In this document: positions 1 to 64,000 of the stretch, one piece after another
Layout: every line of letters begins with the position of its first letter
Numbering within the stretch: position 1 is the stretch's first letter
Source of the DNA: an uncultured virus (IMG/VR IMGVR_UViG_3300048919_000076)
Taxonomy: Duplodnaviria > Heunggongvirae > Uroviricota > Caudoviricetes
Reading direction: 5' to 3' (one strand)
DNA length: 64,000 nucleotides
IMG/VR virus record: IMGVR_UViG_3300048919_000076
The notes under the pieces: model-generated
What the model saw: the letters and a program-made list of their open reading frames with translations, nothing else
What the model was told of the DNA's origin: nothing
The model's database searches: none
Position numbers and translations under genes: made by a program

Positions 1-320
1 ATAATATTACTGTAGGGCAACAAGTGTTTGATGCTTTCTGGGAAGCAGCAGCACCTTTGAACAAACTGAAGAAACGTCTGTCTGAGTATTGGGAACGACA
101 GGGGGGTAAGAAATTCATTCTTGGTATCGACGGGCGTAAGGTTCCAACACGCTCTGCACATGCAATCTTAAACTCTTTGTTCCAGTCAGCAGGAGTCATA
201 TGCGCTAAAAGAGCAATGGTGATTCATGATCGTAAACTTAAGGCAGAGGGATTAGCAGTAGACTTTTTTAAAGACGATTGGAAGAATAAATCTTTCTGCC
301 AGCAAATGATTGCCTACCAT
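1..320 (+). CDS. Family A DNA polymerase, upstream exon (5' partial)
   Basis: Frame is open from the window start. Contains GIDGRK and LNSLFQSAGVICAK. Ends at ...MIAYH, the His of motif C (HDE). Confidence 0.93.
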
Positions 321-560
321 AAATAATTGTGGCCTTGCATTGTGAAGTGCATTGAATAACCTGTTGAATTCGGGGAAAGCTAAAGCGAGAGCCATGCCAA
401 TCCCGAGCGAAGCCTAAGAGTCTTTAGGAACGTGTAACGACTATCCCGTAAGGGAGTAGGATGCAAGCGCATTCGAAGCGGCAGGGGACTCTATGAGTCC
501 GTGATATAGTCTGATTCTCCGTGAAAGCGGAGTGAGTTTAGCGAACTCAATAACTGAATG
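321..560 (+). ncRNA. Group I self-splicing intron (240 nt, no ORF) in the DNA polymerase gene
   Basis: Upstream exon ends in U and the intron ends in G. P1 CCAU/GUGG has the U.G pair. P AAUUCGGGGAA 367-377, Q AAUCCCGAGC 399-408, P7 GACUA 439-443/UAGUC 507-511, P3 CCUGUU/GGCAGG. Splicing restores AYH-DEAQ in frame. Confidence 0.95.
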
Positions 561-824
561 GATGAGGCACAGTTGGAAGTCAAGAAAGAATTGGTGCAAT
601 TTAAGATGTTTGCAACAGAAGAAGAGGCACAAGCTTTTAAAGACAGTGAAACTAAGATTTGGTCTGATATCAAACCAAACGTAAAGGGCGGTTTCTTTGT
701 GGCCTACTCCCGTGCTGGTGAACTGGCATCGGAGTCTGTCAAAGAGGCTGGGGAATACTACAAACTAAATGTTGAACTAACAGCAGGATATATGGTGCAC
801 AAGCATTGGGCTGGGTGTCACTAA
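561..824 (+). CDS. Family A DNA polymerase, last exon
   Basis: Starts at DEAQLEV (motif C) and ends with the typical phage PolA terminus ...WAGCH. Confidence 0.93.
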   Translation, partial: DEAQLEVKKELVQFKMFATEEEAQAFKDSETKIWSDIKPNVKGGFFVAYSRAGELASESVKEAGEYYKLNVELTAGYMVHKHWAGCH

Positions 825-835
825 TGGAGTAAGTT

Positions 836-1492
836 GTGGAAGAAATTTGGAAAGATATTAAAGGTTTCGAAGGTATTTATCAGGTAAGCAATCAAGGTCG
901 TGTAAAACGATTAGAAACAACTACGATCATGAGAAATCAGGTCACAAGTTGGGAGCAGCCTCTTGCTGAGTATATCTTTAAACCCCCTCTAGACGGTCAC
1001 GGTTATCCTCAAGTATCTTTGAGCATGGGTGAAACTAAGAGAACAGCACGCGTGCATAGGCTTGTAGCTGAAGCGTTCCTGAGCGACCCGTCTGAAGAGT
1101 TGGTGCAAACTTGTATGGATGCTGGTTTGAATTACGTTCTGGTGAATCATAAAGATACTGATCCCACTAATAATGTATGGACAAATCTAGAATGGTGTAG
1201 TCCTAAATTTAATTGCGATTGGTCAGTTACTTCAGGAACTCACAACACAGAGACAATGAAAGGATCTTTGAACTACAATTCAGAGTTGACAGAGGAAGAC
1301 GTGGATGCTATTGTGAACCTCTTGAAAACGAAAGCTATGAGTCAGGAAAAGATAGGTGAGTTGTACGGTGTTAAACAAATTACAATCTCAAATATTTGGA
1401 CAGGACGTAGTTGGGCATGGTATGCTGGGATTCCTTGGAAAGCTCGCAGTCGTAGAAAGAAACAAAGATCAATTTCTATCGCTGAAAGCTAG
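836..1492 (+). CDS. Free-standing NUMOD4-HNH homing endonuclease
   Basis: EEIWKDIKGFEGIYQVSNQGRV (NUMOD4); VHRLVAEAF...VNHKD..PTNN..TNLEW (HNH); C-terminal HTH-like segment. Confidence 0.9.
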   Translation: MEEIWKDIKGFEGIYQVSNQGRVKRLETTTIMRNQVTSWEQPLAEYIFKPPLDGHGYPQVSLSMGETKRTARVHRLVAEAFLSDPSEELVQTCMDAGLNYVLVNHKDTDPTNNVWTNLEWCSPKFNCDWSVTSGTHNTETMKGSLNYNSELTEEDVDAIVNLLKTKAMSQEKIGELYGVKQITISNIWTGRSWAWYAGIPWKARSRRKKQRSISIAES

Positions 1493-1526
1493 TGCCATTG
1501 ATTTCAAGCTAAACCAAAAATATCGC

Positions 1527-1555
1527 TTGTAATGTCTGAATAAACGTGTCAGAAT
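1527..1555 (+). promoter_or_regulatory. Sigma70-like promoter
   Basis: TTGTAA-17 nt-CAGAAT with extended -10 TG, upstream of a GAGGAG RBS. Confidence 0.55.
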
Positions 1556-1588
1556 GGTAGTATCAAAAATAAATGAGGAGAGAAAGAA

Positions 1589-1876
1589 ATGGGTTATTAT
1601 ACGCACTACGACATTTCAGATAATTCTGAAGAAATTCAAGAGGCTATTAACCTGAAATCAGGCTATGAACGAGTAGATGAAGACTCTATTAAATGGTACG
1701 ATTGTGAGAAAGATATGCGAGAAGTTAGCGTAGATTTTCCTAATATTGTCCTAACCGTTTCTGGTGAAGGCGAGGAAAGCGGAGATATCTGGAGGGGGTA
1801 TTTCAAGGATGGTAAGGGTTTCATTAGTAAAGCAAAACTTGTATTTGAAGACTTTGATGAAGCAAAACTTAAATAA
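1589..1876 (+). CDS. Hypothetical protein
   Basis: ORF with strong RBS. Confidence 0.8.
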   Translation: MGYYTHYDISDNSEEIQEAINLKSGYERVDEDSIKWYDCEKDMREVSVDFPNIVLTVSGEGEESGDIWRGYFKDGKGFISKAKLVFEDFDEAKLK

Positions 1877-1890
1877 ATTGGAGAAACAAA

Positions 1891-2064
1891 ATGATTACAA
1901 AGTTCAACTATACTATTCAAAATGAAGATCAAATCTTCTGTGATAACATTGACTCACGACACTCTGCACGTAATCGCCTCCGTGAAGTTAAGTCTCTCGG
2001 ATTCAAAACAGCTAAGATTGTCCGAGAAGAGTTTGTTAAGATCAGTGAGAAGGTAGCGCGATAG
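1891..2064 (+). CDS. Hypothetical 57-aa protein (not in ORF track)
   Basis: GGAG RBS, MITKFNYTIQ...KVAR*, fills the intergenic gap. Confidence 0.7.
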   Translation: MITKFNYTIQNEDQIFCDNIDSRHSARNRLREVKSLGFKTAKIVREEFVKISEKVAR

Positions 2065-2065
2065 T

Positions 2066-2290
2066 ATGGGCAGCATCAAAGTAAACAGCAAAGAAAAACT
2101 TGGTGAAGTAAGCTACGAAACTGAATATACTTTCACTGATGCGTCTGACTTCTTTGCTTGGGAGGATATTAAGGTTGAACGTCTGACTAATGCTGTCAAG
2201 GGATTTAATCTTGGTGGGGAGGGGTTGTTTCAAGATGAAGAGCCAACTGTAGTAGATATTAAAGTGGCTAAGAAAACCACTAAACATTAA
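2066..2290 (+). CDS. Hypothetical protein
   Basis: Tightly packed ORF. Confidence 0.75.
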   Translation: MGSIKVNSKEKLGEVSYETEYTFTDASDFFAWEDIKVERLTNAVKGFNLGGEGLFQDEEPTVVDIKVAKKTTKH

Positions 2291-2303
2291 TTAAGGAGAT
2301 AAA

Positions 2304-2597
2304 ATGCTAGACGAAATTATGCAGTACATCGAGCTTATCCCAGAGTTCCAACCAGTTGCACGCAAAGTGATTGATGGACTGAAGGCTTATGAGGCTGAAT
2401 ACAACGAGATTACAGATTTTGTAATTGACCGTACAGTTGCTAACAAAGTTAAAATGTACAAAGCTTTCCAAGCTGCTGGTATTAGTGATGATCATTCGTT
2501 GGTTCTCACTGTAAATACCTATCAACAGTTTGAGAAAACTGCAAAAGAATTTGGTAAGAATATCTCGGCTAATAAAGCGGATAAGATTGCTAAATAG
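2304..2597 (+). CDS. Hypothetical protein
   Basis: AAGGAG RBS. Confidence 0.8.
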   Translation: MLDEIMQYIELIPEFQPVARKVIDGLKAYEAEYNEITDFVIDRTVANKVKMYKAFQAAGISDDHSLVLTVNTYQQFEKTAKEFGKNISANKADKIAK

Positions 2598-2665
2598 TCT
2601 CGTTAGAGACAACACTCAACGTAATGTGAACTAAATAATATACACAACTAAATAGAGAAAATTAA

Positions 2666-3370
2666 ATGACTACGCAAGTAAGCACTTCTGTAATTGTAAA
2701 GCAACTCCCTAAGTCCGGTACTTTGGAAACCTTCAACGTATATGTGCTGAATGCCCCTGTGTTTTATGCTGCTGTACATAGCCCGAAAAGCAAGTACCAA
2801 TCGACAGACAAAGAGTTTAGTCTGACAGCGTTTGTGGATGAGGCAACTAAGGACAAGCTGTTGGATGAAGTAATGTTGAACAAAGGGTTTGCGCTCGTAG
2901 GCAAGGACAAGACTACCAAGCCACCACGCCGAATCAAATATCCTTTGTCTAAGGACGTTGAGGAAGGTAAGACCAACTACGATGTTGTAGAAGGTATGTA
3001 CGGTTTTGGTTTGGCTAAGCCTGAGTTCTCGAAAAAAGGCAACGCCATGAGCGTCAACGTTATCGACAAAGAAGGTCAAGCGTTTACTCAGGATATTGGT
3101 AATGGTTCTGTCTGCACTTTGAAACTGTTCGGTTATCGTAACCCTGAAGGTCAACTTACTGTTACTCTGGATACTGTTCAAGTGGTTGAGCATATTCCAT
3201 ATGAAAGTAAGGGTGGTGATGGTAATGTTGTGGACGATGTACTTGGCACTTATGCAGTGAAGAAAGTTGAGGCTAAAGTAGAGGAGAAAGAAGAAGCTCC
3301 AGCACCAAAGGCTAAAGCTGTGAAACAACCTGAGCCAGAAGATGACGAACTGAGTGACCTACCATTTTGA
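2666..3370 (+). CDS. Single-stranded DNA-binding protein (T7 gp2.5-like)
   Basis: IGNGS motif, acidic tail ending DDELSDLPF, replication-module context. Confidence 0.75.
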   Translation: MTTQVSTSVIVKQLPKSGTLETFNVYVLNAPVFYAAVHSPKSKYQSTDKEFSLTAFVDEATKDKLLDEVMLNKGFALVGKDKTTKPPRRIKYPLSKDVEEGKTNYDVVEGMYGFGLAKPEFSKKGNAMSVNVIDKEGQAFTQDIGNGSVCTLKLFGYRNPEGQLTVTLDTVQVVEHIPYESKGGDGNVVDDVLGTYAVKKVEAKVEEKEEAPAPKAKAVKQPEPEDDELSDLPF

Positions 3371-3392
3371 TCTAAGAAACTAGTTTAATATA

Positions 3393-3417
3393 GCTGCTCG
3401 AAAGGGCAGCATCTTTT
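3393..3417 (+). terminator. Rho-independent terminator
   Basis: GCTGCTC-GAAA-GGGCAGC followed by ATCTTTT. Confidence 0.7.
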
Positions 3418-3436
3418 AAGAATTAAGGAGAAACAA

Positions 3437-3694
3437 ATGATTAGCGAAAAAGAACTCTTTGACCGACTGGCAGACTTGGAATCTCAGAAACTTGTGTTGG
3501 CTGAAGACATTCGACAGCTCAAAGCAGACAGTAAGTATAATGAAGATGATTGTCCCCAAGGCCTGACTGCTGAAGTAATCAAACTCATTGCAGCAGCGGC
3601 TAAACTAGAAGCTAAGCGTGATTTTGAAGAAAAGAAAGATGCTGCAAATGCTGTGTTCAAGAAGTATGAAGAACTTAGTGGGTATAACGATTGA
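3437..3694 (+). CDS. Putative GapR/DUF2312-like dsDNA-binding protein
   Basis: Pattern L.DRL..LE.QK..LAEDI.QL.A..K...G.....IK.I resembles GapR/T4 DsbA. Confidence 0.5.
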   Translation: MISEKELFDRLADLESQKLVLAEDIRQLKADSKYNEDDCPQGLTAEVIKLIAAAAKLEAKRDFEEKKDAANAVFKKYEELSGYND

Positions 3695-4368
3695 AAAAGG
3701 TGAGGCTTGTTCATGGCATCGGTATTAATGATGTAGACGAACCAACACAAAGATTTATTCAAGTGTACGACCCAAAAACAGGCAAGAATAAATCAAAACA
3801 AGTTTGGAGGTGTCCGTTCTACAACAGATGGAAAGCCATGTTAGAAAGGGTTGCGTGCTTTAAATTAAAAGCTAAGTATCCTACATATGAAAACTGCACG
3901 GTCTGTGAAGATTGGCTTTATTTCTCTAAGTTTAAAGCTTGGATGCAACAGCAGAACTGGGAGGGAAAGTCTTTAGATAAGGATCTGTTGTTTAAAGGGA
4001 ATAAACATTACTCGCCAGACAATTGTGTTTTTATTGATAAGATCGTAAACACGTTTGTTCTTGAGAGGGATGGTGATAGGGGTCAGTATCCGTTAGGTGT
4101 TATCCTTCACAAAAAGACTGGGAAGTTTGAAGCACAATGCAACGATCCATTTTCAAACAAACGCGGCTATATTGGGTTGTTTGATACACCAGAACAAGCC
4201 CATGAAGCTTGGAGAAAAGCTAAAGAGGAGTATGCAAAAGAAATGGCTAAATTACAAAAAGATCCACGAGTAGCTAATGCGTTAATTGAACGCTATAAAC
4301 AAGATAATCTTGCAGAGAAAGTTGAAGAGTTGAATAAGCTTCAACAGATTCAGGAAGCTTATAGCTGA
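3691..4368 (+). CDS. HNH homing endonuclease with AP2-like domain
   Basis: VCEDWLYFSKF..W, LDKDLL..GNKHYSPDNCVF, IGLFDTPEQAHEAW. Confidence 0.85.
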   Translation: MKKVRLVHGIGINDVDEPTQRFIQVYDPKTGKNKSKQVWRCPFYNRWKAMLERVACFKLKAKYPTYENCTVCEDWLYFSKFKAWMQQQNWEGKSLDKDLLFKGNKHYSPDNCVFIDKIVNTFVLERDGDRGQYPLGVILHKKTGKFEAQCNDPFSNKRGYIGLFDTPEQAHEAWRKAKEEYAKEMAKLQKDPRVANALIERYKQDNLAEKVEELNKLQQIQEAYS

Positions 4369-4420
4369 GTATTAAATAGGGAGTGTAAAAACTCCCGTTC
4401 TTTACAAGAGGAGAATTACA

Positions 4421-4716
4421 ATGGGAGTGGATGTCAATTCAGTTATCTTTGTAGGTAAACACACTAAAGATCCTCGTGAATACTTTACAGAAGAACAACT
4501 AGAAGGGTTGATGGTGATTGGCAAGATCATGGAATGGATAGTGTGCTTGAAGTACATCCTGTGAGTGGTTATGCTGATTATGGATATTACGTTGGATTTC
4601 AAGTTGGTATAAAAGATCCAGAAGCAACTATCCGGCAAATTCGTTCTGCAATTGATGACTTTAAAACGATTACCAGTGAAGATGCAGAGTTTCATAATTG
4701 GGCTTATTATTGGTAG
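4421..4716 (+). pseudogene. Frameshifted hypothetical gene
   Basis: GAGGAG RBS and ATG at 4421; this frame stops near 4564. The -1 frame is open from 4480 and continues VDGDWQDHGMDSV... to 4716. Confidence 0.55.
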
Positions 4717-4725
4717 GAGGTTAGT

Positions 4726-4947
4726 ATGGGCTGGGGCGGTGGTACACAAATATTTGACACAGTTGTTAAGTCACTTAAAACAACACAAATCTCATATGAA
4801 AAACAAGAACACATTCTTTGGAATCTTCTAGATGCACTTGAAGATCAAGATTGGGATAACCACCAAGAAAGTGATTACTGGGATGACCCTGATGTTAAGT
4901 CTGTAATTCAACAGATGCATCCACATTGGTTTGAAGACGATGAGTAA
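4726..4947 (+). CDS. Hypothetical acidic protein
   Basis: AGGAGG RBS. Confidence 0.8.
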   Translation: MGWGGGTQIFDTVVKSLKTTQISYEKQEHILWNLLDALEDQDWDNHQESDYWDDPDVKSVIQQMHPHWFEDDE

Positions 4948-5881
4948 ACTACTTCTAATAGATGCGGATACGATCCTGTATGCAGCAGCCTCGCAACAAC
5001 AAAGTAACAAGTGCTTAGCTACAAACATTGAATATAAAACAAGCCGTCTGTTTGAGTCAAAGACAGCTTTCAATGACTGGCTCAAGATTACACCAGATCG
5101 TACAAAGGATATGTACAGCTTTGAAACTGTCAGCGAAGTAACTGGTGAGCCACGATATGCTTTCCAAACAATCAAGCAGAAAGTTGAAGCAATTGTTGAC
5201 GCTTCAGGTTGTAAGGATTATCGTGTATGCATTCAAGGTGAAGGGAACTTCAGAAAGTATTATGAATCGAAGTTCGTAGACTACAAGGGACAACGTACAG
5301 CTAAGCCTTTATTGTTCCAAGAATGCTTTGATTTCATGGCTAAAAAGTACAAGACAAAGTGCGTTGTGTCTAAAGGTATAGAGACGGATGACTACGTTAA
5401 CATTGCAGCTTGGGCAGGCTATAATGCCGCTATAAAGACCAAGAATAAGGATGATTCAGAGTTCGTTGTAGCCTTTGTAGATAAAGACATCGTAAGCAAT
5501 GGCCGTGGTTGGTTTCTAAACTACAATAAGCTTGAGAATGGTGTTATCTGGAATGACGCAGTAAGTCAGTACAGTAGATTTTGGGGGCAAGCACTCCACG
5601 GAGATACAGCAGATAATATCAAAGGGCTTGAGAAGTTAGCTCCAGAAACAAAAGAGAAGTATGGAATCAAAACAAACGGCGTTGGTGAAGTAGCTTCAGG
5701 TAAGATTCTTGAGGGTGCTAAGTCAGAGTTGGAAATGTTCCAACGTGTAGAAGAAGCTTACAAACTTTCTTGGCCTGATGATTATCAACAGCGATTATCT
5801 GATAATTGTTTCTTCCTGTATTTGCAACGCAAAGAAGGGGAAATGTTTAACCTTTATGATTATGTGGAGACTTTGAAATGA
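4940..5881 (+). CDS. 5'-3' exonuclease (T7 gp6/FEN-like)
   Basis: LLIDAD, NFR...YKGQR..KP, ETDD, DKD, GDTADNIKG motifs. Confidence 0.9.
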   Translation: MSKLLLIDADTILYAAASQQQSNKCLATNIEYKTSRLFESKTAFNDWLKITPDRTKDMYSFETVSEVTGEPRYAFQTIKQKVEAIVDASGCKDYRVCIQGEGNFRKYYESKFVDYKGQRTAKPLLFQECFDFMAKKYKTKCVVSKGIETDDYVNIAAWAGYNAAIKTKNKDDSEFVVAFVDKDIVSNGRGWFLNYNKLENGVIWNDAVSQYSRFWGQALHGDTADNIKGLEKLAPETKEKYGIKTNGVGEVASGKILEGAKSELEMFQRVEEAYKLSWPDDYQQRLSDNCFFLYLQRKEGEMFNLYDYVETLK

Positions 5882-6219
5882 ATAAGATTACTGAAGATTA
5901 CCTGCTGGAATACATCTCAGACGTAGGTGAGTTTGAAAAAGAACACCGCAAGTATTCTAGCTTCTGGTGTACAGTTACACACCGAATCACTCAGGAAGAT
6001 GTTGATGCACTCGCAGATGACGGTGTTGATGCAAGTGACTTCTTGAACGTATTGATTACATGTAATGGTATGTGGAGTGATAGTGACGGTACAGATTGGG
6101 ATAGTGTTACTTACGAGAAGCTGCAAGAGTATCAAGAGCTTGTACCGGAGGTTGTGATTCCTGAACACTATGTTACTAAGTATAAAACTTCAGCTTTCAA
6201 GCCTGTGTTTGAGGAGTAA
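5878..6219 (+). CDS. Hypothetical protein
   Basis: ATGA overlap with the upstream gene. Confidence 0.75.
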   Translation: MNKITEDYLLEYISDVGEFEKEHRKYSSFWCTVTHRITQEDVDALADDGVDASDFLNVLITCNGMWSDSDGTDWDSVTYEKLQEYQELVPEVVIPEHYVTKYKTSAFKPVFEE

Positions 6220-6222
6220 ATT

Positions 6223-6534
6223 GTGACCGATATTTATAAGCTGTTTGAAAAAGAAACTTGGACACCTGATGATTGCACACCATATATTTGGTACAGAGCG
6301 TGTGTTGATGAGTTGTCCTTTAACAAAGATGATGATGTCAATAATCTAATGAATGGTGATGGTCTTACTTACTCTTATAATGTAAGCAGCGAAGTCGAAC
6401 GTGATGGCTTTGTAATCTTCACCCTACAGAATGATTATGGTGGCGAATCGTTTCAAGCTATCTTTGATATTTCTAAGAAAGTTGATGAGGACAAGTACTG
6501 GGAAGAAGTTGATAGTGAAGATGAAGAAGAATGA
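6223..6534 (+). CDS. Hypothetical acidic protein
   Basis: GAGGAG RBS, GTG start. Confidence 0.75.
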   Translation: MTDIYKLFEKETWTPDDCTPYIWYRACVDELSFNKDDDVNNLMNGDGLTYSYNVSSEVERDGFVIFTLQNDYGGESFQAIFDISKKVDEDKYWEEVDSEDEEE

Positions 6535-7061
6535 AAGAACCTTGGCTAAACTACCCTCACATCTGGCCCACCAAGAGTTCTTTCCTTAGTTTTCTGCGGG
6601 GCGGTATTAGACGTGCTTTATGGAACCGTTCACCAATCAAGTTGGAATTTATTAAGAAATACCGTCGCAAGATTAAGAATCCCAACCCAAGAGGTAAGAT
6701 CAAAGAAGTTTGGGGTGGTACTTGCAATCTATGTGGGGATGAATTTCCAAGTAATCAGTTGAACGTCGACCACCGTGAAGGGCAGAATAGTCTGAGGGAG
6801 CTTTCTGATATACAATCTTTTATGGAAAGTATTGTACTTGTGCAGGAAAGTGATCTACAATTCGTATGTCTACCGTGCCACAAGATCAAGAATTTACAGG
6901 AAAGGACAGGGGTAGATTTCGAGACTGCAAGGACAGAGAAACTTGTAATTGAAATATGCAAGAATAAGCAAGACAAGGCATGGCTAATCGAGAAAGGCAT
7001 TACTCCACTAGGAAATGCTAAGTTGAGACGCCAACAAATCACTGAGGAGATGATGAAATGA
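6531..7061 (+). CDS. HNH-family endonuclease
   Basis: CxxC...VDH...LQFVCxxCH. Confidence 0.8.
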   Translation: MKEPWLNYPHIWPTKSSFLSFLRGGIRRALWNRSPIKLEFIKKYRRKIKNPNPRGKIKEVWGGTCNLCGDEFPSNQLNVDHREGQNSLRELSDIQSFMESIVLVQESDLQFVCLPCHKIKNLQERTGVDFETARTEKLVIEICKNKQDKAWLIEKGITPLGNAKLRRQQITEEMMK

Positions 7062-7249
7062 CTAACAAGAAATTGAAAGTAAACAGTGCTGCCTATACAG
7101 AACTTAGTATTCAAATTGCCGTACTTCAAGCATCTGTGGATAAACTACTCCAACTCGCTATGAAAGATAATACTTTAAATATTATTGGTGACGTAGTTAT
7201 CTCAGGAACTATCCCAACAGATGAAGAATTCTTGGAGGCATACAAATGA
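7058..7249 (+). CDS. Hypothetical protein
   Basis: Overlapping start, RBS. Confidence 0.65.
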   Translation: MTNKKLKVNSAAYTELSIQIAVLQASVDKLLQLAMKDNTLNIIGDVVISGTIPTDEEFLEAYK

Positions 7250-7346
7250 TTAAAGATTATTGGACAGCAATCTTCTGGTGCGAGTTTGTTCAGTTTAGCG
7301 TGTTCTTCAACATCTGGACACAACAACTTGGTGTTTAGCTTGAGAG

Positions 7347-7568
7347 GTGGGTATGTCAGTTATAGAGATGTTTCCGAAGAAAGAAGTTGCAGATAAATCA
7401 GTTGAGCATACTATCTCTAAGTTAGACTTCTGGATCGGGAGGAATGAGATTATAAGTAGGGACTTTGTAACTTCCAGTGTTTACCAGAAACAAGAGACGC
7501 TTGATACTGTACTCTCGATCAACAACCAATTGTATGAACTTATTTTGAAACTTAAAGGAGAGATTTAA
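7347..7568 (+). CDS. Hypothetical protein
   Basis: ORF within the operon. Confidence 0.6.
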   Translation: MGMSVIEMFPKKEVADKSVEHTISKLDFWIGRNEIISRDFVTSSVYQKQETLDTVLSINNQLYELILKLKGEI

Positions 7569-8351
7569 TTGAGCAATCGCCACCTATTTATTCCAGACGT
7601 ACAAGCAAAAGAAGGCGTTCCACTTCAACACCTTGAAGCTTTGGGAAATTACATCGTTAAGAAACAACCAGAAGTTATTGTAATGATTGGGGACTTCGCC
7701 GATATGCCAAGCCTAAGTTCTTATGATGTTGGTAAGAAATCTTTTGAAGGTCGCATGTACACAAAGGATATTGAATCTGCACGTAAGGCGATGGATGTTC
7801 TTCTTGCACCACTAAAAGCTTTTAATAGTCAGCAGTCACTTAACCGTAAAAAGCAATACAAACCACGAATGGTTATGTGCTGGGGTAATCACGATCAAGG
7901 CCGTATTGAGCGGGCTATTGAGAATGATCGTAAACTTGAAGGTTTGATTTCTGTTGATGATCTTGGTTTTAAAGAAGCTGGCTGGGAGTGCCATGATTTC
8001 CTTGAAATTGTAAATATCGACGGTATCCGTTACTCACACTACTTTGTTAATCCAAATAGCTTGCTGAAGAATTGTGTTGGTGGTAACATTGACGCGAAGC
8101 TGAAGAACTTGGGGTGGTCGTTTAGTATGGGCCATCAGCAGACTTTACAATACGGGGTCCAGTACTTGCCAGATGGTATTGCTCGCCAAGGTTTGGTTGC
8201 TGGTGCTTTCTACATGCATAACGAGAGCTACATGGGAACACAGGGTAATCTTTCTCACTGGCGTGGTGTTGTGATGAAGAATGAAGTTCAGGAAGGCAGG
8301 TACGATCCTTGCTTTATCTCTATTCCATTCTTGCTGGAGAAGTATATTTAA
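7569..8351 (+). CDS. Calcineurin-like metallophosphoesterase
   Basis: PDxQ, GDFAD, GNHD, SH and GHQQ motifs. Confidence 0.9.
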   Translation: MSNRHLFIPDVQAKEGVPLQHLEALGNYIVKKQPEVIVMIGDFADMPSLSSYDVGKKSFEGRMYTKDIESARKAMDVLLAPLKAFNSQQSLNRKKQYKPRMVMCWGNHDQGRIERAIENDRKLEGLISVDDLGFKEAGWECHDFLEIVNIDGIRYSHYFVNPNSLLKNCVGGNIDAKLKNLGWSFSMGHQQTLQYGVQYLPDGIARQGLVAGAFYMHNESYMGTQGNLSHWRGVVMKNEVQEGRYDPCFISIPFLLEKYI

Positions 8352-8487
8352 GTGGAAGACTACAAACTAAAGAACACTGTCAATCGCTTAGAGAATTCGG
8401 TTGACAGCTTAACTAAAGAGATCTATAATCTCAAACAGCAGCAGAAAGATATGCTGGAACAAATTAAGCGACTAAAGGAGGGGTTTA

Positions 8488-8925
8488 ATGATGGCAGTAG
8501 CAAATGAACCACAGAAGTTTAAAGTAAAGAATGATGTAACTGTCTACTCACTATTACCACCATTCATGGACACACACACTGTAGTTTGGAATGATGAGAA
8601 TGGACACCACCAAGAAACAGAGTGTAGTATTGGATATGTAAAGGATCAGTTCAGGAATGATATCTGGACTTACATCATTGAGAGTCCTAAATCATCTGTA
8701 GATAAGCCACAATCAGCTCTAGACAAACAAGTCAGCGGTAATCACTATAAAGACTTTAAGATCCAACCTGCTGAATATTGCCATGCTAACAACATCCCAT
8801 TCTTAGAGGGCAACGTAATAAAATACACATCTCGTCATCGGGCTAAGAACAAGAAGAAAGATCTTGAGAAAGCTATTCATTGTCTTGAGTTGCTGATTGA
8901 GTTGGAGTATGGTAATGAGGACTAA
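8488..8925 (+). CDS. DUF3310 / T7 gp1.7-like nucleotide kinase domain protein
   Basis: QVSGNHY...FLEGNVIKY..R...KN...DLEKA.H.L. Confidence 0.8.
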   Translation: MMAVANEPQKFKVKNDVTVYSLLPPFMDTHTVVWNDENGHHQETECSIGYVKDQFRNDIWTYIIESPKSSVDKPQSALDKQVSGNHYKDFKIQPAEYCHANNIPFLEGNVIKYTSRHRAKNKKKDLEKAIHCLELLIELEYGNED

Positions 8926-9364
8926 GCGCCTATTAGGTATTGACGTTGATGGCGTCTGTGTAGACACACTAACCCTCTACAAACAAGCTTCACATCACTT
9001 GGAAGATCCTCTAGACTTCTGGCGAGATGAGAACCTTTATGATAACCTTGTTCCAATGGATGGTGCTGTAGAGAAACTTGAGCAACTTAGTAAATACTTT
9101 GGTATAGTGTTTGTGAGTCGGTTGAAGGGAAATCATCACCGTTCAAAGGTGTATTTCTTGAAGAAGTTCTTTCCGTTTATGACTGGCTTTATTGGTACTC
9201 ACGAGAAGTACCTTTTGAATGAAAGTCTTGTTGCAATGGTGGATGATTTAGAGGATAATCTGTCCAAGTTTGAAGCTCACAAGCGAGTGTTGTTTGGACA
9301 AGGTGAATATAAAGATTGGAATAGTTTTAGTGTTAAAGATTTCTGTAAAGATTACTTGGTTTAA
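8915..9364 (+). CDS. HAD-family 5'(3')-deoxyribonucleotidase-like protein
   Basis: IDVDGV motif I and K...VDD motifs. Confidence 0.8.
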   Translation: MRTKRLLGIDVDGVCVDTLTLYKQASHHLEDPLDFWRDENLYDNLVPMDGAVEKLEQLSKYFGIVFVSRLKGNHHRSKVYFLKKFFPFMTGFIGTHEKYLLNESLVAMVDDLEDNLSKFEAHKRVLFGQGEYKDWNSFSVKDFCKDYLV

Positions 9365-9378
9365 TTAAGGAGAAAGTT

Positions 9379-9858
9379 TTGAGTAATGCACGGGTAACAC
9401 GGTTTAATGTAATTTGCGGCAACCCCGTAAACATGGGTACTGATCTAGAATATTGGCGTCAAGTGAAAGAACAGGCTGCTCGTATTCTTGAAGAAGCAAT
9501 TGAGATGAATACAGCAGCACAGGAAGAGGACTATCAAGGTGTAATTGATGGTTGGGGAGATGTAAAATACACCAACGAATACATGGATGATATCCTGAAA
9601 GGTGCTGGTGTAGATACTAAGAAAGTATTTGATACGATTGCAAGTAACAATGATCAGAAGTTTACAACTAGCTACACATATGCTTGTGATAGTAAAGAAG
9701 CTTTGGAACAACTTGACGTTGATTGTTATTTGGATAGCACAACTTACGAAGGGACGCTTTACTATGTTATTCGTCGAGTCCATGATAATAAGATTCTTAA
9801 GCTGAAGCATCATGAGTCGCCGGATTTGAGTAGCTTTATTCCAAAGGAGTTGCTATGA
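9379..9858 (+). CDS. MazG-like NTP pyrophosphohydrolase
   Basis: ILEEAIE...DGWGD...NNDQK...KILK...PDL. Confidence 0.7.
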   Translation: MSNARVTRFNVICGNPVNMGTDLEYWRQVKEQAARILEEAIEMNTAAQEEDYQGVIDGWGDVKYTNEYMDDILKGAGVDTKKVFDTIASNNDQKFTTSYTYACDSKEALEQLDVDCYLDSTTYEGTLYYVIRRVHDNKILKLKHHESPDLSSFIPKELL

Positions 9859-10026
9859 TTCACGCAAGCACACAACAAGCTAGACCAAAAGCTAATTGGA
9901 AAGATTATGTCTTCAATAAAGAAGACTATAGTAAAGTAGTAAGCTCTGGCATGGCTTGGGTAGTATTTCCAGACTGGCCTACACCACAAGAGTTTAGTGA
10001 ATATTTGAAGGAGAAGGGAGAGAAAG

Positions 10027-10686
10027 ATGTTTGATTTCATTAAATGTAAAGTTATCGGTGTAACGCAACCTGTGGTAGACTTCATCCCAGATAGCGAAGG
10101 CATCATTTCCTACGCAGCACGAGTCAGCGCACCACAGAATCAAAGTAACTTCGACACAGCAGCAAAGCTTCTTAAGTATTGCGTAGATCATCAACACTAT
10201 TCAGTATTTGAAACTTGTAATATCACAATGGAAATTGAAGCTCCACGGGACATTGCAAGGCAGATTCTTCGTCACCGTAGTTTCAGCTTTCAAGAGTTCA
10301 GTCAAAGGTACGCAGAATCCACAGACTTCATTACTCGTGAATGTCGTTTGCAAGACGAGAAGAATCGTCAGAATAGTATTCAAACAGATGACCTAATGCT
10401 TCAGGATTATTGGCAGATTGCACAAGAAGAAGTATTGGAGCTTGTAAAGTTTCATTATGAAAAAGCTTTAATGCTAGGTATTGCTAAAGAAGTTTCACGT
10501 TGCCTATTGCCAGAAGGTCTTACAATGAGTAAGATGTATATGAATGGTACAGTACGTAGTTGGTTGCATTACATTCAGCTACGCGAGGAGAACGGCACGC
10601 AGCTTGAACACACTGATGTTGCTAAGAAGGCTAAAGTAGAAGTATTGAAGTATTTTCCATTCCTTGAGAATGTATTGGAGAAATAA
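10027..10686 (+). CDS. thyX: Flavin-dependent thymidylate synthase
   Basis: H.SVFE, QILRHRSFSFQEFSQRY, KEVSR.LLP, TQLEH. Confidence 0.97.
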   Translation: MFDFIKCKVIGVTQPVVDFIPDSEGIISYAARVSAPQNQSNFDTAAKLLKYCVDHQHYSVFETCNITMEIEAPRDIARQILRHRSFSFQEFSQRYAESTDFITRECRLQDEKNRQNSIQTDDLMLQDYWQIAQEEVLELVKFHYEKALMLGIAKEVSRCLLPEGLTMSKMYMNGTVRSWLHYIQLREENGTQLEHTDVAKKAKVEVLKYFPFLENVLEK

Positions 10687-10687
10687 A

Positions 10688-10888
10688 ATGAGTTTTAACA
10701 ATTCAGAAGAAAATCCTATCGAATTCTATCTTCTTGAAGTAGCATCATTGATTGCAGTGAGGGAAGGTAAAGAGAAACGTGTGGCGAACTTGATTATTCT
10801 TGAAACTCTTTCTGAATGGATATTCATGTATGAAAGTGGTTTGAACCCAAAAACAGCGTATGGTAAATTTCGGAGTAGTAGTGTATGA
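10688..10888 (+). CDS. Hypothetical protein
   Basis: GGAG RBS. Confidence 0.6.
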   Translation: MSFNNSEENPIEFYLLEVASLIAVREGKEKRVANLIILETLSEWIFMYESGLNPKTAYGKFRSSSV

Positions 10889-11247
10889 GCGTAGGTTTTA
10901 ATTTGAGTTTGTCAGACCTCCTTCTTTGTGAAGGTTTCGCTCAAGCATTTGGTGAGGATAACAAACCAGCAATTAATAAGTTTCTTTTTGATAACGGTTT
11001 AGACGTTTCGATGGGGATAGATGAAGTAGTTTGTAAGCATCGCAATCTTCGTGGGAATGTTGTAGACTGTTTGATGTATCAGGGGCATGAACGCTCTGAT
11101 GAATGGTTGAAGTCTGGTGCTGCATCTTGGGATGCAATTGTTGAAGATTGTAGTTTGGATCTTCGGATTGATCTTAAGACAATGGGCAAGCAGAGTAATA
11201 ATACTGGTATGATCCTTGATTCACTGGAACGCCACGCAAGTAAATAA
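10885..11247 (+). CDS. Hypothetical protein
   Basis: ATGA overlap. Confidence 0.75.
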   Translation: MSVGFNLSLSDLLLCEGFAQAFGEDNKPAINKFLFDNGLDVSMGIDEVVCKHRNLRGNVVDCLMYQGHERSDEWLKSGAASWDAIVEDCSLDLRIDLKTMGKQSNNTGMILDSLERHASK

Positions 11248-11256
11248 GGAGAAGTA

Positions 11257-12240
11257 ATGCTAACGCGAATTCAAACGCCTAAGACAGAGTTTACCGTTGA
11301 CTATCCAGAGGCTTGTGAATTTACTAATCAACAGGCAGCTGTCTTCTGGCCTCACTTTGAAGTAAAGGTGCATAAAGATAAACAAGATATTCTAGTAAAC
11401 ATGACGCCTGCTGAACGTCACGGTACGATTACAACACTTAAGTTGTTTACTAAGTATGAACAGATTATTGGTGATGAATTCTGGCTTGGATTTGTGTACA
11501 AGAAGTTCCCCCGTCCTGCTGATATCCAACCAATGGCTGCTTTGTTTGGTGCAATGGAGACAGCAGTTCATGGGAAGTTTTACAGTACGTTGAATGAAGA
11601 ACTTGGACTAGCAACAGATGAATTCTATAATGAGTACTTGCAAGATGAAGATCTTAAAGCTCGTGTGGAATTCCTAGAAAGCAGTATTGCCGATAAAGAT
11701 GATCTTCGGGCTCTCGGTTGTTTTACATTCGGAGAGGGTGCAATCCTATATTCTAGTTTTGCTTTCTTGAAGCATTTCCAGAGTCAAGGTAAAAACAAGT
11801 TGTTGAATGTGGTGAGTGGTATCAACTTCTCTGCGCGGGATGAAAATCTACACGCTGAAGCAGCGGCTTGGTTGTACCGTACACTACTAAAAGAAAAGAA
11901 AGATGCTGGGTATATCGATGCAGCTTACGAAGATGAGTTGAAGAAAGATGTCTACCTTGCTGCTGAAACAGTAATGGAACATGAAAAATCAATTATCAAG
12001 AAGATCTTTGAGAAAGGTCGGATTGATGGTATTACAGATGTACAACTTGAGTACTTTGCACAGAGTCGGATTAACCTCTGTCTTCGCAACCTCGGTTATG
12101 AAAATCTATTTAAAATTGAGTATAATCCTGTTGCTGAATGGTTCTATAAAGGCATTAACGGTTTCAGCTCTATCGACTTCTTCAACAGCCAAGGTAATCA
12201 ATACCAGCGAGACTGGGATTCTGAAGGTTTTAAATTTTAA
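11257..12240 (+). CDS. nrdB: Class I ribonucleotide reductase beta subunit
   Basis: ExxH..Y, EG..LYSSFA and RDENLH metal ligands. Confidence 0.95.
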   Translation: MLTRIQTPKTEFTVDYPEACEFTNQQAAVFWPHFEVKVHKDKQDILVNMTPAERHGTITTLKLFTKYEQIIGDEFWLGFVYKKFPRPADIQPMAALFGAMETAVHGKFYSTLNEELGLATDEFYNEYLQDEDLKARVEFLESSIADKDDLRALGCFTFGEGAILYSSFAFLKHFQSQGKNKLLNVVSGINFSARDENLHAEAAAWLYRTLLKEKKDAGYIDAAYEDELKKDVYLAAETVMEHEKSIIKKIFEKGRIDGITDVQLEYFAQSRINLCLRNLGYENLFKIEYNPVAEWFYKGINGFSSIDFFNSQGNQYQRDWDSEGFKF

Positions 12241-12250
12241 GGGGAATTAA

Positions 12251-13939
12251 GTGACAAATAGTTATCGTGTATTGAGTGAAGAACGTAAGAAGCTACAAGA
12301 AGATGGTTTGATGCCTGCCCATTGGTCTACCGGCTCTTGGCAATTATTCAAGAGTAAATACCTTTACCAAGCGTCAAACCCGAAAGAACAGTATCAGCGA
12401 ATTGCAGCAACATTGGCTACACACACGCCTGATCCGTCTGAGTGGAAAGAGAAGTTCTTTGATATTATGTGGAAAGGTTGGTTGAGTCCTAGTACCCCAA
12501 TCTTAGCTAATACAGGAACAAATCGTGGTTTGCCAGTAAGTTGTGCTGGTAGTTATATTCCTGATAGTATCGATGGTATCTACAAAGCAAAACATGAAAC
12601 TGCAATGCTAACTAAAATGGGTTTTGGTACGGCAGGTTATCTTGGAGATGTCCGTGCTCGTGGAGAATCGATCAGCGTAGGTGGTACTTCTACCGGGGTT
12701 ATGCAGGTCATTGAGGGGTTTCAACGTGACATGGAGTACGTTGCTCAGGGTACGGCTCGACGTGGTTCTTGGGCAGGTTATTTGCCTATCGATCATGGTG
12801 ATTTTGATGAAGTTTGTACTTATCTAGAGCAACACCCTGACGGTAATAATATCGGCTGGAATGTTTCTGATGATTTTATTGAGAAGTTGAAAACTGGTGA
12901 TAAGGAAGCAGTACGGCGTTACGGTAAAGCTCTGAAAACTAAGATGGTGACAGGTAAGGGGTACTTCTTCTTCCCTCAAAAGACTGAACGTAAGCGTCCG
13001 CAATGGTATGTAGATCAGGGCTTGGATGTTAAGGCTCCACAGCTCTGTAATGAAGTAATGCTGCATTCAAGTAAAGATTTTACATATACATGCGTCCTTG
13101 CATCAATGAACGTAGAGCTTTTTGATGAGTGGCATGGTACAGACGCTGTAAACACTGCAATTGTTTTCCTTGATGCCGTATGTCAAGAGTTTATTGAACG
13201 AGCTAAGAATATTCCCGGTCTTGAGAAAGCCGTAGCATTTACGAAGAACAGTCGGGCGCTTGGGCTTGGACAATGTGGTCTGGGATCTTACTTCCAAAAG
13301 AAGATGGTTCCATTTGAAAGCTTTGATGCACATATGCTGAACAACAAGATTGCAAAGTACATTCAAGATGAAGCAATTAAAGCTTCTGAATGGCTTGCAA
13401 GTGTTTGGGGCGAGCCAAAGTGGATGAAGGGTTATGGTCGTGCAAATACACACTTGATTGCAATCGCACCAACTAAGTCAACAGCACTTATAATGGGTGG
13501 TGTTAGTGAAGGCATTAGCCCCGATACTGCGATGGTTTACACACAGAAGAGTGCTGGTGGTGAAGTTGACCGAGTTAACCCTTACTTACTGAAGTTGATG
13601 AAAGAGAAGGTTGTTTTCAACAAAGCTAACGTTGAAGATGTTCGTGACAAGATGGGTAGTGTGCAGCATGTAACTTGGTTGACTGAAGATGAGAAGCTGG
13701 TGTTCCGTACAGCTTTTGAAATCAATCAACACACAATTATCCGTCTAGCTGCTGCCCGTGGTAAGTTTATGGATCAATGGCAATCGCTTAACTTGTTCTT
13801 TGCTGCTGGTGAAGATGAGAGTTACATTAACGAAGTACATAAAGAGGCTTTCTTGAACCCTGACATTCTTGGTTTGTATTACGTATACAGCATGGCTGGT
13901 GTTCAAGCAAGCAAGGATGAATGTTTGGCTTGTCAATGA
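12251..13939 (+). CDS. nrdA: Class I ribonucleotide reductase alpha subunit (no ATP cone)
   Basis: SPSTP..N, SC, LCNE, RALGLG, IAPT, QSLN, LYY, C-terminal CxxC. Confidence 0.95.
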   Translation: MTNSYRVLSEERKKLQEDGLMPAHWSTGSWQLFKSKYLYQASNPKEQYQRIAATLATHTPDPSEWKEKFFDIMWKGWLSPSTPILANTGTNRGLPVSCAGSYIPDSIDGIYKAKHETAMLTKMGFGTAGYLGDVRARGESISVGGTSTGVMQVIEGFQRDMEYVAQGTARRGSWAGYLPIDHGDFDEVCTYLEQHPDGNNIGWNVSDDFIEKLKTGDKEAVRRYGKALKTKMVTGKGYFFFPQKTERKRPQWYVDQGLDVKAPQLCNEVMLHSSKDFTYTCVLASMNVELFDEWHGTDAVNTAIVFLDAVCQEFIERAKNIPGLEKAVAFTKNSRALGLGQCGLGSYFQKKMVPFESFDAHMLNNKIAKYIQDEAIKASEWLASVWGEPKWMKGYGRANTHLIAIAPTKSTALIMGGVSEGISPDTAMVYTQKSAGGEVDRVNPYLLKLMKEKVVFNKANVEDVRDKMGSVQHVTWLTEDEKLVFRTAFEINQHTIIRLAAARGKFMDQWQSLNLFFAAGEDESYINEVHKEAFLNPDILGLYYVYSMAGVQASKDECLACQ

Positions 13940-13948
13940 AGAAAACAT

Positions 13949-13976
13949 TTGACACAGTAATCTAATCTGCTACACT
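13949..13976 (+). promoter_or_regulatory. Sigma70-like promoter
   Basis: TTGACA-16 nt-TACACT with TG extension. Confidence 0.5.
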
Positions 13977-14009
13977 GACCCTATGAGCAGAAATGCCGTA
14001 GGGTCTTTT
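13977..14009 (+). terminator. Rho-independent terminator
   Basis: GACCCTATG/CGTAGGGTC stem followed by TTTT. Confidence 0.65.
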
Positions 14010-14028
14010 ACTAACTGGAGGAATAGTC

Positions 14029-14217
14029 ATGAAAGGTTATGAAGATGTAGCAGCGGGACTTGTGTTGTTGGTAGTTGTGCTCATAGGTGGCTATTACTAT
14101 TTACAATCTGAGGCATACCACCAGAAACAAAGCTTGCATCAACTGGATGTTAAAACTCAGAAGAAAGTAGACTACAACTGGTCTAAGTTTGAAGTTGCTT
14201 CTAAACGAACAGATTGA
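14029..14217 (+). CDS. Small membrane protein
   Basis: GGAGG RBS, N-terminal TM segment. Confidence 0.7.
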   Translation: MKGYEDVAAGLVLLVVVLIGGYYYLQSEAYHQKQSLHQLDVKTQKKVDYNWSKFEVASKRTD

Positions 14218-14230
14218 CTAAATAATAGGC

Positions 14231-14270
14231 AAAAGAAAGCCCCTCGTCCGTTGCTGGATAGAGGGGCTTT
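14231..14270 (-). terminator. Terminator at the convergence of the two operons (possibly bidirectional)
   Basis: AAAGCCCCTC/GAGGGGCTTT stem with T-runs on both strands. Confidence 0.75.
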
Positions 14271-14323
14271 AACACATCTGAGATAAGCTGTTGGCTCAGC
14301 TTAGTGCCTAGTGGCTTCTTATT

Positions 14324-14665
14324 TTAATTATTCGTATTGTTATTTATATTCGTTTGAATCACTTTACTATTCTGCCGCTTATCAGCCTCATACCACTTGA
14401 TACGTTCTTCGATAATCCTTAGTCTTGAGTCAGTACCATTCTGATATGAATCTTGTTGCTCCGCTTGCCTATTCTGACGTGTCTCTAAATACTGGACATT
14501 GTTAGACATCACTTTCATTTGTTCTTGTTTATACAAATCAAACTTAGCTAGTATGTTATCTGATTTTATTGTATTAGTGTTATTGCTCAGCAATATTGAA
14601 ATAATGATGATTGCTAAAAGTAGGAATACTAAATTTACACTCCTCTCCACAACTGTCCAGAACAT
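14324..14665 (-). CDS. Membrane-anchored coiled-coil protein
   Basis: N-terminal TM segment, end of the lysis operon. Confidence 0.7.
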   Translation of the reverse strand: MFWTVVERSVNLVFLLLAIIIISILLSNNTNTIKSDNILAKFDLYKQEQMKVMSNNVQYLETRQNRQAEQQDSYQNGTDSRLRIIEERIKWYEADKRQNSKVIQTNINNNTNN

Positions 14666-14678
14666 TTAAACATCCTTG

Positions 14679-14948
14679 TCATTTTGAAGACTTCTGAAAG
14701 TATAGGTCAAGCCGACTGAGAATGTCAGATTTCATGGCTGAGATGTTGGTGTTGATACGGTCCTCAACTTCACGTAAATCTCCTTTATCAACCTTACTTG
14801 TCTGTAGGACAATCACTGTTGACTCAAGCTTCTCAACTTTCTTAGATTGCTCTTGGAAAGAATAGACAGTCAGTGCTAGAACAATACCTAAGAGAAAGAG
14901 AGCTGCTCGCTCCCAGTATCCTTGTGGTCTTCCTTCATTTGGTTCCAT
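14679..14948 (-). CDS. Membrane-anchored coiled-coil protein
   Basis: GGAG RBS before MEPNEG; one TM segment. Confidence 0.7.
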   Translation of the reverse strand: MEPNEGRPQGYWERAALFLLGIVLALTVYSFQEQSKKVEKLESTVIVLQTSKVDKGDLREVEDRINTNISAMKSDILSRLDLYFQKSSK

Positions 14949-15201
14949 ACAACTTCTCCTGTTCAAGCTTCCACTTACGCTGCTTTTCTAGAAGAAGTTT
15001 ATAATCAAACACACAGCCTGTGTTATTCACATAGCCTTTAGCCAATGAACGTACAGTATCACCAGCTTTAATTGCACCACATGGATCTTGCATAAGATTA
15101 TTTGGTAGGAACACAGGTGTCTCCTTCGTCTGGTAAACAACTCTCGGAGAGCATCCTGACAAGATCAGAAGGCAAAGCAGAGTCAATATCAATTTCTGCA
15201 T
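14935..15201 (-). CDS. o-spanin (Rz1-like lipoprotein)
   Basis: Lipobox LILSGC; overlaps the i-spanin gene. Confidence 0.8.
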   Translation of the reverse strand: MQKLILTLLCLLILSGCSPRVVYQTKETPVFLPNNLMQDPCGAIKAGDTVRSLAKGYVNNTGCVFDYKLLLEKQRKWKLEQEKLYGTK

Positions 15202-15514
15202 CTGGGGCTACCTTTGGTACATCCTGAATGGAAACTTTCTTAGGGAGGCTGTCAATCTTAGAAATAGTGGCTTGAGCCTTATCTTGCTGAACTTGTTTCT
15301 CAGATTGATATTCAGATGTGATGGTGTCACTTATTTTACAAGACTCAACCTGCAAGTTAAGGGACTTTTGTAATGATGTATTCGCATCAATAGCTACCAC
15401 TAGTGCTGATTCAGCTTCAGCCTGTGTTCCATAGAAATGATAACTTAATGCACCAAACAATCCAGATAAGGCCATAAAGAATACTAGGATGTAAGATGTA
15501 ATAGAATTACTCAT
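15098..15514 (-). CDS. i-spanin (Rz-like)
   Basis: N-terminal TM plus coiled coil, downstream of endolysin/holin. Confidence 0.75.
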   Translation of the reverse strand: MSNSITSYILVFFMALSGLFGALSYHFYGTQAEAESALVVAIDANTSLQKSLNLQVESCKISDTITSEYQSEKQVQQDKAQATISKIDSLPKKVSIQDVPKVAPDAEIDIDSALPSDLVRMLSESCLPDEGDTCVPTK

Positions 15515-15734
15515 CTTCTGGATGCTCCTCTTCATATTGCTTGATAAACTTACCTACAGAGCCCATCACCGCAATAGATCCCATTGCAACCACAATCCAT
15601 ACAGGGCTAATAGTTGCTAGTCCAATACCTAATGCAAGACTAGCACCATACGCAATTGAGACAAGAACATTAGCAAAGAGAGAAAGGGCCGAGTAACTTT
15701 TTAGGTGTTGCTTCCAGTTATTTATTACTTTCAT
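15507..15734 (-). CDS. Putative holin
   Basis: 75 aa, two TM segments, charged C-terminus, adjacent to the endolysin. Confidence 0.65.
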   Translation of the reverse strand: MKVINNWKQHLKSYSALSLFANVLVSIAYGASLALGIGLATISPVWIVVAMGSIAVMGSVGKFIKQYEEEHPEDE

Positions 15735-16272
15735 TAGCTAAGTCCTTTACTTCTTGTGGTACGTCACCTAGACACCACTTATATTCTTTAGTGGCTCTGA
15801 CAACCAAACCATTCATTTTAACTTTAATACCCTCATGATTCTTACCATAAACAAATCTAGTAAGTTGTTCACAAACTAGCTCGTGTTTTCCAGCATTGAA
15901 GTACGAAAGCATTGTACTTGATTGGAGAGTACCGATACCTTTATTGTAAGTAAAATCAAGCATCGCTCCGTATTCCCAATCAGATTTGAATGGACCTTTT
16001 GTAACTGAACGGAGTTGTTTATCATGCTTGATCAAGTCTTTTGCAAAGATATCTACACATTGATCATAAGTGAAAGTTTGCCCTAACTTCACTTCCGGTC
16101 CTGTATGGCCAAGACAATTTGTCGGGACTCTTCCAGTATCTAAATAAGTGTGAAGAATAGGTTGACCATTAGGAGCTTCGGAGGGCGCTGTTAAGAACGC
16201 CCCAGTCAAAGCCAAGGAGCCAGCAAGACCAACCCCAAGAAGTTTTTTATACAAATTAGAGTTGGCTGACAT
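15718..16272 (-). CDS. SAR endolysin (GH24 lysozyme)
   Basis: Gly/Ala-rich N-terminal hydrophobic segment; E...YLD...PT.CLGHT; FTYNKG; GLVVR. Confidence 0.88.
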   Translation of the reverse strand: MSANSNLYKKLLGVGLAGSLALTGAFLTAPSEAPNGQPILHTYLDTGRVPTNCLGHTGPEVKLGQTFTYDQCVDIFAKDLIKHDKQLRSVTKGPFKSDWEYGAMLDFTYNKGIGTLQSSTMLSYFNAGKHELVCEQLTRFVYGKNHEGIKVKMNGLVVRATKEYKWCLGDVPQEVKDLANESNK

Positions 16273-16280
16273 CTATTAGA

Positions 16281-16850
16281 TTACCAAATAATTGCGTTAA
16301 TTTGAGCTACAGTAGTAGCAGCATCTACAGCAGCTAGTTTAGAAACAAGAAGAACTTGGTTTTCTTTGATATGTTCATTCATATCCCCCATCACACCTAC
16401 TAACTCTTCTGCTGTATGGTCTTTCCAAGTGTAACGTGTGCCATCAGAAGCCCATAGAGGCTCTGATCCCCCTGTATGATTTGCAACAGCATAGCGGATA
16501 GTGATATTGATTTGGTCAACTGTACGGCAGTCATAGTTATGAACAGTACCTAATGCAGAAGATGTAAAGGAAGTTCTTTCAATCTCATCATCACAGTTTT
16601 GTCTAAGCTCTACTATTTTACTAACAACTGCCTGAGCCAGAGTTGGTCCAGTTTGTGGAGGGGAGAAAGTAGTTCCGTCATATGTCCATCTCTGCTGTGG
16701 TTGAGGATCCAGGTCGGTGATATCCACCATCATGGCAACCATGTTGGGCGTATATCTATCCTCGATTGGGACGTCGACGCCATCCGGATTCACATACGGC
16801 GGGATAACCTCAGAAACAGCTCCATCCTCAATTAGCGCGTAAGTTTTCAT
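16281..16850 (-). CDS. Tail fibre assembly/chaperone protein (DUF4376-like C-terminus)
   Basis: WTYDG.TFSPP, FTSSALG..H.YD, terminal W; follows the tail fibre gene. Confidence 0.7.
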   Translation of the reverse strand: MKTYALIEDGAVSEVIPPYVNPDGVDVPIEDRYTPNMVAMMVDITDLDPQPQQRWTYDGTTFSPPQTGPTLAQAVVSKIVELRQNCDDEIERTSFTSSALGTVHNYDCRTVDQINITIRYAVANHTGGSEPLWASDGTRYTWKDHTAEELVGVMGDMNEHIKENQVLLVSKLAAVDAATTVAQINAIIW

Positions 16851-18149
16851 TTATGCATACTCCCAAATAATTACGATACCTGGAGCGCCATTACCACCTA
16901 TACGCGAGCTGCCTGCGCTTGGAATATTAGAGGTTGCTCCGCCGCCGGAACCAAAAGACGTAGAAGCTGTGCCGTTGGTTCCGGCGGCGGTATATTGAGC
17001 GCCGGGCCCGAATATCGTACCGCCCGGCAGAGCGCCAACAATAAGCCCTGCTGCCTGCGAAATCATGTTAATGCTAGCGCTTCCAACATTTGAGGTTATA
17101 TTTCCGCCCGTAGGGGCTGGGCTATTTAGTGAGAACGTATCAAATTGGCCGCCTGACGGCCCTGCGATTGGGCCGCCTCGTCCGCCAGGGCAACTGATAC
17201 CAGCGCCAAACGACGACGTCCCTCCGTTACCGCCCGCCGAAGCCGTTACCCCAGCGCCACCAGCCCCGACTACAACAGTTGCACCTGAAAACCCAGAAGA
17301 CAGAAGGCTCTTGGCGTATGAGCCTGCGCCACCAGGCGCACCGATTGCATTCTGCCCTGCGCCTGTTGCTACTGCACCACCGCCCGCGCCGCCTGCAGCC
17401 TGAACTTCTACGATTACTCTCGCGGTGCCTGGTGTTGGCGTATAAGTGAAGGTGCCGGGAGTACTGAAAATCTGAGGCGCACCAAGCAGCCTACCTCCAG
17501 ACGTATTCACACCAGTACTAGCAATCAATACCCACGAACCCCCACCAATAGATGAGTTCCACTGAAGCCACACATCGCCATTTACAGAGATAACTCCCAT
17601 TGTTAGGGCTGTATGACCAGTACCAACAATGGGGGCTGCTGTAATAACACCATTATTTGGTGTAAAGGTAGATGCGCCGGTGTTGGCATTGAGTGCCTTA
17701 AACCTCAACACCATACCATCAACAAGTGTTTTTACTACAGGAACATAGTCAGCTTTATAGGTGTTTGCTGTGCCCGTATCCAATGCATAAATAGGGCTGC
17801 CAGACTGGTTTCTGAAGGCTTGGCGCCAGTATGAATTAGTGGTATCTGTGGTTGGGTTTTGGTTGGTGCTGCTTTGCACAGCTTCGTAAATAAGACCATC
17901 ACTACCTTGTACAAACGCTTTAGGGGCAGATGCAGTGAAGTAGTAATCTTGTGTACTAGACCAAACACTAATACCCTTTTGGAAGATATGAACAAGAGCA
18001 TTATCTTGACGATTCTGTGACCAGTTCTCCCACTGAAATGGTGGAACTTCAGCAGTCCAACCAGTTTGAATCTTAGCGTTGCTAGGAGCTACAATAGCCC
18101 CACCACTTGACCATTGGTAGGTAAAGTCTGGACGTGAAATCTCTGTCAT
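16851..18149 (-). CDS. Tail fibre protein
   Basis: N-terminal GW.AEVPP.QWENW baseplate anchor and Gly-rich C-terminal domain. Confidence 0.85.
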   Translation of the reverse strand: MTEISRPDFTYQWSSGGAIVAPSNAKIQTGWTAEVPPFQWENWSQNRQDNALVHIFQKGISVWSSTQDYYFTASAPKAFVQGSDGLIYEAVQSSTNQNPTTDTTNSYWRQAFRNQSGSPIYALDTGTANTYKADYVPVVKTLVDGMVLRFKALNANTGASTFTPNNGVITAAPIVGTGHTALTMGVISVNGDVWLQWNSSIGGGSWVLIASTGVNTSGGRLLGAPQIFSTPGTFTYTPTPGTARVIVEVQAAGGAGGGAVATGAGQNAIGAPGGAGSYAKSLLSSGFSGATVVVGAGGAGVTASAGGNGGTSSFGAGISCPGGRGGPIAGPSGGQFDTFSLNSPAPTGGNITSNVGSASINMISQAAGLIVGALPGGTIFGPGAQYTAAGTNGTASTSFGSGGGATSNIPSAGSSRIGGNGAPGIVIIWEYA

Positions 18150-18165
18150 TTAATAATTTCCTTTG

Positions 18166-18927
18166 TTAGATGAGCTGAGCATATTGCCCACCCAATGATA
18201 AATCGCTCAAGTCTCCATACCCTTTGGCATTAGGAAAGCCTTGAAATCCAAAAACGTTATCAGCAATAAATTCCCCAAAGTTCACTCTTACACCAATTGG
18301 TTTTGGAATGAATCTTGAAGGGTAACCAGAAGAATATGAGGTGTAGTTGAGCAATACTTTTTCAAAAGATGTAAGCTCTCTGCCCATCATCAAAGTAAAT
18401 TCAGCATTACCTTCAGCAACAATCAAGTTGATATCAATACCGAAGACAAACTGCATAAATTCAATAAATTGATTTGGTGTTGCATTTGTATTATTCTTAA
18501 TAATCTTAGCTTTAATAAACAAACGATACTGTTCGTCTGTCAGTAGTGTGTTACCAGCTAGTGGATTATTGATATCGTAATACGGGCCACCTAAAGATGG
18601 ATTGTTCAAGTCGCCATATGACTGAGCATCTGGATAACCAACAAAAGCAAAGAAGGTAAGAAGTGCTGTGTCAATAAGTTCTCTAGGTTGACCAACAATA
18701 TCTCCAATGATGTCTAGTTGAGCACCGACAGCAGTGTCAAGAGAACGTTCTTGCATAAGTTGACGGAAGACTTCTTGAAGCTCAATCTTTCCGCCAAGGA
18801 GGAGTTGGAGGTACTTATCGAACACGATTGGCCCAGAACCGTCAGCATCTAGCATAAATTGCTGAGTTACACGAGAACGAGCAACAGAGAGGTATTCTTC
18901 TATGAAAAATTGATTTAGCTCAGACAT
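18166..18927 (-). CDS. Baseplate protein (DUF2612-like)
   Basis: LDTAVGAQLDIIGDIVG; LTDEQYR..IKAKI. Confidence 0.85.
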   Translation of the reverse strand: MSELNQFFIEEYLSVARSRVTQQFMLDADGSGPIVFDKYLQLLLGGKIELQEVFRQLMQERSLDTAVGAQLDIIGDIVGQPRELIDTALLTFFAFVGYPDAQSYGDLNNPSLGGPYYDINNPLAGNTLLTDEQYRLFIKAKIIKNNTNATPNQFIEFMQFVFGIDINLIVAEGNAEFTLMMGRELTSFEKVLLNYTSYSSGYPSRFIPKPIGVRVNFGEFIADNVFGFQGFPNAKGYGDLSDLSLGGQYAQLI

Positions 18928-18936
18928 AGAAGCCCC

Positions 18937-20376
18937 TTATGTAATGATGATGTTGACGCTTGACAGGGATGCTATCTGGTCAAAGTTTATAACTACGTTA
19001 CTAGTACCGACAGGACTTGGTGAAGTGCCAATCTTCAAAGATACAACTTCATGGCCGGGGATAGAATTTATTGGAGTATACAAACGGCTATAAATAACAT
19101 CATCACCTGTACCTAAGTTATCAGCGAAGTATTGAATCAAGGCACTCTGGATAGCTGCGTTACCATTAGCTGGGAAGTTGACATTAGTGGTGATGTCAAT
19201 ACTAATGTAGATAACAACAGGGGTTGGTCTAGAGAAGCTTACGTCGTGAGCGATGCCCTGTATATCGTTAATTGATACGGTAGTATTGCCATAACTCAAA
19301 ATACCAATTGGTTTGTTATCCCAAATAGCATTTGCAATATCTGTACTCAAACCACCAACAACGATTGGAAGAAAGCTGTGTGCAGGAACACCATTACCAT
19401 CTACAACACTTGTATCATTCTCATAAATAGTTACTTCACTAACATTATCTAAGTTGATGAGAGCGGAGTAGATAGCATCTAAAGTGTTAGTTGCACGATC
19501 AAACTTACCGTTACGAAAGCGTAAACGAAGCTGCTCATCCGTCTCACGATCTTCGCCGGGAGTTGCTGCAATTGGGTTGATTACACTGTCCCAACCAAGC
19601 ATCGGTGTGAGGATAGTGTCAACGGTGTTTGCAGGCTGTACGATAATGCCGGAATTAACAGCAACAACTTCACCAACTGTTCGTACTTTGTTAATACCAA
19701 GATTAACAGATGTTGTAAAGTTAACAGTCTGGAAGATATCTAAACGATCAATTACAAGCATTGTGCCAACAACTGAAGATACAAGACTAGGATGAGCACC
19801 AGCAATAACGCCTTGCAACCCAGCCAAGATTTCAGCTACAGTAGCACTTGCATCAGATGTAAATGTGATGGTGTTAGAGGTTGTTGTATTGGTATAAGTG
19901 ATGGTGTAAGCTGTGCTATTCTGTAAGGTGACTACGGAGACGGTGATACCGCTAGCGTTGCTGGGAGATAGAGAAATAGCACCAACTGTAGTGAATTGTT
20001 CACCAGTTGTAGAGCTACTTACTGTCTGTCCAACAGGGATAAGAGTGTTCGTATCCCCAGCTACCAGAATAGATGATGTGGTGAAAGTTTGTTCTTTACG
20101 TGTAATACCAGCGTATGCTACCAGATTATCTAGAGCAATCCCTGTTGCAGAGTTTGGGTCAAAGGCTGCGTATACTTCTTGAGCAGCTTCCCAAAGGTCA
20201 GCTTCACTTGGAGCAGCTAGGGAGATTAGGCGACCTAGTGCTGAAGAGTCTGAAACGTCGACCGTATCACCGGGAATCGTCAAATCTTGAAATAATTGAA
20301 CAGCCAAGGCCCTGTCATCAGCAAGGATATCAGCCAATCTTTTTATAATAAATCCCTGATCAGTAATACCTGCCAT
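18937..20376 (-). CDS. Baseplate J-like wedge protein
   Basis: ATG.ALD.L....GI.R; G.D.ETDEQLRLR. Confidence 0.9.
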   Translation of the reverse strand: MAGITDQGFIIKRLADILADDRALAVQLFQDLTIPGDTVDVSDSSALGRLISLAAPSEADLWEAAQEVYAAFDPNSATGIALDNLVAYAGITRKEQTFTTSSILVAGDTNTLIPVGQTVSSSTTGEQFTTVGAISLSPSNASGITVSVVTLQNSTAYTITYTNTTTSNTITFTSDASATVAEILAGLQGVIAGAHPSLVSSVVGTMLVIDRLDIFQTVNFTTSVNLGINKVRTVGEVVAVNSGIIVQPANTVDTILTPMLGWDSVINPIAATPGEDRETDEQLRLRFRNGKFDRATNTLDAIYSALINLDNVSEVTIYENDTSVVDGNGVPAHSFLPIVVGGLSTDIANAIWDNKPIGILSYGNTTVSINDIQGIAHDVSFSRPTPVVIYISIDITTNVNFPANGNAAIQSALIQYFADNLGTGDDVIYSRLYTPINSIPGHEVVSLKIGTSPSPVGTSNVVINFDQIASLSSVNIIIT

Positions 20377-21313
20377 TAGCTAGATCCTTATACTGGTTTG
20401 TTTGAAAATCTACTAGTTCCCCCAAATCTGTAATAGATATGGTTTCAGTAAATCCGCTGGGAAGTTCCCATTGTGAAAAATATGAACCGAATGTTTTCCT
20501 AATCAACCTTTCATGTAGCTGGGCATCGAGACCTGTTGAATAATCCCAAGAGTAAGCTAATTCAAAATTAATATCTAATGGACGACAGTCTCTTTTGTGT
20601 TCGTAAAGACGTCTTTCAATATCACAAGTAATCCCGTACTTATAACCTTGTAAGATATTATCTTCAGAAATCACTCGTAGAATATATAGCTTTGCTGGTA
20701 ACGAAGGGTTGAAGCCTGAAAAGGCACAGTGAGGACAGGCACAGTTTCTCCTAATACTGCCTATTTTAGTTATCCAATCCTTACCACAAAAATCGCAATT
20801 AAGACTAAACTCTATTTCTCTGACCCTTTTCTCGATCTTGTAATCTACAAAGTTAACTGTAAAATTATTCTTCTGACCTTTTTCAGAAACCTTATTAAAA
20901 AGATCTTCTTTAGATGGACGAGTGTTGTTTGCACAAACCCTACAACCTTTTTGACTAAAAGCAACGCCACTGTAAGTACCTTCCCAGTGGAAGTCACAAG
21001 TATTACATTTTAGTTTTATAGGGTCGTGGGACTTACCAATAACTTCGTCTAATAGGGTAATACCAAGTTTATTAAGAATCGGCAACATTCTTTCAATTTT
21101 TCTCTCAGAGTTCGTGCCAAACTTACCACTACAAATACAAGGCTTCCGGCCTGATAAAATTGAAGCTGCTGTTACAGTGGAAACCAGAGAACAGATAATA
21201 CATTTAACGGTAAACCTTGATCGTTGATTTTTGCCAAACTCTAGAACTTCGTAATTAGCCCCATTTTGGGAGTAAATACTATCTTTATAATATTCTGATA
21301 AAAGCATATTCAA
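20360..21313 (-). CDS. Putative homing endonuclease (zinc-ribbon repeats plus GIY-YIG-like C-terminal domain)
   Basis: Repeated CxxC...CxxC; GFNPSLPAKLYIL...YKYGIT.DIERR; G.TE; inserted among baseplate genes. Confidence 0.75.
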   Translation of the reverse strand: MNMLLSEYYKDSIYSQNGANYEVLEFGKNQRSRFTVKCIICSLVSTVTAASILSGRKPCICSGKFGTNSERKIERMLPILNKLGITLLDEVIGKSHDPIKLKCNTCDFHWEGTYSGVAFSQKGCRVCANNTRPSKEDLFNKVSEKGQKNNFTVNFVDYKIEKRVREIEFSLNCDFCGKDWITKIGSIRRNCACPHCAFSGFNPSLPAKLYILRVISEDNILQGYKYGITCDIERRLYEHKRDCRPLDINFELAYSWDYSTGLDAQLHERLIRKTFGSYFSQWELPSGFTETISITDLGELVDFQTNQYKDLANGRYY

Positions 21314-21684
21314 TTCAACGGATCAAGAGAAATGGGTGTTGTAATTTCCCCAGTAACAACTCTTACGCTGAATACCAGAGAATACTTACGATTTACAAAA
21401 GTAGAATTAAAGGTAACAATTTCCTTTACACCCTGCTCTTTTAATATTTCCTGTTGGAAAATCAGATCAGCCGCTGCTTTAGAAGTTTGCTTTTGTCCAA
21501 GGAGTCTTTGGAACCAAGGAACACCATAAGTAGTGTCCAAAAACCATTCTTGACGAAAAGTAAGTAAACGTATCTTTAGCCGTTGTCCAACAGTTTCAGT
21601 AAGAGGTTGAGTTGTATCTTCTCTCTGCAATGGCCCGTTGTGCCAGATAATATCCCAAGATGCGGGCTCAAGTTTGAAGTCCAA
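21310..21684 (-). CDS. Baseplate wedge protein (gp25-like)
   Basis: QRLKIRL..F..EWFLD...GVPW; AAGGAG RBS before TTG at 21684. Confidence 0.75.
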   Translation of the reverse strand: MDFKLEPASWDIIWHNGPLQREDTTQPLTETVGQRLKIRLLTFRQEWFLDTTYGVPWFQRLLGQKQTSKAAADLIFQQEILKEQGVKEIVTFNSTFVNRKYSLVFSVRVVTGEITTPISLDPLN

Positions 21685-21694
21685 AAGTATCTCC

Positions 21695-22480
21695 TTATGC
21701 TGTAGGAGTACCAGAAGTACCACCGCCAACTGTAACGCCAATGTGTTTGTGGGTAGAGAATGGAATACCGTTGAAGGTTGCAATCCCAGTGATTGTATAA
21801 TTACCAATTTGAACAAGATTACCTTGTAGGTTGATATTACCAATCCAAGTTGTAACGTCCGCATCAACTACCATACTTGGGGTATTCAAATTAATGCTTG
21901 TTGCAGCATTAATAGTGACGTCGGAACCTTCAATAATAATCGGCATATTGCTTGTTGTAATTCCAATACTGCCGTCTGACTTAATTCTAACTTCAGCTTC
22001 TACGCCACCAAGATTGCCGAATAGAACAGTATCCTTAGTATCGTGAGTGAGTACATGCTTTGCTGGGTTATTAACAGCTACACCGGGAGGCTGAATCCCC
22101 GGAAGGAATATTGCATCTCCTTTGTCCATCTTGGCAAAGTTGGCTGGACTAGATGGTCTGCCATTTCCACCTTTCCAACCATCCATATTTCTCATCGAGA
22201 ATATTGCCATACCCGTATCCCCAACTTCAATTGGGAATGTGAAGCCTGCCTTCTTAGAGACTTGGAACGAGATAGGAACACCGCCAATAGTGGGGTACTC
22301 TTTTACAGTCCCGTCTTGAAACTTTTGATTGATGGTTGGTTGGATATCTACCATCTGCCCATTTAATCCGTCACGTACAGCAACAACGATACAAGGAATA
22401 TTGGTAAAGACATTATCCATCTGACTATCGAAAGCGCTTACTAGAGAGGCTTGGATAGCTGCTACAGCTTCTGAACTCAT
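21695..22480 (-). CDS. Baseplate central spike (gpV/Gp138-like)
   Basis: VDIQP, FPIEVGD.G...F, C-terminal HxH iron site (THKH..V..G..TSGTP). Confidence 0.88.
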   Translation of the reverse strand: MSSEAVAAIQASLVSAFDSQMDNVFTNIPCIVVAVRDGLNGQMVDIQPTINQKFQDGTVKEYPTIGGVPISFQVSKKAGFTFPIEVGDTGMAIFSMRNMDGWKGGNGRPSSPANFAKMDKGDAIFLPGIQPPGVAVNNPAKHVLTHDTKDTVLFGNLGGVEAEVRIKSDGSIGITTSNMPIIIEGSDVTINAATSINLNTPSMVVDADVTTWIGNINLQGNLVQIGNYTITGIATFNGIPFSTHKHIGVTVGGGTSGTPTA

Positions 22481-23379
22481 TTAGTTGCAGCTCCTTGTTG
22501 AATAACTTTCTCAAGACTAGTAGCACGTATCTCAGTGTACCAACCTGAACTTCTCCAACCACCAGAATGTCTTAAAGTGTCCACCTTAAACCACCCAGTA
22601 ATTAACGTATCTTCAAGCCTAATGATATCACCCGCCCGTATGTCGGGATTTAACAGAATCTTCATCTGTACACCGGGCTTTTTAACTTTATCTTTCTTAG
22701 AGCGTTGTCGATCACCAGAAACTCTGTAAGCACTTTCAATTAAGCCCGTACCTTCCGATATAACATAAGCTTGCTGAAAGTTCTCAGAGTTTCCTCTGTC
22801 ATTGTCATGAATATAGACAACACCATCATCTAGTTGCCAGTTGCAAGCGTACTTCTCACAAATCTCATCCAACATCTCTTTGGGCGTGCCGCTTAGTGGA
22901 TATCCGTATATGAGAGGATTGCTAAGATTAGTTCCGTTAAATACTCCACGATCTGCACCAATGGCCTTGATAAGCCGATTAGCTGCATCTTTAGGGCTTT
23001 GGCCTTCTGGGACAAACTCAGATAAAACTTGATGGTTAAGTTCGGTGTAGCCTGTACCCATTGTGATTTGGGTAACACGATCAGTACCTGATTTACGTGT
23101 TGAGGTGTGGGTTACTTGACCTGAAAATAGACGCTTGGGCCCACCAGTATCCAAGTAACCAGCGCTGAAGACTGCTGCTGGGTAGTCAGTATCTAGGAGT
23201 TTGATATGCTCAAGAGATAGGTTGTACACTTCAATACTTGCACTATTAGTTTTCTTTTTATTATCTGAGCTTTTACTAATGTCAAATGTAACTTGAAGAT
23301 CAGTGACCTGCAAACCTTCTCCAGTCTGAAAATCCCCAATGATAAGTTCGTACTGGCGATTCCTCTGGATTAAGTCCAT
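22477..23379 (-). CDS. Baseplate hub protein
   Basis: Position; A.IEVYNLS; LLNP.I..G. Confidence 0.75.
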   Translation of the reverse strand: MDLIQRNRQYELIIGDFQTGEGLQVTDLQVTFDISKSSDNKKKTNSASIEVYNLSLEHIKLLDTDYPAAVFSAGYLDTGGPKRLFSGQVTHTSTRKSGTDRVTQITMGTGYTELNHQVLSEFVPEGQSPKDAANRLIKAIGADRGVFNGTNLSNPLIYGYPLSGTPKEMLDEICEKYACNWQLDDGVVYIHDNDRGNSENFQQAYVISEGTGLIESAYRVSGDRQRSKKDKVKKPGVQMKILLNPDIRAGDIIRLEDTLITGWFKVDTLRHSGGWRSSGWYTEIRATSLEKVIQQGAATK

Positions 23380-23717
23380 TAATCTTCCTCGGTGGTATAG
23401 ATGTAGAAGAGATTGTAATACTGATCAATTGAATCAGGATAAACTTTATAAGGTTCACTAATAATATCTGCTTTCTCTTCCATCCAGATAAATCCTGTCA
23501 ACGGAAAGATTGCATAGTCCAAGAATATTGGATAATTAGGAACTAGAGCTTCACCTAAAACAACAGGATTGTTATCAGCATCATACAAATTGATAAAGTA
23601 CAGCTTAGCCCTTTCATTATAGATAAACTCAAAGATGTATGAGTCACCTTGAAAGGCTATGGTATAAGTGTAATATGTGTCACCAAACAAAGGCATTGCT
23701 ATATATTTATCAGCCAT
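23379..23717 (-). CDS. Baseplate/virion protein
   Basis: Position in the baseplate cluster. Confidence 0.6.
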   Translation of the reverse strand: MADKYIAMPLFGDTYYTYTIAFQGDSYIFEFIYNERAKLYFINLYDADNNPVVLGEALVPNYPIFLDYAIFPLTGFIWMEEKADIISEPYKVYPDSIDQYYNLFYIYTTEED

Positions 23718-24495
23718 TAGCTCTTGCCTGCCTTAGCGGATCAGTGTCTTTAGGGGAGTTACCACTACCAACATCTTGTGGTGTACTGTCTTGTTTACCT
23801 TTAGAGTTCTTACTAGAAGCTTTCTTTTTCAAAGCATCCTGCACATCTTTGGGAATGACAGTTTTCTTCAAGAAAGCAAAAGTAACTTGCTCAAACGTGA
23901 TGTCACAATAAAGACCATACCCAGTGTTAGGATCTTCTTTGAAAGTAATCTTAGTCATTACAAGATTATTGATTACTTTACGTAGCAGTGTGTTATCATA
24001 CTCAAACAAGCGTACGAGCTGAATACTCGGATCAAATTGACCGGTCTTGTCGTTAAAAACAACACCGGCAGTAAGATCAATAAGAGCTTGTCTAATCTGC
24101 TCAATAAGATCAGCACGCCTACTATCAATAACTACTTCAGGAGTACTGTCTGACAGAAACTGACCAATGCTGTCCGGGATAAACTTCTTCAAGACACTTT
24201 GATCTGTGGAGTTTACACTAACAGCATTAGGAGCTTCGTTACTGTTGTAAGGGTTGTTGCCATCCAAGTCTTGAATTAGGTAAGTACCAGTAGAGATATC
24301 TACACCAGTAATTACGGCACCAATTGTAAAGGTGGGATTATTACGGATAAAGTGATCAGTAACATTAGATCCGCCGTCAATTGGGTGTTTTGTCACACTA
24401 CCAGTATAACTTTGAGTGTACGCGACCGTCGCATCCAGATAGATGAATCCGCCATCTTGAATTGAGGAGTCACCCCATTCGATTGCCAAACTCAT
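23710..24495 (-). CDS. Tail tube initiator/baseplate protein
   Basis: VTKHPIDGG..VTDH motif, directly after the tape measure gene. Confidence 0.7.
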   Translation of the reverse strand: MSLAIEWGDSSIQDGGFIYLDATVAYTQSYTGSVTKHPIDGGSNVTDHFIRNNPTFTIGAVITGVDISTGTYLIQDLDGNNPYNSNEAPNAVSVNSTDQSVLKKFIPDSIGQFLSDSTPEVVIDSRRADLIEQIRQALIDLTAGVVFNDKTGQFDPSIQLVRLFEYDNTLLRKVINNLVMTKITFKEDPNTGYGLYCDITFEQVTFAFLKKTVIPKDVQDALKKKASSKNSKGKQDSTPQDVGSGNSPKDTDPLRQARANG

Positions 24496-24505
24496 AGGTG
24501 ACTCC

Positions 24506-26392
24506 TTATTGTTTTACTGGGAACTGGACATTAACTTGATCGAATGATTGAACAAACATATTTGCTACAGCTTCACCAATAGCTTGAGCTTGAGCATTTG
24601 CGTCCATACCCTGAAGCGTTGAGCCATCAACATTAACTTCAATGTTGATTTCATTGCTATTGTTATTCACAATACCCATTGCTTTATCTTCAGCCGCTGC
24701 CTTGGCCATTTCAGCTTGTTGATCATCATAACCAGCAGCATCATGGTAGTAGAGAGAATTAGGATCGTCATAAACCGCACGGCCTCTTTCGCGGGCTTTG
24801 TTCATGTTAAAGCCAGTGTTGTTTATAATGTCACCAACAATGGCTGCTGGTGAAGCATACTCTAAACCAAACAAATTAGCTTTTTCAGTGGAACTATTAC
24901 TTGTCTCGGAAGTTGGAAGCGATCCACTTTTCCACTTCTGGAATTCAGCAATCGCATTCATGATAGAGGCAATTTCTTTTGCTGTGGCTTCAAGTGTTGG
25001 GAGGAAGTCAAACTTAATACTGGAGATATCTGTGAAGATTTGCTTAATATCTGTCCAGTCTTTCTTGAGTTGTGCCGTCTTATCAGCACCTAACCAATCA
25101 GCTACAACACTATCCTTGCCTTCTAAAGCCCTCATGAACGATTGTGGAAAAAGGAGTAGATCATCGGCCCACTTAGTGGCCTCATTAAAGCCCTCAGCCA
25201 ACCCCTTAACCAGAGTACCACTCTCACTCAATCCTGCGTTTAATGTGCGGAATATACGCGCAAAACCCTCTTCTACACCAGCATCAGAGGCTACAATAGC
25301 CATATCATTAACAGTATTCTGATAACGGGCTTGTTCAGCCTGAGATGCCTGAGAAGCCTTTACCAATCCCGGCTGGGAACGTTCACTTGCAATATTGGCT
25401 GCGTAGTTGAGGATATTACCACGAACTTGCCCCTTCTTCATTGCAGCTTCAAGTGCAATGATAGCAGCGCTTCCTGTAAGATCCCCCTTTCCCTTACCAG
25501 TTTCTCTCAACTGCTGTTGATAAGCTTGTGCAAAGATATCTTTGGCACCGGGAAGGCTGTTGCCAAGTTGTTTTGTCAGCTCTTCTGCTTGCAGTTTATC
25601 TTTACCGGCAATTTGAGAGAGTGCGTTAAATACTAGTTTCTGTCTTGCTGGAGAGAGCTTGTTAACACGCCCGTATTCAGCAAAACCTTTAAAGATGTTC
25701 TGTGACTGCGCTACAGTACCACCAGCACCTAAGAGGTTAGAGGTAAGTACGTTGAAATCACCAGATGAGTCAAGGTAGTTGAAACCTACACGGTTCGCAG
25801 TCTTGCGCAGCCAATCAAAAGATTGTTCACCTTGTTCAGCCGTACCGCCATTCCCTGTGATCACTGCTTGAGTTTGAAGCTGAGCAGCAACTACTTCTTG
25901 GTTACGTTTATTAAGAGCATTAAGCCCATAACCACCAAGACCAAGCGCAATGGCAGGACCAAGTAAACTTGGCATTCCACGAGTACGACCAACTCCTCCA
26001 GCAACTGCCCCAGTAACAGCGGCCTCTCTTACACGCCTCCCCGGTGGAGTGACAGGAGGGATGTGCGGAGGTTGAATAGTTGGCCTTAGAGGGTGGGCCA
26101 TCCCGGCTCGGGCCATTGCCAAGCCAACAGTCTGATTCAGTGCAGCTTGGTTGACAACAAATCTGTTAATGTCGAAGACAACACGATTACTAGCTATGTC
26201 CAAAGCAGTACCAAGAACTCTTTCAAGTTTGCGTTGGTCAACTGTAAAGTTACCAATACCAAAGCTTAGATTACCAAAAGCACTAAACTTCTTAAGTTTT
26301 TTCTCAAGAGTATCTAGGGCTTTATCAACCTTCTTCAATCCTTTGGTGTCTACATCAAAACCGAGTGACGCAAAGTATTTTGCAATCTGCAC
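24506..26392 (-). CDS. Tape measure protein
   Basis: Ala/Gly-rich; ALSQI.GK.KLQAEEL..QL...LPGA. Confidence 0.92.
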   Translation of the reverse strand: MQIAKYFASLGFDVDTKGLKKVDKALDTLEKKLKKFSAFGNLSFGIGNFTVDQRKLERVLGTALDIASNRVVFDINRFVVNQAALNQTVGLAMARAGMAHPLRPTIQPPHIPPVTPPGRRVREAAVTGAVAGGVGRTRGMPSLLGPAIALGLGGYGLNALNKRNQEVVAAQLQTQAVITGNGGTAEQGEQSFDWLRKTANRVGFNYLDSSGDFNVLTSNLLGAGGTVAQSQNIFKGFAEYGRVNKLSPARQKLVFNALSQIAGKDKLQAEELTKQLGNSLPGAKDIFAQAYQQQLRETGKGKGDLTGSAAIIALEAAMKKGQVRGNILNYAANIASERSQPGLVKASQASQAEQARYQNTVNDMAIVASDAGVEEGFARIFRTLNAGLSESGTLVKGLAEGFNEATKWADDLLLFPQSFMRALEGKDSVVADWLGADKTAQLKKDWTDIKQIFTDISSIKFDFLPTLEATAKEIASIMNAIAEFQKWKSGSLPTSETSNSSTEKANLFGLEYASPAAIVGDIINNTGFNMNKARERGRAVYDDPNSLYYHDAAGYDDQQAEMAKAAAEDKAMGIVNNNSNEINIEVNVDGSTLQGMDANAQAQAIGEAVANMFVQSFDQVNVQFPVKQ

Positions 26393-26406
26393 TGTTTATT
26401 ACTCCG

Positions 26407-26978
26407 TCACTTTAGTTTATTTTTATCTGCTTTAGCTTTTTCTATAGCTTGCTGATGTAGAGAATCATACACATCCAGCATTTCAATCAACTTAAGCATC
26501 TGTCTTGTAGAATATTTCCATTCCATCTCAGATGCTAATTCCAACCCACCTTTCTCATGCATTGCAATTCTGTAAATACTCCAATGTTGAGAAAAGGTTT
26601 TGTCTATCTCTTGATCCAATCTTGTTTTACCCGATACAGGCTGTCCATTGGACTGTATTATTCTTCTGTATCGGGTGCCTGAAAAAGCTCTTCGAAGTTA
26701 AAGTTCAACACTTCCTTATAGAGCTTGTTCAAGTGGGCATATTTGCGAGAGAAGAAAACATCAAAAGACTTCTCAGTGATCTGCATATTATCTTTAGACA
26801 CATAGTTGCAGATGATTTGTTTCATCTGACTAAGGTCAGCTTTGCCTGCGTCAATAGCTTCTTGGTGCTTTTCAATAAAGATTAGACCCTTGGTTGCAGG
26901 CATAGCTGATACAAGGTATTCAATATCATCAACTGTAATAGTTGTTTGTTCAAGTACTTCAAATTTTGGAGCTGCCAT
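26407..26978 (-). CDS. Tail assembly chaperone pair (gpG 26658-26978 and -1 frameshifted gpGT to 26407)
   Basis: Lies between the tube genes and TMP. The -1 frame is open across CTTTTT (26687-26682) and an 11-bp stem follows. Confidence 0.75.
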
Positions 26979-27004
26979 TTATTTTATCTCAGAAATTACA
27001 TCAG

Positions 27005-27502
27005 TTAGAAAATGTTACTAATAAAATCAGTTGCTTCATTTACCGCACTGTCAAATAGACTTGTAGACGGACGAGTGTTGCCACCAATTTTATATGTGTC
27101 TGTTGACTGGCAAAAGATTTCCCAACCTCTGTATTCAAAGCCACCTGAATAAGTGGTAGTTGGGTATCCAGTAATGTATGCCTCATTGGATGAGAACACA
27201 CTTCCACCAGAGCCATCTTTCAACGTAAGGGCGATCCTTGCTGTACCTTCCTCTAAATCCAACTCATGGATATATGAAAGTACATCATTAGTTGGGGAGA
27301 ATTGAGCTAAGGAGAATTGAATAGTTGCTGAAGTATCTCTGTTGGGCACTCGTGTGTTTTTACCACGAATACCCCTGACAACACTAAAACCTTTGACAGT
27401 TCTGGATATAGAGATGGATTGCCAGCCAACAACTTGATAGCCACCGATGGTGAGTTTAACATCACCGGGACTATAAGTTGTTACCGTAAAACTATTTGCC
27501 AT
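27005..27502 (-). CDS. Tail tube-like structural protein
   Basis: YSP.DV...GG motif shared with the two neighbouring genes. Confidence 0.7.
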   Translation of the reverse strand: MANSFTVTTYSPGDVKLTIGGYQVVGWQSISISRTVKGFSVVRGIRGKNTRVPNRDTSATIQFSLAQFSPTNDVLSYIHELDLEEGTARIALTLKDGSGGSVFSSNEAYITGYPTTTYSGGFEYRGWEIFCQSTDTYKIGGNTRPSTSLFDSAVNEATDFISNIF

Positions 27503-28005
27503 CAGATAATTCCTTCTAGAATTGGTAGAGCACCTGTGGCAATATTAATTAAGTCTTGGAGGATACTTTGTTCATTTGCATTGCTGCCAATGTTGATAAC
27601 TGCTTGTGAACTTCTCAATACCCATGTCCGTGTATCTACAGAAGCGCTCTTTGACAAAGTTGGAAGACCCTCAATCCATGTAGTGGTACTGAAGAATAAA
27701 TCAGAGCCAGAGGAATCTTTACAGAGGAAGGCGAATTTCCCTCTTTGACTTATTTCATCAAGCTGCCAAAACTTAGTCAACACATCATTTGAGAAGGATC
27801 CAGCGTGAAGGGTCAGTGTGATTGTATAAGTCTGATCACTCTGATACAGCCTACCCATCTGACCATCCGCTGTCTTAACAGATGTGAATGGCATCATATC
27901 TTTATTAATGGATATGAAAGTTCCATCTACAAAACCCTCAACTGGCAAGATACCACCAATAAGGCAAACTACATCGTCTGGACAGTAGTTGAAAATTCCA
28001 GCCAT
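27502..28005 (-). CDS. Tail tube-like structural protein
   Basis: YCPDDV; GFVDGTFISI; ITLTL...S.SN.VL. Confidence 0.7.
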   Translation of the reverse strand: MAGIFNYCPDDVVCLIGGILPVEGFVDGTFISINKDMMPFTSVKTADGQMGRLYQSDQTYTITLTLHAGSFSNDVLTKFWQLDEISQRGKFAFLCKDSSGSDLFFSTTTWIEGLPTLSKSASVDTRTWVLRSSQAVINIGSNANEQSILQDLINIATGALPILEGII

Positions 28006-28018
28006 AAAAGCTCCTTAG

Positions 28019-28044
28019 AAAAGAGAGGGCAGACAAGCTGCCCC
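28019..28044 (-). terminator. Terminator (hairpin identical to 32711-32728)
   Basis: GGGGCAG-CTTGT-CTGCCCTC followed by TCTTTT on the minus strand. Confidence 0.7.
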
Positions 28045-28050
28045 ATTCAA

Positions 28051-28581
28051 TTATGGATTCAACTGCCAGCGCGGATCAACTTCACCACCAGCAGCTTCAA
28101 CTGCCGCAACTTCGGAATCACTAAGCGGAATATTGCCCCCAATAAAGAGGTCAGAACCAAACAAGTAGATAGCCCAGTCGCGGGTGCTAGTGTCTGAAGC
28201 AAATTGAACTGCTGGTGGTGCGACGATGATTGCGGTATTGGAACTAGCAACAGTCTGACCACTGGGATCTTTTAGGGTGCAGTTGAACACCCAATCGTTA
28301 TTAGTTGTGTTAGCATCAGCCAATTGCAACTGCTGTAGTACAGTATTACTTGGAGAGTACTGATGAAGTGTAATAGTTACATTCATACCTGTGTTCCGAC
28401 GACGTACTCTACCGAAGGCTGCGCCCCCAATCCCCTGATAAGGAATCGAACTCGGCTGTAACCTGTCCATACTAACAAAGGTTCCGTCTGCGAAGCCAGT
28501 AACAGTATGAACAAAATCACCCTTAGAAATTACAATCGTGAAATCATCGGGGGAATAACTACCAATAAAATTATCGGCCAT
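28051..28581 (-). CDS. Tail tube protein
   Basis: YSPDD; GFADGTFVS; follows the sheath gene. Confidence 0.8.
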   Translation of the reverse strand: MADNFIGSYSPDDFTIVISKGDFVHTVTGFADGTFVSMDRLQPSSIPYQGIGGAAFGRVRRRNTGMNVTITLHQYSPSNTVLQQLQLADANTTNNDWVFNCTLKDPSGQTVASSNTAIIVAPPAVQFASDTSTRDWAIYLFGSDLFIGGNIPLSDSEVAAVEAAGGEVDPRWQLNP

Positions 28582-28590
28582 TAGATTTTC

Positions 28591-29394
28591 CTATGCGTAT
28601 TGAAAATCAGGATGATTTTCTTTAATTCTTTTGTGAATGATATATTTCGAATGACCGGTAGCCTCTGTGGCGTGTTTAATACAGTCAAACTTAATATCAT
28701 TAATAATTACAGCAACAGAACTGTTATGATCTTTAGGATCAATACCAAAGAAGTTATTCTTCTCTCCATATTGATCCTTTTGTCTTTTCTTTGTTCCGGT
28801 AAAACCCTTATCTACACGATTCTGTACAGTGGCATAAGAAAGGGCTAGTTTATCAGCCGCTGTTTTTCGATTAGGAAACCAAAAGTCGCCTACAAAAACT
28901 GGATTATAAACCTCAGTTTGTTTGTAAACAATATCCTTCCTACCACGAATAATATCACCGAGAGTTCCGTTCCTTTGGCGATTTTTATAAGTAGATGTGG
29001 TAATATTTAATGCTTTGATAGCAACCCTTCGAACAGGGAACCAAAAACCACTTACGAAAACTGGCGTATCTCGCTTACTTCCGTTAACTGAATATCCGCG
29101 ACCAGCTTGACCACCCGGCTTAATATTATAACCGAACTTCTTTTCACAAGTTCTGTACAATGAAATAGCCTTTACTTCAAGATCTAAGATATAGTCCTTC
29201 GTGCCAATACAGGTAATTTCAAAAGAAAAGTTCTCCCTCCCATATTTATCCATGGCAACACGTATAATAGAAAATGCACTATGCCCCGTTTTCGAGAAAT
29301 GCCTTTGTTTTCTATTAGCTGGATTTGAAGTAATGCCTATATACATCTTACCGTTGATTTGGTTAACAATTTTATACAAGTAGCAATCTTTCAT
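28591..29394 (-). CDS. Free-standing GIY-YIG homing endonuclease
   Basis: YLYKIVNQINGKMYIGIT...R...H...E...GYN. Confidence 0.9.
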   Translation of the reverse strand: MKDCYLYKIVNQINGKMYIGITSNPANRKQRHFSKTGHSAFSIIRVAMDKYGRENFSFEITCIGTKDYILDLEVKAISLYRTCEKKFGYNIKPGGQAGRGYSVNGSKRDTPVFVSGFWFPVRRVAIKALNITTSTYKNRQRNGTLGDIIRGRKDIVYKQTEVYNPVFVGDFWFPNRKTAADKLALSYATVQNRVDKGFTGTKKRQKDQYGEKNNFFGIDPKDHNSSVAVIINDIKFDCIKHATEATGHSKYIIHKRIKENHPDFQYA

Positions 29395-29453
29395 AGAACC
29401 TCCTAAATAAAATGACTTAAATCATATCACCTAAAAGGTTCCATGTAAAGGAC

Positions 29454-30734
29454 TCAGACTGAAAGGAACCCATTAATTTGCACACGTCTGATACTTCCCG
29501 CAAGACGAGCGCGGAATACAAAGACACCGGCAGTACGTTGAGCGCGGAGTGTTGGGCTGATGGTACTTACATCTGGGGTACTCACGCTCCAACCACGATC
29601 AATCAGGCCATTTGCTTCTGCTTGAGAAAGTACAGAACGAATTTCATTTTCGATAATAGCAAGACCCGGATTTGTCATCGGAACTTTCAAACTATTAATC
29701 AAACGGAAATACACGCCTTCCTGAAGTCGGGCATAAAGCCAGTCGATCCCTACAATTTCGTCAATAGGCGAACCACCAAAAGTATCACCATCTTGGAAGA
29801 TGTTAACACCGGCAACAGTGGTGTACATGTTGCAGTTTTTATTACGAAGATTTACACGTTGAGTGTCAGTAAGATTACTTACGGTTACACCAACAGCACG
29901 TTTGAAGTCCCAGTCGTTCGAACCCGGAGTGTAGGGGAGTTGAGCACCCATCCAAGCAGCTTCTGGAAATTCAGTGTCAGCAGTTGGCAGATAGATACCA
30001 TAAGTGCGATCAGCAGTCTTATCACTCAACTTCTTAGCGATGTCTGTAATACCAGTAGTTGGAGTTACAGTATCAGCAGTGGAAGTACCATACAACTTAC
30101 GACGTGCATTAATCGCATCACTCAGAGCTTCTACGTCAGCAGAAACATGAGTCTCGGAAACAATACCGTACCAAACATTGTTTTCTTGTTCTACAGCTTC
30201 AAGAGCTTCAACCCAATCTTCAGTTACAGTGTTAACACCAACAAGATTAGCCGAAGCTGTAACACTCCAAGGAGTACCAAGTACAGTGGTGGTCAGAACT
30301 AGAGTGGTAGTACCGGATACTGTAATACCTGTAGGAGTACCAATAGCGGCTTTCAGACCAGTAACGATAGTGGTAGCAGTCGCGCCAACACCCGAAGTGA
30401 AGGTGTATGGAGCACCATTCAAGGTAACACTATACAGGGTATTGTCTGCTACAGTTGGGGTATAGGTTACAGCATCAACTTGACGACGACCTACAACAAT
30501 CGAAGGAGGTACAGCACCAACAGAAGATTGACCAAACAACTTAGTTGCAATCTTAGATACGTTACTGGTAGATTCGAAATCATCGCCTACAGCAGTGATA
30601 TCAGTGTAAGTACGGGTGCGTTCGGAGAAATTTGTAAAGGTTGCAAGAACCAACGGAATCTGGAAGCTTGCGGTGGCTACGGCTGTAGACTCACGGGTGA
30701 TCGTGATAGAAACGATCTGGTCCAATTCACTCAT
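29454..30734 (-). CDS. Tail sheath protein (DUF3383-like)
   Basis: Size, position, GIDWL..RLQ and LAG.I..V.I.G motifs. Confidence 0.9.
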   Translation of the reverse strand: MSELDQIVSITITRESTAVATASFQIPLVLATFTNFSERTRTYTDITAVGDDFESTSNVSKIATKLFGQSSVGAVPPSIVVGRRQVDAVTYTPTVADNTLYSVTLNGAPYTFTSGVGATATTIVTGLKAAIGTPTGITVSGTTTLVLTTTVLGTPWSVTASANLVGVNTVTEDWVEALEAVEQENNVWYGIVSETHVSADVEALSDAINARRKLYGTSTADTVTPTTGITDIAKKLSDKTADRTYGIYLPTADTEFPEAAWMGAQLPYTPGSNDWDFKRAVGVTVSNLTDTQRVNLRNKNCNMYTTVAGVNIFQDGDTFGGSPIDEIVGIDWLYARLQEGVYFRLINSLKVPMTNPGLAIIENEIRSVLSQAEANGLIDRGWSVSTPDVSTISPTLRAQRTAGVFVFRARLAGSIRRVQINGFLSV

Positions 30735-30810
30735 TGGTTCACCTCTGTATAATTAAAAGACATTCGTTAATCCTTATTTTATTGTTAAACTGCGGCATAC
30801 GAATGCCTTC

Positions 30811-31341
30811 TTACGGAATTATGATACCTTCGGGAACTGTAAAAACTCCCGTTTGTTCGGAGTCCACAATAATAGATTCGACCCAATCGCTAATCTCTGA
30901 AGTATTCACGATGTAGTTAAAGGTTACGTCTAAGTTGTGATATTCCACCCACTTGGTATCTCTTTTCTGTGGGGCTCTGCGTATTTGACTCTTACGCATA
31001 AATGCTAAATTATTCTTTGTTAAAGCTTCTCTTGACACAGGGACATTGTTAATTCTCTGAGTAAAGCTTTGAGACATGTCACCAGACAAGCTACCGACAA
31101 AGCTAAATTGAACCATCACTTCGTACACAACCCTAACATCTAACTTATAATCGGTACGTGTTTGAGCTGAAGTACTATTATGACCCTGTTGTTCAATATT
31201 AAGAATATTAATTACAACATAACTCTCAGCAGGTTCTGTACCATTATTGTGACTGAAGATTACCGGAGTAGTTGGATATTCTGATAATGCTGCAAGAGCC
31301 CCAAGTCTGATTGCTTTTCGGACATCTGTGTAAATTGGCAT
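30811..31341 (-). CDS. Neck/tail terminator protein
   Basis: Immediately upstream of the sheath gene. Confidence 0.65.
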   Translation of the reverse strand: MPIYTDVRKAIRLGALAALSEYPTTPVIFSHNNGTEPAESYVVINILNIEQQGHNSTSAQTRTDYKLDVRVVYEVMVQFSFVGSLSGDMSQSFTQRINNVPVSREALTKNNLAFMRKSQIRRAPQKRDTKWVEYHNLDVTFNYIVNTSEISDWVESIIVDSEQTGVFTVPEGIIIP

Positions 31342-31350
31342 ATGATGTCC

Positions 31351-31719
31351 TTAGTTTGGGGTTAGTTCTATTCTTGCGGCTTTACCCTCAAAATGATCAC
31401 GAGGCCCCATCTGGTATTGCTGGACCTTCATCATTTCGTAAAGTTCACCATTCCATGTGAATCGATCCCCACCATATCCGGCAGTACCTTCCTTCTTGTG
31501 TCGAATAGGGTCAGCCGTGAAGAACCACAACCAAGCTTTTGTTCTATCAGACTCAGGAAGAAGCATTACTTGATAATCAGTAAAAGGATGGACGTTAGCT
31601 TGTACAGTAACGGTTGAGTCAGCACCTTCAATCCATTCACCATCAACATACGAACCTGCTGCTTGTCGAGTAATAACGACAGGAGTTTTTCTAACTAAAG
31701 TAAATTCTGCAACTGACAT
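31351..31719 (-). CDS. Head closure protein
   Basis: G.YVDGEW; LLPE.DR; position. Confidence 0.65.
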   Translation of the reverse strand: MSVAEFTLVRKTPVVITRQAAGSYVDGEWIEGADSTVTVQANVHPFTDYQVMLLPESDRTKAWLWFFTADPIRHKKEGTAGYGGDRFTWNGELYEMMKVQQYQMGPRDHFEGKAARIELTPN

Positions 31720-32195
31720 TAGTCATCTCCCCGTTTAGCTACTTCGAAGTCTGTTGTTTCATACATGGTCCCACTATCAATCAGAGGATTATTAAATCCT
31801 TTATTCTCGATTGTTTTAGGGCTGTTTGGTGGTGTGTCCCATTTAGCAATAACATCTTTCATGTCTGTTACAAATACCGGACCAAGCTTTGTGTACTCTT
31901 GTTTGAAAGAACTCTTACCTTCAGCAATCCTTTGCATACTTTCTACAAAGAGCTTATCGTAGACTCCCTTCTTAACTGGTCCCATAAAACCTACTCGTAT
32001 GAAAGGTCTTGTTGGGTTAGTTGTTGAACCTTCTTCGTTCCACTGTGCTACTTGAGCAACAGGTAGGTTATCATTCTCAGGTCCGTAGTTTGATCCTTCA
32101 AACCAACCAATACGAAGTTCTTCTTGAGAACCTTTAAGAAGTTCTTTCTTTAATTTATTCCAACCAGACTTATCTACTTTTAGTTTGAAACTCAT
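31719..32195 (-). CDS. Neck/tail completion protein
   Basis: P.RPF; PNSPKTI..KG.N.PLIDSG. Confidence 0.75.
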   Translation of the reverse strand: MSFKLKVDKSGWNKLKKELLKGSQEELRIGWFEGSNYGPENDNLPVAQVAQWNEEGSTTNPTRPFIRVGFMGPVKKGVYDKLFVESMQRIAEGKSSFKQEYTKLGPVFVTDMKDVIAKWDTPPNSPKTIENKGFNNPLIDSGTMYETTDFEVAKRGDD

Positions 32196-32686
32196 TCGAA
32201 AGCATCCAACTCCCAACCAACGAATTGGATGGCAGAATCGATACCAAAGAAAGTAGAAGCATCTCTTGTAGAGTTACCATGATTATAAGGCTTCTCACCC
32301 TTATCAAATCCTTGATAAATAGGTTGAATATTATTATCTTGGTTAGAATCATTGTTGAACATGTCTACCTTACTAATACCACCAGCGTAAGGAATGATCC
32401 TTGTAGACAGTAATGAGGCCGGGGTTTTAATAACGTTCTGTAACGCAGCCAGATAAGCTGTGGAATAAGAGTTCCACACTTCATAATTCCCTGCTCTTTC
32501 ACGAGTAGGATAACTAGCAATTCGTAATGAAATGATGATTGCAGCTTTAATAGCAGCTTGCCAAACATCACCATTAGTTGTTTCTAAAAGATATTCATAG
32601 GTTTCGTCATCTAGGATTGGATAGAGAGGGTTTCCCTCTACATCACCTACAATGATTTTAACCTTGTCTGTATCTGTCAGGGCCAT
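32192..32686 (-). CDS. Head-tail adaptor protein
   Basis: V...VGD...P.LDDE....LL; PYAGGIS. Confidence 0.7.
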   Translation of the reverse strand: MALTDTDKVKIIVGDVEGNPLYPILDDETYEYLLETTNGDVWQAAIKAAIIISLRIASYPTRERAGNYEVWNSYSTAYLAALQNVIKTPASLLSTRIIPYAGGISKVDMFNNDSNQDNNIQPIYQGFDKGEKPYNHGNSTRDASTFFGIDSAIQFVGWELDAFE

Positions 32687-32699
32687 GCAGCCTCCTTAT

Positions 32700-32728
32700 A
32701 AAGTAAAGGAGGGCAGACAAGCTGCCCC
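32700..32728 (-). terminator. Terminator (hairpin identical to 28027-28044)
   Basis: GGGGCAGCTTGTCTGCCCTC followed by CTTTACTTT. Confidence 0.6.
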
Positions 32729-32732
32729 ACAA

Positions 32733-33077
32733 TCAACTGGCAGGCATAATCCCGGCAGTAATAAGTTTTGTCAGCAAAGCATTATATGCAGTGGTAACAG
32801 CTGCAAGGGATGCAAAGTCTGGAGACTGTTGTGCTGTGAAAGTAATTTGCTTGACAATACCAGCAGCAGCGGTAGTTGCAGCAACAGTACCAATAGCAGT
32901 ACGTGCAGCAGCAGCATCAGTTGCTGTAAGGACAGCGCGACCTACAGTAGTAGAGTCAGTGATGTCAGCAGCTTGTACAGAAGCACCACCATCATTTACG
33001 TTTGTAATTACACGATCAATTACAGTGAAGACATCGCCCCAAGAACGCTCTTGGATAGTTGTTTTTACAATAGCCAT
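32733..33077 (-). CDS. Putative head fibre/decoration protein
   Basis: TTVGRAVLTA.DAAAARTAIG; YNALL.KL..AGIM; follows the capsid gene. Confidence 0.65.
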   Translation of the reverse strand: MAIVKTTIQERSWGDVFTVIDRVITNVNDGGASVQAADITDSTTVGRAVLTATDAAAARTAIGTVAATTAAAGIVKQITFTAQQSPDFASLAAVTTAYNALLTKLITAGIMPAS

Positions 33078-33140
33078 TTCAAACTCCTAATCTATTTAAA
33101 CTGTAAGGGCACCAAACGATGCCCTTTATTTCAAAGACTA

Positions 33141-34184
33141 TTAAGTCGAAGAAATCAGCTTAACGAGTACTTGAGGCTGAGTGACGAAGTATAGAGGAGA
33201 AGTCTCAACTTGCATCTCGTGGAACTCATCTTTAGGATCGGTGAACTCGTATGCAAACATCTCAACACCAACACCGTTAGCACCACCCAGCTTGTTGCTT
33301 GGGCCGTAGTAACCACGGAACAGATCATTCACAACTGGCAGAACGTGACCAGTATCGGTAGCAACAGCTACTTCGGTAGTATCGTTAGGCAGTTTGAAGA
33401 TGTGATCGTAGGTGATGAAAGTAACACCTTTGTAGGTGAACTGATCTACCGAACCCCAAGCCATGAATTGGTTGGTGCTGTTACGGTTAATCTCAACTTG
33501 CGAAGCGTAGTACAGATAAGCTTGGCGAATCATTGGGTGACTAACCAGTTTATCGAAGAAACTACCATCTACAACAACACGAATACCGCCACCAATGGTG
33601 GAACCAGTTTTAAGGTTGGTTTGCAGATAACGCTTCAGTTGCGAGATTTTAGCGTTAACGTCGGTGGACGCATCACCAAGATCGAAGTCAATCACTTGTT
33701 GGGTGATACCAAACTGGGTGAACATGTCAGCAATTACAGCACCATCAGGGGTCTTCATGATACCCTTGGCAGCTTGCAACTTCATGTACTCAAGCGATTG
33801 TTCAACTTGGGCTTTCATGTCGGTCAGTTTTTGTACACGAACACGGGCCATTTGCTCAGGAGCGTCTGGGGTGCCCGGCATACGCCAGCCTTGAATATCT
33901 TCAGGAGTGATATAGTCACTGTGCTTGAAGTAAGCCAAAGGCAGGGAGAAGGTTTCAACTTTACGGTCGTTACCTTTGGTAGTATCACGGGAACGACGGC
34001 TTACTTGTGGAAGCAAGGTAGTATCGTTCATGCTCTTGTCAAAGACAATAGCGGTTTGGGTGGTGCCTTGAGTACGGAAAAGATCCATACCGCCAATCAA
34101 ACCAGCCTGATTGTCAAGGTTATTAATTTCGGATGTCCAGTCTACAAGCTGGAAGCCATTGCCAAAACTACGAGTAGTTGCCAT
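33141..34184 (-). CDS. Major capsid protein (lambda gpE-like)
   Basis: 347 aa, follows the decoration gene; DMFTQFGI; ETSPL...QP..LV. Confidence 0.9.
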   Translation of the reverse strand: MATTRSFGNGFQLVDWTSEINNLDNQAGLIGGMDLFRTQGTTQTAIVFDKSMNDTTLLPQVSRRSRDTTKGNDRKVETFSLPLAYFKHSDYITPEDIQGWRMPGTPDAPEQMARVRVQKLTDMKAQVEQSLEYMKLQAAKGIMKTPDGAVIADMFTQFGITQQVIDFDLGDASTDVNAKISQLKRYLQTNLKTGSTIGGGIRVVVDGSFFDKLVSHPMIRQAYLYYASQVEINRNSTNQFMAWGSVDQFTYKGVTFITYDHIFKLPNDTTEVAVATDTGHVLPVVNDLFRGYYGPSNKLGGANGVGVEMFAYEFTDPKDEFHEMQVETSPLYFVTQPQVLVKLISST

Positions 34185-34197
34185 TATTTATTATTCC

Positions 34198-34626
34198 TTA
34201 CGCGAATTGGTTCGGTTGATCGATTACTTGAATCCCTACAGCTTCCATCTGTGCGTACACAGCAGCAAGCTCAGGAGCAGTATCAACAGATGCACCAAAA
34301 ACCAAGTAACTCTTACCTACGCCAGCAGGACCACGGAACAGAACAGTTACCGAAGTATCAGTGGTAGCAGCGATGGATTGTTTGTTATCGCCATCAGGCT
34401 TGCCAATGTAGATACCAGCGAAGTTCTGGCTACCATCTACAGCAGTAGCTTCCAGAATCTTGTATTTACCAGTGGCAGTAACCAAACCAAGAACAGTACC
34501 AATCACATAGGATTTGATAGCAGCTTCGTTAGCGGTTACGACTTTACGGCAGTGGCCGTACTCAGGATGATCTTCATATTGCAGTACAGCGCCAAGGCGA
34601 GTAGAGCGAGTGTCAATTGCAGCCAT
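34198..34626 (-). CDS. Head decoration protein (gpD-like)
   Basis: GTVLG...ATGKY......DGSQ..AGI. Confidence 0.85.
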   Translation of the reverse strand: MAAIDTRSTRLGAVLQYEDHPEYGHCRKVVTANEAAIKSYVIGTVLGLVTATGKYKILEATAVDGSQNFAGIYIGKPDGDNKQSIAATTDTSVTVLFRGPAGVGKSYLVFGASVDTAPELAAVYAQMEAVGIQVIDQPNQFA

Positions 34627-34668
34627 ATTATTTGAAACTCCTAGCTAGGATTTTATTGATAAACAATA

Positions 34669-35622
34669 TTATTGTTTTTTACTTTTGTTAATAAGTTCAC
34701 CAACAAGATTCAGACCAGCTTCTTCTTGTTTCTTAGGTTCACCTTCACCGCTAACACCTTTCTCTTTGAAAAGGTCAGAGTCTTTTTCGTCTTTGGCTTT
34801 GTTGCCAAGGGACTTCAGAACTGCTTCAAATGCTTCGTCAGCCAATGCTTCGGTTGCTTTGAACAGACCTTCTGCTTCTTCTTTGCTAACTACAGCTTCA
34901 AGCTTTTCTTTACGGGCTTTAGCTACGACTTCCAGTTTCTCAGCCTTGAACACTTCCAGATCAGCGAGTGCTTTAGTCAGGGCAGATTCTTTTTCTACGA
35001 GCTGTGCTTTAAGAATTGCTTCAGCAGCATCAACTGCTTTCTTGATTTCTTGTTCCAAAATTTCTACCTCAGATTTTTTAAGTTCTTGCGCTTTGTGCAT
35101 CAACAATAGATGCTCTTGTGTATCTTTGTTTTGAAGGGCTTTAGTTACAAGGCTATAGATTCCTTCTTCTAGTTTATCTTCCGCATCTTCAGACAGAAGC
35201 ATTTCCCCAGACTCAGGTACGTATGAAATAACACGAGTCATGGGTTTGGCCAAATCACCAAGGGTGACCTTTCCATCTACAAGAGTGTAATCTACCGAAA
35301 ATAGACCACCCTCACTACAGAAGAGAACAATGGAATCATTATAATCTTCTACATACAGCCAATGATCGTCATCACCGAAAGCTTCACGAACTGCACTAGA
35401 AAGTGCCTCACTAACTTTGGATGCGAACATTGATTTGTTGATAAGTGACTTATCCAAGCCCAAAGCTACAAGAGCCTTTTCAACATCGTCAGTAATAGTT
35501 GCATCAGACTTCATAAGAAGCGATACATTACGTCCGTTAGCAGCGCCACCCTGCAAAGCATTGTGAGTAAGTGCTAGATGAGGACGTTTACTATCATCTT
35601 TTGTTTTAATAATCAAAGGCAT
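34669..35622 (-). CDS. Scaffolding-like protein
   Basis: Charged coiled-coil C-terminus, between protease and decoration genes. Confidence 0.7.
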   Translation of the reverse strand: MPLIIKTKDDSKRPHLALTHNALQGGAANGRNVSLLMKSDATITDDVEKALVALGLDKSLINKSMFASKVSEALSSAVREAFGDDDHWLYVEDYNDSIVLFCSEGGLFSVDYTLVDGKVTLGDLAKPMTRVISYVPESGEMLLSEDAEDKLEEGIYSLVTKALQNKDTQEHLLLMHKAQELKKSEVEILEQEIKKAVDAAEAILKAQLVEKESALTKALADLEVFKAEKLEVVAKARKEKLEAVVSKEEAEGLFKATEALADEAFEAVLKSLGNKAKDEKDSDLFKEKGVSGEGEPKKQEEAGLNLVGELINKSKKQ

Positions 35623-36326
35623 TATTCACCACCATCGAATGTGACATTGGTGATTTCACCAGTCTTTTGATTGATCTTACCTTTACCGCCGATACTTACA
35701 CCACCGATGACACCAGACTTCTTGAGGTTCCAAAGATCCTCACTATGGTACTGAACCTTTGCAATCCAAGTACCAGCCTTAATGACTTCATCAGTTTGAA
35801 CTACTTTCACATCCAATTCCTTTTGAACCCAAGTGGATTCAATAGTGAATGCATCAGTTTGTTCAAGGTGGAACAGATTAGCAGTAACAACCCCTTTCTC
35901 AAGGTTCTGATTGAAGTTATCACAAGCTTTTTCAATAGTGTCTTCAGACATCCATTCCCCATGAGCATCCTTCACTAGAGGCTCATAGACAACTTCGTAA
36001 GACACCATTTCTTCGTTGATTTCTTCAACTGCCTGTGTCTCGGTAGAGGCACTCCCAAAGAACTTCTCAATGAAGCTAGAGAACATGTCAATCATTTCAG
36101 AAGCTTTGAGGATGTTAGGTAGTTCATTATCTGGATAGAATTTCTTGTAAGCAGCACGAACTTTCTTCTTTACTGCTGGAAGATCAGCTTCCGGGATATC
36201 TACTTTGTTACCTCTGAAACCTTTACCAAGAGCTGCAACCGCGTCTGCTGTATGTCGGGCATCAGAGATATTAAGCTTTGCTTTAGACTCATTTTCGGGG
36301 TCTGGATTATATGCGTAAGTAGTCAT
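35622..36326 (-). CDS. Prohead serine protease (XkdF-like) with an extra N-terminal domain
   Basis: VVYEP..KDAHGE...H...GTW....LW...K.G.I.G.SIGG. Confidence 0.8.
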   Translation of the reverse strand: MTTYAYNPDPENESKAKLNISDARHTADAVAALGKGFRGNKVDIPEADLPAVKKKVRAAYKKFYPDNELPNILKASEMIDMFSSFIEKFFGSASTETQAVEEINEEMVSYEVVYEPLVKDAHGEWMSEDTIEKACDNFNQNLEKGVVTANLFHLEQTDAFTIESTWVQKELDVKVVQTDEVIKAGTWIAKVQYHSEDLWNLKKSGVIGGVSIGGKGKINQKTGEITNVTFDGGE

Positions 36327-37907
36327 TTATTCAGACTCCCTTTTAAGTTCATCATAGTCTTCTTTCATAAATCTGAATGACTTCCCATTGACAACCACAT
36401 CTACAAACTCCTCACCTTTAAAAAGTTGTGCAGATTTATTCTCAAGATTACCTACAGAGTTATCATTAGATCCGATTGGACTCTTACTTGTACCTTCACC
36501 GGCTGTTTTTTGGCCTTCACCTGCACCGGATTCATAACCAGTCAGTTGAGGTTTAAGTTCATCCAAACTTAGCTCAGAATCATGTCGTGTTGGTAAGCCT
36601 ACCCAATCAGCAACTTGATTAATGTTTTCAGGGGTAACAGCAATCAAACCAACAGATGCTGCACGTTGCAAGTACTTGGAGAGAACATCCAAATCTTCTT
36701 CTTTAATCTGGTCGTATTCAAAACAAGGAAGACGATCCAAACTCCAGCCATTCAACTTCCACAATTGCGGGATTAGGTCGGTGTTCAAAGGATCTTGAAT
36801 CTCTTTCAGATAGCTTTCAACTGCCATGTGAACAATACTGGACTTAGAGTCAGCGAGGTTGAACGAACCACCCTTACTGTTACCCATCTGCAAGATATCA
36901 GCGAACAGCGCTTGAAGGATCTTATTATCCCAACGAGTAATGGCTTTATCAGTGTCATACTGACTAGCATTAGGTGGGCCGATCAGTTCAAAGTCAAACA
37001 GACTGTTATTCTGATCATCATAGAACTTTGGCATAATAATACATGCTTGTTCATTGTTCTGAAGATTACGGCCAATATTCTTAAAGGCTTCAACAGTTGC
37101 CATTTGATCAGCAGTGGCATCAGCTTTGAGATAGTCAGCGGGGATATCAAACTTAGGAATACCACCCAAACCACGAGTGATACCAACAGCTTCAGACTCT
37201 TCAATCTGTTTACGATAACGCCAAGCTTTGTAAACTTTGCTCAGAGGAGAGCGACCTTGTGGGTTATCTCGACTTACATCTGTACGGAACAGAAGGAACT
37301 TATGACGTTCAATATCAATCTGACCACCGTATTGTGAGCTGTTAGCTAGACGATAACCATCAACTAGGAAACTTGTGTCTTGTACAACACCGCTAAGTTC
37401 ACGTCCGTCATCACTAAAGAGCCAACGATAAATAGTAGTCTGAGAGCGAGTTGCTAGCTTCTCAATACCAACAAGTCCGTCATCAAAGCGAGAACCATTA
37501 CTGAGGCGTCTACGCCGATACACTTTCTCTTGGATAGCATATCCGTATGTGAACATGCTAGTAACCTCTTTTATGAAAGAGAACCAACTATGTTCCATGT
37601 CATCCATACATTGTTGAAGGAATTGTACTTTCTTCAAATCATCTTCAGTAGGATCATTCGGAGGAGTTACTTTCCAAGATACTCGGCTAATCATCATAGA
37701 GAACAATGAAAGAGCAGAAGCAATTGTTGCATCTTCCCCCATTTCTTGGTAAGTACGGTTGGCTCTGGGCCAGGTCAAATCGCGTCTTTGCTCTTCAAGG
37801 ATAATACCATCGAACTCACGAAGACCTGTCCAGCCTACCTCCGACATCTTCATACGAAGTGCAGGGTTATCACCGGCAGAGAGGTCTAGATTGTCATTTT
37901 CTGCCAT
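36327..37907 (-). CDS. Portal protein (DUF935-like)
   Basis: 526 aa, follows terL; NPQGRSPL; GS..LAD.K. Confidence 0.9.
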   Translation of the reverse strand: MAENDNLDLSAGDNPALRMKMSEVGWTGLREFDGIILEEQRRDLTWPRANRTYQEMGEDATIASALSLFSMMISRVSWKVTPPNDPTEDDLKKVQFLQQCMDDMEHSWFSFIKEVTSMFTYGYAIQEKVYRRRRLSNGSRFDDGLVGIEKLATRSQTTIYRWLFSDDGRELSGVVQDTSFLVDGYRLANSSQYGGQIDIERHKFLLFRTDVSRDNPQGRSPLSKVYKAWRYRKQIEESEAVGITRGLGGIPKFDIPADYLKADATADQMATVEAFKNIGRNLQNNEQACIIMPKFYDDQNNSLFDFELIGPPNASQYDTDKAITRWDNKILQALFADILQMGNSKGGSFNLADSKSSIVHMAVESYLKEIQDPLNTDLIPQLWKLNGWSLDRLPCFEYDQIKEEDLDVLSKYLQRAASVGLIAVTPENINQVADWVGLPTRHDSELSLDELKPQLTGYESGAGEGQKTAGEGTSKSPIGSNDNSVGNLENKSAQLFKGEEFVDVVVNGKSFRFMKEDYDELKRESE

Positions 37908-37933
37908 GTTATTCCTTTGTTAAAGTAGGCTAA

Positions 37934-39271
37934 TTAAAAGCTGAATTCATTGGATTTTGTCATGCTGGGCATTGAGAACATCGGAACGTTTAACTTCTGG
38001 GCAAGTGTAATAAATGCATCAGATGAGGCGTCCACTTGGTCATCCTTTACATTACGACTACCATCAAAAGCCTCTAGTTCAAAAAAGTAAGCTTCGTTCC
38101 AAGGGCCTTCAACATATGAAACAAGACCAGCTTCGGATGCTGCTGCGAAAGGTTGGAAACGAACCACTTTAGACTTGTTAGTTGGTCGCATTCTTGCAGC
38201 AAAACCTTCTTCAAGTAGCTCTTTAATCATCATCTTACCGGCTGCAATTCCGGCTTGACCGGGCTCTTGAGGCAATATAATCTGAGTGTTATCAGGATCA
38301 GACTGAGCAGTCTTGATGATGGTTTTCATAACTTCACCATACCGAGCCATAAATGTGATTACGTCTTCGATGATGTACTGTCCTTGTTTTGTCTTTGCAA
38401 TCAAGACTCCACAAGTTTTGTCTGGGCGGGGGTTTGCATCTGATGGCACCGAGCCTGCGATATCCCATGCCCTGCATCGTGACACAATTTCTTGCTCAAA
38501 CATTTTTACCGGGATCACCCAGTCACGCTTGAAAAAACCACTCCCAGAATCGCGTACAAACCAATTCCCAAAAAGCAACCTAGCTTTTTCAGTCCCTTTG
38601 AGACCTTTAAGCCAAGAGACGTATTTTGGGTTAACTTTTTTTACGATTGGATTGTCATCTACGTTAGCACTAATAAAAGTAAACGACAGAGCGTCTTCTT
38701 CTGCTATTCCGTGGTTCTCAACAAGAGCTTCAATTGAATCACCCCAAACAAAGTCACCATCTTGGAAGGAGAAGTATCTTACAATACCGTCTCTGCTTCG
38801 ATCTGGAGTTCCATCTTCATGCAAGTAAGGCTCAACCCACTTCCTCAAGAAATGGTCTGCGTCAGGATTGCAGGTAATCTTTAGATGAGGCTTTACTTCA
38901 GGGCAAGATGGGTTACGCATACGAGACATGATGTATTGAATCATGTGTTGTGTGAACTGCGTACCTTCATCTACATAGAAAAGATTTGCCTCGGCACCTT
39001 GCCATGAGACATCACTTTGATCATTTTCAAAGTGTTTTAAATAGATTTCAGCTCCACTTTTATGGAACAAAAACTTACCGTCCTTAGCTCTCCAAGTGTA
39101 TTCATCTGGCTTATATGCTTGAGAGAAAATACGCTTACACTTAGTTAGAAGTCCACCGGGACCGGTGAGCTGTGGAGTATTCCGTCTGGTCATTACCCCA
39201 ATAAAATTAGGAATATCGGTGTACTTAAGAAAATCAATTACACCGATTTCAGATTTACCAGAACCTGCTGC
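37934..39271 (-). CDS. terL: Terminase large subunit, exon 2
   Basis: Starts at AAGSGKS (Walker A). Walker B FYVDE, TCNP, RAWDIA and KDDQVDA (nuclease). Confidence 0.93.
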   Translation of the reverse strand, partial: AAGSGKSEIGVIDFLKYTDIPNFIGVMTRRNTPQLTGPGGLLTKCKRIFSQAYKPDEYTWRAKDGKFLFHKSGAEIYLKHFENDQSDVSWQGAEANLFYVDEGTQFTQHMIQYIMSRMRNPSCPEVKPHLKITCNPDADHFLRKWVEPYLHEDGTPDRSRDGIVRYFSFQDGDFVWGDSIEALVENHGIAEEDALSFTFISANVDDNPIVKKVNPKYVSWLKGLKGTEKARLLFGNWFVRDSGSGFFKRDWVIPVKMFEQEIVSRCRAWDIAGSVPSDANPRPDKTCGVLIAKTKQGQYIIEDVITFMARYGEVMKTIIKTAQSDPDNTQIILPQEPGQAGIAAGKMMIKELLEEGFAARMRPTNKSKVVRFQPFAAASEAGLVSYVEGPWNEAYFFELEAFDGSRNVKDDQVDASSDAFITLAQKLNVPMFSMPSMTKSNEFSF

Positions 39272-39511
39272 CTTTTCTGTTATAAAGCTCGCTAAGCCTT
39301 CTTAAGTTTCCCTAAGTGTCGGACCAACTCTTAATTCTAAGAATTCTCTCTGTTTCGGGAATCGCTTGATCCCTACTCTACTCACTTCCACATTACTGTG
39401 TGTTTTCGATGGCCTCTACGCACTGTCTTTAAACATTGGCACGGGATTGGCATAGACTAAAGTCCTCAGCTTTCCCCGTTTAAGAGAGTTTTAAATGGAG
39501 GCGCAAAGTTC
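39272..39511 (-). ncRNA. Group I self-splicing intron (240 nt, no ORF) in terL
   Basis: Exon 1 ends GGU, which pairs with intron GCC (U.G). Intron ends in G. AAACGGGGAA, AAUCCCGUG, P7 GGCCA/UGGUC, P3 CUCUCU/AGAGAG. Splicing restores YGG-AAGSGKS. Confidence 0.93.
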
Positions 39512-39613
39512 ACCACCATATAGCGTCACGTCCGTCTGGGCGGCAACATACATGTGTTGCCGCTGACTCACGGGACCGGGTAAAGGAGTTTCTTTACTCT
39601 TTTGTCCAGCCAT
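39512..39613 (-). CDS. terL: Terminase large subunit, exon 1 (34 aa, not in ORF track)
   Basis: MAGQKSKETPLPGPVSQRQHMYVAAQTDVTLYGG; the spliced product is 479 aa. Confidence 0.88.
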
Positions 39614-40511
39614 AATATTTGATTTCACCTTCTGTTCTAGCTTGGCAAGCCGCTTCAAAGGAAACATTATAGGCTAGAATAATTCTCTCTTTATAGTGGG
39701 AGATTATTGCTTGCCAACTGCCATTTGCTAATTGGAAGACACCAACTCTACCTGAAGTATTATTTGTGCCCATTCTTCGATTATAAGCTTGTACTGTTAA
39801 GTCTGCCCAACGACAATTTTCCTTGAAATAACCAAGGTCAGGGTCTATTCGATCTAAAGTCATTCCTTCGGGACGTTCGCCCATGTCAGCATAGAAAGCT
39901 TCAAAAGAATCAATCCACTCCTGACAAACACCAATACCACGGTCTTGATAATAATCTTTTTCAGCATAAGACTCTAAGTAACAACGCTCTTTCATTTTCT
40001 GCCAAGAGCGATGAGTTGGAGTGCCATGCATACCGTGTTTAGTTTGCAGTTCAGAGATTTTCTCAGATTTCCAGCATCCACAGGATGAGTAATCTTGCAA
40101 GTTAGAACGTCTTGTAGAGTGTTCAGTTCCACACTCACACAGGCAATTCCAAACAGAAACTTGTTGATCATCTGAAAGCCTGTTCCACTCTTTAAACCCT
40201 AAGACTGTAAGGCGCCCAAACTTTTCACCAACAAGTTTCTCTGGAATCCATTCACCAGACTTAACCTTCTCACGGTGTTTGACGAATATCTGTCTTTTCT
40301 CACACCCGCAAGAGGTTGTATGTCCTTCCTGTTTTAAGTTAGAACCTGTTGCAACAAATTGTTGTCCACAAGCACACTGACACAACCACTTAGACTTTCT
40401 TTGCCCACTTGGTTGATAATGCCAACTATCAAAAGATAAGACTTCAACTTTACCAGTCTTAAATCCCGTATAGTCTACGAACCCTTTCGGGAATTTTATT
40501 TCTTCATTCAT
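39594..40511 (-). CDS. Free-standing HNH homing endonuclease
   Basis: Two W.C.C.CG...SCGC repeats; DMGERPEGMTLDRID....Y.KENCRWA; AP2-like tail. Confidence 0.9.
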   Translation of the reverse strand: MNEEIKFPKGFVDYTGFKTGKVEVLSFDSWHYQPSGQRKSKWLCQCACGQQFVATGSNLKQEGHTTSCGCEKRQIFVKHREKVKSGEWIPEKLVGEKFGRLTVLGFKEWNRLSDDQQVSVWNCLCECGTEHSTRRSNLQDYSSCGCWKSEKISELQTKHGMHGTPTHRSWQKMKERCYLESYAEKDYYQDRGIGVCQEWIDSFEAFYADMGERPEGMTLDRIDPDLGYFKENCRWADLTVQAYNRRMGTNNTSGRVGVFQLANGSWQAIISHYKERIILAYNVSFEAACQARTEGEIKYYGWTKE

Positions 40512-40657
40512 GTTTTAGTCTCTTATTAAACTAAGATAACTGCGTGCCTCCCGGCAAGACATGAGTATAGGAGCGTTTCACAACGTGTCCTGAATAGGTG
40601 AGGGCGTCGTCCCGACGAGCCTCGTGTTGCTGCAAGCAGCGAACTCTTTATAAATCT

Positions 40658-41041
40658 TTAAGCGTTAGCTTCGATAAACTGTCGTGTGATAAGCTGGCGG
40701 TCGCGACCTGAGATATTCTTTGTTTTACACAAGGCTCTCAATAGATCCCAGTCCATATTATCCAATGCCTCTTTAGTCCACTCTTCCCGAACAATCACAA
40801 CCTCAACACTAGGCTCTGACTTAAGAAACTCTTCAGTCTCAATATTCATTACACATGCATGAGGATAGTCATTAAAGAATCGCTCTTTCTTGTCCAAAAC
40901 ACCACCCTTCCCAGAGTATTTGATGATGTTGTCAATAAAGTTATGACCGTAATAGTCTTGGCTTGTAATCAAAAGTTTGTACTTATTCAAAATTCTTCTC
41001 TCCGTTGTTTCTTTCTTTGATGGGAGAAGTGTATCAAACAT
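40658..41041 (-). CDS. Hypothetical protein
   Basis: ORF in the late region. Confidence 0.7.
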   Translation of the reverse strand: MFDTLLPSKKETTERRILNKYKLLITSQDYYGHNFIDNIIKYSGKGGVLDKKERFFNDYPHACVMNIETEEFLKSEPSVEVVIVREEWTKEALDNMDWDLLRALCKTKNISGRDRQLITRQFIEANA

Positions 41042-41129
41042 ATTGACGTCCTGTCAACCCTTTGTGAAAATAAATAGTAAATTTATTGATAAGCACTCAA
41101 TTAAGAATGCTTATTGTAAAGTTACTTAC

Positions 41130-41474
41130 TTAACCGCCGGTAGAAGTCTCACCAATAACAGTAACCTGTATCACTGTACCATCTGGGACAGTCCTTGTGG
41201 TAGCACCAAGAGCTAGCAAGTTAGCACCTCTTAAACCATACCCACTAGCACTAGTAGTGGTCGGTGCAGTGCTCAATGTAGCCCAAGCTCTATCATAAAC
41301 GTTAGCAGCAGATAAGATTGCTGTAGCTTGTACAACAGGAGCAGTAATAAACCCTGCTGCTGTGTAGTCTACGCTCCAAGTACCACCAGTCGTTGTAGTT
41401 GTCCCAAGCCACATAACAGGACCATTCATAATCCCATTTGAGTTGTACGCCCATACAGCAACATGATCAGACAT
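41130..41474 (-). CDS. Putative virion structural protein
   Basis: Thr/Gly-rich, coupled to the fibre gene. Confidence 0.6.
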   Translation of the reverse strand: MSDHVAVWAYNSNGIMNGPVMWLGTTTTTGGTWSVDYTAAGFITAPVVQATAILSAANVYDRAWATLSTAPTTTSASGYGLRGANLLALGATTRTVPDGTVIQVTVIGETSTGG

Positions 41475-41475
41475 A

Positions 41476-43686
41476 CTAAATTACCTTGTAAGTGAAGGTG
41501 AATACATGGTCACGAGCAGCATTGGAACCAGCTTGAAACTCCATGAGTGCTCTGTCAGTTGTTGTATTAGCGGATAGAGCGCCTGATTGTGTAGTTTGAG
41601 CGCAGCTACTAACACCAATCAAATCACCTACAGCTCCAAGGTTAGATGCAACAGGGAGAGTCATTTCAATAGCTGTAGCACTACCGTTTGTTGTCGGGTC
41701 AATGTTAACGCGACCATTCACAGTAACCATTGTACCAATCTGAGTGAACATACAGACAGCAGGAGTGACAGCTTGGATGTTGCTGATGTTGGTGATTGTT
41801 GGTGTGTACGTACTGGAAGTAATCCCAAGGTTTGTACGTGCATTTGCTGCTGTACTGGCTCCAGTGCCACCATCTGCTATATCTAGGTCAGTGATACCAG
41901 TAATGCTACCACCTGTAATGGTAACGCTATTACCGTTCTGTACAGCCATTGTACCAAGACCTAGTGTAGTCCTAGCAGATGGTGCATCCACATCATCAAT
42001 CAAACTACGACCAAACACCGTCAGGGATGTTTCACCGTAAGCATCTACACCAGCAGAATAGAACAACCTATCAGCCACAGTACCGAAGGCAGAGAACTGT
42101 TGTAGTGTATTATCCCAAGCCTGTACATCCGTACCGATAACCAAACCTAAGTTTGTACGAGCACCACTTGCAGTAGAACTTCCTGTCCCACCATCAGCAA
42201 TAGTAATATCAGTGATGCCTGTTACAGAACCACCAGTAATACTTACGCTGTTACTATTCTGAGTAGCGATACTGCCTAAGCCGAGATTAGTACGTGCGTC
42301 TGAGGTAGTACTTGCTCCAGTGCCGCCATCAGCAATAGTAATATCCGTAATCCCTACTACACTACCTCCTGTGATTGCCACGTTAGCAGCATTCTGCAAT
42401 GCCATGTCACCAAGGCCCAATGTTGCACGAGTAGTGGCAGCAGAAGTGTCATCTAGGATTGTACGTGCAAAAGGAGTGAGGACTGTTTGAGCAAAGGTAT
42501 CTACACCAGTGCTATAGGTCAGTCCATCAGAGGCTGTAACTTGAGCAGCTAGAGCCGTCAGTGTAGCATCAACTGGTTGAGCACCGATAGAGGTAGTTGT
42601 GATAACCACATCACCCGTACCGCCATTGATTGTATTTACTACGTCTTGAATGGCACTTTTACTGAGCTTATTAGGGCTCAAAAGCGTTTCTAGTTTAGTT
42701 TTGATATCTGTGGCAGAGTAGACACGATCAGTGATTACATCGTCGAAAACACCGCGTTGAATCATACTAGCGAAGTATGCACTTCCAGCCGGACTACCTT
42801 TCAAAGCTACGACATCAGCTCTAATTTCAAATTGAAGTTCAACACCCGCTGATAGGATTACAGGGCTGTCTGTGAAATCGAATGTGTTATCACCCAACAC
42901 CCAAGTAAGCCCATCAGTATCCTTCTCGAATGAGGTCTTGTTTGGGATGTATTTTAAAGCAACGCCATTACTGGTTTGACTAACTTTAATCCTGACATTA
43001 GTCATTGGAGCATAAGTGCGGAACTTAATAGCGTTGGTTCTGGCATTGTTCTGCACAACGTACAAGAATGTCAGCGGATTGTCTGGGAGATTTGTACTGT
43101 CAATAGGCTGAGCACCAAATTCAAATTCAGGCTCAATCAAATGAAATACAGTAGGTTCAGAAGATGCAGCAGTACGTGGAGTATAGAAGTCCACAATCGT
43201 ATACTGACGGTCATTCAAAAGGTTGGATATACCGAGGAAACCAGCCACTTCGGACAGCTTCAGGACATCGCCGAAGGTAACAGACCCACTTTCTACTCCG
43301 AAGCCCGGAGGTGCTAGAATTGTACCATCTTCCAGAACACGCATGCCAGAACCACCAAAGGTTCCATCTAGGAGTTTGTAAGGAAGTTCACCAATAGGTA
43401 CACCAGCAAGAGAAACAACTTCACCATTCGGGCCTTGTACGACAGGTGTGATGTCTACCCATTGTCCGGCAACACGCTGCATAAACGAAGAAGTGAGTGC
43501 CGTGTCTGTGTAGATAAGTCTAACTAGAAGATCACTGTTACCATCGTAGACAGCTAAGTTAGACGGGTTACTAACAAAATAGCTATCTCGTGCAGCTTCT
43601 GCTGCTGTCCTATCCGCACCCATGAAGTCATGAGTCTGTGGACCCATACGAAGGGATTTACTAATTCGTGTGTCAGTTGCACTCAT
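41476..43686 (-). CDS. Fibre-like structural protein with internal repeats
   Basis: Three ITGGS..GITD..IADGGTG.ST...ARTNLG repeats and two T.F.R...DD..A...R.TLGLG repeats. Confidence 0.75.
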   Translation of the reverse strand: MSATDTRISKSLRMGPQTHDFMGADRTAAEAARDSYFVSNPSNLAVYDGNSDLLVRLIYTDTALTSSFMQRVAGQWVDITPVVQGPNGEVVSLAGVPIGELPYKLLDGTFGGSGMRVLEDGTILAPPGFGVESGSVTFGDVLKLSEVAGFLGISNLLNDRQYTIVDFYTPRTAASSEPTVFHLIEPEFEFGAQPIDSTNLPDNPLTFLYVVQNNARTNAIKFRTYAPMTNVRIKVSQTSNGVALKYIPNKTSFEKDTDGLTWVLGDNTFDFTDSPVILSAGVELQFEIRADVVALKGSPAGSAYFASMIQRGVFDDVITDRVYSATDIKTKLETLLSPNKLSKSAIQDVVNTINGGTGDVVITTTSIGAQPVDATLTALAAQVTASDGLTYSTGVDTFAQTVLTPFARTILDDTSAATTRATLGLGDMALQNAANVAITGGSVVGITDITIADGGTGASTTSDARTNLGLGSIATQNSNSVSITGGSVTGITDITIADGGTGSSTASGARTNLGLVIGTDVQAWDNTLQQFSAFGTVADRLFYSAGVDAYGETSLTVFGRSLIDDVDAPSARTTLGLGTMAVQNGNSVTITGGSITGITDLDIADGGTGASTAANARTNLGITSSTYTPTITNISNIQAVTPAVCMFTQIGTMVTVNGRVNIDPTTNGSATAIEMTLPVASNLGAVGDLIGVSSCAQTTQSGALSANTTTDRALMEFQAGSNAARDHVFTFTYKVI

Positions 43687-43697
43687 AGTCTATCTCC

Positions 43698-43973
43698 TTA
43701 TACAAGTTGTTGTACGGAGACGTGAGTGTTACCAATCTTTGCAGCCTTAGCCCAAACGATATCTGTTTCGTTTTCGATATACAGATACTTTAAAGGTTCA
43801 ATCACTTGACCATTTTCAGAGGAGGCTGCTGGGAGAGATGCTGCAATAATAATGCGTACAGGTTCACTTCCCTTGTTCTGAATAGAGAGGGGAGTGCCAG
43901 TAATTAGTGAGGTTGCGAGGTTTAAATTCTGATAGGCAGTGCCAGTCAGTAGAACGTCAGGCAGGGTTGCCAT
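43698..43973 (-). CDS. Hypothetical structural protein
   Basis: AGGGAG RBS before MATLPD; the longer ORF call runs into the structured RNA. Confidence 0.7.
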   Translation of the reverse strand: MATLPDVLLTGTAYQNLNLATSLITGTPLSIQNKGSEPVRIIIAASLPAASSENGQVIEPLKYLYIENETDIVWAKAAKIGNTHVSVQQLV

Positions 43974-43986
43974 CGTTATTCTCCCT

Positions 43987-44260
43987 TCAGAGATGGCTCT
44001 TTGAGCCTTATTGTTATTGTTACAAAGGGGAATATACACTTCAACTGTATGCACAGTTGTATATTGAATTTGTGTCATCAGCACCCACACTACCATGGCC
44101 TGACAAGCTCTCTGAATGCAAAGTCATTCAGCTTCTCCACTTTGATAGCTTACCTATCAGCATTTACATCAGTGATCCGCCAGAACCACGGGTTTCCGAA
44201 CTAGGCAGCTCAGAAATTCTTTTCAGTAACAACAATTCAGCACAATACCAAGCCATCTGA
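43987..44260 (-). ncRNA. Candidate structured non-coding RNA (~274 nt)
   Basis: Nested long-range helices plus three local hairpins filling an intergenic gap. Confidence 0.65.
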
Positions 44261-44328
44261 TACTGTTCAGCTTTTATGTTACTCAAACATTACATTTACA
44301 CATGAATGTTTAGTATATGTTACTTTTA

Positions 44329-44742
44329 CTACTCGTCTTCGTCAGGTTCAACAAACACCAATGACAAACGTGGCTTCATTTCAGATTTGATCTGTTCCGG
44401 AGTTTGCTCTTCACTTTCTTCGTCATCATCCGAACGCTTACCTTCCATACGGATCTTAGTCAGACTAGCTTCTTCACTTGCTGCAGCACGGTCGAGCGCT
44501 ATGATGCTGGAAACGACCCACTTCGAAGAATCTAACTGCTGAGATTCTACTTTCTCGCCTTCTACACTCTTCTTGATATTCTCAAGTGCAGTTGGTTCGA
44601 TTTCACGAAGTTTTTCGGCCGTCGCACGAAGCTTTGATTTCTGGATGCGAATTTTACTGTTCGATTTCGTGTTCCTATTCGAACGTGGTCCATCAAACCT
44701 AGTATCAGGTGATGGGTTCGGATTTGTAATTTTCTTAGCCAT
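44329..44742 (-). CDS. Possible terminase small subunit
   Basis: Basic N-terminus (PDTRFDG), helical core, acidic tail; size fits, but it is not adjacent to terL. Confidence 0.4.
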   Translation of the reverse strand: MAKKITNPNPSPDTRFDGPRSNRNTKSNSKIRIQKSKLRATAEKLREIEPTALENIKKSVEGEKVESQQLDSSKWVVSSIIALDRAAASEEASLTKIRMEGKRSDDDEESEEQTPEQIKSEMKPRLSLVFVEPDEDE

Positions 44743-44771
44743 TTTAGTACCTTACATTAAAGCAGCTTGAA

Positions 44772-47300
44772 TTATGAAACATAAAGGTCCCCCAAAGTGC
44801 TTGTAAAAAAGTTCCAAGTAGCATTAGGGTTTGTTGATCCAATAGGTGTAGCCTTCAATTGTGAAGAGGCGTCAATAGACCATGTGAACGATGGGAATGT
44901 TCCACCAGCACCAGTTAGAAGCCCAACAGCACTGACAGTTACCAATTGAGGAGCAAGAGACGTGGCTCCCTTAGCTACCTGAAGGATGTAGTGTGCTGTC
45001 TCAGAAGCATTTGCATCGACTTGTTTAACTGTAATGAACAATACACCGGAAAAGTTGGTTGCTGTACCATCTTGTGAAACACAAGTACCAACCACGTTTC
45101 CGGTGGTTGTCAGGTTCTTGGAGATTGTCTGTGATGCAGTGTTGATCCTTTTAGATGAATAGTCCCTACGTGCTGTGCTGTTCTCGTCACGATTACCCAC
45201 ACCAGTGATAAAATCATAGGAAGTTCCCAGTGGGACGTTAACGGTGTTATACCTTGCTCTTGCTCCTTTGGAACCCTCAGAGTCAGTGGAGATAGATATC
45301 CCAGATGCCCCAGCAACGCCTGAGTGTAGATAACAGCCCTCAACAATAGCCTTACCTTTGTTTACCCTAATACCAGACCCATTGAATTGGTATGCTGTTA
45401 CGTCTTTTACAACAACATCAGGAAGAAGCTCAAGACCTCCAGTGGGGGAGATGTCACCTGTGACATCTGCCACGTTGTTCAGGAATGCACTAGTAATCAT
45501 GTAGGCATTAGCCTTACTACCTACGGCAGAGCAGTTCTCAATGCTTGCATTTTGAGCGCCGTATACCGAGAACGAATGTGATCCGGAGGTGGGGTTCCTC
45601 TCTATAATATCAACACCGCGCATGACAACATGCTCGTGGTAGCCGCCAGAGGCCGCCGCGATAATAGCCACACCTGTTGCGGAGCCGGCTGCTGGTACAT
45701 CACCTACACTGAGGGCAGACGGAAGAACTTCAATATTACTGGCGATACCACACTTGTACAAACGATGAGTACCTGTGAAAGCACCAATAGTTTTGTAAGT
45801 ACCTGTGATAGCATCTTCCTTGGTTTCAGCTACTTTAATAGTGTTAGCGTCAACTACAATAGCGAAATAGTAATTGGCCCGTCCAAAACCAGTAATCGCT
45901 GTGTTGTTCTGGCGGGAGTAAATTAAAGGGTAACCTGTAGTCAATCCGTGCGCTGTCAGGGTGAGAGCATTTGCGGAAGATGTGGTAAAATCGTATTTAC
46001 CTAAAGTGTATGGCTCTATACCAATAACTTCACGCATAGTGTCGGTAGAGAACACCTGCATACTACCATGATCTACGTTCCCATATTGAAGGCCGAAGTT
46101 ACCGCCTTTCTCACAGATAAGTTTTCCATAGCAGTTAGTGGACGGTCTGTTATATGGATAAAAAGCACTAACGCCTACGGCTCCACCCAAAGCAGTGCCA
46201 TCTGAAATTACTTTCAAATCTAGGAATAGACCATCTGTATTATCTAGCAATATACCATGTTCGGCATGAGTACCAATACGAGCTACAGTGAATCCCTTCA
46301 AGGATATGTTCTTAAGTCTTGGTCCAGTGAATGGGCTTGCAAAGAACAGCTTACCAGAAGATGGAAACTTACAATAGATTACAGGTGAATAAGTGTCATC
46401 CCCTAATATATCCATTGAAGACCACGCATGTATTGTATCAGTGATCATGTACTTCTTGTTTCTTTTAAGCTTGATTGGTAAGCCCGAAGCTTCAGCTGCA
46501 AGGAAGGCTGGTGTACAATCCGTACCAATCTGGGTATCTGGGTCATAGTCACCAACTGCACCAAACAATTCAATAGGCACACGAGAGTCACCAAGTATGG
46601 AGTAAATAGTGGCTGGTGTGCCATCAAGATCAATACCGATCAAGGCTGCGCCTTTTAAATGATCGGAGTTGTTGGATAGATCTGCGATATCAGCTTTAGT
46701 AGAAAGAAGCCCTTCAGTATACACAGCACTAGCTTCAGCGGCATTAGCCGAATCCAAAGAATCCTGTGCAGATGTGGAAGCTTCAGTAGCCTTAGTGGTA
46801 GATACACCCGCAAAAGTACTAGCAGATGATGCACTATTAGCCGAGTTAGTTGCAGAGGTTTGACTTGCTACCGCTGACGTTTGAGAGGCTATTGCACTAT
46901 TGGCACTGGCGGTAGCACTGTTAGTAGAATTCGTAGCTGATATAGCAGCAGCATTCTTACTAGCCAATGCAGCAGCAGCGTTAGCTGCAACTTGAGCTAC
47001 TAAAGGATCACTCCCAGCAGTTTGCCCAACCATCAACAGAGCGTTAATAGTTGTCTCTGTTGTATCATCTGTAATTTCAATATTACCAATGCTTGTAAAT
47101 GCATGGTAATCATTTACGAATACACTTACTTTATACCAACCATTAGGAACATCAATCTCGTATTCCCCGTCAATGTCTGTCTTAAAATCTTTAGTGACAA
47201 ACATCAAGACATCGGGAGATGTATTATTAGCTGTAATCCGTACAAGTGAGTTTGAATATGGAACACCTGTAGGGGTTAGAAGAATACCTGAAAGAATCAT
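44772..47300 (-). CDS. Tail spike/fibre with putative beta-helix depolymerase domain
   Basis: Stf-like N-terminus (LSGIL..P.G.P), Ala/Ser stalk, FGAVGD...GTD.T.AF, repeating beta-strand pattern. Confidence 0.8.
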   Translation of the reverse strand: MILSGILLTPTGVPYSNSLVRITANNTSPDVLMFVTKDFKTDIDGEYEIDVPNGWYKVSVFVNDYHAFTSIGNIEITDDTTETTINALLMVGQTAGSDPLVAQVAANAAAALASKNAAAISATNSTNSATASANSAIASQTSAVASQTSATNSANSASSASTFAGVSTTKATEASTSAQDSLDSANAAEASAVYTEGLLSTKADIADLSNNSDHLKGAALIGIDLDGTPATIYSILGDSRVPIELFGAVGDYDPDTQIGTDCTPAFLAAEASGLPIKLKRNKKYMITDTIHAWSSMDILGDDTYSPVIYCKFPSSGKLFFASPFTGPRLKNISLKGFTVARIGTHAEHGILLDNTDGLFLDLKVISDGTALGGAVGVSAFYPYNRPSTNCYGKLICEKGGNFGLQYGNVDHGSMQVFSTDTMREVIGIEPYTLGKYDFTTSSANALTLTAHGLTTGYPLIYSRQNNTAITGFGRANYYFAIVVDANTIKVAETKEDAITGTYKTIGAFTGTHRLYKCGIASNIEVLPSALSVGDVPAAGSATGVAIIAAASGGYHEHVVMRGVDIIERNPTSGSHSFSVYGAQNASIENCSAVGSKANAYMITSAFLNNVADVTGDISPTGGLELLPDVVVKDVTAYQFNGSGIRVNKGKAIVEGCYLHSGVAGASGISISTDSEGSKGARARYNTVNVPLGTSYDFITGVGNRDENSTARRDYSSKRINTASQTISKNLTTTGNVVGTCVSQDGTATNFSGVLFITVKQVDANASETAHYILQVAKGATSLAPQLVTVSAVGLLTGAGGTFPSFTWSIDASSQLKATPIGSTNPNATWNFFTSTLGDLYVS

Positions 47301-47414
47301 ATTGTCCCTACTGAATGATTGTGATAAATCACATATTGTTTTAATTGAATTTTCTAAATCATTCTGGCAAGACTACTTGCAATAATATCAATGGATAACA
47401 AAATGATTAAGAAA

Positions 47415-47521
47415 ATATTCTCTTAAGCGAGGAGAGAGACACTTAAGAGAATATGAAAGACAAGCTGATAGGAGAGGATCAGTTATCTTTAAGATCCGGC
47501 ATAGAGGAGGAGAGACGCCGG
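47415..47521. ncRNA. Candidate small RNA with three hairpins sharing AGGAGAG(+)/CUCUCCU(-) loops
   Basis: Stems at 47415-47454, 47456-47490 and 47496-47521, each with the same loop motif. Confidence 0.6.
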
Positions 47522-47567
47522 GAGGAACACACCTTTCTAGAATTTGACCTTCGTGGTGTGGTGAAAC

Positions 47568-47651
47568 TGGTGCGGAACGTAAGACTCGAACTTACACGTC
47601 TTTCGACAGCAGTTTCTAAGACTGCCATGGCTACCATTACATCAGTTCCGC
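47568..47651 (-). tRNA. tRNA-Leu(TAG)
   Basis: GCGGAAC/GTTCCGC acceptor stem, encoded CCA, anticodon arm GCAGT-CTTAGAA-ACTGC, long variable arm, TTCGA. Confidence 0.95.
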
Positions 47652-47655
47652 AAAT

Positions 47656-47731
47656 TGGTCTAAGCGGCAGGGATCGAACCTGCGAGTACTCGGTTCCAAA
47701 CCGAGACGATTACCACTTTCGCTACGCTTAG
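47656..47731 (-). tRNA. tRNA-Pro(TGG)
   Basis: CTAAGCG/CGCTTAG acceptor stem, encoded CCA, anticodon arm CTCGG-TTTGGAA-CCGAG, GTTCGA. Confidence 0.95.
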
Positions 47732-47789
47732 ATAAAACTTAAAATAGATGCTCTGCTCACCTTCCCAACCCACAGACACTTCGGGAAGC

Positions 47790-47838
47790 TACGCGACCTA
47801 ATAAGGTTTCGACTTATTACAAAGTCTCATCAGGCGTA
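47790..47838 (-). ncRNA. Type I hammerhead ribozyme
   Basis: UACGC CUGAUGA GACUU-uguaau-AAGUC GAAA CCU-uauu-AGG UC^GCGUA; full core, all three stems and a GUC triplet. Confidence 0.9.
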
Positions 47839-47964
47839 TTAAATAAGTGTGTCTGACTGGATACCTACTTGCAGAGCGGTGGTATCGTACGCTCGTAAAT
47901 TAATGCTGGTGTTGTTTATCTCGTCTTTATCACGAGGTGGCAGAATCCAGCAACTGCGCATTCT

Positions 47965-48225
47965 TTAACAAGTGATCTGAACAGGACTTTGAAAGTCTGT
48001 CAACTTCCACTGTTTGAAGTAGTCTGAAGGATACACCCGAGTAGGTATGTCACCAACCCCTACGAATACTTCTTTGTTACAATCAGGTGTACGCACTGGC
48101 GTGACTTTATCAAACACAAGCTTCAAATGATCTTTAATAATCAACCATTGTTTTTCAGAGATGGTGTCTGTGTCGGATAGTTCTATGAAGCCTTGGAGCC
48201 AATATGTGAAGCTTTCAGAATTCAT
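47965..48225 (-). CDS. Hypothetical protein
   Basis: GGAG RBS; F.YWLQGF.E...QW..IKDHL.LVF.KVTP. Confidence 0.8.
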   Translation of the reverse strand: MNSESFTYWLQGFIELSDTDTISEKQWLIIKDHLKLVFDKVTPVRTPDCNKEVFVGVGDIPTRVYPSDYFKQWKLTDFQSPVQITC

Positions 48226-48261
48226 GGTTTTCTCCGCCCAGTTCTCGACTGGATATACTTG

Positions 48262-48290
48262 ATTATTGCACGTTTTAGGTTAGTTGTCAA
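48262..48290 (-). promoter_or_regulatory. Sigma70-like promoter facing the ORF-hammerhead-tRNA unit
   Basis: TTGACA-17 nt-AATAAT with TG extension. Confidence 0.65.
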
Positions 48291-48296
48291 CAACTA

Positions 48297-48473
48297 TTAT
48301 TCGTATTTAGGTAAAATAGTCTTATAAACACTGAAATCAGGGTCTGTTAGTGATTCAAACTGATATTCCATCCGAAACACTTCAATACTATCTTCCAAAT
48401 ATTCTACTTCAATATCACATACACAATAATTATTAATACGCCCACATTGTGAGCAAAAGCAAATCTCGCCCAT
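48297..48473 (-). CDS. 58-aa Cys-containing protein (not in ORF track)
   Basis: GGAG RBS; MGEICFCSQCGR...; TTGACA upstream near 48539. Confidence 0.6.
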   Translation of the reverse strand: MGEICFCSQCGRINNYCVCDIEVEYLEDSIEVFRMEYQFESLTDPDFSVYKTILPKYE

Positions 48474-48558
48474 AATGTGGACTCCGTTAGTTGTTTCTCA
48501 AGTTCATGTAGTAAAACACAATTGAGCTCGTTCTGTCAAGGTTTTAGGAAAATAAATA

Positions 48559-48846
48559 TTAAAAATGTTCTCCGTAGTTATCATTCACCAACAAATCCTC
48601 TACAGAATACCAATTCTTACATTCCAACCTACTGCCACGAGCTTCGTTAATTTTCTTAGTTGTAGGCCAAGAATTATATTTGTAGAAATACTGAATCCAT
48701 ACACAAGATTCAGTAAGCTTGATTTTGTTGATGCTCAGTTTTAAATCATAAGGGATTAAGTCTGTAAATTCCTCTTCAGTCTTGAAAGATTTTAGAAGGT
48801 CTATGCGTCCAGAGTATCCGGGATAGCTTTTCCACCAATCACTCAT
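48559..48846 (-). CDS. Hypothetical protein
   Basis: ATGA coupling to the upstream gene. Confidence 0.7.
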   Translation of the reverse strand: MSDWWKSYPGYSGRIDLLKSFKTEEEFTDLIPYDLKLSINKIKLTESCVWIQYFYKYNSWPTTKKINEARGSRLECKNWYSVEDLLVNDNYGEHF

Positions 48847-50201
48847 TTCTTATCCACCTTACAGAATGTAGTATCACCCAATACTGTTTCCCAAGCTGAG
48901 AACATAGCCTCTCTCAAGTCATCTTCAACAGAAGCTTTAACTAGGCAACTGTCGTGATAAGCCAATACTGTGTGTCCCTTAGCCCCCATTGCCCCAACAA
49001 TACGCATCATGATCTTACTATCAATGTTTTGAAGAACAATACCAGCATCAGAGAAGAAACGATCTTTAATAAAATCATTATGTGTTTGCACAGCCTCAAG
49101 AACAGCACAATAATCTGTCTCACCAATCAAAGCGTAGAAATCCTGATCTTCAACAGCCTTGGAACGATCTTGTTTAACCTTGTTACCAAGTGTCCATGCT
49201 GCACTATTCTTGTCGTTAGAGTTCATACCAATCAAGATAGCTAACTTAGCTAATTGACGGACAGGGTTGTGTTTCTTACCCGTCTTCTTTTCCCACTCAT
49301 CTTTCAATCGACCATCAACCTTCAGGAATGACAAGTCTGCATCATATGGAGAAAAGTCTTTACCCATCACGTCATAAATATTAAATCCGTTTGTTTTGTA
49401 CATCAACTGATAGCAGATAGATGGGTGGATTGCAGAGTAGTCCAGTTCCACACATGACTCGCCATCAATCATTAGAGATGATGCCCGCACATGCTGAGGG
49501 AGTAATTGCACACCACCACCTAATGTGTACAGCCGACCTCCACTATCCATATCCCCACTAAAGATGCGACGATAGGACACATCAGCAATAGGAACGCCAT
49601 CAAATGTAATCGAACTGCCTTGCAGAGTGTCATTCATATCTCGTACCTCATTTTTAATTTCTTTAAAACCTTTATGTCCACGAGTAGGCATTTGTTCTTT
49701 AGTCTCCCGATCACGAATGATAGCTAAATCATTATCTTCTAATTCTTTCCAAAGATTGTAGGACGTATTAACATTCTCCCACATCTCTTTTGTACGCTTC
49801 CTGAAGATCATACAAGAAGCAATTGCTTCATCAGGGACAAGCTTTCCTTTCTCCATCTTCCAAGACTTAACGTATCCTTTATAAAGGTCAATATACCCTT
49901 TCTCCTCCAAGAAATCAACAAGAGATTTAACCTTTCTGTAGTTGATACCTTGTTTTGTCTTGCTATATGCATTCCTATCCAAGCTAAAGACAAATCCATT
50001 AGCTTTCTTCTTGATTGCACGAGCAGAGTTAGACACCCACCATCTAACTGCATCTTCCCATTTGTATTTAGTATGCTCCATCACATCATCTACTATCTTC
50101 TTGTAGTATTTAGATTCATGGTAATAGATATAGCTTCTTACACACTGTAGGTTAACAGCATAGACATCATACTCTGTCATATTACTTAATTCATAGATCA
50201 A
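48843..50201 (-). CDS. Pol I-fold polymerase-like protein (single-subunit RNA polymerase-like motifs)
   Basis: GGRLY; ELDYSAIHP (motif A); RQLAK (motif B); LQNIDS; YHDS (motif C). Confidence 0.6.
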   Translation of the reverse strand: MIYELSNMTEYDVYAVNLQCVRSYIYYHESKYYKKIVDDVMEHTKYKWEDAVRWWVSNSARAIKKKANGFVFSLDRNAYSKTKQGINYRKVKSLVDFLEEKGYIDLYKGYVKSWKMEKGKLVPDEAIASCMIFRKRTKEMWENVNTSYNLWKELEDNDLAIIRDRETKEQMPTRGHKGFKEIKNEVRDMNDTLQGSSITFDGVPIADVSYRRIFSGDMDSGGRLYTLGGGVQLLPQHVRASSLMIDGESCVELDYSAIHPSICYQLMYKTNGFNIYDVMGKDFSPYDADLSFLKVDGRLKDEWEKKTGKKHNPVRQLAKLAILIGMNSNDKNSAAWTLGNKVKQDRSKAVEDQDFYALIGETDYCAVLEAVQTHNDFIKDRFFSDAGIVLQNIDSKIMMRIVGAMGAKGHTVLAYHDSCLVKASVEDDLREAMFSAWETVLGDTTFCKVDKK

Positions 50202-50461
50202 TCACTTATTCTCCTTATGATTGGTTAGTAAGAGTAGAGATAGTAGTAGTATTAATAGATAGATGTATTGTAGTACACTAAATGCTCTACAGGCCACGGT
50301 TTATAGGGGTTTGTCCTCATTCTACTCGGTACTTTCTCTGTTTTGCTCTCAATTCATTCCACTAAGACTACACCCTCCCAAGCTCAATGTCAACCCTCAC
50401 ACCAAAAATAATCCCCACTCCAAATCAGCCTAACCACAGCTAAATTCTTTTAGCAATCCGC

Positions 50462-50490
50462 TTGCTTTCCACAACAAGACGTGCGAGAAT
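50462..50490 (+). promoter_or_regulatory. Sigma70-like promoter for the rightward arm
   Basis: TTGCTT-17 nt-GAGAAT, sharing ACGTG..AGAATGGT with the promoter at 1527. Confidence 0.55.
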
Positions 50491-50520
50491 GGTTGCATCA
50501 CTTAGAGAAGGAGATTTACA

Positions 50521-50859
50521 ATGTACATGATTACTCGATTCAACAAGGCTAAGCGTGCAGAAGCACTTTGGTATAATCAATACTCGAATTCCACTATGTG
50601 GGATAGTATCACACCAGTGTCAAATAAAACAAAGCGTGAGATTCATGAGGGATTGGTTGCTCTTGGTCCTTTTCCTACACCGGAGCAAGTGAATGAGATT
50701 ATTGGAAACACATCTTGGACTGATTGCCGATGTGATGAGTGTGGTAAATCAGTTGACAAAGTGATTCAGGTTGGACAAGATCCAGATTATGAAAGTTCGA
50801 CTGCTGAAATCTGTGTACAGTGTTTGAAGAAAGCTATTAAACTGAGTAAGGAGGTTTAA
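50521..50859 (+). CDS. Hypothetical zinc-finger protein
   Basis: AAGGAG RBS; CxxC...CxxC. Confidence 0.75.
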   Translation: MYMITRFNKAKRAEALWYNQYSNSTMWDSITPVSNKTKREIHEGLVALGPFPTPEQVNEIIGNTSWTDCRCDECGKSVDKVIQVGQDPDYESSTAEICVQCLKKAIKLSKEV

Positions 50860-50860
50860 G

Positions 50861-51319
50861 GTGCGTTATTCTAAAGGACGCTGGGTAGCCTCTTACCGAG
50901 ACACTTGGTCCCTCGACACAACCCTATCCCCAATCATCTACGCCGGATTATCCAAATTCCACGATGTCCTAGAACAAAAGAACCGCGAAGGGAAATGTCT
51001 AGGCATCCCAAACGAATACATGAAAAATGAATCCGAATGGGTGACAGATTCTGATATACAAGATTGGCTAGACGACATCAAGAAGATGATGTATGCTTTC
51101 GAGAACAAAGAGCCTGATATGGGAGCGTATGATTTCTCTTTGGAAATGGTGCCTGTTCCGGGAGAGGTAGCTAAGGAAGGCTGCTCAGTCCCATACACAA
51201 TTGAGTGTGATAATTTGGAAGAGAAAGCTAGGTATTATGCTGATTGTGATGAGCATGAGAGGTTGGTGCAAGAGGGGTTGAATCTCTTTAGTTTGAGATA
51301 TTCCAGTTTGTGGTGGTAA
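50861..51319 (+). CDS. Hypothetical protein
   Basis: DTWSLD.TL..II..GL..F and GL.LF...Y..LWW. Confidence 0.8.
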   Translation: MRYSKGRWVASYRDTWSLDTTLSPIIYAGLSKFHDVLEQKNREGKCLGIPNEYMKNESEWVTDSDIQDWLDDIKKMMYAFENKEPDMGAYDFSLEMVPVPGEVAKEGCSVPYTIECDNLEEKARYYADCDEHERLVQEGLNLFSLRYSSLWW

Positions 51320-51337
51320 ATTAATAGGAGAAATGTT

Positions 51338-53742
51338 ATGGAAATGAAATCATATACGAATGTTGTAAGCCTATTCAGGCTAAGAGAAGACTCAGTGTTT
51401 AACAGTCTGAATGATGCCGTTGAAGTCTTTGAGGATGACTCATCAGTTGATGTTATCTTGAACACAGACTACCATCGTGTTGATGTTATATTTAAAGAAG
51501 ACGTGACTGTAGCTGACTGTGAATGTATTTACTTAGGTATTAATCAAGTACGTCCGATTGGTGTATTGATGATGACAAACCGAAATGACCTGTTCGCTAA
51601 GTATGAACAGAATTATATTAAAGTCAGTAGGCTTCAAAATAAGATGTTCAAACAATCAGCCAAGTTTAACAAAGCTAAACGTAAACTTGAGAAGGCATTG
51701 GAGAAGCTTGCATGATCTACATCCTATACTACCTAATCTGTGCTGTATCGAGCTTTTACCTTACTAAAAACTACGTTGAGTCCAACCTTAGACGTGTAGG
51801 CATCCAAGACGCTAGCATCGCTACCGCTATGAGAAATGCCGCTAAGAAAGACGAAACAATTGATCCAATGCATGATTGTCCAGACCATGTAGCTTCAGCT
51901 TTGTTTTGGACGATAATTTTGGTGTACAATCTGTTGTGTTGGCCATTCTGTCTGATGACATTGGTGTATTGGCAGATTAATAAACAAGACTTTTCAGATT
52001 ATAGGGGGTAATATATGATTACTAAAACTGACGACAAGAAACACAAATACCAAAGCTGGGAAACTCTCCTGACACTTAGCTATGGAGGTGCTATGGATTG
52101 TATTACATTTGATTTAGCTGCTTGGGGCTCTACTGAACAAGAGTCAATGGATAATTTCAAGGTAGCTTGGAAGATTCTAAAGGATAAAGTGGATAACTTG
52201 GTGGCTAAAGAATGACAATAAAACTATCCCTATTCATGCTTGATCCTGTAACTGCTCATGCAAAGTACATGAAAGAAGTAGCTGAACTGAACGAAAAGAT
52301 TGAAAAGAAAGATAGTTCTCACAAGGAACTTAAGCTACAATACAAACTTCTGAAAGAACGAATGAAGAGGCGTACAGGTGAACTTACCGTTGTGTCTAAC
52401 AAGCTCTCTGAAGAGAGAAAACTAAATCAGGTATGGGAGAATTGAGATGAAACGAACAATCATGTACCGCTACAGTTCTTGGACAGAAGGTTGTGGATGT
52501 TGCTCAAATAGTGAATCACTCTATGATGTCTATGAAGATGGTGTGTTGGTATCAGAAGCAAATTGGTGTGGGCTTGCACAGGATGAGGCAGACTTACGGG
52601 GTATTCTTAAGCATCTAGAACCTTTTGATATTGATCCTGATAGTTGGTGGTTTTGATGAAAGTATGCTGCGGTAACGGAAAGCCTTATGACACTCTAACA
52701 GACTTCGAACGTCTCGGTGGTTGCGGGAACGATCACTGTGTAGGCCCAATTAGTGTAGAAGATTATGATCTACTCTTGACAGGGCTTGGAACATTCGATA
52801 TAAGAGATTGCACAAGCTCAGATGAGTTGTGTAAGTTGATTAAACCAACAGGAGAGCAAGATGAAATTTAGTAAAGAGGCTTGGTGGGAATATGTCAGGG
52901 GTACTGAACTGAAAGATATGGAAGATGGTGATATCCTAATTGCACTGCAACAAGCGTTCTATTCTGGATATATCTGTAAAGAGTCTGAAATTAAAATTAT
53001 TGATTCTCAACTCGTTGCACTCAAGGAGATGTTTAAGTGAAGCCCCACGAGATTGACAAGATTAAAAGTTTAGATCCTACAGGCTGCAACGGCACTGTGC
53101 AAAGTGTTCTGATGAATCCTAATATCAACCAAGCACATTATGCAGAAGTGTTGTATTATTTGTTGAGTAAGGTGCTTGAAGAGAAGGGGTATCTTGAGCG
53201 TGCTAGTAATGCCATGACTAGGGTGTTGCAAGCTAATGGGTTGGTGGATGAATTGAATAAATGTCTTGAATTGGAGGAGAAACTATGAACTACACAGCAG
53301 AAAATGTTAAAGTATTCTTTGGAGATATTGAAGTTACAGGTTATGCACTTGCCGACCCAATCTATGCAAATCGTGAACGACTGTGGTACAAGGATATTGA
53401 AGGAAAACCTTTCACTGTACTTGCAACTTGTGAAGATTACACTGTAGTAGAGGTTCCTTTCAATGAATTAGGTTATGAAAAGCATATTAAGCCGATGAAG
53501 CCAACTGTTAAGAGTCCATTTAAGTGTGTGGTGGAGAAATGATTTCTCATCTAGACTATTTAATGAGTCTTCCACAAGTACATAGGGAAATTTATGGTTA
53601 CGAAGAAGAAAACAAACCAAATGATTATTGTGTCTGGACAGATATTGGTTATAGTAAGAGTCTAATGGCTTGGGTTGAAACTGATGAGCACTTTAGAGAT
53701 AGAATTAAAGAAATAAAGCTTGACTGTAAAATAGAAACATGA
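51338..53742 (+). other. Run of about ten small, tightly coupled hypothetical ORFs
   Basis: Starts at 51338, 51712 (membrane), 52015, 52212, 52447, ~52656, 52861 (59 aa, not in track), 53037, 53285 and ~53539. Confidence 0.7.
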
Positions 53743-53818
53743 GACATTGGTGGTGTAGGGATTTGTAGGCAGGAAAAGCGGGATAATTATTAAATAACCA
53801 GTAGAAGGAAACAAGTGC

Positions 53819-54643
53819 ATGGGAAGTCGCGAAAGGGCGTTTGTAGTACAAGTTGACGGTCAGGATATCGCCGTTCCCCGTAAACGTGTTCGTAAGGATA
53901 AGGTTGGTAAACCTGCTGTAAACCATAAGTATGATGATGAAAAAGAGTTTAATTCGTTGCACTTTAAGCCTATTGGAGAGGCACAAACGCTTGGGGCACA
54001 GTATCTGCAAGAAGGCCGTAAAATAGTTGCACTACAAGGCCCAGCCGGTGGTGGCAAGTCAATTCTAGCTGCATGGCACGCTGCAAACCTGTTGAAAGCT
54101 AAATCTATCCATAAATTGTTCTTGGTTCGACCTTATGAGTCTTGCGGGCGTACAATCGGGGCGGTTCCCGGCACGGAAGGAGAAAAACTCTCCGTTATCT
54201 TCACCAGCATCTTGGAGCATCTGACCAAGTTCCTTGGTAAAACGCAATTGTCTTACATGCTTGAGAAGAAAGTAATCGAATTCAAAAGCGTCGAATGGAT
54301 GCGCGGTTATTCCTTTGAGGACGGCGTTTTTGTCTTGTGTGAAGAGGTGCAGGGATTCGATACTGACCTTATGCAAATGCTGACAACTCGTATTGGTGAT
54401 GGCGCGCAACTTTGTATGACGGGTGATTGGCGTCAAAAAGACATCCGCAAGGAAACTGGGCTTAAGTACTTGAGTGAAGTTGTAGAGGCTGCAAATAACA
54501 CACCACCAGAATTTCTTGATGACGAAGATATTCAGGAAATCAAGAATAACATTGGGTTTGTGAATTTTACATTTGAGGACAGTGGTCGTCGAAGTAAGTT
54601 GACTAAAGCACTTGTGAAATTGTTTTACTACGAGAAGGGGTAG
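53819..54643 (+). CDS. phoH: PhoH-like ATPase
   Basis: GPAGGGKS, G.VPG, MRG.SF, EEVQ, TRIG, GD..Q.D, RS.L. Confidence 0.92.
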   Translation: MGSRERAFVVQVDGQDIAVPRKRVRKDKVGKPAVNHKYDDEKEFNSLHFKPIGEAQTLGAQYLQEGRKIVALQGPAGGGKSILAAWHAANLLKAKSIHKLFLVRPYESCGRTIGAVPGTEGEKLSVIFTSILEHLTKFLGKTQLSYMLEKKVIEFKSVEWMRGYSFEDGVFVLCEEVQGFDTDLMQMLTTRIGDGAQLCMTGDWRQKDIRKETGLKYLSEVVEAANNTPPEFLDDEDIQEIKNNIGFVNFTFEDSGRRSKLTKALVKLFYYEKG

Positions 54644-54645
54644 TT

Positions 54646-55464
54646 ATGGAAGTCGATTCAACAAGATGGGAGATTATAAAAGAATGGAAAGAGGGTAGAC
54701 GCCACTACCTAGAAGTTAAGTGTAATATTTGTAATACACACTTTGATAGATCACGAAAAGAGCAAATCTTTGGAAAGGTTCTTAGGCAGTGTGAATGCGA
54801 TAAAACTGTGCGTGGAAAGCCATTTGAAATAGGTGAGCGGATTGGTAAACTGATAGTTCTGGAAAGAGATAACAGTATTACGGATAATAAACATGTTTGG
54901 TGGAAGGTAAAGTGTGATTGTGGAGAAGTTAAATCCTTACAAGGTAGTCAGTTGAGGAACGGTACAACTTCAACATGCGGATGTTTGCTTTCTGACAAAC
55001 GTGGAGGTAAAAGAGAAAAGCATGGCAGGACTAAAACAAAAGAGTATAAAATTTGGACTAGTATGTGTGGTAGAGTAACAAGACCAGACGAAAGTACCCG
55101 TAAATGGTATTTTGACAAGGGTATTGGTGTTTCTTCTGAGTGGAGAGCTGGTTTTACACACTTCTATGAGGATATGGGAGACTGTCCAGAGGGGTACTCT
55201 TTAGACAGAATTGACCCATCAGGTGATTACTGTAAAGAAAACTGCCGCTGGGCTTCTCTTGAACTTCAATCTATTAACAAAGGATTGTTTTGCAATAACA
55301 CAAGTGGTAAGACAGGTGTTTCCTTGAATCAACACGGAAAATATATGGCTTACATTTACAACAAGGGCGAGAGAATCCATCTAGGGAGTCATGCAACTTA
55401 TGAATCAGCAGTCAAAGCACGCCTTGAAGCCGAAGAAAAATATTGGGGAGACATTAATGAGTGA
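54646..55464 (+). CDS. HNH homing endonuclease with AP2-like domain
   Basis: W..KCDCG...CGC; DMG.CPEGYSLDRID...Y.KENCRWA; paralogous to 39594-40511. Confidence 0.88.
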   Translation: MEVDSTRWEIIKEWKEGRRHYLEVKCNICNTHFDRSRKEQIFGKVLRQCECDKTVRGKPFEIGERIGKLIVLERDNSITDNKHVWWKVKCDCGEVKSLQGSQLRNGTTSTCGCLLSDKRGGKREKHGRTKTKEYKIWTSMCGRVTRPDESTRKWYFDKGIGVSSEWRAGFTHFYEDMGDCPEGYSLDRIDPSGDYCKENCRWASLELQSINKGLFCNNTSGKTGVSLNQHGKYMAYIYNKGERIHLGSHATYESAVKARLEAEEKYWGDINE

Positions 55465-56227
55465 AGATAATATCGTTCCATTCTTTCAACCAAACAAAAC
55501 GTTCACAACAGAATTTCGTGGTGTTCGGTATGATTACTACTTGACTGGTGAAATTGGCAAGGCTGAGGATTATGTAGACTTGTGTAATATTCTGCGTAGT
55601 GCATCGGCACAAGATGAGGTGGTGATAAGAATCCGGAGTGGCGGCGGGTCTGTACACACAGGCAATATGATCATCAACGCTATTAGTGAATCTGAGGCTA
55701 ATGTCGTTGGGTTCATTGAAAGTGACTGTGGTAGTATGGCTACGTTCATCTTCTTGGCCTGTCATACTTGGGGCGTTTCAGACACTGCTGAGTTTTTCTG
55801 TCACACTTGTAGCTATGGTTCTTGGGGTAAGGAACATGAAAATTTTGCACAGGCTGAGTTTATTCGTAAACAAGCACACAAACAGATGCGTGCTCGATAT
55901 GAAAACTTCCTCACAACTCAAGAAATCGAAATGGTCATTTCTGGGACCGACATCTATCTAGATGCTGATGAAATTATGCAGCGACTTGAAGGGTATTCGG
56001 AAGCTCGAAATAATAAGCCTTGCGACTGTGGCTCAGAAGATTGTCCTCAAAACCAACGCCTCGCAGCTCTCCAAGAGGAAGAAGACTTCGACGACATGCC
56101 AACACTGGAAGACATGATTTCTTCCGCTGTAGCTTCCGGTATTGAGCAATATGAAAAGAAACGACTTGCCGCTGATAAAAAGGTCACGAAGGTAAAACCA
56201 GCAAAAGTAATCGAAAAATCTGAATAA
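55457..56227 (+). CDS. ClpP-like serine protease
   Basis: I.S.GGSV..G..I, C.SMA..IFLA, F.H, D.YLDA.E. Confidence 0.8.
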   Translation: MSEDNIVPFFQPNKTFTTEFRGVRYDYYLTGEIGKAEDYVDLCNILRSASAQDEVVIRIRSGGGSVHTGNMIINAISESEANVVGFIESDCGSMATFIFLACHTWGVSDTAEFFCHTCSYGSWGKEHENFAQAEFIRKQAHKQMRARYENFLTTQEIEMVISGTDIYLDADEIMQRLEGYSEARNNKPCDCGSEDCPQNQRLAALQEEEDFDDMPTLEDMISSAVASGIEQYEKKRLAADKKVTKVKPAKVIEKSE

Positions 56228-56232
56228 AGAGC

Positions 56233-56269
56233 TTGCATTAAATACGTGGGAGGGGTAAAATTCTCCCAC
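56233..56269 (+). promoter_or_regulatory. Sigma70-like promoter overlapped by an inverted repeat
   Basis: TTGCAT-17 nt-TAAAAT; GTGGGAG...CTCCCAC flanks the -10. Confidence 0.55.
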
Positions 56270-56294
56270 AAACTTAAACCAAAGGAGAATTAAA

Positions 56295-58040
56295 ATGGGT
56301 GAATTTACAGCGTGGCTTTGTTGTATGATTTTTGTTGCACTTGTGTCAGTTAACAATACAACATTCCGTTTCGATGCAAACGATGCAGTTAAAATGCTAA
56401 ATGAAGTATGTTCCAAGAATGGCGGCATTGAATATTCCAAAGTGGACATTGACAATTGGTTGTTTACTTGTAAAGATACTGCTAAATGCACTGTTAAACG
56501 TTAAGGAGAAATTGTATGATCAGCGCACAAGAAATAGAAGAACTTATCGCAGAACAACAAGCTGACCTTGCTGCACAGGAACTGCTAGAGAATTCTGAGG
56601 AAGAAGAATGAACATCTTTGATAAATTATACGAAGTTCCAGATGAAGATGGACACCTAGAGCCAGTGTTTGATATTGATCCGTATATTTATTTAGAACTA
56701 GATCTACATTATGCCCAAGGAGAGATGTAATGGATTTTGATGAATTTATTAGTTACCTGAAACAAAGCCTACCAGATAATGTTGACTGGTATGTAGACCA
56801 GAGCAGGTTCAAAGGTAATGATCTTGTAGAGGCAACCATTAAGTTTAATTTTCCTGTACAACAGGACGAGGAAGAATAAAATGCCACTATACATGTTAGT
56901 TAAAGTAGACTTCGAACATCGTGAGAATATGGGATTGTTTGATACACAGGCTAAGGCGCTTGCTTTGCAGACATCACTTGAGCTAGAATTATTTGACTCA
57001 GGTAGTTTGGCTGGTATTAGTTTCTATGTAGAGGAGCACTTTGTTAAATGAATTATGAACAAGATCAGCTAGAGGGGTTGGAATCATCTTTGGAACATTG
57101 GATTCTGTCAGATGAAAAAGATATGGTAGATACTTTTGGTGAAGATCTGGTAGTGGCTGTAAAAGAGGCTTTGCACAATGAGTGACTTCAGTAGTTGGGA
57201 AGATTTAAAAGAGTGGTTATCTGATCCTGAAGATAACTGGAATACCGTAAGTTATCATGCTTGGACTTGGGGTAATTCTTACATGTCTTGTTATGATGAA
57301 GACTGTGGTTGTTCAGATGATTTCGAGACTGTAGAAGACGCTGTGGAAAGTATTAGGGATTATTGCGGTAACAAACTTGAGTTGGTAATTAAGAATGACT
57401 GACCACGACCGATGGCTTGACCAAGATTTAGATGATCACTACTTAGAACTTCTTGAGTCTGGCCTTGAAATACCCTGGCCCGATGAACCAGCAATAGAAC
57501 CAAATAACGATTACGATGATTATGACGGCTGGGATGACATGCAATGATGAGGGTAATTAAAATAACTCCTCACATCCCTTATTATCTAGCCGAAGGAAAC
57601 GTTGTACAAAGTAAGTGGAGAGAACCTTTCGTAGACAGAGTTGGTAATAAAGCAACGCTAACGAAACTAGAAGTGCTTACGAAGAAAGGGAAGATTGTAG
57701 ATTACACAATTCAAGTTCAGTGGGAGTAGAGATTATGGCTGAGAAGAAGCAGAGAGAAATCAAAGTAAGTTATATCTCCTACGAGGAGTATACCCAGTAT
57801 GACTACGTGGATGTTGCAACTTGGTTCATTGTAAATGCTCTTCAACAATATGTCTATTTTCACACGTCGGATCGTGCAGAGGCTCAGCGAGTTTGTAATG
57901 ATCTATACGGAGTAGGATTTTATACAGTAAAGACCTCAAAAATTCAGAAGACTAAATCAAGTCGTGAGGATGGCGGATATTCAGCTTACGGGTCGAATAG
58001 TCGTAAAGGGTTTGCAAGTCAGTTGAAGAAAACAACATGA
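56295..58040 (+). other. Operon of microproteins, most strongly acidic
   Basis: 56295-56504, 56516-56611, 56608-56730, 56730-56879, 56881-57051, 57048-57185, 57178-57402, 57395-57547, 57544-57729 and ~57735-58040, with overlapping or abutting starts and stops. Confidence 0.7.
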
Positions 58041-58453
58041 AGTACGATAAACTCTACATGGACTTAGCTTTACGAGTTGCACAGGAGAGTAAATGCCCAC
58101 GTAAAGCTGTAGGTTGTGTCATTGTACCAGAATCAGGAATGTTGGCAGTTGGTTTCAATGGTCACGCATCAGGTGGTCCCAATATATGGGATTATTCAGA
58201 AGACGGAAATCCAGAAGTAGTACATGCAGAATTGAATAGTTTAGGGAAAATGCTAGAACAAGGGGTTAGTGCTAAAGGATCCACGGTCTATGTAAGCTTG
58301 AGTTGTTGCCTTGATTGTGCTAAGCTTCTTGTACGTGCCAAGGTAAGTCGAGTTGTTTATTTGGAGAGTTACAGAAAGACAGATGGGCTGGATTATTTGA
58401 GAAAATACAATATTTGTGTAGAACAATTTAAAGGAGAACAAAATGAAAACTAA
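58037..58453 (+). CDS. dCMP deaminase
   Basis: S.C.R..VG, G.NG, HAE.N, CxxC. Confidence 0.92.
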   Translation: MKYDKLYMDLALRVAQESKCPRKAVGCVIVPESGMLAVGFNGHASGGPNIWDYSEDGNPEVVHAELNSLGKMLEQGVSAKGSTVYVSLSCCLDCAKLLVRAKVSRVVYLESYRKTDGLDYLRKYNICVEQFKGEQNEN

Positions 58454-59050
58454 AGTAAGTGCTTGGAAAGACGAAGACATTGTAGATACTCGCAAACTCC
58501 AAATCTTTAGCTTGTGTCAAGTAATGGCAGCTTTCCATTATGAACTTGTAGAGTACAAAGGCCACGCTTCACGATTTGAAAGTACCCACCGCTCAAATAA
58601 AGGTCGTAATGTAATTAGCTGGTCTAAGGCCATTTCGCTCTATAACGGTGATTCTGTAAAATGTGTATTTGGTCGTCCTCCTAATCGTTTGACATTGTGG
58701 AGTTTTACCGACTACCAAGTAACACAAGCCAAGGCTGCAAGGATAGTTAAACAGCTCAAATTGCAGTTCTGTCGTCAAACCAAACAGGTGATTGTACAAG
58801 ATCATCGTGTTGAATTTATTACCCCTTCGTATAAAGCTCTATTCCTCGGGAATAAGTATCTATGAACAGATCGATTATCTATGTCTGGTCATCAGGATTT
58901 TGGATATTTGGAGTAGATTATCATCACGGTACACATTCAGCTTTAGGTAAGTATCAAGAAGTTATTCTTGGCGAAGGATGGCATAGACAGGAGATTACTT
59001 TGATGGTGAATGACTTCATTGAAGAGAATCTATTGCTGTGGGAAGATTGA
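58443..59050 (+). other. Two hypothetical ORFs (58443-58865, 58862-59050)
   Basis: RBS and coupled starts. Confidence 0.7.
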
Positions 59051-59061
59051 TAGAAATTTAT

Positions 59062-59096
59062 AAGCTCTGAGGCTCTTGTCTCGGGGCTTTTCTTTT
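59062..59096 (+). terminator. Rho-independent terminator
   Basis: AAGCTCTGAGGC/GTCTCGGGGCTT stem followed by TTCTTTT. Confidence 0.75.
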
Positions 59097-59131
59097 GTTA
59101 AAATTATCTTATAAATTAACTAGGAGGCTAC

Positions 59132-62100
59132 ATGATCTACATAACAGAAATGCTGCGTTGGGGTGATGATGAATCCCACCATTATATCATTGGAGCATAC
59201 TCAACCAATGAAGAAGCCTCTTACGCAGGAGAAGTTGAGAAGACTTGGAGAGGTGGTAAGTATGAGTACAGGGTTGTGGTTGTAGAAATGGATAAACCAC
59301 TGGACAGTGATCAAATAGAACATCATGAGGGGATTTATTAAGATGGATAAACAGAAACTAACAAGGCAACTAGAAATGCTTCACCGTGACTTGTCTAGTG
59401 CAGATAAACGAGCTAAAAAGATTTCCAAAGAATGTGGATTGCCTGATAATGAATTGATAGAATTCGCTATGGAGCAGACTAAATTAGTTCTTGAGTATAT
59501 TGAAAGCTTGAAAGGGGAGAAAGACAATGAGTGATTTAATTAAGCTGGTAAAAGCAGAACAAACTAACGTTCGTAAACCCTTTATCGGGCCTTTGGATAC
59601 CTTATTAAAGGTAGACTCTGAATTCAGTCCCTTGGGTGGCAGGGTTGCTACACAATACAAGATTGGAGTGACTCTTGAGTGTCATGTAATGATTCAAGAA
59701 GGTCCACATATGAGTCAGTATGCTGAAAAAGCCTTAGTTGATACAAGGCGTTCTATTGCACAAGCCGTATTTGGAGAATTTCGTGAAGATTTGAATAAGA
59801 TCAAGCACTTAGCTTATAATTTTGACTCAGATGGTGTTATTGATGCTATACGAACTCTAGAAAACAAAATGTTTGAGGTGTAGGTAATGAGTAAGAAAGG
59901 AAATCCTGATTTTAAACCAATGACAGACCAGCAAAGGGAGGAAGCACACCTAAAACGTCTAGCTGACCAAGAATATGCTGTAAATCACCTGATAATTGAG
60001 TACAAAGATGCCGATTATTGGCGTTCATTAGCCTCAGAACAGGGGCTGAAGATGCCTAATTGGTGGATAAAGGGGGTAGAAGCTAAGTATATTCGGAGGG
60101 CTTGTAAGAAACTTGGAATTGATGTCGCTGAATATGTTGAGTCCACTGGCTTTAAAAACCTTAAAGAATTCACTGAAAACAATGAAAAATGGACAGCTTT
60201 TGCCCATGTAGGGTTGGTTTTAGAGTTTTATAAAGAGAATACAGCTCAGAAAGGTTGTTAGAATCAATTGAAAGTGGTAAAGTTAAGGTAGTTTTTGATG
60301 TATTCAGCTCGATTAACATTAACAGAGCCCGGTAGTGGCTCTTAGGAGAAACAGATGCTTATCCTATTGTATTTTATCGTTGTAATTGTTGTTTCATACA
60401 TCCATGCACACGGATGCTACGTCAAGGGAACTAAATATCCGTGGAAAGAGGATGCGATCCTATGCTTTCTTTGGCCCATCACATTGCCTATAGGTATTTG
60501 GATGATTATTGCATCGGAGAGTAGACCATGACACTAGCTGAACATGAAGATCGTCTTGTTAAAGACGAAGAATACCGTAGTAAATGGATTGATGAAGAAG
60601 TTCGCAGTTCTTCTGAGTGGTTTGTGCAGCAACTCAGCACTAAACAGAAGGATACACAAACAGTAACTTAGTGTGGAGAGTGAAATGACTGCGAATCGTC
60701 AGCTTGCAGAACAACGGGGTTTATCTGAACACCAAATTCAAGAGATTGATCGTCTGCACGAACATCTTGACAAAACAATGGACTACTTTATTGAACAAGG
60801 TTGGACACAAGGACGGGAAGATGAAATTCATGATATCGAATACCTCTTGCAACAAGCTTGGGGTTTTCCTAAAGACTGTGGATACCATCGTTATGCACAC
60901 CAATATGCTTTTGTCTGCCAGTGGTATGGGCGTACATTCAAGTGTGTAGAAACTGGGAATAAGATTACACTAGGTAAAGATATTCAAGAACGTCAATACA
61001 TTTCTTTTGGTAATTGTGCAATTGACTTGGGTGTGTTAAACGGTTATTCTCGTCGTATCGGAAACATGGAGGAGATTAAATGATAACAGATAAACAGAGG
61101 TTCGAAGAGTTTACTAGAAATGAAAAAGAATTTGAGAGTCAAGGCTGGGTAGTACATCACATTTGTGGGTGTGGGTACGTTCCTACGCACTCAGAGAACA
61201 GTGTGCTTATGAGGTTTGACTTTCCTTGGTGCCCTAAATGTGAAATGAGAGACTACCGAAAGAAGTATCGTCGTTGGATTTCTCAATCTATTTGGTATAA
61301 ACCACAGACATGGTTTCGCGGTTACTATGAGTGGGAACAACAATGACCACACAATATTCACCCGAGAAACAATTGATCAAAGATTTCATCCGCTGGGCTA
61401 GTGATATGCATAAGTGTGCGATTGTGGCATTCCCAGATGAATTTGCTGCGAGTCAGTATGTGAATTACAAATTTGTCAATACATGTGAATTATTGGATGA
61501 ATTTATGAAGGAGAGAAGTAGTGGGATTTAAAATAGATTTTATAGTTGAGGGTGGTGATCTTATTGATGACCATTGCAATCCCGCAATCTATACACAAGA
61601 TATTAAGGTAGGTGGTAACTCATGCTCTGATACGGTGTTCCTACAACAAGACGGACAAGTAGTGGGGTTTACTACAAGACAGTTTGAAGAGTTTATTCGT
61701 GAGGTTATGAAGTCATCCTTGTTTTGTGATTTGAGGAATGAGCTGAGGGAGGAATAATGAACCAAACAATTGAAGAAAGAATGCAATCCATTGAAGACCA
61801 ACTCAAAGAGCTTCAGAAAGAACTGGAAGAATCTCTTGCGCGCTACAACAAAAACCAGTATCCTTTTACAAATGGTGATATTAGTAAGTTCCGTAGTGGA
61901 GCTATTGGGGATATTCCTGAGACTAAATGTCTGTGGGATAGCATTCCTATAGAAGATCGTATGAAGCCTATGGGGCTAAGTTGTCCTTGTAGGAAGTGTT
62001 CGGCTTGGTGTTGAGGAGAGAAATAAATGATTGTACTAAACGACTTGTGTGGTTGTGAGGATGACACTGTAATTGAAGTTGAATACTTGAAACAGTATCT

Positions 62101-64000
62101 ACAAAACAGTATCTATGAAGCACTCAGTAAAACAGAACCTATTACCTATGAGCAATCAATTAAAATTATGGAGGGGCAATATAGGAAAGTTCTCATGGGT
62201 GCTTACACAAACCCTGAATATGATCCACAAGTGAAATGTACACTTGAAGAAGATGGAAAGATGAATGTAACCTTCTTGTGTCCACAATGGATTGCTGATA
62301 TGATTAATGAAGATGGACACCATTGATGAAGCTGTTACTTATAGGAGTAATTTTAATTCTTACAGCATGTGACAATAAGCCTAAGACTCTTACTTGCACA
62401 TCATCAACACCAAAAGGTTGGGTCACATGGGAGGAAGATGGTGGTAAAACTATTTGTTGGAAAAGTAAAGGTTTCCAATGTGCACCTAAATGTAAGGAGA
62501 AATGAGAATGTTAAAAGATACAGGTTTGAAAGAAGTTTTTGTTGTTTCTAATAAAGTATATATTGTCTTTCATGAACCAACAGAAGAGGTCGGGTTAACT
62601 GTGGATGACCTGCAAGAATTACTTTTGCTGTTGGTTGGAGAATAAAGATGATTGAAGGACTAAAGCTAGCTCTAAAGCACTGCACCAAATATGAAGACAG
62701 GATGTACTTGTCTTTCTTGATTAAAGTGTATGAGAGGAACAACAAATGATTCTAGACTTGAAAGATAAAACAGAGTGTCGATTCAAAACACTTGAGGATA
62801 TTCCGGGCTTTGTAAGTGTGCACGAAGAGGTTAGTGACTTCTTAACGCTCAAGCTGACTATCATCTGTGATGACCCTAAAGACTTTGCCGAATATCTGTA
62901 TTATAATCTACCCTCTGGTTGTAGACTTGTTGGAAGTACAACAGTTACTATCTTGACAGATCTTGTTCAGTATGAGATTGGGGGTATTGATTATAAGTTT
63001 GATTGGGAGAAATCATGAACAAAACAGAACTTATAGGAGCAGCAATAGCTATAACACTTATGCCTTGTATTATTGGGGTTTGGATGGTTTATAATTTGAG
63101 AGGTAAGAAGTGAGCTTATTTGAAGATTGGTATATTACAGTTCGATCAGGCCCAGACATCAATGTCTATGATGATTTGAAACTAGACCAAGAAGGTGAGT
63201 ATTATTACCAAGAAACCTTTTGGATGCATAAAGCATTTCTTGCTGGGCAAATAGTGTGTGAAGAGAAGAAACAATGACAGACACATACGAACGTTGTTCC
63301 TGTGGCGCTAGAGATAGGGCTAAGTGTAGCAAGGAGAGTTTATCAGGTGGCGGTAAGCTGTGTGTAAAAGACTTGAAAGAGGAGAAAGTAGGTATTAAAG
63401 TTAACATGGAAGATATTGGTATTCCAAAATACGATCTATTTGGCGAGCTGTTCAAGCTAGGTGTCACACAAGTAACTGAGAAATGGCATGACCTTCTGAT
63501 TGTTGAGCTTATCCTTGAAGGAGATTTTAAAGATGAGGATATTGCTAAGTGTCTTTATAAGAATTCTCCAATGATGTATAGACATGTGGGTGACATCACT
63601 CAGACAGTTGAAGGTGTGAATGGCATGTTGTTTAAATATGGGTTTACGAGGGGATAGTATGCCAAGATTTAAAGAGTCTTACAAAGTGGTGACAGAAGAG
63701 TTTACAACAAGGGAGGCGGCCCTGAAGGTCTTTCATCTACTGGATGCACTACCTAATGTCAGTGTTCATATTGAGCAAGTCAGTATGCCGGTGGTTAAGT
63801 GGGATTGTATCGATGATGGATATGGTGTTGTCGGCTACAGTTGGGATTGTTTTACATGTGACACTGAGCATTCTTTTGTAACACCTTTCCTAGGGGATAC
63901 ATATCGTTGCAGCAAGTGTCACACGGAACATTATAGTGATTGGGAGGAAGAATGACACCAGAACAACAAGCTCTGATTGATAAAGCCCTTAGTCGTAAAA
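59132..64000 (+). other. Array of about 20 small hypothetical ORFs
   Basis: Contiguous plus-strand ORFs with GGAG RBSs and overlapping starts/stops; several contain CxxC or TM segments. Confidence 0.7.

Follow-up and report, generated by a model that had tools for sequence, protein, structure and literature searches.

The window that we analysed is a 64-kb stretch (64,000 nt) from the genome of an uncultured soil or root phage that is about 90 kb and myophage-like. It contains two ORF-less introns, one in the DNA polymerase gene polA (pol) and one in terL, and each of these genes adjoins a nuclease gene. The introns and the nuclease genes are real, but they are separate, ordinary mobile elements and not a matched pair. 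Our preferred explanation, to which we give a probability of roughly 0.55, is that four separate selfish elements share two classic hot spots, each of which has one ORF-less group I intron and one free-standing homing-endonuclease gene. The two endonuclease genes are unrelated, and on this view there is neither a duplicated intron nor a pair of obligate intron-nuclease partnerships. Each intron splits the most conserved coding stretch of an essential gene (motif C of PolA or the Walker A motif of TerL), and these sites in pol and terL are known hot spots for introns and nucleases. Furthermore, three of the five nuclease genes in the window do not have any intron nearby.

The layout of an intron and an adjoining free-standing nuclease gene is already known from T3-like phages, from terL of ICP1, from psbA of S-PM2, and from CB7, and the arrangements in the window do not reveal a new mechanism. 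What they do provide, along with 80 pol loci and about 30 terL loci from relatives, is a well-sampled natural series that shows how partnerships between ORF-less introns and free-standing homing nucleases arise, break up, and change at two genes that are essential to phages. This should be of use to students of homing, phage mosaicism, and annotation.

The introns and their neighbouring genes

Table 1. Features of the pol and terL regions of the window (a caret marks the point of intron insertion)
Feature	Position	Strand	Details
Family-A DNA polymerase exon 1, 3' part	3..320	+	5' side lies beyond the window start; ends ..QQMIAYH, His codon CAT
ORF-less group I intron in polA motif C (H^DE), 240 nt	321..560	+	RF00028; same-site inserts
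polA exon 2, 87 aa + stop	561..824	+	Starts DEAQLE; contiguous with exon 1 in 64/80 relatives
Free-standing I-HmuI-like HNH endonuclease gene (NUMOD4 + HNH)	836..1492	+	GTG start, GGAG 8 nt upstream
terL exon 2, 445 aa + stop	37934..39271	-	Pfam Terminase_6N 2.6e-14, Terminase_6C 3.5e-18
ORF-less group I intron in terL Walker A motif (GG^AAGSGKS), 240 nt, divergent subtype	39272..39511	-	
terL exon 1, 34 codons	39512..39613	-	ATG at 39613-39611; ends ..DVTLYGG; tblastn to 24 relatives
Free-standing atypical HNH-like/AP2 homing endonuclease gene, 305 aa	39594..40511	-	phrog_374 9e-74; AlphaFold

As the initial annotation described, both introns are exactly 240 nt long, and they lie in unrelated genes on opposite strands (Table 1). 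Because there is no ORF of at least 40 aa wholly inside either of them, neither intron can hold a nuclease gene. Both are preceded by T and end with G, as are all of their same-site relatives (16 for pol and 6 for terL), which agrees with the U.G pair at the 5' splice site and the terminal G of group I introns. Among RNA libraries, the only contigs (X19 and X24) contain the unspliced intron of a roughly 92%-identical relative and no spliced joint.

The pol intron matches the Rfam model RF00028 at 68.4 bits (E = 3.1e-15), which passes the gathering score of 50. Its borders are fixed by the related loci, most of which are contiguous at this exact point while 16 of the 80 have an insert there. 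The junction reads ..MIAYH^DE.., with T320 before the intron, G560 as its last nucleotide, and CCAU/GUGG as P1. Exon 1 (106 aa) is 59-88% identical to those 80 loci, and its blastn matches are polA of Pakpunavirus and of phi92-like phages.

The terL intron has just 38.4 bits against RF00028 (E = 4.6e-8 in a 1-kb scan), which is under the gathering score, and scans of the whole window with this model did not report it. Nevertheless, several comparisons indicate that it is a real group I intron. First, the introns at the same site in three relatives (L087, L088, and L108) score 65-68 bits. Second, LYGG^AAGSGKS is contiguous, with no intron, in 18 of 24 assessable relatives. Third, when the seven introns at this site are aligned, both bases vary and yet still pair at 10 of the 40 predicted pairs, and these covarying pairs span P1, P4/P5, P7, and P9. 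With such a low-scoring intron and such a short exon 1, this arrangement is easily missed during annotation.

The HNH gene beside pol was correctly placed by the initial annotation, 11 nt past the stop codon. It is 276 nt from the intron and is of the I-HmuI type. The protein matches NUMOD4 (8.9e-13) and phrog_59 (2e-43), and it scores 24.2 bits for HNH_3, just under the cut-off of 24.8. Its nearest solved relative is I-HmuI itself (PDB 1u3e, E = 3.4e-12), with the NHKD..NN..NLEW motif aligned, and it has both NUMOD4 and the His..Asn..Asn/His motif of I-HmuI-type enzymes.

The nuclease gene beside terL does overlap the terL start (by 20 nt, and it is 82 nt from the intron), but its description as an HNH gene stands less well. 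The label comes from PHROGs only (phrog_374). No Pfam HNH model matched any of the 43 aligned proteins that we scanned (this nuclease and 42 others). An invariant arginine (R221) takes the place of the catalytic His that marks the beta-beta-alpha-metal motif; in L015, the corresponding residue is the His of DHID. So the protein has neither of the two marks of a canonical HNH enzyme. Its parts are a pair of CxC..CGC beta-barrel repeats, a nuclease-like domain of divergent sequence (LDRID..NCRW), and, at the C-terminus, an AP2 domain. In the AlphaFold model (mean pLDDT of 90.5), the AP2 fold matches 2gcc_A (Z = 6.2, rmsd 1.8 over 53 residues), and PacI, an HNH restriction enzyme, is matched weakly (3m7k_A, Z = 4.3 across 75 residues). 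There are about 75 full-length homologs in metagenomes, at 46-87% identity, and the protein resembles the AP2-linked atypical HNH nucleases ("IPA-HNH") that Barth et al. 2023 describe (PMC10448857).

Introns and nucleases across relatives

Both introns move horizontally, as judged by intron identities of 88-95% where the exons are only 67-75% identical. The pol intron is 92-95% identical to those of four relatives (L042, L044, L045, and L049) whose exons are 67-71% identical, and in all four, our survey of + strand ORFs found no nuclease gene after pol. The terL intron is 99% identical to that of L084; for L091 and L096, intron identity is 87-88% but exon 2 identity only 75%. Similarly, L087, L088, and L108 have terL introns that match one another at 96-97%, with exons at 74-79%. 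Beside these near-identical introns, the upstream nucleases of L087 and L108 are just 42% identical to each other, and the nuclease of L088 belongs to another family. By these comparisons, the introns move on their own.

The initial annotation proposed that introns and HNH genes should co-occur among relatives, and the outcome is mixed: there is an enrichment at pol but none, for nucleases of any kind, at terL. At pol, we considered + strand ORFs of at least 100 aa that start within 700 nt of the stop codon, and we set aside ten loci with little sequence after pol. After dereplication, a nuclease gene follows 6 of 12 intron-bearing loci and 9 of 55 intron-less loci, which is about a five-fold enrichment (Fisher p = 0.02, by a test that ignores shared ancestry). 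If only free-standing nuclease genes are counted, then 5 of 11 intron-bearing loci have one (p = 0.046, again ignoring shared ancestry). Of 58 intron-less pol loci, 10 have a downstream nuclease, and these come from five families. At terL, the position immediately upstream is taken by a nuclease gene in 15 of the 18 loci that lack the intron and in 4 of the 6 that have it (for L100 and L106, we scored the copies L099 and L097, which are at least 97% identical), or 13/15 and 4/6 after dereplication (p = 0.54). On the other hand, full-length nucleases of the terL-side type in IMG/VR were found only beside intron-bearing terL (3/6 versus 0/15, p = 0.015). All four states (neither element, intron only, nuclease only, and both) occur at both loci, and in relatives, with or without the intron, many different nuclease families occupy the slots.

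The closest diverged orthologs of both nucleases adjoin intron-less genes. L006 encodes a nuclease that is 71% identical (amino acid) to the pol-side enzyme, and L282 encodes one that is 72% identical to the terL-side enzyme; L283 is a further case. Homologs of the pol-side nuclease lie directly after polA in L006, K54_rec4, and the cultured phages Ro1, SPLA5a, and PWH3a-P1, and in four of these lineages (all but K54_rec4) polA is uninterrupted. The insertion-site sequence of L006 is intact: it is the same as the exon junction of the intron-bearing L005 for 14 nt on either side. L282 reads GGC GGG where intron carriers read GGT GGT.

The relative G001 is 99.6-99.7% identical to the window on both flanks, yet the whole nuclease-terL cassette has been replaced, and the two TerL proteins have 36% amino acid identity. 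This favours our preferred explanation, and it is a clean example of a nuclease-bounded cassette swap between otherwise 99.7%-identical genomes.

How the elements may move

As a model for the window, we favour trans homing by analogy with mobE of T4. This free-standing HNH gene mobilises the neighbouring, immobile nrdB intron, and its cut site differs from the insertion site (Wilson and Edgell 2009, PMC2790892). As described there, the nrdB intron retains a defunct internal nuclease gene, whereas the introns of the window have none. Judging from their structures, both introns in the window probably leave the mRNA by self-splicing, and each nuclease gene would be an occupant of the intergenic slot beside pol or terL. 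During co-infection, each nuclease would nick or cut the neighbouring gene region of a relative that lacks that nuclease, and repair from the donor genome would then copy the nuclease gene. The intron would often be copied too, because it is only 82-276 nt away; these distances are within the range of co-conversion, which in T4 is given as up to about 2 kb (PMC2790892). In such facultative trans (or "collaborative") homing, the intron would be a hitch-hiker, and the genome that carries it would not need it for protection. The introns would also spread between divergent phages and leave the resident nuclease gene behind. The enrichment of nuclease genes on intron-bearing pol alleles counts against this explanation, as it is what a real partnership predicts. 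The same goes for the full-length terL-side-type nucleases, which in IMG/VR were found only beside intron-bearing terL, and for the pol-side family members that lie inside the intron at the motif C site in some relatives. Moreover, ORF-less introns that are 95-97% identical across divergent hosts need an endonuclease that acts from elsewhere, and the neighbour is the obvious candidate.

The initial annotation proposed double collaborative homing, in which each intron protects its own allele from the adjoining nuclease. The introns, the nucleases, and their adjacency are real, and the layout is the one published as collaborative homing, but the proposal is only partly supported. Protection by the intron as a necessity is not supported, given the nuclease orthologs beside the intron-less alleles of L006, L282, Ro1, SPLA5a, and PWH3a-P1. 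It is possible, although we consider it clearly less probable than our preferred explanation, that at least one of the modules is truly collaborative. The nuclease would then nick or cut intron-less alleles at or beside the insertion site, the intron would confer immunity by splitting that site, and both would be copied. Besides the enrichment at pol and the short distances, five pairs of a terL-side-type nuclease and a Walker A intron (in the window, L084, L087, L108, and L285) fit with this. Also, intron-less pol alleles share a sample (run X2) with a 96%-identical phage that has both intron and nuclease. In three relatives (L046, SPA01, and K54_rec4), a nuclease of the pol-side family is inside the intron at the same pol site, so it is plausible that this family targets the motif C site. 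These internal nucleases complete a series from free-standing to adjacent to internal, a route that the review by Hausner credits to Bonocora and Shub (PMC3984707). Against true collaboration, the nearest diverged orthologs (L006 and L282) adjoin intron-less genes, the insertion-site sequence of L006 is intact, four lineages of pol-side homologs follow an uninterrupted polA, near-identical introns have different nucleases beside them or none, and the canonical catalytic His is absent from the terL-side enzyme. We also saw no raised exon identity next to the introns, which means no co-conversion tract was seen.

Published systems bear on this comparison. In T7-like phages of the T3/PhiI type, collaborative homing has been described at the gene for DNA polymerase (Bonocora and Shub 2009, as cited by Hausner 2014, PMC3984707, and Barth 2023, PMC10448857). 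These are another phage group and are comparable to the window by layout; in addition, orthologs of the window's nuclease follow intron-less pol genes as well. I-HmuI, the nicking HNH enzyme of the DNA polymerase intron of phage SPO1, is intron-encoded, while the window's pol-side gene is free-standing. Kong et al. 2012 (PMC3428280) state that I-HmuI cuts DNA with the intron as well as DNA without it, so an intron need not be the source of self-immunity. Cyanophage S-PM2 resembles the window in having an ORF-less intron (in psbA) and an adjoining free-standing nuclease gene. That nuclease, F-CphI, targets psbA and, as Fang et al. 2018 describe it (PMC6083498), has an Endo VII-type active site, unlike the nucleases of the window. 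Endo VII-like genes do follow pol in two intron-less loci, L011 and L038.

In Pectobacterium phage CB7, as in the window, both polA and terL of one phage have introns, and polA ends beside a free-standing HNH gene (Buttimer et al. 2020, PMC7344957). The pol layout of CB7 recurs in Klebsiella phage vB_Kpn_K54_rec4, where the downstream HNH protein shares 50% identity with the pol-side nuclease of the window and an intron is present at the same motif C site. The introns of these two phages contain HNH genes, while those of the window are ORF-less.

We think it rather unlikely, but worth stating, that this phage clade keeps its ORF-less introns as shields. Because they interrupt the coding sequences of motif C and Walker A, they might remove the recognition sites of the many competing nuclease families at the terL and pol slots and act as anti-homing devices. 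If so, a shield intron would be a device in a contest among many nucleases rather than the partner of one enzyme, and the clade would show every stage at a single pol site: nuclease alone, intron alone, the two side by side, and nuclease inside intron. Shield introns would also guard their carriers from cassette replacement of the kind seen between the window and G001.

The ICP1 paper (Barth, Dunham and Seed 2023, PMC10448857) covers the exchange of nuclease-bounded cassettes, IPA-HNH nucleases, and nuclease turnover, and the first two fit with the G001 swap and with the terL-side nuclease. The terL gene of this Vibrio phage has an ORF-less intron near the 5' end, whose splicing was seen by RNA-seq and RT-PCR, and an adjacent nuclease gene. 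The layout is like that of the window, in that the intron is ORF-less, exon 1 is short, and the nuclease gene is free-standing and lies immediately upstream of exon 1, but the nuclease family is T5orf172 in ICP1 and HNH-like/AP2 in the window. The window's one DNA match to ICP1 is to tape-measure introns, not to terL. For the terL locus of ICP1, Barth et al. propose that the intron is a relic of nuclease turnover. Under that reading, the introns of the window lost their own nuclease genes, and the neighbours are later, unrelated arrivals that home into their own slots and have no present link to the introns. The introns of 762-792 nt with an internal HNH gene that occupy the same pol site in some relatives could represent the earlier state, and the differing nuclease families beside near-identical introns would be expected. 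We doubt this reading, and consider it improbable for the window. It leaves the enrichment at pol unexplained, and introns that are 95-97% identical between phages with exons at 70-75% would still be spreading, so something mobilises them now.

Origins of the two introns

The introns had also been described as twins from one lineage, and this part of the initial annotation fails. They are 63% identical to each other, no more than the background for phage introns at three sites: identities to introns at other sites are 58-68% for each, while identities within its own site are 59-95% for pol and 63-99% for terL. In the tree, each intron falls within a clade that is well supported and specific to its site, and the labels for the three sites can be explained by just 2 changes, the fewest possible. 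The background-level identity and the site-specific clades contradict a single lineage. The sequence blocks that were noticed are present in both introns but are not specific to the pair: among 30 introns at the three sites, CAAGCG is in all 30, TTAGCGA in 24, and GAGTAGG in 22. Because intron lengths in relatives vary (224-280 nt at pol and 228-241 nt at terL), the match of 240 nt with 240 nt is a coincidence.

Equal length and shared blocks would suit an intron that copied itself from pol to terL or the reverse within this genome, through reverse splicing or ectopic homing for instance, and so would the P4-P5 blocks that the terL introns of the window and L084 have, which are nearer to the pol type than to L091 and L096; but with an identity no higher than to third-site introns, lengths that range from 224 to 280 nt among relatives, separate clades, and a long branch to the terL clade (0.97 changes per column), we find such copying scarcely credible.

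Two group I introns and their relatives

The polA frame reaches a stop at 324-326, and a group I intron lies at this stop (Rfam score of 68.4 bits). Because the exon peptides are contiguous in 64 of 80 related pol loci, the boundaries of the intron can be fixed at 321-560, or 240 nt (see table). In all of the intron-bearing pol alleles, exon 1 ends in CAT, as is required for P1 pairing, while 46 of the 64 intron-less alleles have CAC. Metatranscriptome contigs from two studies (runs X19 and X24) match 189-571 at about 92% and extend from the end of exon 1 through the entire intron into the first part of a diverged exon 2; these are a relative's unspliced RNA or carry-over DNA. We also looked for a spliced contig in the RNA libraries and saw none. 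The "polymerase part I" of phage inny, which we considered as another gene split at this site, is not split there.

The 240 nt that separate the terL exons score just 38.4 bits, which is under Rfam's gathering score. Nevertheless, to judge by its relatives, this insert is a genuine group I intron. First, the terL exons are contiguous at the same point in 18 of 24 assessable relatives. Second, three relatives have introns of 228-229 nt at this site that score 65-68 bits. Third, the P1, P4/P5, P7, and P9 helices are common to seven introns at this site, with compensatory changes.

A second intron site in terL lies near its 3' end and follows residue 411 of exon 2 (between ..KDD and QVDA..). Seven related loci (L089, L090, L094, L095, L103, L105, and L108) have group I introns there, which are ORF-less and 226-257 nt long, and the four that we scanned (L089, L094, L103, and L108) have RF00028 scores of 66-81 bits. 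L108 contains both terL introns, and the window lacks the 3'-site intron.

Features of the window that bear on the introns and the nucleases
Feature	Position	Strand	Description
pol intron	321-560	+	240 nt; splits ..MIAYH and DE.. of motif C
pol-side nuclease	836-1492	+	I-HmuI-like NUMOD4/HNH enzyme
free-standing homing-endonuclease-like gene	3691-4368	+	phrog_953; upstream of exonuclease gene; no adjoining intron
free-standing GIY-YIG gene	28591-29394	-	adjoins tail sheath gene; no adjoining intron
terL exon 2	starts at 39271	-	begins AAGSGKS
terL exon 1	39613-39512	-	34 codons; ends ..LYGG
terL-side nuclease	39594-40511	-	HNH endonuclease per PHROGs (phrog_374)
free-standing homing-endonuclease-like gene	54646-55464	+	phrog_374; between PhoH-like and Clp-like protease genes; no adjoining intron

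The initial annotation described these introns as twins from one lineage, which our comparisons contradict. The pair is 63% identical, and each falls within its own site-specific clade in a maximum-likelihood tree built from 26 introns: the pol intron is among 7 pol introns, with good support, and the terL intron is among 4 terL introns, in a well-supported clade on a long branch. The three insertion-site labels require 2 changes on this tree, which is the minimum. The pol intron shares 59-95% identity with the other introns at its site, 62-68% with introns at the Walker A site of terL, and 60-64% with those near the 3' end of terL. Since intron lengths vary among the relatives (224-280 nt in pol and 228-241 nt in terL), the match in length is a coincidence. 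The common sequence blocks are indeed present in both introns, but they are core elements of the whole family rather than specific to the pair. Within 39440-39480, the P4-P5 blocks of the terL introns of the window and of L084 match pol-type introns and not L091 or L096, the closest terL-site relatives, whose P5 is different and better paired. This could be due to chance, to a common variant of P5, or to gene conversion within a genome that has both introns.

The introns are mobile. Four relatives (L042, L044, L045, and L049) have pol introns that match the window's at 92-95% identity, with flanking exons that are only 67-71% identical. Likewise at terL, identity among L087, L088, and L108 is 96-97% for the introns and 74-79% for the exons. 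The exons are no more similar beside the introns than in relatives without introns, and thus give no sign of a co-conversion tract.

Partnership or shared hot spots

As initially annotated, the pol-side HNH gene begins 11 nt past the pol stop and the terL-side gene overlaps the start of terL (by 20 nt), and the overall picture of two introns and two nuclease genes is correct. This layout is termed collaborative homing, and cases are described (Hausner 2014, PMC3984707; Barth 2023, PMC10448857; Wilson and Edgell 2009, PMC2790892). Phage CB7 has both pol and terL introns, as well as a free-standing HNH gene where pol ends (PMC7344957), so this combination is already in print.

The terL-side protein is not a typical HNH enzyme, despite its assignment by PHROGs. 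Neither it nor 42 other aligned proteins match the HNH models in Pfam, and the position of the canonical His is taken by an invariant Arg. Its confidently predicted structure (mean pLDDT of 90.5) includes an AP2 fold at the C terminus (Z = 6.2) and only weakly resembles the HNH enzyme PacI (Z = 4.3). Searching PDB with the entire model gave nothing at E = 0.001 or better (Foldseek), and searching it with the sequence gave no meaningful match. These features agree with the AP2-linked atypical HNH homing nucleases that Barth et al. 2023 describe (PMC10448857).

The layout matches collaborative homing. We think that the comparative data would be best explained if the introns and the nucleases are independent elements that occupy common hot spots and are occasionally mobilised together (a probability of roughly 55%). 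A strict partnership in one or both modules, with the intron providing immunity, is less likely but plausible.

For pol, we surveyed 86 plus-strand ORFs of at least 100 amino acids that start no more than 700 nt from the pol stop. A free-standing nuclease gene follows pol at 5 of the 12 assessable intron-bearing loci (2 GIY-YIG, 2 from the window's HNH family, and 1 from the terL-side family), 6 have none, and the remaining locus (L046) has an HNH gene within its intron. Among intron-less loci, pol is followed by a nuclease gene at 10 of the 58 that are assessable. Once the loci are dereplicated, nucleases are enriched at intron-bearing loci (6/12 vs. 9/55, Fisher p = 0.02 if loci are counted as independent and shared ancestry is ignored), as expected from a partnership. 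On the other hand, the only close ortholog of the pol-side nuclease (L006, 71% amino acid identity) follows an intron-less pol, and its insertion-site sequence, up to 14 nt on each side, is the same as the exon junction of the intron-bearing L005. Also, the closest cultured homologs (48-53% identity) all lie directly after polA, which is uninterrupted in phages Ro1, SPLA5a, and PWH3a-P1; phage K54_rec4 differs in having two introns with HNH genes, one of which occupies the window's pol site. Of 80 relatives of this nuclease in IMG/VR, only L201 adjoins this type of pol, and L201 and L006 are on one contig.

Inserts of 762-792 nt are found exactly at the window's pol site in L046 (3310-4071), Pseudomonas phage SPA01 (L111, a Pakpunavirus), and Klebsiella phage K54_rec4 (L115), and each encloses an HNH gene of the pol-side nuclease family. 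Across the clade, this one site has a nuclease alone, an intron alone, both side by side, or a nuclease within an intron.

For terL, the co-occurrence is also mixed. Within IMG/VR, the terL-side family is found only with the intron (3/6 vs. 0/15, p = 0.015). A nuclease gene of any kind lies directly 5' of terL at 4 of the 6 loci with the intron and at 15 of the 18 without it. Metagenomes alter the IMG/VR pattern: a 72% ortholog (L282) and a 42% homolog (L283) precede intron-less terL genes, and a 33% homolog (L285) precedes a terL that is split by a window-type intron of 220 nt. The alignment-based scan of IMG/VR and the scan of metagenomes yield mostly distant members of the family: just 7 of 160 loci matched any of our probes (terL, portal, pol, and orf127), and in 6 cases the match was to TerL. 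Some 75 metagenomic orthologs of the terL-side nuclease have identities of 46-87%. The introns of L087 and L088 are 97% identical, and their nucleases are from different families; L087 and L108 have nucleases that share only 42% identity. In cultured phages, homologs of the terL-side nuclease, at about 39% identity, adjoin ligase or Dda helicase genes rather than terL. Finally, three of the five nuclease genes in the window are distant from any intron.

Exchange at terL and the source phage

The nearest record (G001, with loci L119/L120) is a 33.7-kb fragment that lacks the pol region. Over 16938-32882 and 40730-50231, it matches the window at 99.6-99.7% identity. Between these, within 32900-40730, identity drops toward terL (to 93% and then 76%), and 38023-40730 has no DNA match in G001. 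The diverged stretch runs from just 5' of the terL-side nuclease gene across terL, the portal gene, and about 3.4 kb more, and its sharp boundary, at 40730, is within the 3' end of a 127-amino-acid ORF. In its place, G001 has a different HNH gene and an intron-less TerL with just 36% protein identity. With its nuclease-terL block unmatched between near-identical flanks, this cassette has been exchanged very recently. G001 also encodes a 215-amino-acid P-loop ORF (L003, 842-1489) between a 130-amino-acid ORF and the HNH gene. It has a weak match to the N-terminal region of a terminase (phrog_979, 1.6e-5), and we considered it as a relative of TerL, but it has no real similarity to either TerL.

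The window is from an uncultured phage, and the contigs of its relatives measure 84-97 kb. At the DNA level, the polA of the window shares about 70-73% identity with those of Pakpunavirus and phi92-like phages, and megablast of 30000-50000 found zero matches in cultured phages. Two other studies contain contigs that are about 96% identical over 1-1500, with the same layout of pol, intron, and nuclease, and one of these two samples also contains intron-less pol alleles. Scans for promoters and terminators gave matches only at the level of the consensus. Two tRNA genes lie side by side on the minus strand, at 47571-47651 and 47659-47731 (RF00005 scores of 50.5 and 49.6 bits).

Follow-up and report, generated by a model that had tools for sequence, protein, structure and literature searches.

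The roles of the small RNAs RNAC and RNAD of phage T4 have gone unsolved for decades, and those of the GOLLD and ROOL RNAs since 2009-2017. RNAC and RNAD are small non-coding RNAs which derive from the phage tRNA gene region and have no known function (PMC3014915). GOLLD and ROOL are encoded by phages and prophages, in many cases close to tRNA islands, and each combines a conserved with a variable part; the linker of GOLLD sometimes contains tRNAs, and neither has a known function (bioRxiv 10.1101/2024.12.08.627333). In addition, a survey of IMG/VR has produced 8,495 covarying candidate RNAs, some of which lie near or overlap tRNAs (Fremin et al., 2023; PMC10690425).

Here we examine a locus within 64,000 nucleotides (nt) of DNA from an uncultured virus of the class Caudoviricetes (IMG/VR record IMGVR_UViG_3300048919_000076), a stretch referred to below as the window. 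Comparison with related phage sequences indicates that the locus carries a structured, conserved, strand-specific and single-copy RNA gene in a tRNA region of the genome. We hypothesise, with a probability of roughly 0.55, that the product is a non-coding RNA which is co-transcribed with tRNAs and with the gene for a protein of 137 amino acids (aa), is freed by nucleases that process tRNAs and works in trans by way of its invariant loops.

A gap of three elements

The RNA lies in a non-coding gap of 355 nt (43974-44328, minus strand) between an ORF of 137 aa (44329..44742, minus strand), the stop of which is at 44329, and a 91-aa gene belonging to phrog_4770 (43698..43973, minus strand), which is the first gene after the gap and has its ATG at 43973 with the ribosome binding site (RBS) AAGGGAGA ahead of it. 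A large gap in a packed region, as claimed in the original prediction for this locus, is therefore real. Upstream of the 137-aa ORF there is an 842-aa tail-fibre gene (Pfam phage_tail_N; 44772-47300), and beyond it a tRNA-Leu and a tRNA-Pro (47568..47731, minus strand, as is the RNA), found with Rfam and ARAGORN, which are the nearest tRNAs in the window at a distance of 3.3 kb. Downstream of the gap there is a 736-aa tail-fibre gene and, 5 kb away on the same strand, TerL. The neighbourhood is one of tail-fibre and tRNA genes and not a terminase module, and the RNA sits close to the beginning of a minus-strand block running from about 47.7 to about 14.3 kb.

The gap consists of three separate elements, all read on the minus strand: a variable 5' spacer (44222..44328), a conserved RNA core of ~149 nt (44073..44221) and the translation leader of the 91-aa gene (43974..44072), which is a conserved element in its own right. 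What had been proposed was a single nested fold of about 274 nt. The folding energy of that interval does beat those of shuffled sequences (-83.7 kcal/mol, z = -2.92; 0/200 shuffles as good), but a single molecule of that size closed by a terminal helix is not supported, and the conserved unit has a length of about 149 nt.

The spacer lies outside the conserved core and holds an optional hairpin module (about 44276-44323) that is also found in three of the related loci (L152, L156 and L158), while other modules occupy its position in other relatives. In L142, L128, L129, L161, L140 and L160 it is missing, and the core there follows the 137-aa homologue directly, starting at its stop codon or a few bases away. 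The spacer carries the 5' arms UCAGAUGGCU, UAUUGU and UUGUUAC of the outer helices with which the nested fold was thought to be closed, and none of these helices, namely the terminal UCAGAUGGCU/AGCCAUCU(CU)GA and the nested UAUUGU/ACAAUA and UUGUUAC/GUAACAA, is conserved. L142 possesses the 3' sequences without their 5' partners, L132 and L153 have a similar 5' spacer without the 3' partners, and the AGCC of the outer helices forms part of a covarying hairpin, GGCUC-AAA-GAGCC. A further proposed pairing, GAAUUU/AAAUUC, persists as GAAU/AUUC in a subset of relatives, but the remainder of it is not kept. A helix closing the core between AAGAAU at its 5' end and the 3' flank was considered and rejected, as it reduces to the same GAAU/AUUC in a subset, and the 5' segment of the core becomes CUAACU or CCAAAC without a matching 3' change.

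In the leader, a hairpin at 44031-44066 is followed on the minus strand by a C/U-rich anti-Shine-Dalgarno stretch, UAUUCCCCUUU (44024-44034), next to which comes an A/C-rich stretch, by the small covarying hairpin GGCUC-AAA-GAGCC (43995-44007) and by the Shine-Dalgarno sequence AAGGGAGA (43980-43987). The first hairpin had been pointed out before (44031-44065); it belongs to the leader, and relatives, as read from their sequences, have a hairpin of differing sequence at the same place. The minimum free energy (MFE) structure of the leader (-23.7 kcal/mol, z = -2.36) pairs UAUUCCCCUUU with AAGGGAGA in a stem that spans the A/C-rich loop and the small hairpin. The same two segments are paired in the MFE structures of 12 of the 15 distinct leaders which were picked out and folded, the stem not being seen in L139, L152 and L153, and the paired sequences have co-varied (CCCUU:AAGGG, UUUCCCC:GGGGGAA, UUCCCUU:AAGGGGAA). 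The leader is thus predicted by folding to mask the RBS of the 91-aa gene in a long-range stem, and a conserved RBS-masking leader on this gene is a point of interest separate from the RNA. It is a module independent of the core, and no helix joining the two is conserved among relatives. The description of the RNA as ending flush with the RBS is true of the leader but not of the core.

Comparative structure of the core

Hairpins with stems that change and loops that stay were first noticed by reading the related sequences side by side. A search of IMG/VR with the 91-aa protein gave five loci, and a DNA pattern search gave more; with an alignment of the 137-aa protein 38 loci were obtained, most of them on contigs of 78-93 kb and the others on shorter fragments. 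On plain MAFFT alignments RNAalifold recovers H2 only, because stems of unequal length are misaligned. For this reason a covariance model, R1, was made from two sequences and a hand-drawn structure, loci were then searched with it, and the procedure was iterated. The rebuilt model, R2, derives from 28 sequences, and the resulting alignment, A10, contains 44 hits (43 distinct). The window scores 111.5 bits against R2 (E = 1.5e-28, with the hit called at 44073-44237). A second, weak match of R1 in the window (9428-9575, E = 0.026) is inside a 159-aa ORF, does not recur with R2 and was discarded as noise.

The conserved unit has five hairpins in the window, H1 to H5, and six where a further 5' hairpin, P0, is present. 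Read along the minus strand, the core opens with AAGAAU (44216-44221), after which H1 (44193-44216) is formed by UUUCUGAGC / GUUCGGAAA around the loop UGCCUA (44202-44207). Compensatory changes are seen in all five modelled pairs of H1, 95.8% of its cells are paired, and GCCUA in its loop is nearly invariant. H2 (44172-44189; GUGGUU / GAUCAC, loop CUGGCG at 44178-44183) has compensatory changes in 6/6 pairs, is 99.2% paired and shows up to four pair types per position. A junction containing GUAAAUG leads to H3 (44143-44159; UGAUAG / CUAUCA, loop GUAAG), which has five pairs with compensatory changes and is 96.2% paired. The conserved junction GUGGAGAAG (44132-44140) then separates H3 from H4 (44112-44131; CUGAAUG / CAUUCAG), where every one of the seven pairs has compensatory changes and 99.3% of cells are paired. 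Following a junction AGAG, the core ends with H5 (44076-44105), a helix of 6 bp, a bulged G and 3 bp (UGUCAG / CUGAUG and GCC / GGU) that carries the loop AUGGUAGUGUG. H5 is 97.8% paired with compensatory changes in 9/9 pairs, and GG, A and GUG in its loop are nearly invariant. H3 and H4 are hairpins that the original prediction had named, and both covary strongly; H1, H2 and H5 had been missed.

Across relatives the conserved loops read UGCCUA, CUGGCG, GGUAAG/GGAAAGA and RGGNAGNGUG, and in three relatives the H2 loop is AACCAAC. The RNA is built with optional parts, extra domains and occasionally a tRNA having been inserted at fixed points. P0, which the window RNA does not have, is found at the 5' end in many relatives, with the loops UUCG, GAAA or GCAA and then GGUAUC. 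H3 is an insertion site, at which L135, L136, L154, L156, L158, L161 and L162 have 66-143 nt extra. Large extra domains between the stop codon and P0 lead to 500-740 nt without an ORF of at least 50 aa on that strand, and among L160, L132, L153 and L139 the 5' half of the RNA assorts independently of the 3' half.

In A10, 96.2% of 1,457 pair cells are standard against 57.3% in shuffled alignments, a percentage that is inflated because A10, like alignment A6, was aligned to the structure by the covariance model. Nonetheless, changes on both sides of the pair that preserve pairing occur in 38/38 pairs, and many positions show four or five pair types, which exceeds what model fitting alone gives. 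The covariation score is 0.839 against 0.190 in shuffled alignments and is reached by 0/500 shuffles; with partners slid by 1-3 columns it falls to 0.08-0.12. The first alignment, from the two-sequence R1 model, had already given 95.3% paired cells and compensatory changes in 37/38 pairs. In an all-against-all scan of columns, the top 30 by mutual information are all pairs of the model helices, and outside the helices no further tertiary pair has a value > 0.6. In the window itself every pair of the comparative structure is standard. G-U pairs are frequent, an example being the U-G at the closing pair of H2 in 37/41 sequences; since a G-U pair becomes an A-C mismatch on the other strand, this would tie the structure to the minus-strand transcript.

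The structure claim rests on this comparative evidence, and the core is not thermodynamically exceptional. In contrast to the 274-nt interval, the core alone folds no better than many shuffled sequences (z = -1.14; 20/200 shuffles as good), and its MFE structure (-44.3 kcal/mol against -34.0 kcal/mol for the comparative structure) is without H2, H4 and H5. Judged on folding energy only, the core would have fallen to the refutation criterion that accompanied the original prediction.

The loops of H1 and H5 may form a pseudoknot, with UGCCU in the former pairing with AGGYA in the latter. Two of these pairs, CC:GG, are invariant in 41/41 sequences, the U stands opposite A (36) or G (6), and the G stands opposite U (24) or C (8) but has no partner in 8 sequences. 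The pairing agrees with the data, but as it is almost invariant, covariation is uninformative about it. The innermost helix of the nested fold, CUGCC/GGUAG, overlaps this possible pseudoknot. Kissing of the H1 and H2 loops (GCC/GGC) was rejected, as it does not co-vary where the H2 loop is AACCAAC.

Distribution and genomic company

No Rfam family accounts for the core, in keeping with the original suggestion of a possibly undescribed ncRNA. With the 4227 models of Rfam 15 at gathering scores nothing is found in 43974-44328, and the hits elsewhere are a group I intron and two tRNAs. At E <= 10 the interval 43800-44500 returns four chance rows only (11-17 bits against gathering scores of 40-50), and at E <= 1 the matches in 20 relatives are confined to tRNAs, tRNA look-alikes and one chance row for an lncRNA. 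ARAGORN and Rfam find no tRNA or tmRNA in the gap. The group I intron model matches at 260-533 (68.4 bits) and does not match the gap even at E <= 10; moreover, the genes that flank the gap are complete and have a stop or start codon of their own, in contrast to an interrupted intron host. Together these searches bear out the claim that the gap shows no tRNA, tmRNA or group I/II signature. R2 finds nothing in complete genomes of T4 (NC_000866; at E <= 1), PAK_P5, phiPsa374, Bobbio and XD2, and as a positive control it recovered the RNA in 5/5 positive genomes. A template of a diversity-generating retroelement was rejected, as blastn of the gap against the window gives no repeat. A full-text search of the literature found no description of this motif.

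The RNA is found in uncultured phages of ~81-93 kb from soil and root metagenomes, once per genome (copy number one in 5/5 genomes rated 92-100% complete by CheckV), and the DNA of the window occurs in soil, rhizosphere and root metagenomes. No nucleotide similarity to cultured phages was found with either near or distant search modes. Among 185,579 species genomes scanned at the protein level, the 137-aa protein had a single match, weak and partial, in a groundwater MAG, and no prophage was seen. In TerL, the RNA-bearing clade shares ~51% identity with PAK_P5-like Pseudomonas phages. Scanning metagenome contigs with a strict pattern, by which 15 of 71 loci were true hits, added few new examples. 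Contigs from two metatranscriptomes and from one RNA run of doubtful nature match the 137-aa gene and spacer of relatives only, and not the core, and speak neither for nor against expression of the core.

Comparison of relatives shows that the conserved block keeps company with the 137-aa gene in front of it and not with the gene behind it, and in most of them the RNA lies shortly downstream of the stop of the 137-aa gene. R2 matches 30 of the 38 loci found by the 137-aa protein alone; in a 31st (L127) the RNA is 1.6 kb further down the same contig. In the reverse direction, the 137-aa gene is in the 1.5-kb upstream flank of 14/18 new RNA loci to which only a DNA pattern had led. Five records have the 137-aa gene without an adjacent RNA, and the complete genomes G008 and G011 among them show no RNA at all; in a third complete genome with the gene, G007, the R2 match reaches only 25.8 bits. 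The existence of complete genomes that have the gene without the RNA shows that the RNA is dispensable and that the protein is independent of it. On the other side of the core the genes vary: some relatives have the 91-aa gene, others have different small genes or an HNH endonuclease, and elsewhere a promoter with a further module follows. A specific linkage of the RNA to the 91-aa gene was rejected, since the RNA is also seen ahead of other genes, and cultured phages of the Otagovirus type carry homologues of the 91-aa gene without a comparable gap in front of them.

tRNAs are present in the flanks of 21/47 loci, always on the strand of the RNA, and in 10/47 a tRNA abuts the RNA, is nested inside it or lies within about 60 nt of it. 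A tRNA-Thr ends at the first bases of the RNA in L211, L213, L217 and L300; a tRNA begins 11 nt past the RNA in L183 and 58 nt past it in L145 and L159; and in L144, L138 and L146 the model hit encloses a tRNA-Met, which takes the place of the 3' half of the RNA. All examples come from one phage lineage, and the linkage to the gene and to tRNAs may for this reason reflect inherited gene order instead of a functional tie.

The 137-aa protein has 170 homologues on phage contigs of roughly 85-94 kb, and none of these homologues has a name or a Pfam domain. The protein belongs to no Pfam or PHROG family, with hmmscan of 31 members likewise empty, and it has no solved relative in a sequence search of known structures and no tblastn match in cultured phages. 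Its AlphaFold2 model (mean pLDDT 68.9) has a disordered, basic N-terminus, helices at 35-60 and 67-101, and an acidic, poorly modelled C-terminal part with one short helix (115-121). Foldseek gives 67 weak rows for the model, all with E > 1 and representing generic helical hairpins, and the small terminases of G20c and 44RR are among them at ranks 17, 20 and 21 (E about 5-6), the 44RR chains superimposing with an rmsd of about 3 Å over about 60 columns. ESM Atlas places the protein with unnamed viral clusters and offers a weak lead, DUF5681 (score 0.92, in 47% of cluster members), which hmmscan does not bear out.

Possible roles and relation to known phage RNAs

In the reading that we favour, the RNA would be transcribed along with tRNAs and the 137-aa gene, nucleases that trim tRNAs would free a discrete and stable RNA from the transcript of the tRNA cluster, and the freed RNA would act in trans, with its conserved loops binding a protein or another RNA. 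Release by such nucleases is suggested by the relatives in which a tRNA ends where the RNA starts or begins 11 nt after it. The basic tail and helical hairpin of the 137-aa protein make it a candidate for the partner of the RNA and no more than that.

It is also possible, though we think it considerably less probable, that the RNA acts in cis on the 3' side of the tRNA/137-aa transcript, as an element for processing, stabilisation or termination that would set the 3' end of the upstream message or insulate it from what follows; the 137-aa protein might perhaps bind this element for autoregulation. The position of the core at or near the stop codon in L128, L129, L140, L142, L160 and L161 would fit such an element, as would the U-rich YUAUUUUAUA that often stands behind H5 and the new promoter-like site, TTGACA-17-TAnnnT, identified by eye right behind the RNA in L128, L140 and L153. 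However, a terminator or stabiliser would need far less than six covarying helices, loops that do not vary and domains that can be inserted. A tRNA stands between the gene and the RNA in the four loci with an abutting tRNA-Thr (L211, L213, L217 and L300), and other genes intervene in L147 and on the L127/L223 contig. Being A/U-rich and having a 10-nt loop, H5 does not resemble an intrinsic terminator, and a terminator scan of the window region finds none on the strand of the RNA. YUAUUUUAUA is missing behind H5 in the window and is not enriched there; with 18 matches against 15.45 expected by chance, it was also rejected as a general phage promoter.

A bolder version of the trans-acting reading, and in our opinion a rather unlikely one, is that this modular RNA of the tRNA island exists as a free particle, either an assembly of RNA only or a complex with the 137-aa protein, and that the invariant loops of the RNA would engage tRNAs, host translation or a tRNA-cleaving defence. 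Pairing of UGGC in the H2 loop with the GCCA of a tRNA 3' end is a speculative form that such contact might take.

Slightly less probable again is regulation of the late genes downstream by a 5' element acting in cis, whether as a riboswitch, as the translational switch of the original prediction or as a processive antitermination RNA heading the long minus-strand structural block. The RNA does lie near the start of the minus-strand block, and an RBS-sequestering leader directly follows the core. Against this, the genes downstream of the core are not constant among relatives, which equally tells against the original idea of a translational switch for the next gene; tRNAs or promoter-like sites may directly follow the RNA; and the leader is a module of its own that no conserved helix connects to the core.

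We consider it very unlikely that the core is a packaging RNA, or a pac-type signal at the level of DNA, with the 137-aa gene product as the small terminase. Both the packaging association and the protein sponge of the original prediction are conjectural. The original prediction took the preceding gene as a possible TerS, and the modelled helical hairpin between disordered ends, the G20c and 44RR small terminases among the weak structural matches and TerL 5 kb downstream on the same strand are in keeping with this. Yet those matches are at chance level (E about 6) among rows that all have E > 1, no terminase family in Pfam or PHROGs claims the protein, and the identification as TerS, though possible, did not gain support. 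For the RNA itself, there is no Rfam packaging-RNA match at E <= 10, the G-U pairing would point to one transcribed strand and not to duplex DNA, and complete genomes exist without it. Finally, that there is no functional RNA here, only a degenerate coding remnant or a chance structure, is scarcely credible: mechanical ORFs of 132 aa (minus strand, from 44096) and 117 aa (plus strand) overlap the region and the folding energy of the core is ordinary, but all 38 pairs show compensatory changes, indels are located in loops, L142 has no ORF extension despite a 91-aa gene that is 93% identical, and conservation sits in loops and not in a reading frame.

A trans-acting RNA freed from the tRNA transcript therefore continues to be the explanation that we prefer, and the sequence comparisons would make the long gap in an otherwise packed late region functional sequence. 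We regard the family as an uncatalogued structured RNA and count it among the orphan structured RNAs that phage tRNA islands carry. The identifiers of six contigs that bear the RNA do not appear in the available supplementary tables of the IMG/VR survey, in which a listing under a serial number is possible (PMC10690425). Phage tRNA regions repeatedly harbour structured RNAs, and the new family contributes a small member, ~150 nt long, in which covariation is very clear, optional domains are well defined and a neighbouring gene is conserved. Genomes which naturally have or lack the RNA make it a handy object for studies of structure and role.

The packaging RNA of phi29 is likewise a structured RNA encoded by a phage and is similar to the core in size, but the core has no Rfam match at E <= 10 and nothing ties it to proheads. 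With RNAC and RNAD of T4 the core shares its genomic setting, a phage tRNA region, and differs in belonging to another phage lineage and, in a comparison made by R2 search only, in having no homology in T4. The likeness to GOLLD and ROOL is more extensive, in that an RNA core is found in phages beside tRNA genes, with tRNAs that abut it or are nested in it and with extra domains inserted. The core is nevertheless about 150 nt long, against about 580 to over 800 nt for GOLLD and ROOL, and it has another secondary structure and no Rfam match in the window or in 20 relatives. Self-assembly into RNA-only multimers is a trait of GOLLD and ROOL, and the present core is not known to multimerise. If the free-particle reading should nonetheless be true, small soil phages would carry a compact and tractable counterpart of these giant ornate RNAs.

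Duplication or insertion, and possible recombination, within the RNA

At the related locus L205 (L246 lies on the same contig), two matches to the covariance model of the RNA adjoin one another, the first being a 5' unit of the extra hairpin P0 and hairpins H1, H2 and H3, followed by a divergent second unit that bears H3, H4 and H5; these paired units are an internal duplication or insertion inside the RNA. Across four other loci (L160, L132, L153 and L139), all four combinations of 5' half (P0 to H3) and 3' half (H4 and H5) are found, which suggests that the gene for this RNA has recombined internally, with the conserved GUGGAGA junction as the site of exchange.

The region 3' of H2 was also considered in L138, L143 and L146, and in L138 and L146 ARAGORN calls a tRNA-Met there, with an unusually long arm in both. 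Rfam at E <= 1 does not report this tRNA.

Flanking non-coding elements

Between the RNA and the next gene lies a conserved leader (window 43974-44072, minus strand), in which a C/U-rich stretch is paired to the Shine-Dalgarno region, with an A/C-rich loop between them. The leader is also present in L130, L142, L150, L162, L231, L136, L181 and L158, and both sides of the pairing co-change among relatives. It is likely to be a translational operator for the first gene past the RNA.

On the 5' side, an optional domain of about 70 nt recurs between the stop codon and P0 in L145, L154 and L159; it has a closing stem (CCUUG/CCAUUG ... CAAGG/CAAUGG) and the conserved stretches GCAAUUUCUG and GGGUGAGA, and additional domains in these loci bring the non-coding sequence to 500-700 nt. 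Another conserved non-coding block, seen in L020 and L030 about 130-250 nt 5' of the start of the 137-aa gene and placed between that gene and the last tRNA, has complementary ends (ACAGGGUC ... GUCCUGU); it may represent either an additional structured element or a promoter region.

Homing-endonuclease and intron insertions

An HNH-type homing-endonuclease gene carries its own conserved upstream region of about 130 nt, starting AGGCCGCUGCAA, which is apparently structured. Gene and region together are inserted 3' of the RNA in L161 (about 2100-2250) and in the 3' flank of L166; in L155 and L157, where the RNA is absent, they lie just past the stop of the 137-aa gene, directly 3' of AAGAAUU. 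The complete genome to which L155 belongs (G011) has no copy of the RNA.

At the start of the window, Rfam identifies a group I intron at 260-533 on the plus strand (RF00028, 68.4 bits, E = 3e-15), matching the full-length model. It is flanked by an open-ended ORF, with its stop at 326, and by an ORF with a start at 558, and a gene is probably interrupted by the intron.

What the first reader, a model, noticed from the sequence alone, without database searches (positions are those of the whole stretch)
47415..47521. Three hairpins displaying the same CUCUCCU/AGGAGAG loop: anti-SD sRNA or Rsm sponge
Seen: three consecutive stems with unrelated sequences whose loops all contain AGGAGAG on the plus strand (CUCUCCU on the minus strand), directly 3' of tRNA-Leu. 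One U.G pair and the tRNA direction favour the minus strand, giving anti-Shine-Dalgarno loops like bacterial CU-rich multi-hairpin sRNAs that could block RBSs. On the plus strand they would resemble RsmY/RsmZ/CsrB GGA sponges. Either reading implies a phage-encoded translational regulator.
Basis: partly seen in the sequence, partly recalled or inferred. Interest (0 to 1): 0.75.

Follow-up and report, generated by a model that had tools for sequence, protein, structure and literature searches.

The report
Phage RNA with UCUCC hairpin loops
Just after its tRNA genes, this uncultured phage and a dozen relatives encode a conserved, uncatalogued folded RNA whose open hairpin loops always show the word UCUCC, the mirror image of a ribosome-binding site, so it probably damps translation, though nothing has been tested at the bench.

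Summary
Three hairpins with unrelated stems lie at 47415-47521, and each loop carries CUCUCCU on the minus strand.

They are the core of a larger noncoding RNA of about 220 nt (47567-47350, minus strand). It has a 5' block GUUUCACC that abuts the CCA of tRNA-Leu, then hairpin H0, the three CU-loop hairpins H1-H3, a U-rich tract and a fifth hairpin H4.

- **Conservation:** the RNA is present in 12 other IMG/VR phage contigs, plus one borderline case. On the alignment fitted to my model, all 44 pairs of H0-H3 show changes on both sides.
- **Strand:** G·U outnumbers A·C 34 to 4, which fixes the minus strand. The plus-strand Rsm/CsrA-sponge reading is not supported.
- **Loop word:** it is UCUCC (34 of 36 loops), not the canonical CCUCC (8 of 36).
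- **Rfam:** only a sub-threshold, full-length hit to ar14, the three-hairpin anti-SD "cuckoo" sRNA family (24 bits against 58.8). The design is the same, but this RNA is not a member.

My best reading (about 0.5) is a tRNA-linked, processed, trans-acting RNA that covers GGAG(A) ribosome-binding sites. Transcription, ends and targets are untested. The loops fit start regions no better than shuffled CU loops do (25 of 200 shuffles did as well).

This scan has already noted the same RNA family on other DNA, in four earlier reports.

The parts
47350..47567 (-). Whole conserved structured RNA (5' block, H0, H1-H3, U-rich tract, H4), about 218 nt
   Evidence: Fold. Model R1 hits in 11 of 11 sources, plus L028, L029 and L027. 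Pair counts.
47560..47567 (-). Conserved 5' boundary block GUUUCACC, directly after the encoded CCA of tRNA-Leu
   Evidence: Alignment A1. Upstream sequences: the block directly abuts a tRNA 3' end in the window (Leu), L008 (Thr) and L010 (Pro).
47528..47560 (-). Hairpin H0: covarying outer stem, with a conserved A-rich/UUCU loop region (AAGAAnnAAAUUCUA in most relatives)
   Evidence: fold. helices 1-2: 9 of 9 pairs changed on both sides. Alignment A1.
47496..47521 (-). Hairpin H1, 7-bp G+C-rich stem, loop CUCUCCUCCUCU (47503-47514)
   Evidence: helix 3: 7 of 7 pairs changed on both sides.
47456..47490 (-). Hairpin H2, stem starting AAAGA, loop CCUCUCCU (47470-47477)
   Evidence: helix 4: 13 of 13 pairs changed on both sides.
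47415..47454 (-). Hairpin H3, 15-bp stem, loop UCUCUCUCCU (47430-47439); candidate intrinsic terminator stem
   Evidence: helix 5: 15 of 15 pairs changed on both sides. The homologous hairpin in L009 is flagged terminator-like.
47409..47414 (-). Conserved U-rich tract (UUUCUU) after H3, which is also the 5' foot of H4
   Evidence: Tails listed. Alignment A1. In one search the three pairs that never vary (cols 233/290, 235/288, 236/287) lie in this lower stem.
47350..47414 (-). Hairpin H4 (arms 47402-47414 and 47351-47363), enclosing a small conserved hairpin GCAAG/CUUGC at 47367-47380
   Evidence: MAFFT alignment A1, not fitted to any model: 87.7% of cells paired versus 29-58% when slid; 12 of 19 pairs changed on both sides.
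47568..47651 (-). tRNA-Leu (UAG), context: its 3' processing would create the RNA's 5' end
   Evidence: ARAGORN; Rfam tRNA 50.5 bits.
47656..47731 (-). tRNA-Pro (UGG), context
   Evidence: ARAGORN; Rfam tRNA 49.6 bits.
47790..47838 (-). Hammerhead-like ribozyme core upstream of the tRNAs, a possible further processing device of the same transcript
   Evidence: Rfam Hammerhead_HH9 23.4 bits (gathering 52), E = 0.002-0.006. The alignment shows CUGAUGAG, CGAAAC and GUC.
48262..48290 (-). Sigma-70-type promoter-like site (TTGACA, 17 nt, TG-n-AATAAT), candidate start of the ORF86-ribozyme-tRNA-RNA unit
   Evidence: 11 of 12 matches, with TG. An equally strong site lies on the same strand 300-520 nt upstream of the RNA in L009 and L011.

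Best explanation
The three hairpins are the core of a conserved noncoding RNA of about 220 nt, read from the minus strand.

Proposed life cycle:
1. It is co-transcribed with the small ORF, the hammerhead-like element and the two tRNAs from a sigma-70-type promoter about 700 nt upstream.
2. It is cut free at the tRNA 3' end. The conserved GUUUCACC block starts right after the CCA.
3. Most of it ends at hairpin 3, whose conserved U-rich tail makes it terminator-like. Read-through transcripts add hairpin 4.

Its two to five hairpin loops expose the word UCUCC, which is complementary to GGAGA. By analogy with the three-hairpin anti-SD sRNAs of Alphaproteobacteria, the loops would pair redundantly with GGAG(A) ribosome-binding sites and keep 30S subunits off those mRNAs. 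Candidate targets are the phage's own plus-strand, non-structural genes, where GGAGA-type sites are commonest, and/or host mRNAs.

Shown here: the structure, the strand, the conservation, the sequence specificity of the loop word, and the position next to tRNAs.
Inferred: transcription, processing, termination, trans action and targets.
For: - **Structure:** z = -6.8. Unconstrained MFE folds recover CU-loop hairpins in 10 of the 11 regions folded, including the window; in the long L013 region they did not appear, though its shorter fold shows two.
- **Conservation:** model R1 finds one full-length match in 11 of 11 sources at E <= 0.001. It also matches L028 (56.1 bits) and L029 (27.4 bits), with a borderline match in L027 (14.5 bits, E = 0.043) at the syntenic place. 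L027 has its own fold z of -6.3, with loops UUUUCUCCUU and GUCCUCCUC.
- **Covariation:** 96.3% of 409 cells pair versus about 41% when slid, and 44 of 44 pairs change on both sides (this alignment was fitted to the model). For H4, on a plain MAFFT alignment, 87.7% pair versus 29-58%.
- **Strand:** G·U 34 versus A·C 4. The z-score is lower on the RNA strand in 13 of 13 members, and the MFE is lower in 10 of 13.
- **Motif specificity:** UCUCC is in 34 of 36 loops (letter shuffles: mean 7.4, maximum 15 in 2000). CUCC is in 36 of 36.
- **Same design as a tested class:** Rfam ar14 matches over its full length, 1-123 (24 bits, E = 0.02-0.05). The ar14/NfeR1 loops silence mRNAs by covering translation start regions, redundantly (PMC10746234, passages read). 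Cuckoo RNAs are 2-4 hairpins with one loop motif and variable stems (PMC4615179, passages read).
- **Processing:** the 5' block directly abuts a tRNA 3' end in 3 of 13 members, each time a different tRNA (Leu, Thr, Pro), which leaves no room for a promoter of its own.
- **Promoter and terminator:** strong sigma-70-like sites lie upstream in 3 of 3 loci examined. H3 of L009 is flagged terminator-like.
- **Candidate targets:** GGAGA lies upstream of 29 of 70 plus-strand starts versus 8 of 47 minus-strand starts (Fisher p = 0.008). Predicted loop-to-start-region duplexes average -9.33 versus -7.14 kcal/mol (p = 9e-5), and the 12 best are all plus-strand genes.
Against: - **No transcript evidence.** The only RNA run found covers just the tRNA-Leu stretch.
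- **No optimisation for start regions.** The real loops pair with the phage's start regions no better than letter-shuffled CU loops: 25 of 200 shuffles did as well. SD pairing is therefore not shown to be what selection acts on.
- **The plus/minus difference may be compositional.** It may only reflect the purine skew of the plus-strand blocks, and my gene calls are crude.
- **The loop word is not the canonical anti-SD.** CCUCC occurs in 8 of 36 loops, which is not enriched.
- **Weak terminator evidence.** The window's H3 was not flagged as a terminator, nor was L011's. The U tract is short and interrupted.
- **H4 argues for read-through.** H4 is conserved as RNA structure, so at least some transcripts must read through H3. 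The RNA always sits just upstream of a gene, as a leader would.
- **No experimental handle.** Cultured distant relatives lack the RNA.
Confidence: 0.5

Rival explanations
1. It is a cis-acting intergenic element. H3 plus the U tract insulates the packaging and late genes downstream from the early, sigma-70-driven tRNA unit. In read-through or late transcripts, H0-H4 form a structured 5' leader that sets the stability, processing (for example by RNase III or RNase E) or translation of the next gene. The CU loops would then serve that control, not trans targets.
For: - The RNA always lies 35-75 nt upstream of a same-strand gene. In 11 of the 13 related loci listed, that gene is the same conserved basic protein of about 130-147 aa, which sits ahead of the terminase.
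- H4 is conserved as structure beyond the U tract.
- H3 of L009 is terminator-like.
- Strong host-type promoters lie upstream.
Against: - The downstream gene is not constant. In the window it is an 842-aa tail-fibre-like gene, and other genes follow in L010 and L027.
- The ribosome-binding sites of the downstream genes are AGGAA/AGGUAA-type (sequences) and fit UCUCC poorly, so the loops would not sequester them.
- A terminator or stabiliser needs neither three hairpins nor one invariant loop word.
Confidence: 0.2
2. It is a protein-binding RNA (decoy, sponge or scaffold). The repeated UCUCC loops would be read by a pyrimidine-specific RNA-binding protein rather than by mRNAs. Candidates are the termination factor Rho (whose rut sites are C/U-rich), ribosomal protein S1, a KH-domain protein, or a phage protein.
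For: - A strictly conserved 5-nt word is presented 2-5 times in open loops on variable stems. This is the layout of protein sponges.
- The RNA is C-rich and G-poor, with C/G of 1.6-2.45 in 13 of 13 members.
- Shuffled CU loops pair with start regions about as well as the real ones, so something other than SD pairing may fix the word.
- The conserved A-rich loop of H0 could be a second protein site.
- A search listing shows that rut sites are discussed as CU-rich (10.1101/2024.02.02.578684; listing only).
Against: - No candidate partner was identified.
- The conserved neighbouring 137-aa protein has no family match and only a mediocre model with no significant structural match.
- Rho sites are usually unstructured and need no fixed word.
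Confidence: 0.15
3. It is a plus-strand RNA with AGGAGAG loops that sponges CsrA/RsmA, like CsrB, RsmY or RsmZ.
For: - The GGA sits in hairpin loops when the plus strand is folded (z = -3.1).
- There are three or more copies, as in Csr/Rsm sponges (layout recalled, not tested).
Against: - G·U 34 versus A·C 4 favours the other strand.
- The z-score is weaker on this strand in 13 of 13 members.
- No Csr/Rsm family appears among Rfam matches up to E = 10.
- The only plus-strand promoter-like site in 47000-48900 (48447-48476) lies downstream of the element and reads away from it.
- Every gene from 14 to 51 kb and both tRNAs are on the minus strand.
Confidence: 0.03
4. It is a DNA-level element. 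One option is repeated CTCTCC boxes as binding sites for a small terminase (a pac/cos-like site upstream of a putative small-terminase gene). Another is single-stranded DNA hairpins used in replication.
For: - Three evenly spaced copies of one word lie just upstream of a small basic protein that precedes the large terminase in most relatives.
- Weak, non-significant structural rows to small terminases (3txq, 6ejq, 9oox; E >= 4).
Against: - Double-stranded protein sites do not need covarying flanking stems. All 44 of 44 pairs covary, with G·U tolerated on one strand only.
- In the window the element is separated from that gene by a 2.5-kb insertion.
- The 5' block abuts tRNA ends.
Confidence: 0.03

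Closest known systems
Cuckoo RNA family / alpha-r14 (Rfam ar14, RF02344): NfeR1 of Sinorhizobium meliloti, CcsR1-4 (RSs0680) of Rhodobacter
   Same: - Two to four adjacent hairpins, each loop carrying the same pyrimidine anti-SD-like word.
- Stems that differ freely through compensatory changes, and a modular number of hairpins (PMC4615179, passages read).
- The loops act redundantly on translation start regions (PMC10746234, passages read).
- The ar14 model aligns over its full length to 47413-47527 (-).
- Some cuckoo loci also sit beside a tRNA-Leu gene (PMC4615179).
   Different: - The loop word is UCUCC, not CCUCCUCCC.
- The score of 24 bits is far below the gathering score of 58.8.
- It is carried by uncultured phages, not alphaproteobacterial replicons.
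- It has extra conserved domains (5' block, H0, H4).
- It is probably released from a tRNA transcript rather than made from its own stress promoter.
C/U-rich-loop sRNAs of Gram-positive and other bacteria (LhrC of Listeria, RNAIII/RsaE UCCC loops of Staphylococcus, sX13 of Xanthomonas, RepG of Helicobacter)
   Same: Several exposed C/U-rich loops or stretches that pair with ribosome-binding sites. These are named as analogues in PMC4615179 (passage read). For LhrC I saw only the title and abstract in the listing (PMC4132741).
   Different: - No sequence or model similarity: none of these families appears among Rfam matches up to E = 10.
- The motif, architecture and carrier differ.
tRNA-linked processed small RNAs: ncRNA2 of Pseudomonas phage PAK_P3; the small stable RNAs of the T4 tRNA cluster and the 3'ETS of leuZ in E. 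coli (the last two recalled, no call)
   Same: - It lies directly 3' of a phage tRNA, ahead of the terminase region.
- PAK_P3 ncRNA2 has no start site of its own, is made by processing and is abundant late in infection (PMC10914365, passages read; annotation).
- The portal of PAK_P1/P3-like phages is about 46-47% identical to the window's.
   Different: - PAK_P3 ncRNA2 folds like a tRNA-like element with a T-arm and has no CU-loop hairpins.
- Model R1 finds nothing in that locus.
- Its function is equally unknown.

Membership tests
Cuckoo / ar14 (RF02344) | Score at or above Rfam's gathering threshold (58.8 bits) | tested here: not met
   24.0 bits, E = 0.021-0.051, model positions 1-123 of 123, at 47413-47527 (-). 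No ar14 hit at E <= 1 in 12 relatives' loci searched in bulk.
Cuckoo / ar14 (RF02344) | 2-4 adjacent hairpins of 24-50 nt, helices of at least 6 bp, linkers of at most 10 nt (PMC4615179) | tested here: met
   Hairpins of 26, 35 and 40 nt; stems of 7, 13 and 15 pairs; linkers of 5 and 1 nt. The H2 loop of 8 nt is just under the stated loop range of 9-27.
Cuckoo / ar14 (RF02344) | Every loop carries the motif CCUCCUCCC | tested here: not met
   No loop of the window holds it. Across the family, even CCUCC is in only 8 of 36 loops, while UCUCC is in 34 of 36.
Cuckoo / ar14 (RF02344) | Stems vary through compensatory changes while the loop word stays | tested here: met
   44 of 44 pairs changed on both sides; loop-word statistics.
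Cuckoo / ar14 (RF02344) | Resident of alphaproteobacterial chromosomes or plasmids | tested here: not met
   The window and all relatives are phage contigs. The host is unknown. No relative of the portal was found in 185,579 species' genomes.
CsrB / RsmY / RsmZ-type CsrA sponges | GGA motifs in loops of the transcribed strand | tested here: not met
   GGA is in loops only on the plus strand. Strand tests favour the minus strand.
CsrB / RsmY / RsmZ-type CsrA sponges | Match to a Csr/Rsm covariance model | tested here: not met
   None among matches up to E = 10 on either strand.
CsrB / RsmY / RsmZ-type CsrA sponges | Binds CsrA/RsmA | not testable with these tools
   Needs a gel-shift assay.
Intrinsic (Rho-independent) terminator, for H3 | Stable stem-loop followed at once by a U-rich tract | tested here: inconclusive
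The tail UUUCUU(A/U)A is conserved in the family.
tRNA-linked processed sRNA | The 5' end coincides with a tRNA 3' processing site, with no promoter of its own | tested here: inconclusive
   The conserved 5' block abuts the tRNA CCA in 3 of 13 members. Ten members have no tRNA directly there. Real RNA ends are unknown.

The most novel reading that the evidence does not exclude
The RNA is a phage-made translational switch. It is released from the early tRNA transcript and accumulates during infection. Through its redundant UCUCC loops it progressively covers the GGAGA-type ribosome-binding sites that mark the phage's own non-structural (plus-strand) genes, and perhaps host mRNAs too. The structural genes, which mostly use other sites, are left alone.

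This would be an RNA-only counterpart of what phage T4 achieves with the RegB nuclease cutting GGAG in early messages (T4 RegB is recalled, no call). It would be the first global anti-SD regulator described in a lytic phage.
Probability: 0.15. Interest if true: 0.85.

Novelty: new variant of a known kind. Interest (0 to 1): 0.6.

Why it matters
Very few trans-acting regulatory RNAs are known from lytic phages, and none that I could find uses the multi-hairpin anti-SD design. I searched, reading listings plus passages of three papers. The evidence that this is a real RNA is unusually strong: every base pair covaries and one strand is clearly favoured. It is absent from Rfam 15 and from 50,697 deposited phage genomes by sequence.

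If it works as proposed, it would give phages a cheap, mutation-robust way to re-programme translation. It would also show that the cuckoo-type design arose independently in a virus. Finally, it links phage tRNA arrays to the making of regulatory RNAs.

The weak points are that the phages are uncultured and that no transcript or target has been shown.

Tried and rejected
- **RNA-seq evidence.** One search gave a single metatranscriptome run holding 5% of the words. Laid on the stretch, its two contigs cover only 47561-47660 (tRNA-Leu and a few flanking bases) and then run into other sequence. This says nothing about the RNA's expression.
- **A better covariance model from the 11-sequence alignment.** I kept the single-sequence model R1, which is less sensitive. 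It missed G003 in the whole-record search but found it in the locus.
- **Cultured relatives.** There was no match in the whole record of Pseudomonas phage vB_PsaM_M1, nor in the regions fetched from vB_PseuGesM_254 and PAK_P3. Only those regions were searched, not their whole genomes. The gaps between tRNAs in vB_PseuGesM_254 hold tRNA-like folds, not CU hairpins.
- **blastn of the RNA against 50,697 phage records.** Only two 25-nt hits at E = 0.8.
- **Broad scan of IMG/VR for three CTCTCC words 20-50 nt apart.** Of the 120 strand-readings with at least 3 words that I folded, 4 had 3 or more words in predicted loops, and all 4 are tandem repeats or low-complexity sequence. The scan is therefore uninformative about how widespread the design is.
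- **Host search.** There is no relative of the portal protein in the prokaryote genome collection. The window's own assembly is not held.
- **Specific targets.** The best predicted loop-to-start-region duplexes exist, but shuffled loops do as well in 25 of 200 trials. I therefore name no target.
- **The tail-fibre gene as the constant downstream partner.** Rejected: no homologue of it lies in any relative's locus.
- **The conserved 137-aa neighbour as a known family.** No PHROG or Pfam match. The model has pLDDT 67.7, and no PDB match reaches E <= 0.001.
- **A hammerhead as the general 5' processing device.** Only the window, out of 14 loci, has the core within 1.5 kb upstream.

Full report
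**Setting.** The window is a tailed phage with a contractile tail. PHROG matches include terminase, portal, sheath, tape measure, tail fibres and ribonucleotide reductase. Genes from about 14 to 51 kb lie on the minus strand and the two flanking blocks on the plus strand. ARAGORN finds tRNA-Pro (47656-47731) and tRNA-Leu(UAG) (47568-47651), both on the minus strand. The flagged stretch, 47415-47521, lies directly 3' of tRNA-Leu.

**Observation.** Folded as minus-strand RNA, 47400-47567 gives three adjacent hairpins at exactly the flagged coordinates. Their loops are CUCUCCUCCUCU, CCUCUCCU and UCUCUCUCCU, and a fourth hairpin (H0) lies upstream. MFE is -46.3 kcal/mol, z = -6.8, and 0 of 200 shuffles fold as well. 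The plus strand gives z = -3.1. CTCTCCT occurs 13 times in the window on both strands (shuffles: mean 7.8), and three of these fall within 85 nt here. A descriptor scan of my own found no other three-hairpin CU-loop cluster in the window.

**Relatives.**
- The nearest held record (G001) is 100% identical here and so is uninformative.
- Using the 452-aa protein encoded 1.3 kb upstream as an anchor, I fetched 12 IMG/VR loci (77-100% identity). With an alignment as query I fetched 13, adding two new contigs.
- Unconstrained MFE folds show two or three hairpins with CU-rich loops at the syntenic place, with stems of unrelated sequence. This held in 10 of the 11 regions folded. The long L013 region did not show them, but its shorter fold shows two.
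- A covariance model built from the window's sequence and its MFE structure alone (R1) finds one full-length match in each of 11 of 11 sources, at 24.7-219 bits.
- At E <= 1 two further weak hits appeared: L007 6471-6583 at 14.6 bits and window 10557-10689 at 13.8 bits. I left these out of the alignment.
- R1 also finds the RNA at the other end of the contig whose locus L002 was cut short (G002/L028, 56.1 bits) and in G003 (L029, 27.4 bits).
- It gives a borderline hit (14.5 bits, E = 0.043) at the syntenic place in the most distant relative, G004/L027, whose neighbouring protein is 55% identical. That region folds with z = -6.3 and shows loops UUUUCUCCUU and GUCCUCCUC.
- The family therefore holds the window, 12 other contigs and one borderline case.

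**Structure and strand.**
- On the alignment fitted to R1 (A4, 11 sequences), 96.3% of 409 cells form standard pairs against about 41% when partners are slid. All 44 pairs have changes on both sides, and 0 of 500 shuffles reach the observed values. This alignment leans towards the structure, but the separate MFE folds agree with it.
- G·U pairs outnumber A·C 34 to 4.
- Across 13 members the z-score is lower on this strand in 13 of 13 and the MFE is lower in 10 of 13 (rough mononucleotide shuffles, n = 25).
- The RNA is therefore read from the window's minus strand, the strand of the tRNAs and of all neighbouring genes.

**Full extent.** A plain MAFFT alignment (A1) shows conserved sequence anchors: GUUUCACC at the 5' end, an A-rich/UUCU word in the H0 loop, UUAAAGA before H2, and UUUCUUAA after H3.
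- Beyond H3 there is a fifth hairpin, H4 (47414-47350), with a small inner hairpin. On A1, which was not fitted to any model, 87.7% of cells pair against 29-58% when slid, and 12 of 19 pairs change on both sides.
- Three pairs at the foot of H4 never vary. That foot is the U-rich tract following H3, so the tract seems constrained in sequence as well as in pairing.
- The whole element is 47567-47350, about 218 nt.

**Loop word.** In 36 CU-loop hairpins of 13 members, UCUCC occurs in 34 (letter shuffles: mean 7.4, maximum 15 of 2000) and CUCC in 36. The canonical anti-SD core CCUCC occurs in only 8, which is not enriched. The conserved word is therefore sequence-specific, not mere pyrimidine richness. 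Its complement is GGAGA.

**Context and biogenesis.**
- The 5' block directly follows a tRNA's CCA in the window (Leu), L008 (Thr) and L010 (Pro). L006 has a sub-threshold tRNA-like match ending 8 nt upstream. In L007, L012 and L013 a tRNA lies 80-300 nt upstream. Six members have none by ARAGORN. The RNA module is constant while the tRNA array in front of it varies.
- Where a tRNA abuts, there is no room for a promoter, so co-transcription and release by tRNA 3' processing follow from the sequence. The junction reads A-G-UUU in several members, which resembles the RNase E preference as I recall it (no call).
- A strong sigma-70-like site (11 of 12, with TG) lies at 48290-48262. Equally strong sites lie 300-520 nt upstream in L009 and L011. 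That is 3 of 3 loci examined.
- In the window a hammerhead-like core (Rfam HH9, 23.4 bits, below threshold) lies between that promoter and the tRNAs. It is absent from the other 13 loci.
- H3 of L009 is flagged terminator-like. H3 of the window and of L011 is not.
- Downstream, 11 of the 13 related loci listed carry the same basic protein of about 130-147 aa first. In the window an 842-aa tail-fibre-like gene is inserted before it, and the homologue lies at 44332-44715. L010 and L027 have other insertions.

**What it resembles.**
- Rfam 15 gives only a sub-threshold but full-length match to ar14 (RF02344): 24 bits against a gathering score of 58.8, E = 0.02-0.05.
- ar14, or "cuckoo", RNAs are 2-4 adjacent hairpins whose loops all carry CCUCCUCCC on freely varying stems. 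They are restricted to Alphaproteobacteria (PMC4615179, passages read).
- NfeR1's three loops redundantly silence mRNAs by covering start regions (PMC10746234, passages read).
- The design is the same here. Membership fails on score, motif and carrier.

**Tests of the anti-SD idea.**
- With crude gene calls (117 ORFs), GGAGA lies within 22 nt upstream of 29 of 70 plus-strand starts against 8 of 47 minus-strand starts (p = 0.008). For GGAGAG the counts are 8 of 70 against 0 of 47.
- Predicted duplexes between the three loops and start regions average -9.33 (plus) against -7.14 kcal/mol (minus), p = 9e-5. The 12 best are all plus-strand genes.
- Against this, letter-shuffled loops do as well as the real ones in 25 of 200 trials, and the plus-strand blocks are purine-skewed throughout.
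- The RNA could plausibly cover the ribosome-binding sites of the non-structural genes, but the data do not show that this is what selection maintains.
- The ribosome-binding sites of the genes just downstream are AGGAA-like and fit the loops poorly. This argues against simple cis sequestration.

**What could not be shown.** No transcript evidence exists. One metatranscriptome run holds only the tRNA-Leu stretch. Cultured distant relatives lack the RNA. These are Pseudomonas phages vB_PsaM_M1, vB_PseuGesM_254 and PAK_P3, with portal identity of about 46-48% for the latter two groups. The RNA has no blastn match in 50,697 phage records. PAK_P3 does make an abundant, processed ncRNA directly 3' of a tRNA ahead of its terminase (PMC10914365, passages read), but that RNA is tRNA-like and has no CU hairpins. 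The host is unknown.

**Earlier notes of this scan.** I consulted these after my own analysis. They describe the same RNA family on other DNA: a 230-245-nt RNA in uncultured 85-92-kb soil phages, UCUCC loops, cuckoo as the closest known, and specific targets no better than chance. In one case the RNA follows a hammerhead instead of a tRNA. My results agree with these notes and were reached independently.

**Verdict.** This is a real, conserved, uncatalogued phage noncoding RNA on the minus strand. Most likely (about 0.5) it is a tRNA-linked, processed, trans-acting RNA that covers GGAG(A) ribosome-binding sites. A cis leader or terminator role (0.2) and a protein-sponge role (0.15) remain open. 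The plus-strand Csr/Rsm sponge and a DNA-level site are unlikely (0.03 each).

Noticed in passing
window 47790-47838 (-): Hammerhead-like ribozyme core (CUGAUGAG ... CGAAAC ... GUC) between a small ORF and tRNA-Pro. Rfam HH9 gives 23.4 bits, below the gathering score of 52. The surrounding ~110-120 nt (window 47788-47909) is 72-74% identical to unannotated or hypothetical stretches of Klebsiella phage 05F01, Escherichia phage vB_EcoM_PD205 and Klebsiella phage vB_KoxiM_BaqKoxi. None of the 13 related loci has the core within 1.5 kb upstream of the RNA.
   Followed up: partly
window 37934-39193 (-) and 39594-40511 (-): The large terminase ORF matches only positions 200-619 of its 642-position PHROG profile. 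An HNH endonuclease gene lies just upstream, so the terminase gene may be split or invaded by a homing element.
   Followed up: no
L009 9552-9817 and 11010-11254 (+): Two group I introns above Rfam's threshold (88.3 and 75.7 bits) in a relative's locus, downstream of the RNA.
   Followed up: no
window 44329-44742 (-); L005 7381-7794 and homologues: A conserved basic protein of about 130-147 aa lies directly downstream of the RNA in 11 of 13 related loci. It has no PHROG or Pfam match. The AlphaFold model is helical with pLDDT 67.7, and no PDB match reaches E <= 0.001. Small terminases appear only among non-significant rows. It may be a small terminase or an RNA partner.
   Followed up: partly
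window 1-14200 and 51000-64000 (+): Strong strand asymmetry of GGAG-type words in the plus-strand gene blocks: GGAG sense versus antisense is 53 to 13 and 69 to 9, against 85 to 111 in the minus-strand block. GC skew is +0.18 to +0.24.
   Followed up: partly
L130 (an IMG/VR locus): An unrelated viral contig shows two hairpins with CU-rich loops, each followed by a T-run, in an AT-rich intergenic stretch. It may be an independent CU-loop small RNA.
   Followed up: no
window 47561-47660: A metatranscriptome contig matches 100 nt exactly (tRNA-Leu, the first 7 nt of the RNA's 5' block and 9 nt upstream). It then continues into a different tRNA-like sequence. This suggests a relative with another tRNA array, and the contig ends 7 nt into the RNA.
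   Followed up: no
L032 10248-10793 and 12040-12328 (Pseudomonas phage vB_PseuGesM_254): The unannotated gaps in this cultured phage's tRNA array hold T-arm-like sequences (GGTTCGAAT-type). These may be unannotated or decayed tRNAs.
   Followed up: no

What the first reader, a model, noticed from the sequence alone, without database searches (positions are those of the whole stretch)
47750..47877. Hammerhead ribozyme 63 nt upstream of the phage tRNA pair
Seen (minus strand): a complete hammerhead core with predicted cleavage after GUC between 47795 and 47794. Stem I extends through ACACUU/AAGUGU, CAGAC/GUCUG and GCUCUGC/GCAGAGC, with extra CUUCCC/GGGAAG and GAUACC/GGUAUC pairings that could form pseudoknots or a switch. 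It is co-oriented with a promoter (48290), an ORF, tRNA-Pro, tRNA-Leu and the CU-loop RNA. Established: HDV-like theta ribozymes process phage tRNA 3' ends. Inference: here a hammerhead releases the tRNA/sRNA precursor from the mRNA on the 5' side.
Basis: partly seen in the sequence, partly recalled or inferred. Interest (0 to 1): 0.82.

Follow-up and report, generated by a model that had tools for sequence, protein, structure and literature searches.

The report
Hammerhead ribozyme inside knotted phage RNA
The flagged stretch is a genuine self-cutting hammerhead ribozyme built into a conserved, doubly knotted small RNA that many unrelated phages carry and no catalogue lists, and its position next to two tRNA genes here is a local accident rather than its purpose.

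Summary
Observation confirmed. On the minus strand, 47895-47747 holds a complete type I hammerhead, with cleavage predicted after C47795, 63 nt before tRNA-Pro.

The sequence belongs to a roughly 135-150-nt module found in Klebsiella and Escherichia phages of at least four unrelated groups and in many uncultured viral contigs. On 43 aligned copies, 93% of cells are paired, against 32-44% when partners are slid. 32 of 40 pairs show compensatory changes. In the catalytic core only the free position N7 varies, and the cleavage-site base is C, U or A, never G.

The topology is a nested double pseudoknot, with the hammerhead sitting in a loop of the second knot. Seven distinct copies have the scaffold but no hammerhead.

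The tRNA link is not general. Two complete relatives of this phage keep the module but lack the tRNAs. The helices that join the two cleavage products (about -25 kcal/mol) argue for a nick rather than a release.

No Rfam hammerhead model reaches its threshold, and six literature searches found no description. This scan noted the same RNA before on other DNA.

It is a new variant of a known kind. Its function is untested.

The parts
47747..47895 (-). Whole module: hammerhead embedded in a nested double-pseudoknot scaffold. It is the full-length match to covariance model R1.
   Evidence: 118 bits, E 1.6e-25, the only hit in the window; covariation.
47887..47894 (-). Conserved single-stranded 5' element GAGCGUAC (family consensus GAGC-R-UAC).
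   Evidence: Nearly invariant columns in A2 and A3.
47881..47886 (-). Helix a, 5' strand (GAUACC).
   Evidence: helix a is 97.9% paired and 5 of 6 pairs show compensatory changes.
47871..47877 (-). Helix b, 5' strand (GCUCUGC). It lies in the loop of hairpin a, which makes the first pseudoknot.
   Evidence: helix b is 97.6% paired and 7 of 7 pairs show compensatory changes.
47866..47870 (-). Conserved linker AAGUA between b and a'.
   Evidence: Invariant or nearly invariant columns.
47860..47865 (-). Helix a, 3' strand (GGUAUC).
47849..47855 (-). Helix c, 5' strand (CAGACAC). This is the distal extension of stem I.
   Evidence: a contiguous helix of 6-12 bp in 32 of 32 copies; 86.2% paired and 8 of 8 pairs show compensatory changes.
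47834..47838 (-). Hammerhead stem I, 5' strand (UACGC).
   Evidence: 92.9% paired and nearly invariant. L017 shows the compensated form UAUGC/GCAUA.
47827..47833 (-). Hammerhead core CUGAUGA (C3 to A9).
   Evidence: CUGAUGA in 36, CUGACGA in 2 and CUGAAGA in 1 of 39 copies. Only N7 varies.
47811..47826 (-). Stem II (GACUU/AAGUC) with loop UGUAAU. The G10.1-C11.1 pair is present.
   Evidence: three of the four counted pairs show compensatory changes.
47807..47810 (-). Core GAAA (G12, A13, A14, A15.1).
   Evidence: 39 of 39.
47795..47807 (-). Stem III (ACCU/AGGU, loop UAUU) and the cleavage-site base C17 at 47795. The predicted cut is between 47795 and 47794.
   Evidence: H17 is C in 19, U in 10, A in 10 and G in 0 of 39; helix III is 100% paired.
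47789..47794 (-). GCGUAG: stem I 3' strand and first bases of the 3' product. It is retained in copies that lack the hammerhead.
   Evidence: GCGUAG in 37 of 43 rows; present in hammerhead-less copies.
47783..47788 (-). Helix d, 5' strand (CUUCCC).
   Evidence: 93.5% paired and 6 of 6 pairs show compensatory changes.
47773..47779 (-). Helix c, 3' strand (GUGUCUG). It lies in the loop of hairpin d, which makes the second pseudoknot.
47761..47766 (-). Helix d, 3' strand (GGGAAG).
47757..47760 (-). Conserved junction GUGA between d' and b'.
   Evidence: Nearly invariant columns.
47750..47756 (-). Helix b, 3' strand (GCAGAGC). It closes the module.
47656..47731 (-). tRNA-Pro(UGG). Context only: it starts 15 nt after the end of the module match.
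47568..47651 (-). tRNA-Leu(UAG). Context only.
48262..48290 (-). Sigma-70-like promoter upstream of the 86-aa ORF. Context only.
   Evidence: 11 of 12 matches with a TG extension.
47965..48225 (-). 86-aa ORF of a phage protein family of unknown function. Context only.
   Evidence: phrog_28500, E 1.2e-17.

Best explanation
The region encodes a type I hammerhead self-cleaving ribozyme that is one part of a self-contained, conserved phage RNA module.

The module is a nested double pseudoknot. The strand order is a, b, a', c, [stem I - core - II - III - stem I'], d, c', d', b'. Hairpin a carries strand b in its loop. Strand b pairs with b' at the far 3' end. Inside that closure, helix c and hairpin d form a second H-type pseudoknot. 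The hammerhead sits in the loop that joins c to d and uses the conserved GCGUAG as its stem I 3' strand.

The ribozyme should cut after C47795, leaving a 2',3'-cyclic phosphate and a 5'-OH. Helices b, c and I bridge the cut, so the product is most likely a nicked two-piece RNA and not two free RNAs. The scaffold is the primary element and the hammerhead is an optional add-on.

In this phage lineage the module lies between a small ORF and a CU-loop small RNA. The tRNA-Pro/tRNA-Leu pair is a later insertion beside it. Where a tRNA follows directly, RNase P probably sets the module's 3' end.

Shown by comparison: the fold, the conservation pattern and the modularity. Inferred: cleavage, the nicked state and any role.
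For: - Core: the core is complete, with G10.1-C11.1.
- Spread: 19 Klebsiella or Escherichia phage records from Stephanstirmvirinae, Schitoviridae (Gamaleyavirus), Ackermannviridae (Taipeivirus) and 46-kb phages carry a homologous stretch. Further copies come from viral contigs.
- Diversity: the 43 aligned rows fall into 25 clusters at 85% identity.
- Covariation on A4: 93.0% of 1623 cells are paired, against 32-44% when partners are slid. 32 of 40 pairs have double changes. None of 500 shuffles reaches any measure. All seven helices are 85-100% paired. The same picture holds on MAFFT-only alignment A3 (91.7% against 31-42%).
- Ribozyme signature: only N7 varies in the core (3 of 39), GAAA is present in 39 of 39, and H17 is C19/U10/A10 and never G.
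- Scaffold without hammerhead: seven distinct sequences score 55-73 bits with R1 and keep helices a, b, c and d through different base pairs (L015/L230, L018, L185, L235/L389, L395, L391, L392).
- Bridging helices: duplex energies are -11.4 (b), -9.0 (c) and -4.7 (I) kcal/mol.
- tRNA cassette as an indel.
- tRNA directly after the module in independent lineages: 15 nt in the window, 3 nt in DP01, and 5 nt in L235/L389 and L395.
Against: - No cleavage or expression data exist. The one RNA run that shares words with the region covers only part of tRNA-Leu, with unlike flanks.
- No Rfam hammerhead model reaches its gathering score here or in 8 homologous loci.
- 22 of 39 family members lack a standard 10.1-11.1 pair (AA 10, UU 6, CA 5, GU 1), which may lower their activity. 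The window copy has G-C.
- Whether the four pseudoknot helices form together or alternate cannot be told from covariation.
- A4 was aligned to the model's nested helices, which favours those helices. Helices a and d were not in the model, and the independent A3 count agrees.
- Sequences in the alignment are related, so shuffle counts are not probabilities.
- The 'nicked, not released' claim rests on nearest-neighbour energies only.
Confidence: 0.6

Rival explanations
1. The hammerhead exists to release the tRNA/sRNA precursor from the upstream mRNA, as a 5'-side counterpart of theta ribozymes at tRNA 3' ends.
For: - The promoter, ORF, module, two tRNAs and CU-loop RNA are co-oriented, and the consensus scan found no terminator in 47200-48500.
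- In relatives G002 and G003 the module again precedes CU-loop hairpins.
- Modules lie 3-15 nt before a tRNA in three or more lineages.
Against: - tRNAs are absent within 400 nt in 26 of 27 viral-contig loci and after the module in G002 and G003.
- In phage 05F01 the module follows the tRNAs.
- What follows the module is otherwise diverse. As I read the flanks printed, it is followed by terminator-like hairpins with U runs, ORF starts or other hairpins.
- The cut is 63 nt from the tRNA, so RNase P is still required and would suffice.
- Bridging helices oppose release.
- The scaffold exists without any ribozyme, twice directly before tRNA-Pro.
Confidence: 0.2
2. End-protection or insulator model. 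The knotted module, nicked by its ribozyme, caps the 3' end of the upstream message. The compact fold and 2',3'-cyclic phosphate would block 3' exonucleases and polyadenylation. The downstream RNA would start with a 5'-OH that 5'-monophosphate-dependent RNase E senses poorly.
For: - The module lies after an ORF here.
- As I read the flanks, a hairpin or terminator-like hairpin lies 3-12 nt upstream in most loci.
- After the cut, the 3' half stays paired to the 5' half.
Against: - Many copies lie after what look like complete intrinsic terminators, where little transcript would need a second cap.
- Hammerhead-less copies give no special end chemistry.
- No stability data exist.
Confidence: 0.12
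3. Allosteric or partner-binding model. The double-pseudoknot scaffold is a sensor or binding site for a small molecule, protein or RNA. Where a hammerhead is present, the scaffold gates its activity.
For: - Single-stranded junctions are highly conserved (GAGC-R-UAC, AAGUA, GCGUAG, GUGA) while the helices vary freely. That is the usual pattern of a binding pocket.
- The scaffold is maintained without the ribozyme.
- Stem I shares its 3' strand with a scaffold element.
Against: - No gene is consistently associated that would suggest a ligand.
- There is no match to any riboswitch or other Rfam family at E up to 1-10.
- The idea is untested.
Confidence: 0.1
4. Chance resemblance or dead relic with no activity.
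For: - The core string alone is not rare.
- Rfam scores are below threshold.
Against: Core conservation with variation only at N7, H17 never G, compensatory changes in all three hammerhead stems, and R1 at E 1.6e-25.
Confidence: 0.03

Closest known systems
Type I hammerhead ribozymes of phages and prophages (Perreault et al. 2011, PMC3088659; I read passages only)
   Same: - Same catalytic core and three-stem layout with an open stem I.
- Phage intergenic setting.
- That paper reports that pseudoknots commonly stabilise hammerheads and that phage hammerheads flank genes.
   Different: - There, the pseudoknot links the stem I and stem II elements of the ribozyme itself. Here stem I runs into a roughly 100-nt nested double pseudoknot with conserved junctions, and that scaffold also occurs without any ribozyme.
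- Rfam hammerhead models score it below threshold (23.4 against 52 bits).
- I saw no description of this scaffold in the passages read. I did not see the supplementary alignments.
HDV-like theta ribozymes next to phage tRNAs (Kienbeck et al. 2024, PMC10879173; I read passages only)
   Same: A small self-cleaving ribozyme beside phage tRNA genes, and the words 'nested double pseudoknot' apply to both.
   Different: - Different ribozyme class and helix order. HDV-like is P1, P2, P3, P3', P1', P4, P4', P2' (recalled). Here it is a, b, a', c, d, c', d', b'.
- Theta ribozymes sit at the tRNA 3' side and cut at the trailer.
- Here the cut is 63 nt upstream, and the tRNA link is present in only a few lineages.
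- There is no HDV-family Rfam hit.
RAGATH-1 hammerhead (Rfam RF03152)
   Same: A hammerhead with an extra 5' hairpin. There is a weak full-length match of 17.9 bits.
   Different: The score is far below its gathering score of 56.3, and the extra domain here is a double pseudoknot, not one hairpin.
Small stable RNAs in the phage T4 tRNA cluster (species 1 and 2; recalled, and named in an earlier scan note shown)
   Same: Phage small RNAs of unknown function that are co-transcribed with tRNAs and probably trimmed by tRNA-processing enzymes.
   Different: No sequence or fold relation was tested or expected. The T4 RNAs carry no ribozyme.

Membership tests
Hammerhead ribozyme | Catalytic core C3-U4-G5-A6-N7-G8-A9, G12-A13-A14, an A15.1-U16.1 pair and H17 (numbering recalled). 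| tested here: met
   CUGAUGA, GAAA, an A-U pair closing stem III and C17; the core is kept in 39 of 39 relatives, with variation only at N7.
Hammerhead ribozyme | Three helices (I, II, III) around the core, maintained by compensatory change. | tested here: met
   stem I is 92.9%, II is 85.3% and III is 100% paired. Double changes occur in 2, 3 and 1 of their pairs.
Hammerhead ribozyme | The cleavage-site base is never G. | tested here: met
   C 19, U 10, A 10 and G 0 of 39.
Hammerhead ribozyme | Reaches the curated score of an Rfam hammerhead model. | tested here: not met
   the best is HH9 at 23.4 bits against 52; none in 8 homologous loci. The deficit comes from the peripheral parts; the core aligns fully.
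Hammerhead ribozyme | Mg2+-dependent self-cleavage giving 2',3'-cyclic phosphate and 5'-OH ends. | not testable with these tools
   No usable RNA reads were found.
Hammerhead ribozyme, type I | Stem I is open; stems II and III are closed by loops. | tested here: met
   and the R1 alignment.
HDV-like (theta) ribozyme | P1/P2/P3/P1.1/P4 nested double pseudoknot, with cleavage at the 5' edge of P1 directly after a tRNA. | tested here: not met
   The helix order differs, the element lies upstream of the tRNAs, and no HDV-family hit appears at E up to 10.
Phage double-pseudoknot scaffold (unnamed; defined here) | Helices a, b, c and d in the order a, b, a', c, d, c', d', b', with junctions GAGC-R-UAC, AAGUA, GCGUAG and GUGA. 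| tested here: met
   (118 bits).

The most novel reading that the evidence does not exclude
The roughly 100-nt nested double pseudoknot is a new, autonomous class of phage non-coding RNA with its own function, such as binding a host or phage factor or a small molecule. In most lineages it has recruited a hammerhead as a built-in device that nicks it. The tightly clamped ends might also allow re-ligation. If so, this would be a natural ribozyme whose product is a structured two-piece RNA, not a released transcript.
Probability: 0.35. Interest if true: 0.8.

Novelty: new variant of a known kind. Interest (0 to 1): 0.62.

Why it matters
Hammerheads are well known, but what they do in phages is still open. 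This case gives a well-defined, widespread variant with three useful properties:
- The ribozyme is fused to a conserved knotted RNA that also exists on its own.
- The cleavage products are clamped together.
- Cultured phages of laboratory-tractable hosts carry it, for example N4-like Escherichia phages and Klebsiella Taipeivirus phages, where it is unannotated or overlaid by 'hypothetical protein' calls.

Together these make the in vivo role of a phage hammerhead directly testable. They also add a candidate new RNA family for the catalogues.

The case corrects a tempting reading as well. A ribozyme beside tRNA genes need not be a tRNA-processing device.

Tried and rejected
- Expression evidence. 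One search listed 24 runs and only one was RNA. When laid, its contigs covered only 47561-47660 (part of tRNA-Leu), with unlike flanking letters. This gives no evidence on transcription or cleavage.
- A mis-specified scaffold pattern returned at least 119 stretches, of which 80 loci were fetched. R1 confirmed only L071, an already known copy.
- Loose patterns were mostly chance: 3 of 80 and 16 of 80 fetched loci were real by R1.
- The genome-contig scan for hammerhead-less scaffolds gave 12 hits, none real. R1 scored at most 14.4 bits. Ten hits are one GC-rich stretch shared by unrelated bacteria, which looks protein-coding to me (not tested). So this exact pattern finds no copy in species-representative bacterial genomes.
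- blastn of the Escherichia-phage copy against 5,426 complete E. coli genomes gave no match.
- The minimum-free-energy fold of the module alone is uninformative (z -1.3), because pseudoknots are not modelled.
- I considered and set aside several identities for the scaffold: a known ribozyme class (twister, pistol, hatchet, HDV), a riboswitch or a tRNA-like element. No Rfam hit appears at E up to 10 on the window region or up to 1 on three hammerhead-less loci.
- I considered a Shine-Dalgarno mimic in d'+GUGA. I rejected it because the purine run covaries with d and the sequence is not kept.
- The window's own assembly is not held, so I did not search the whole genome for further copies. The nearest record, G001, is identical over the 901 nt compared.

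Full report
**1. What is in the sequence**

Read on the minus strand, 47895-47747 contains a textbook hammerhead core:
- CUGAUGA at 47833-47827
- a 5-bp stem II (GACUU/AAGUC) closed by a 6-nt loop, with the usual G10.1-C11.1 pair
- GAAA at 47810-47807
- a 4-bp stem III (ACCU/AGGU) with loop UAUU
- C17 at 47795
- stem I, UACGC/GCGUA

The hammerhead numbering and its rules are recalled knowledge. The predicted cut between 47795 and 47794 lies 63 nt before tRNA-Pro(UGG), which is followed by tRNA-Leu(UAG).

The module extends 18 nt further 5' than the flagged coordinates.

Upstream lie a strong sigma-70-like promoter at 48290-48262 (11 of 12 matches with a TG extension) and an 86-aa ORF of a phage family of unknown function.

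**2. Is it more than chance?**

The core string alone is not significant: 11 matches in the window against 6.5 expected. Rfam gives no hammerhead at gathering level. In a 601-nt search the best hits are Hammerhead_HH9 at 23.4 bits (threshold 52, E 0.0022) and RAGATH-1-hammerhead at 17.9 bits. The case therefore rests on comparison with relatives.

**3. Relatives**

blastn of 191 nt against GenBank phages found 21 records. 19 of them are Klebsiella or Escherichia phages aligned over the module. The other two are cyanophage hits at E 0.6, which is chance level.

The annotated records belong to several unrelated groups:
- Stephanstirmvirinae (05F01)
- Schitoviridae, genus Gamaleyavirus (PD205, VTCCBPA_322)
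- Ackermannviridae, genus Taipeivirus (Magnus, MDA2066, UPM 2146, KZag1)
- 46-kb phages with no family assigned (DP01; KlebP_265 appears in the listing only)
- BaqKoxi (72 kb), whose record gives no lineage below 'Viruses'

In those records the stretch is unannotated or overlaid by short 'hypothetical protein' calls.

An 8-kb stretch of the window around the module matches GenBank phages only at the module and the tRNAs. The RNA is thus far better conserved than its surroundings.

Two pattern scans of viral contigs added 11 and 27 stretches.

After removing duplicates I aligned 32 distinct sequences (A2 and A3). I left four loci out of these alignments:
- L032 and L042 are hammerheads with the same stem I and d hairpin but a different outer domain.
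- L015 and L018 have no hammerhead.

**4. The fold**

Seven helices are supported. On the MAFFT-only alignment A3:
- 91.7% of 1272 cells form standard pairs, against 31-42% when the 3' partners are slid by 1-3 columns.
- 30 of 40 pairs show changes on both sides.
- None of 500 column shuffles reaches any observed measure.

I built covariance model R1 from A3, with only the nested helices b, c, I, II and III in its structure. It aligned 43 sequences (A4). On A4, with the two pseudoknot helices added by hand:
- 93.0% of 1623 cells are paired, against 32-44% slid.
- 32 of 40 pairs have double changes.
- Per helix, the share paired is a 97.9%, b 97.6%, c 86.2%, I 92.9%, II 85.3%, III 100% and d 93.5%.

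Caveats:
- A4 leans towards the modelled helices. Helices a and d were not in the model, and A3 gives the same picture.
- The sequences are related to one another. They fall into 25 clusters at 85% identity.

Helix c was misaligned in the first MAFFT alignment, where only 34% of cells paired. A per-sequence script found a contiguous helix of 6-12 bp in 32 of 32 copies, with a mean of 9.0 against 5.1 after shuffling.

The strand order is a, b, a', c, [I, core, II, III, I'], d, c', d', b'. Strand b lies in the loop of hairpin a and pairs with the far 3' end. Strand c' lies in the loop of hairpin d. This gives two H-type pseudoknots, the second nested inside the closure made by b/b'.

By recalled rules of thumb, the loop lengths appear compatible with all helices forming at once:
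- 3 nt across b
- 5-7 nt across c
- 1-3 nt between d and c'

Covariation cannot distinguish that from a switch between alternative folds.

**5. Signature of a working ribozyme**

Among 39 hammerhead-bearing rows:
- The core reads CUGAUGA in 36, CUGACGA in 2 and CUGAAGA in 1. The only variable position is N7, the one core position known to be free.
- GAAA is present in 39 of 39.
- The cleavage-site base is C in 19, U in 10 and A in 10. It is never G, as the hammerhead rule requires.
- Stem I is almost invariant (UACGC/GCGUAG), but L017 shows the compensated pair UAUGC/GCAUAG.

One point counts against high activity in some relatives. The 10.1-11.1 position is a standard G-C in only 17 of 39 (AA 10, UU 6, CA 5, GU 1). 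The window copy has G-C.

**6. The scaffold also exists without the ribozyme**

R1 finds copies in which helix c runs through 0-3 linker bases straight into GCGUAG and helix d, with no hammerhead. These are:
- L015 (also fetched as L230)
- L018
- L185
- L235 (the same contig as L389)
- L395
- L391
- L392

That makes seven distinct sequences. They score 55-73 bits and keep helices a, b, c and d through different base pairs.

L015 has a 5' domain identical to that of the hammerhead-bearing L017. Gain or loss of the ribozyme is therefore recent.

GCGUAG is retained without its stem I partner, so it has a role in the scaffold itself. This explains why stem I hardly varies. I therefore read the hammerhead as an optional insertion in loop 1 of the c/d pseudoknot.

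**7. Context, and the tRNA question**

tRNAs are not a general neighbour. Of 27 viral-contig loci with 400-nt flanks, only 1 has tRNAs, a DP01-like locus. None lies within 1.5 kb in the four Taipeivirus loci or in VTCCBPA_322.

Where tRNAs do occur, the arrangement varies:
- The module lies 15 nt (window), 3 nt (DP01) or 5 nt (L235/L389 and L395, both hammerhead-less and both before tRNA-Pro(UGG)) upstream of a tRNA.
- In 05F01 it lies directly downstream of a six-tRNA array that includes Pro(UGG) and Leu(UAG).
- In BaqKoxi and L280/L323 it lies 200-700 nt from tRNAs.

Two complete genomes related to this phage are decisive for this locus:
- G002 matches the ORF and module at 94% identity up to 4 nt before tRNA-Pro. 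It resumes at the tail-fibre gene. In between it has 253 nt holding CU-loop hairpins and no tRNA.
- G003 has the module at 91% identity, then 126 nt of other sequence, then CU-loop hairpins, and again no tRNA.

The tRNA pair is therefore an inserted cassette. The conserved neighbour in this lineage is the CU-loop RNA.

Elsewhere, as I read the flanks printed, the module is followed by terminator-like hairpins with U runs, ORF starts or other small hairpins. It is usually preceded by a hairpin or terminator 3-12 nt upstream. I did not run the terminator scan on those flanks.

I found no copy in 5,426 E. coli genomes. The exact scaffold pattern found no real copy in species-representative bacterial genomes.

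**8. How it most likely works**

Shown: the fold, the conservation pattern and the modularity.

Inferred: co-transcriptional self-cleavage after C47795, giving a 5' piece that ends in a cyclic phosphate and a 3' piece that begins with a 5'-OH at GCGUAG.

Helices b (-11.4 kcal/mol), c (-9.0) and stem I (-4.7) all join the two pieces. I therefore expect a nicked complex rather than release. Where a tRNA follows within a few bases, RNase P would define the module's 3' end, by the established role of RNase P.

The ultimate function of the scaffold is unknown. The rivals are:
- an end-protection or insulator role
- a binding or allosteric role

They are scored in their own sections.

**9. Comparison with what is known**

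By its core and stems this is a type I hammerhead, but it fails every Rfam hammerhead threshold because of its periphery.

It is not an HDV-like or theta ribozyme. The class, the helix order and the side of the tRNA all differ. In the passages I read, that paper itself only postulates tRNA 3'-trailer processing.

In Perreault et al. 2011 (passages read), pseudoknots link the stem I and stem II elements, and phage hammerheads flank genes. I saw no double-pseudoknot scaffold there. I did not read its supplementary alignments.

Six full-text searches found no description of this RNA. I judged them from the listings, plus passages of two papers.

This scan noted the same hammerhead-plus-double-pseudoknot RNA on other DNA before (e1-5796997 and e1-1922454). 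It also noted a CU-loop RNA that follows a hammerhead (e1-6066103). Those are unchecked notes, not independent evidence. My own counts agree with them.

**10. Verdict**

It is a new variant of a known kind, attached to what may be a new RNA family. Interest is 0.62.

Noticed in passing
window 47409-47527, minus strand: Directly after tRNA-Leu lie three hairpins whose loops are rich in CUCC/CCUCC, which looks like the anti-Shine-Dalgarno sequence. The last hairpin (about 47453-47416) is followed by a U run and looks like the terminator of the unit. There is a weak Rfam match to alphaproteobacterial ar14 (24 bits against 58.8, E 0.021). Similar CU-loop hairpins follow the module in relatives G002 and G003, which have no tRNAs.
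   Followed up: partly
window 260-533, plus strand: Group I intron: Rfam RF00028, 68.4 bits, E 3.1e-15, full-length model match.
   Followed up: no
window 47734-47321 compared with G002 (locus L385): The tRNA-Pro/tRNA-Leu/CU-loop block is an indel relative to a complete 87-kb relative. Similarity stops 4 nt before tRNA-Pro and resumes at the tail-fibre gene. The relative has 253 nt of other sequence there.
   Followed up: yes
L004, L005, L007, L009 (Taipeivirus), L006 (DP01), L022, L035, L039, L042: A small hairpin of the form GCCGG, 9-10-nt loop, CCGGC, then CAYCAC lies just before the module in Taipeivirus phages and DP01. It recurs just after the module in Taipeivirus, L022, L035 and L039, like a flanking repeat. 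A second recurring hairpin with a GAAAGA loop follows other copies (L023, L029, L040, L043, L044). A similar hairpin, CUCG-UGAUAAAGA-CGAG, lies about 25 nt upstream of the module in the window (around 47934-47918). I saw these by eye.
   Followed up: no
L032 and L042 (viral contigs): Hammerheads with the same stem I (UACGC/GCGUAG or GCGUAU) and a d-like hairpin, but without the a/b domain (R1 partial matches of 43 and 38 bits). This suggests three parts that combine separately: the hammerhead, the c/d knot and the a/b knot.
   Followed up: partly
L004 2589-2802 (Klebsiella phage MDA2066): Rfam STnc100 sRNA match just above threshold (48.7 bits against 47). It lies in a roughly 3-kb stretch with no annotated gene that also holds the module. 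Similar gene-free stretches surround the module in UPM 2146 and the N4-like phages.
   Followed up: no
window 47839-47961, minus strand: A 40-aa ORF overlaps the 5' half of the module. The bases there are constrained by RNA helices a, b and c, so it is probably not a gene. In several GenBank phages similar short ORFs are annotated over the module.
   Followed up: no
L235/L389 and L395 (metagenome and viral contigs): Hammerhead-less scaffolds end 5 nt before tRNA-Pro(UGG), the same tRNA species that follows the module in the window. Phage 05F01 has Pro(UGG) and Leu(UAG) in the array just before its module. This could be coincidence or a shared cassette history.
   Followed up: partly
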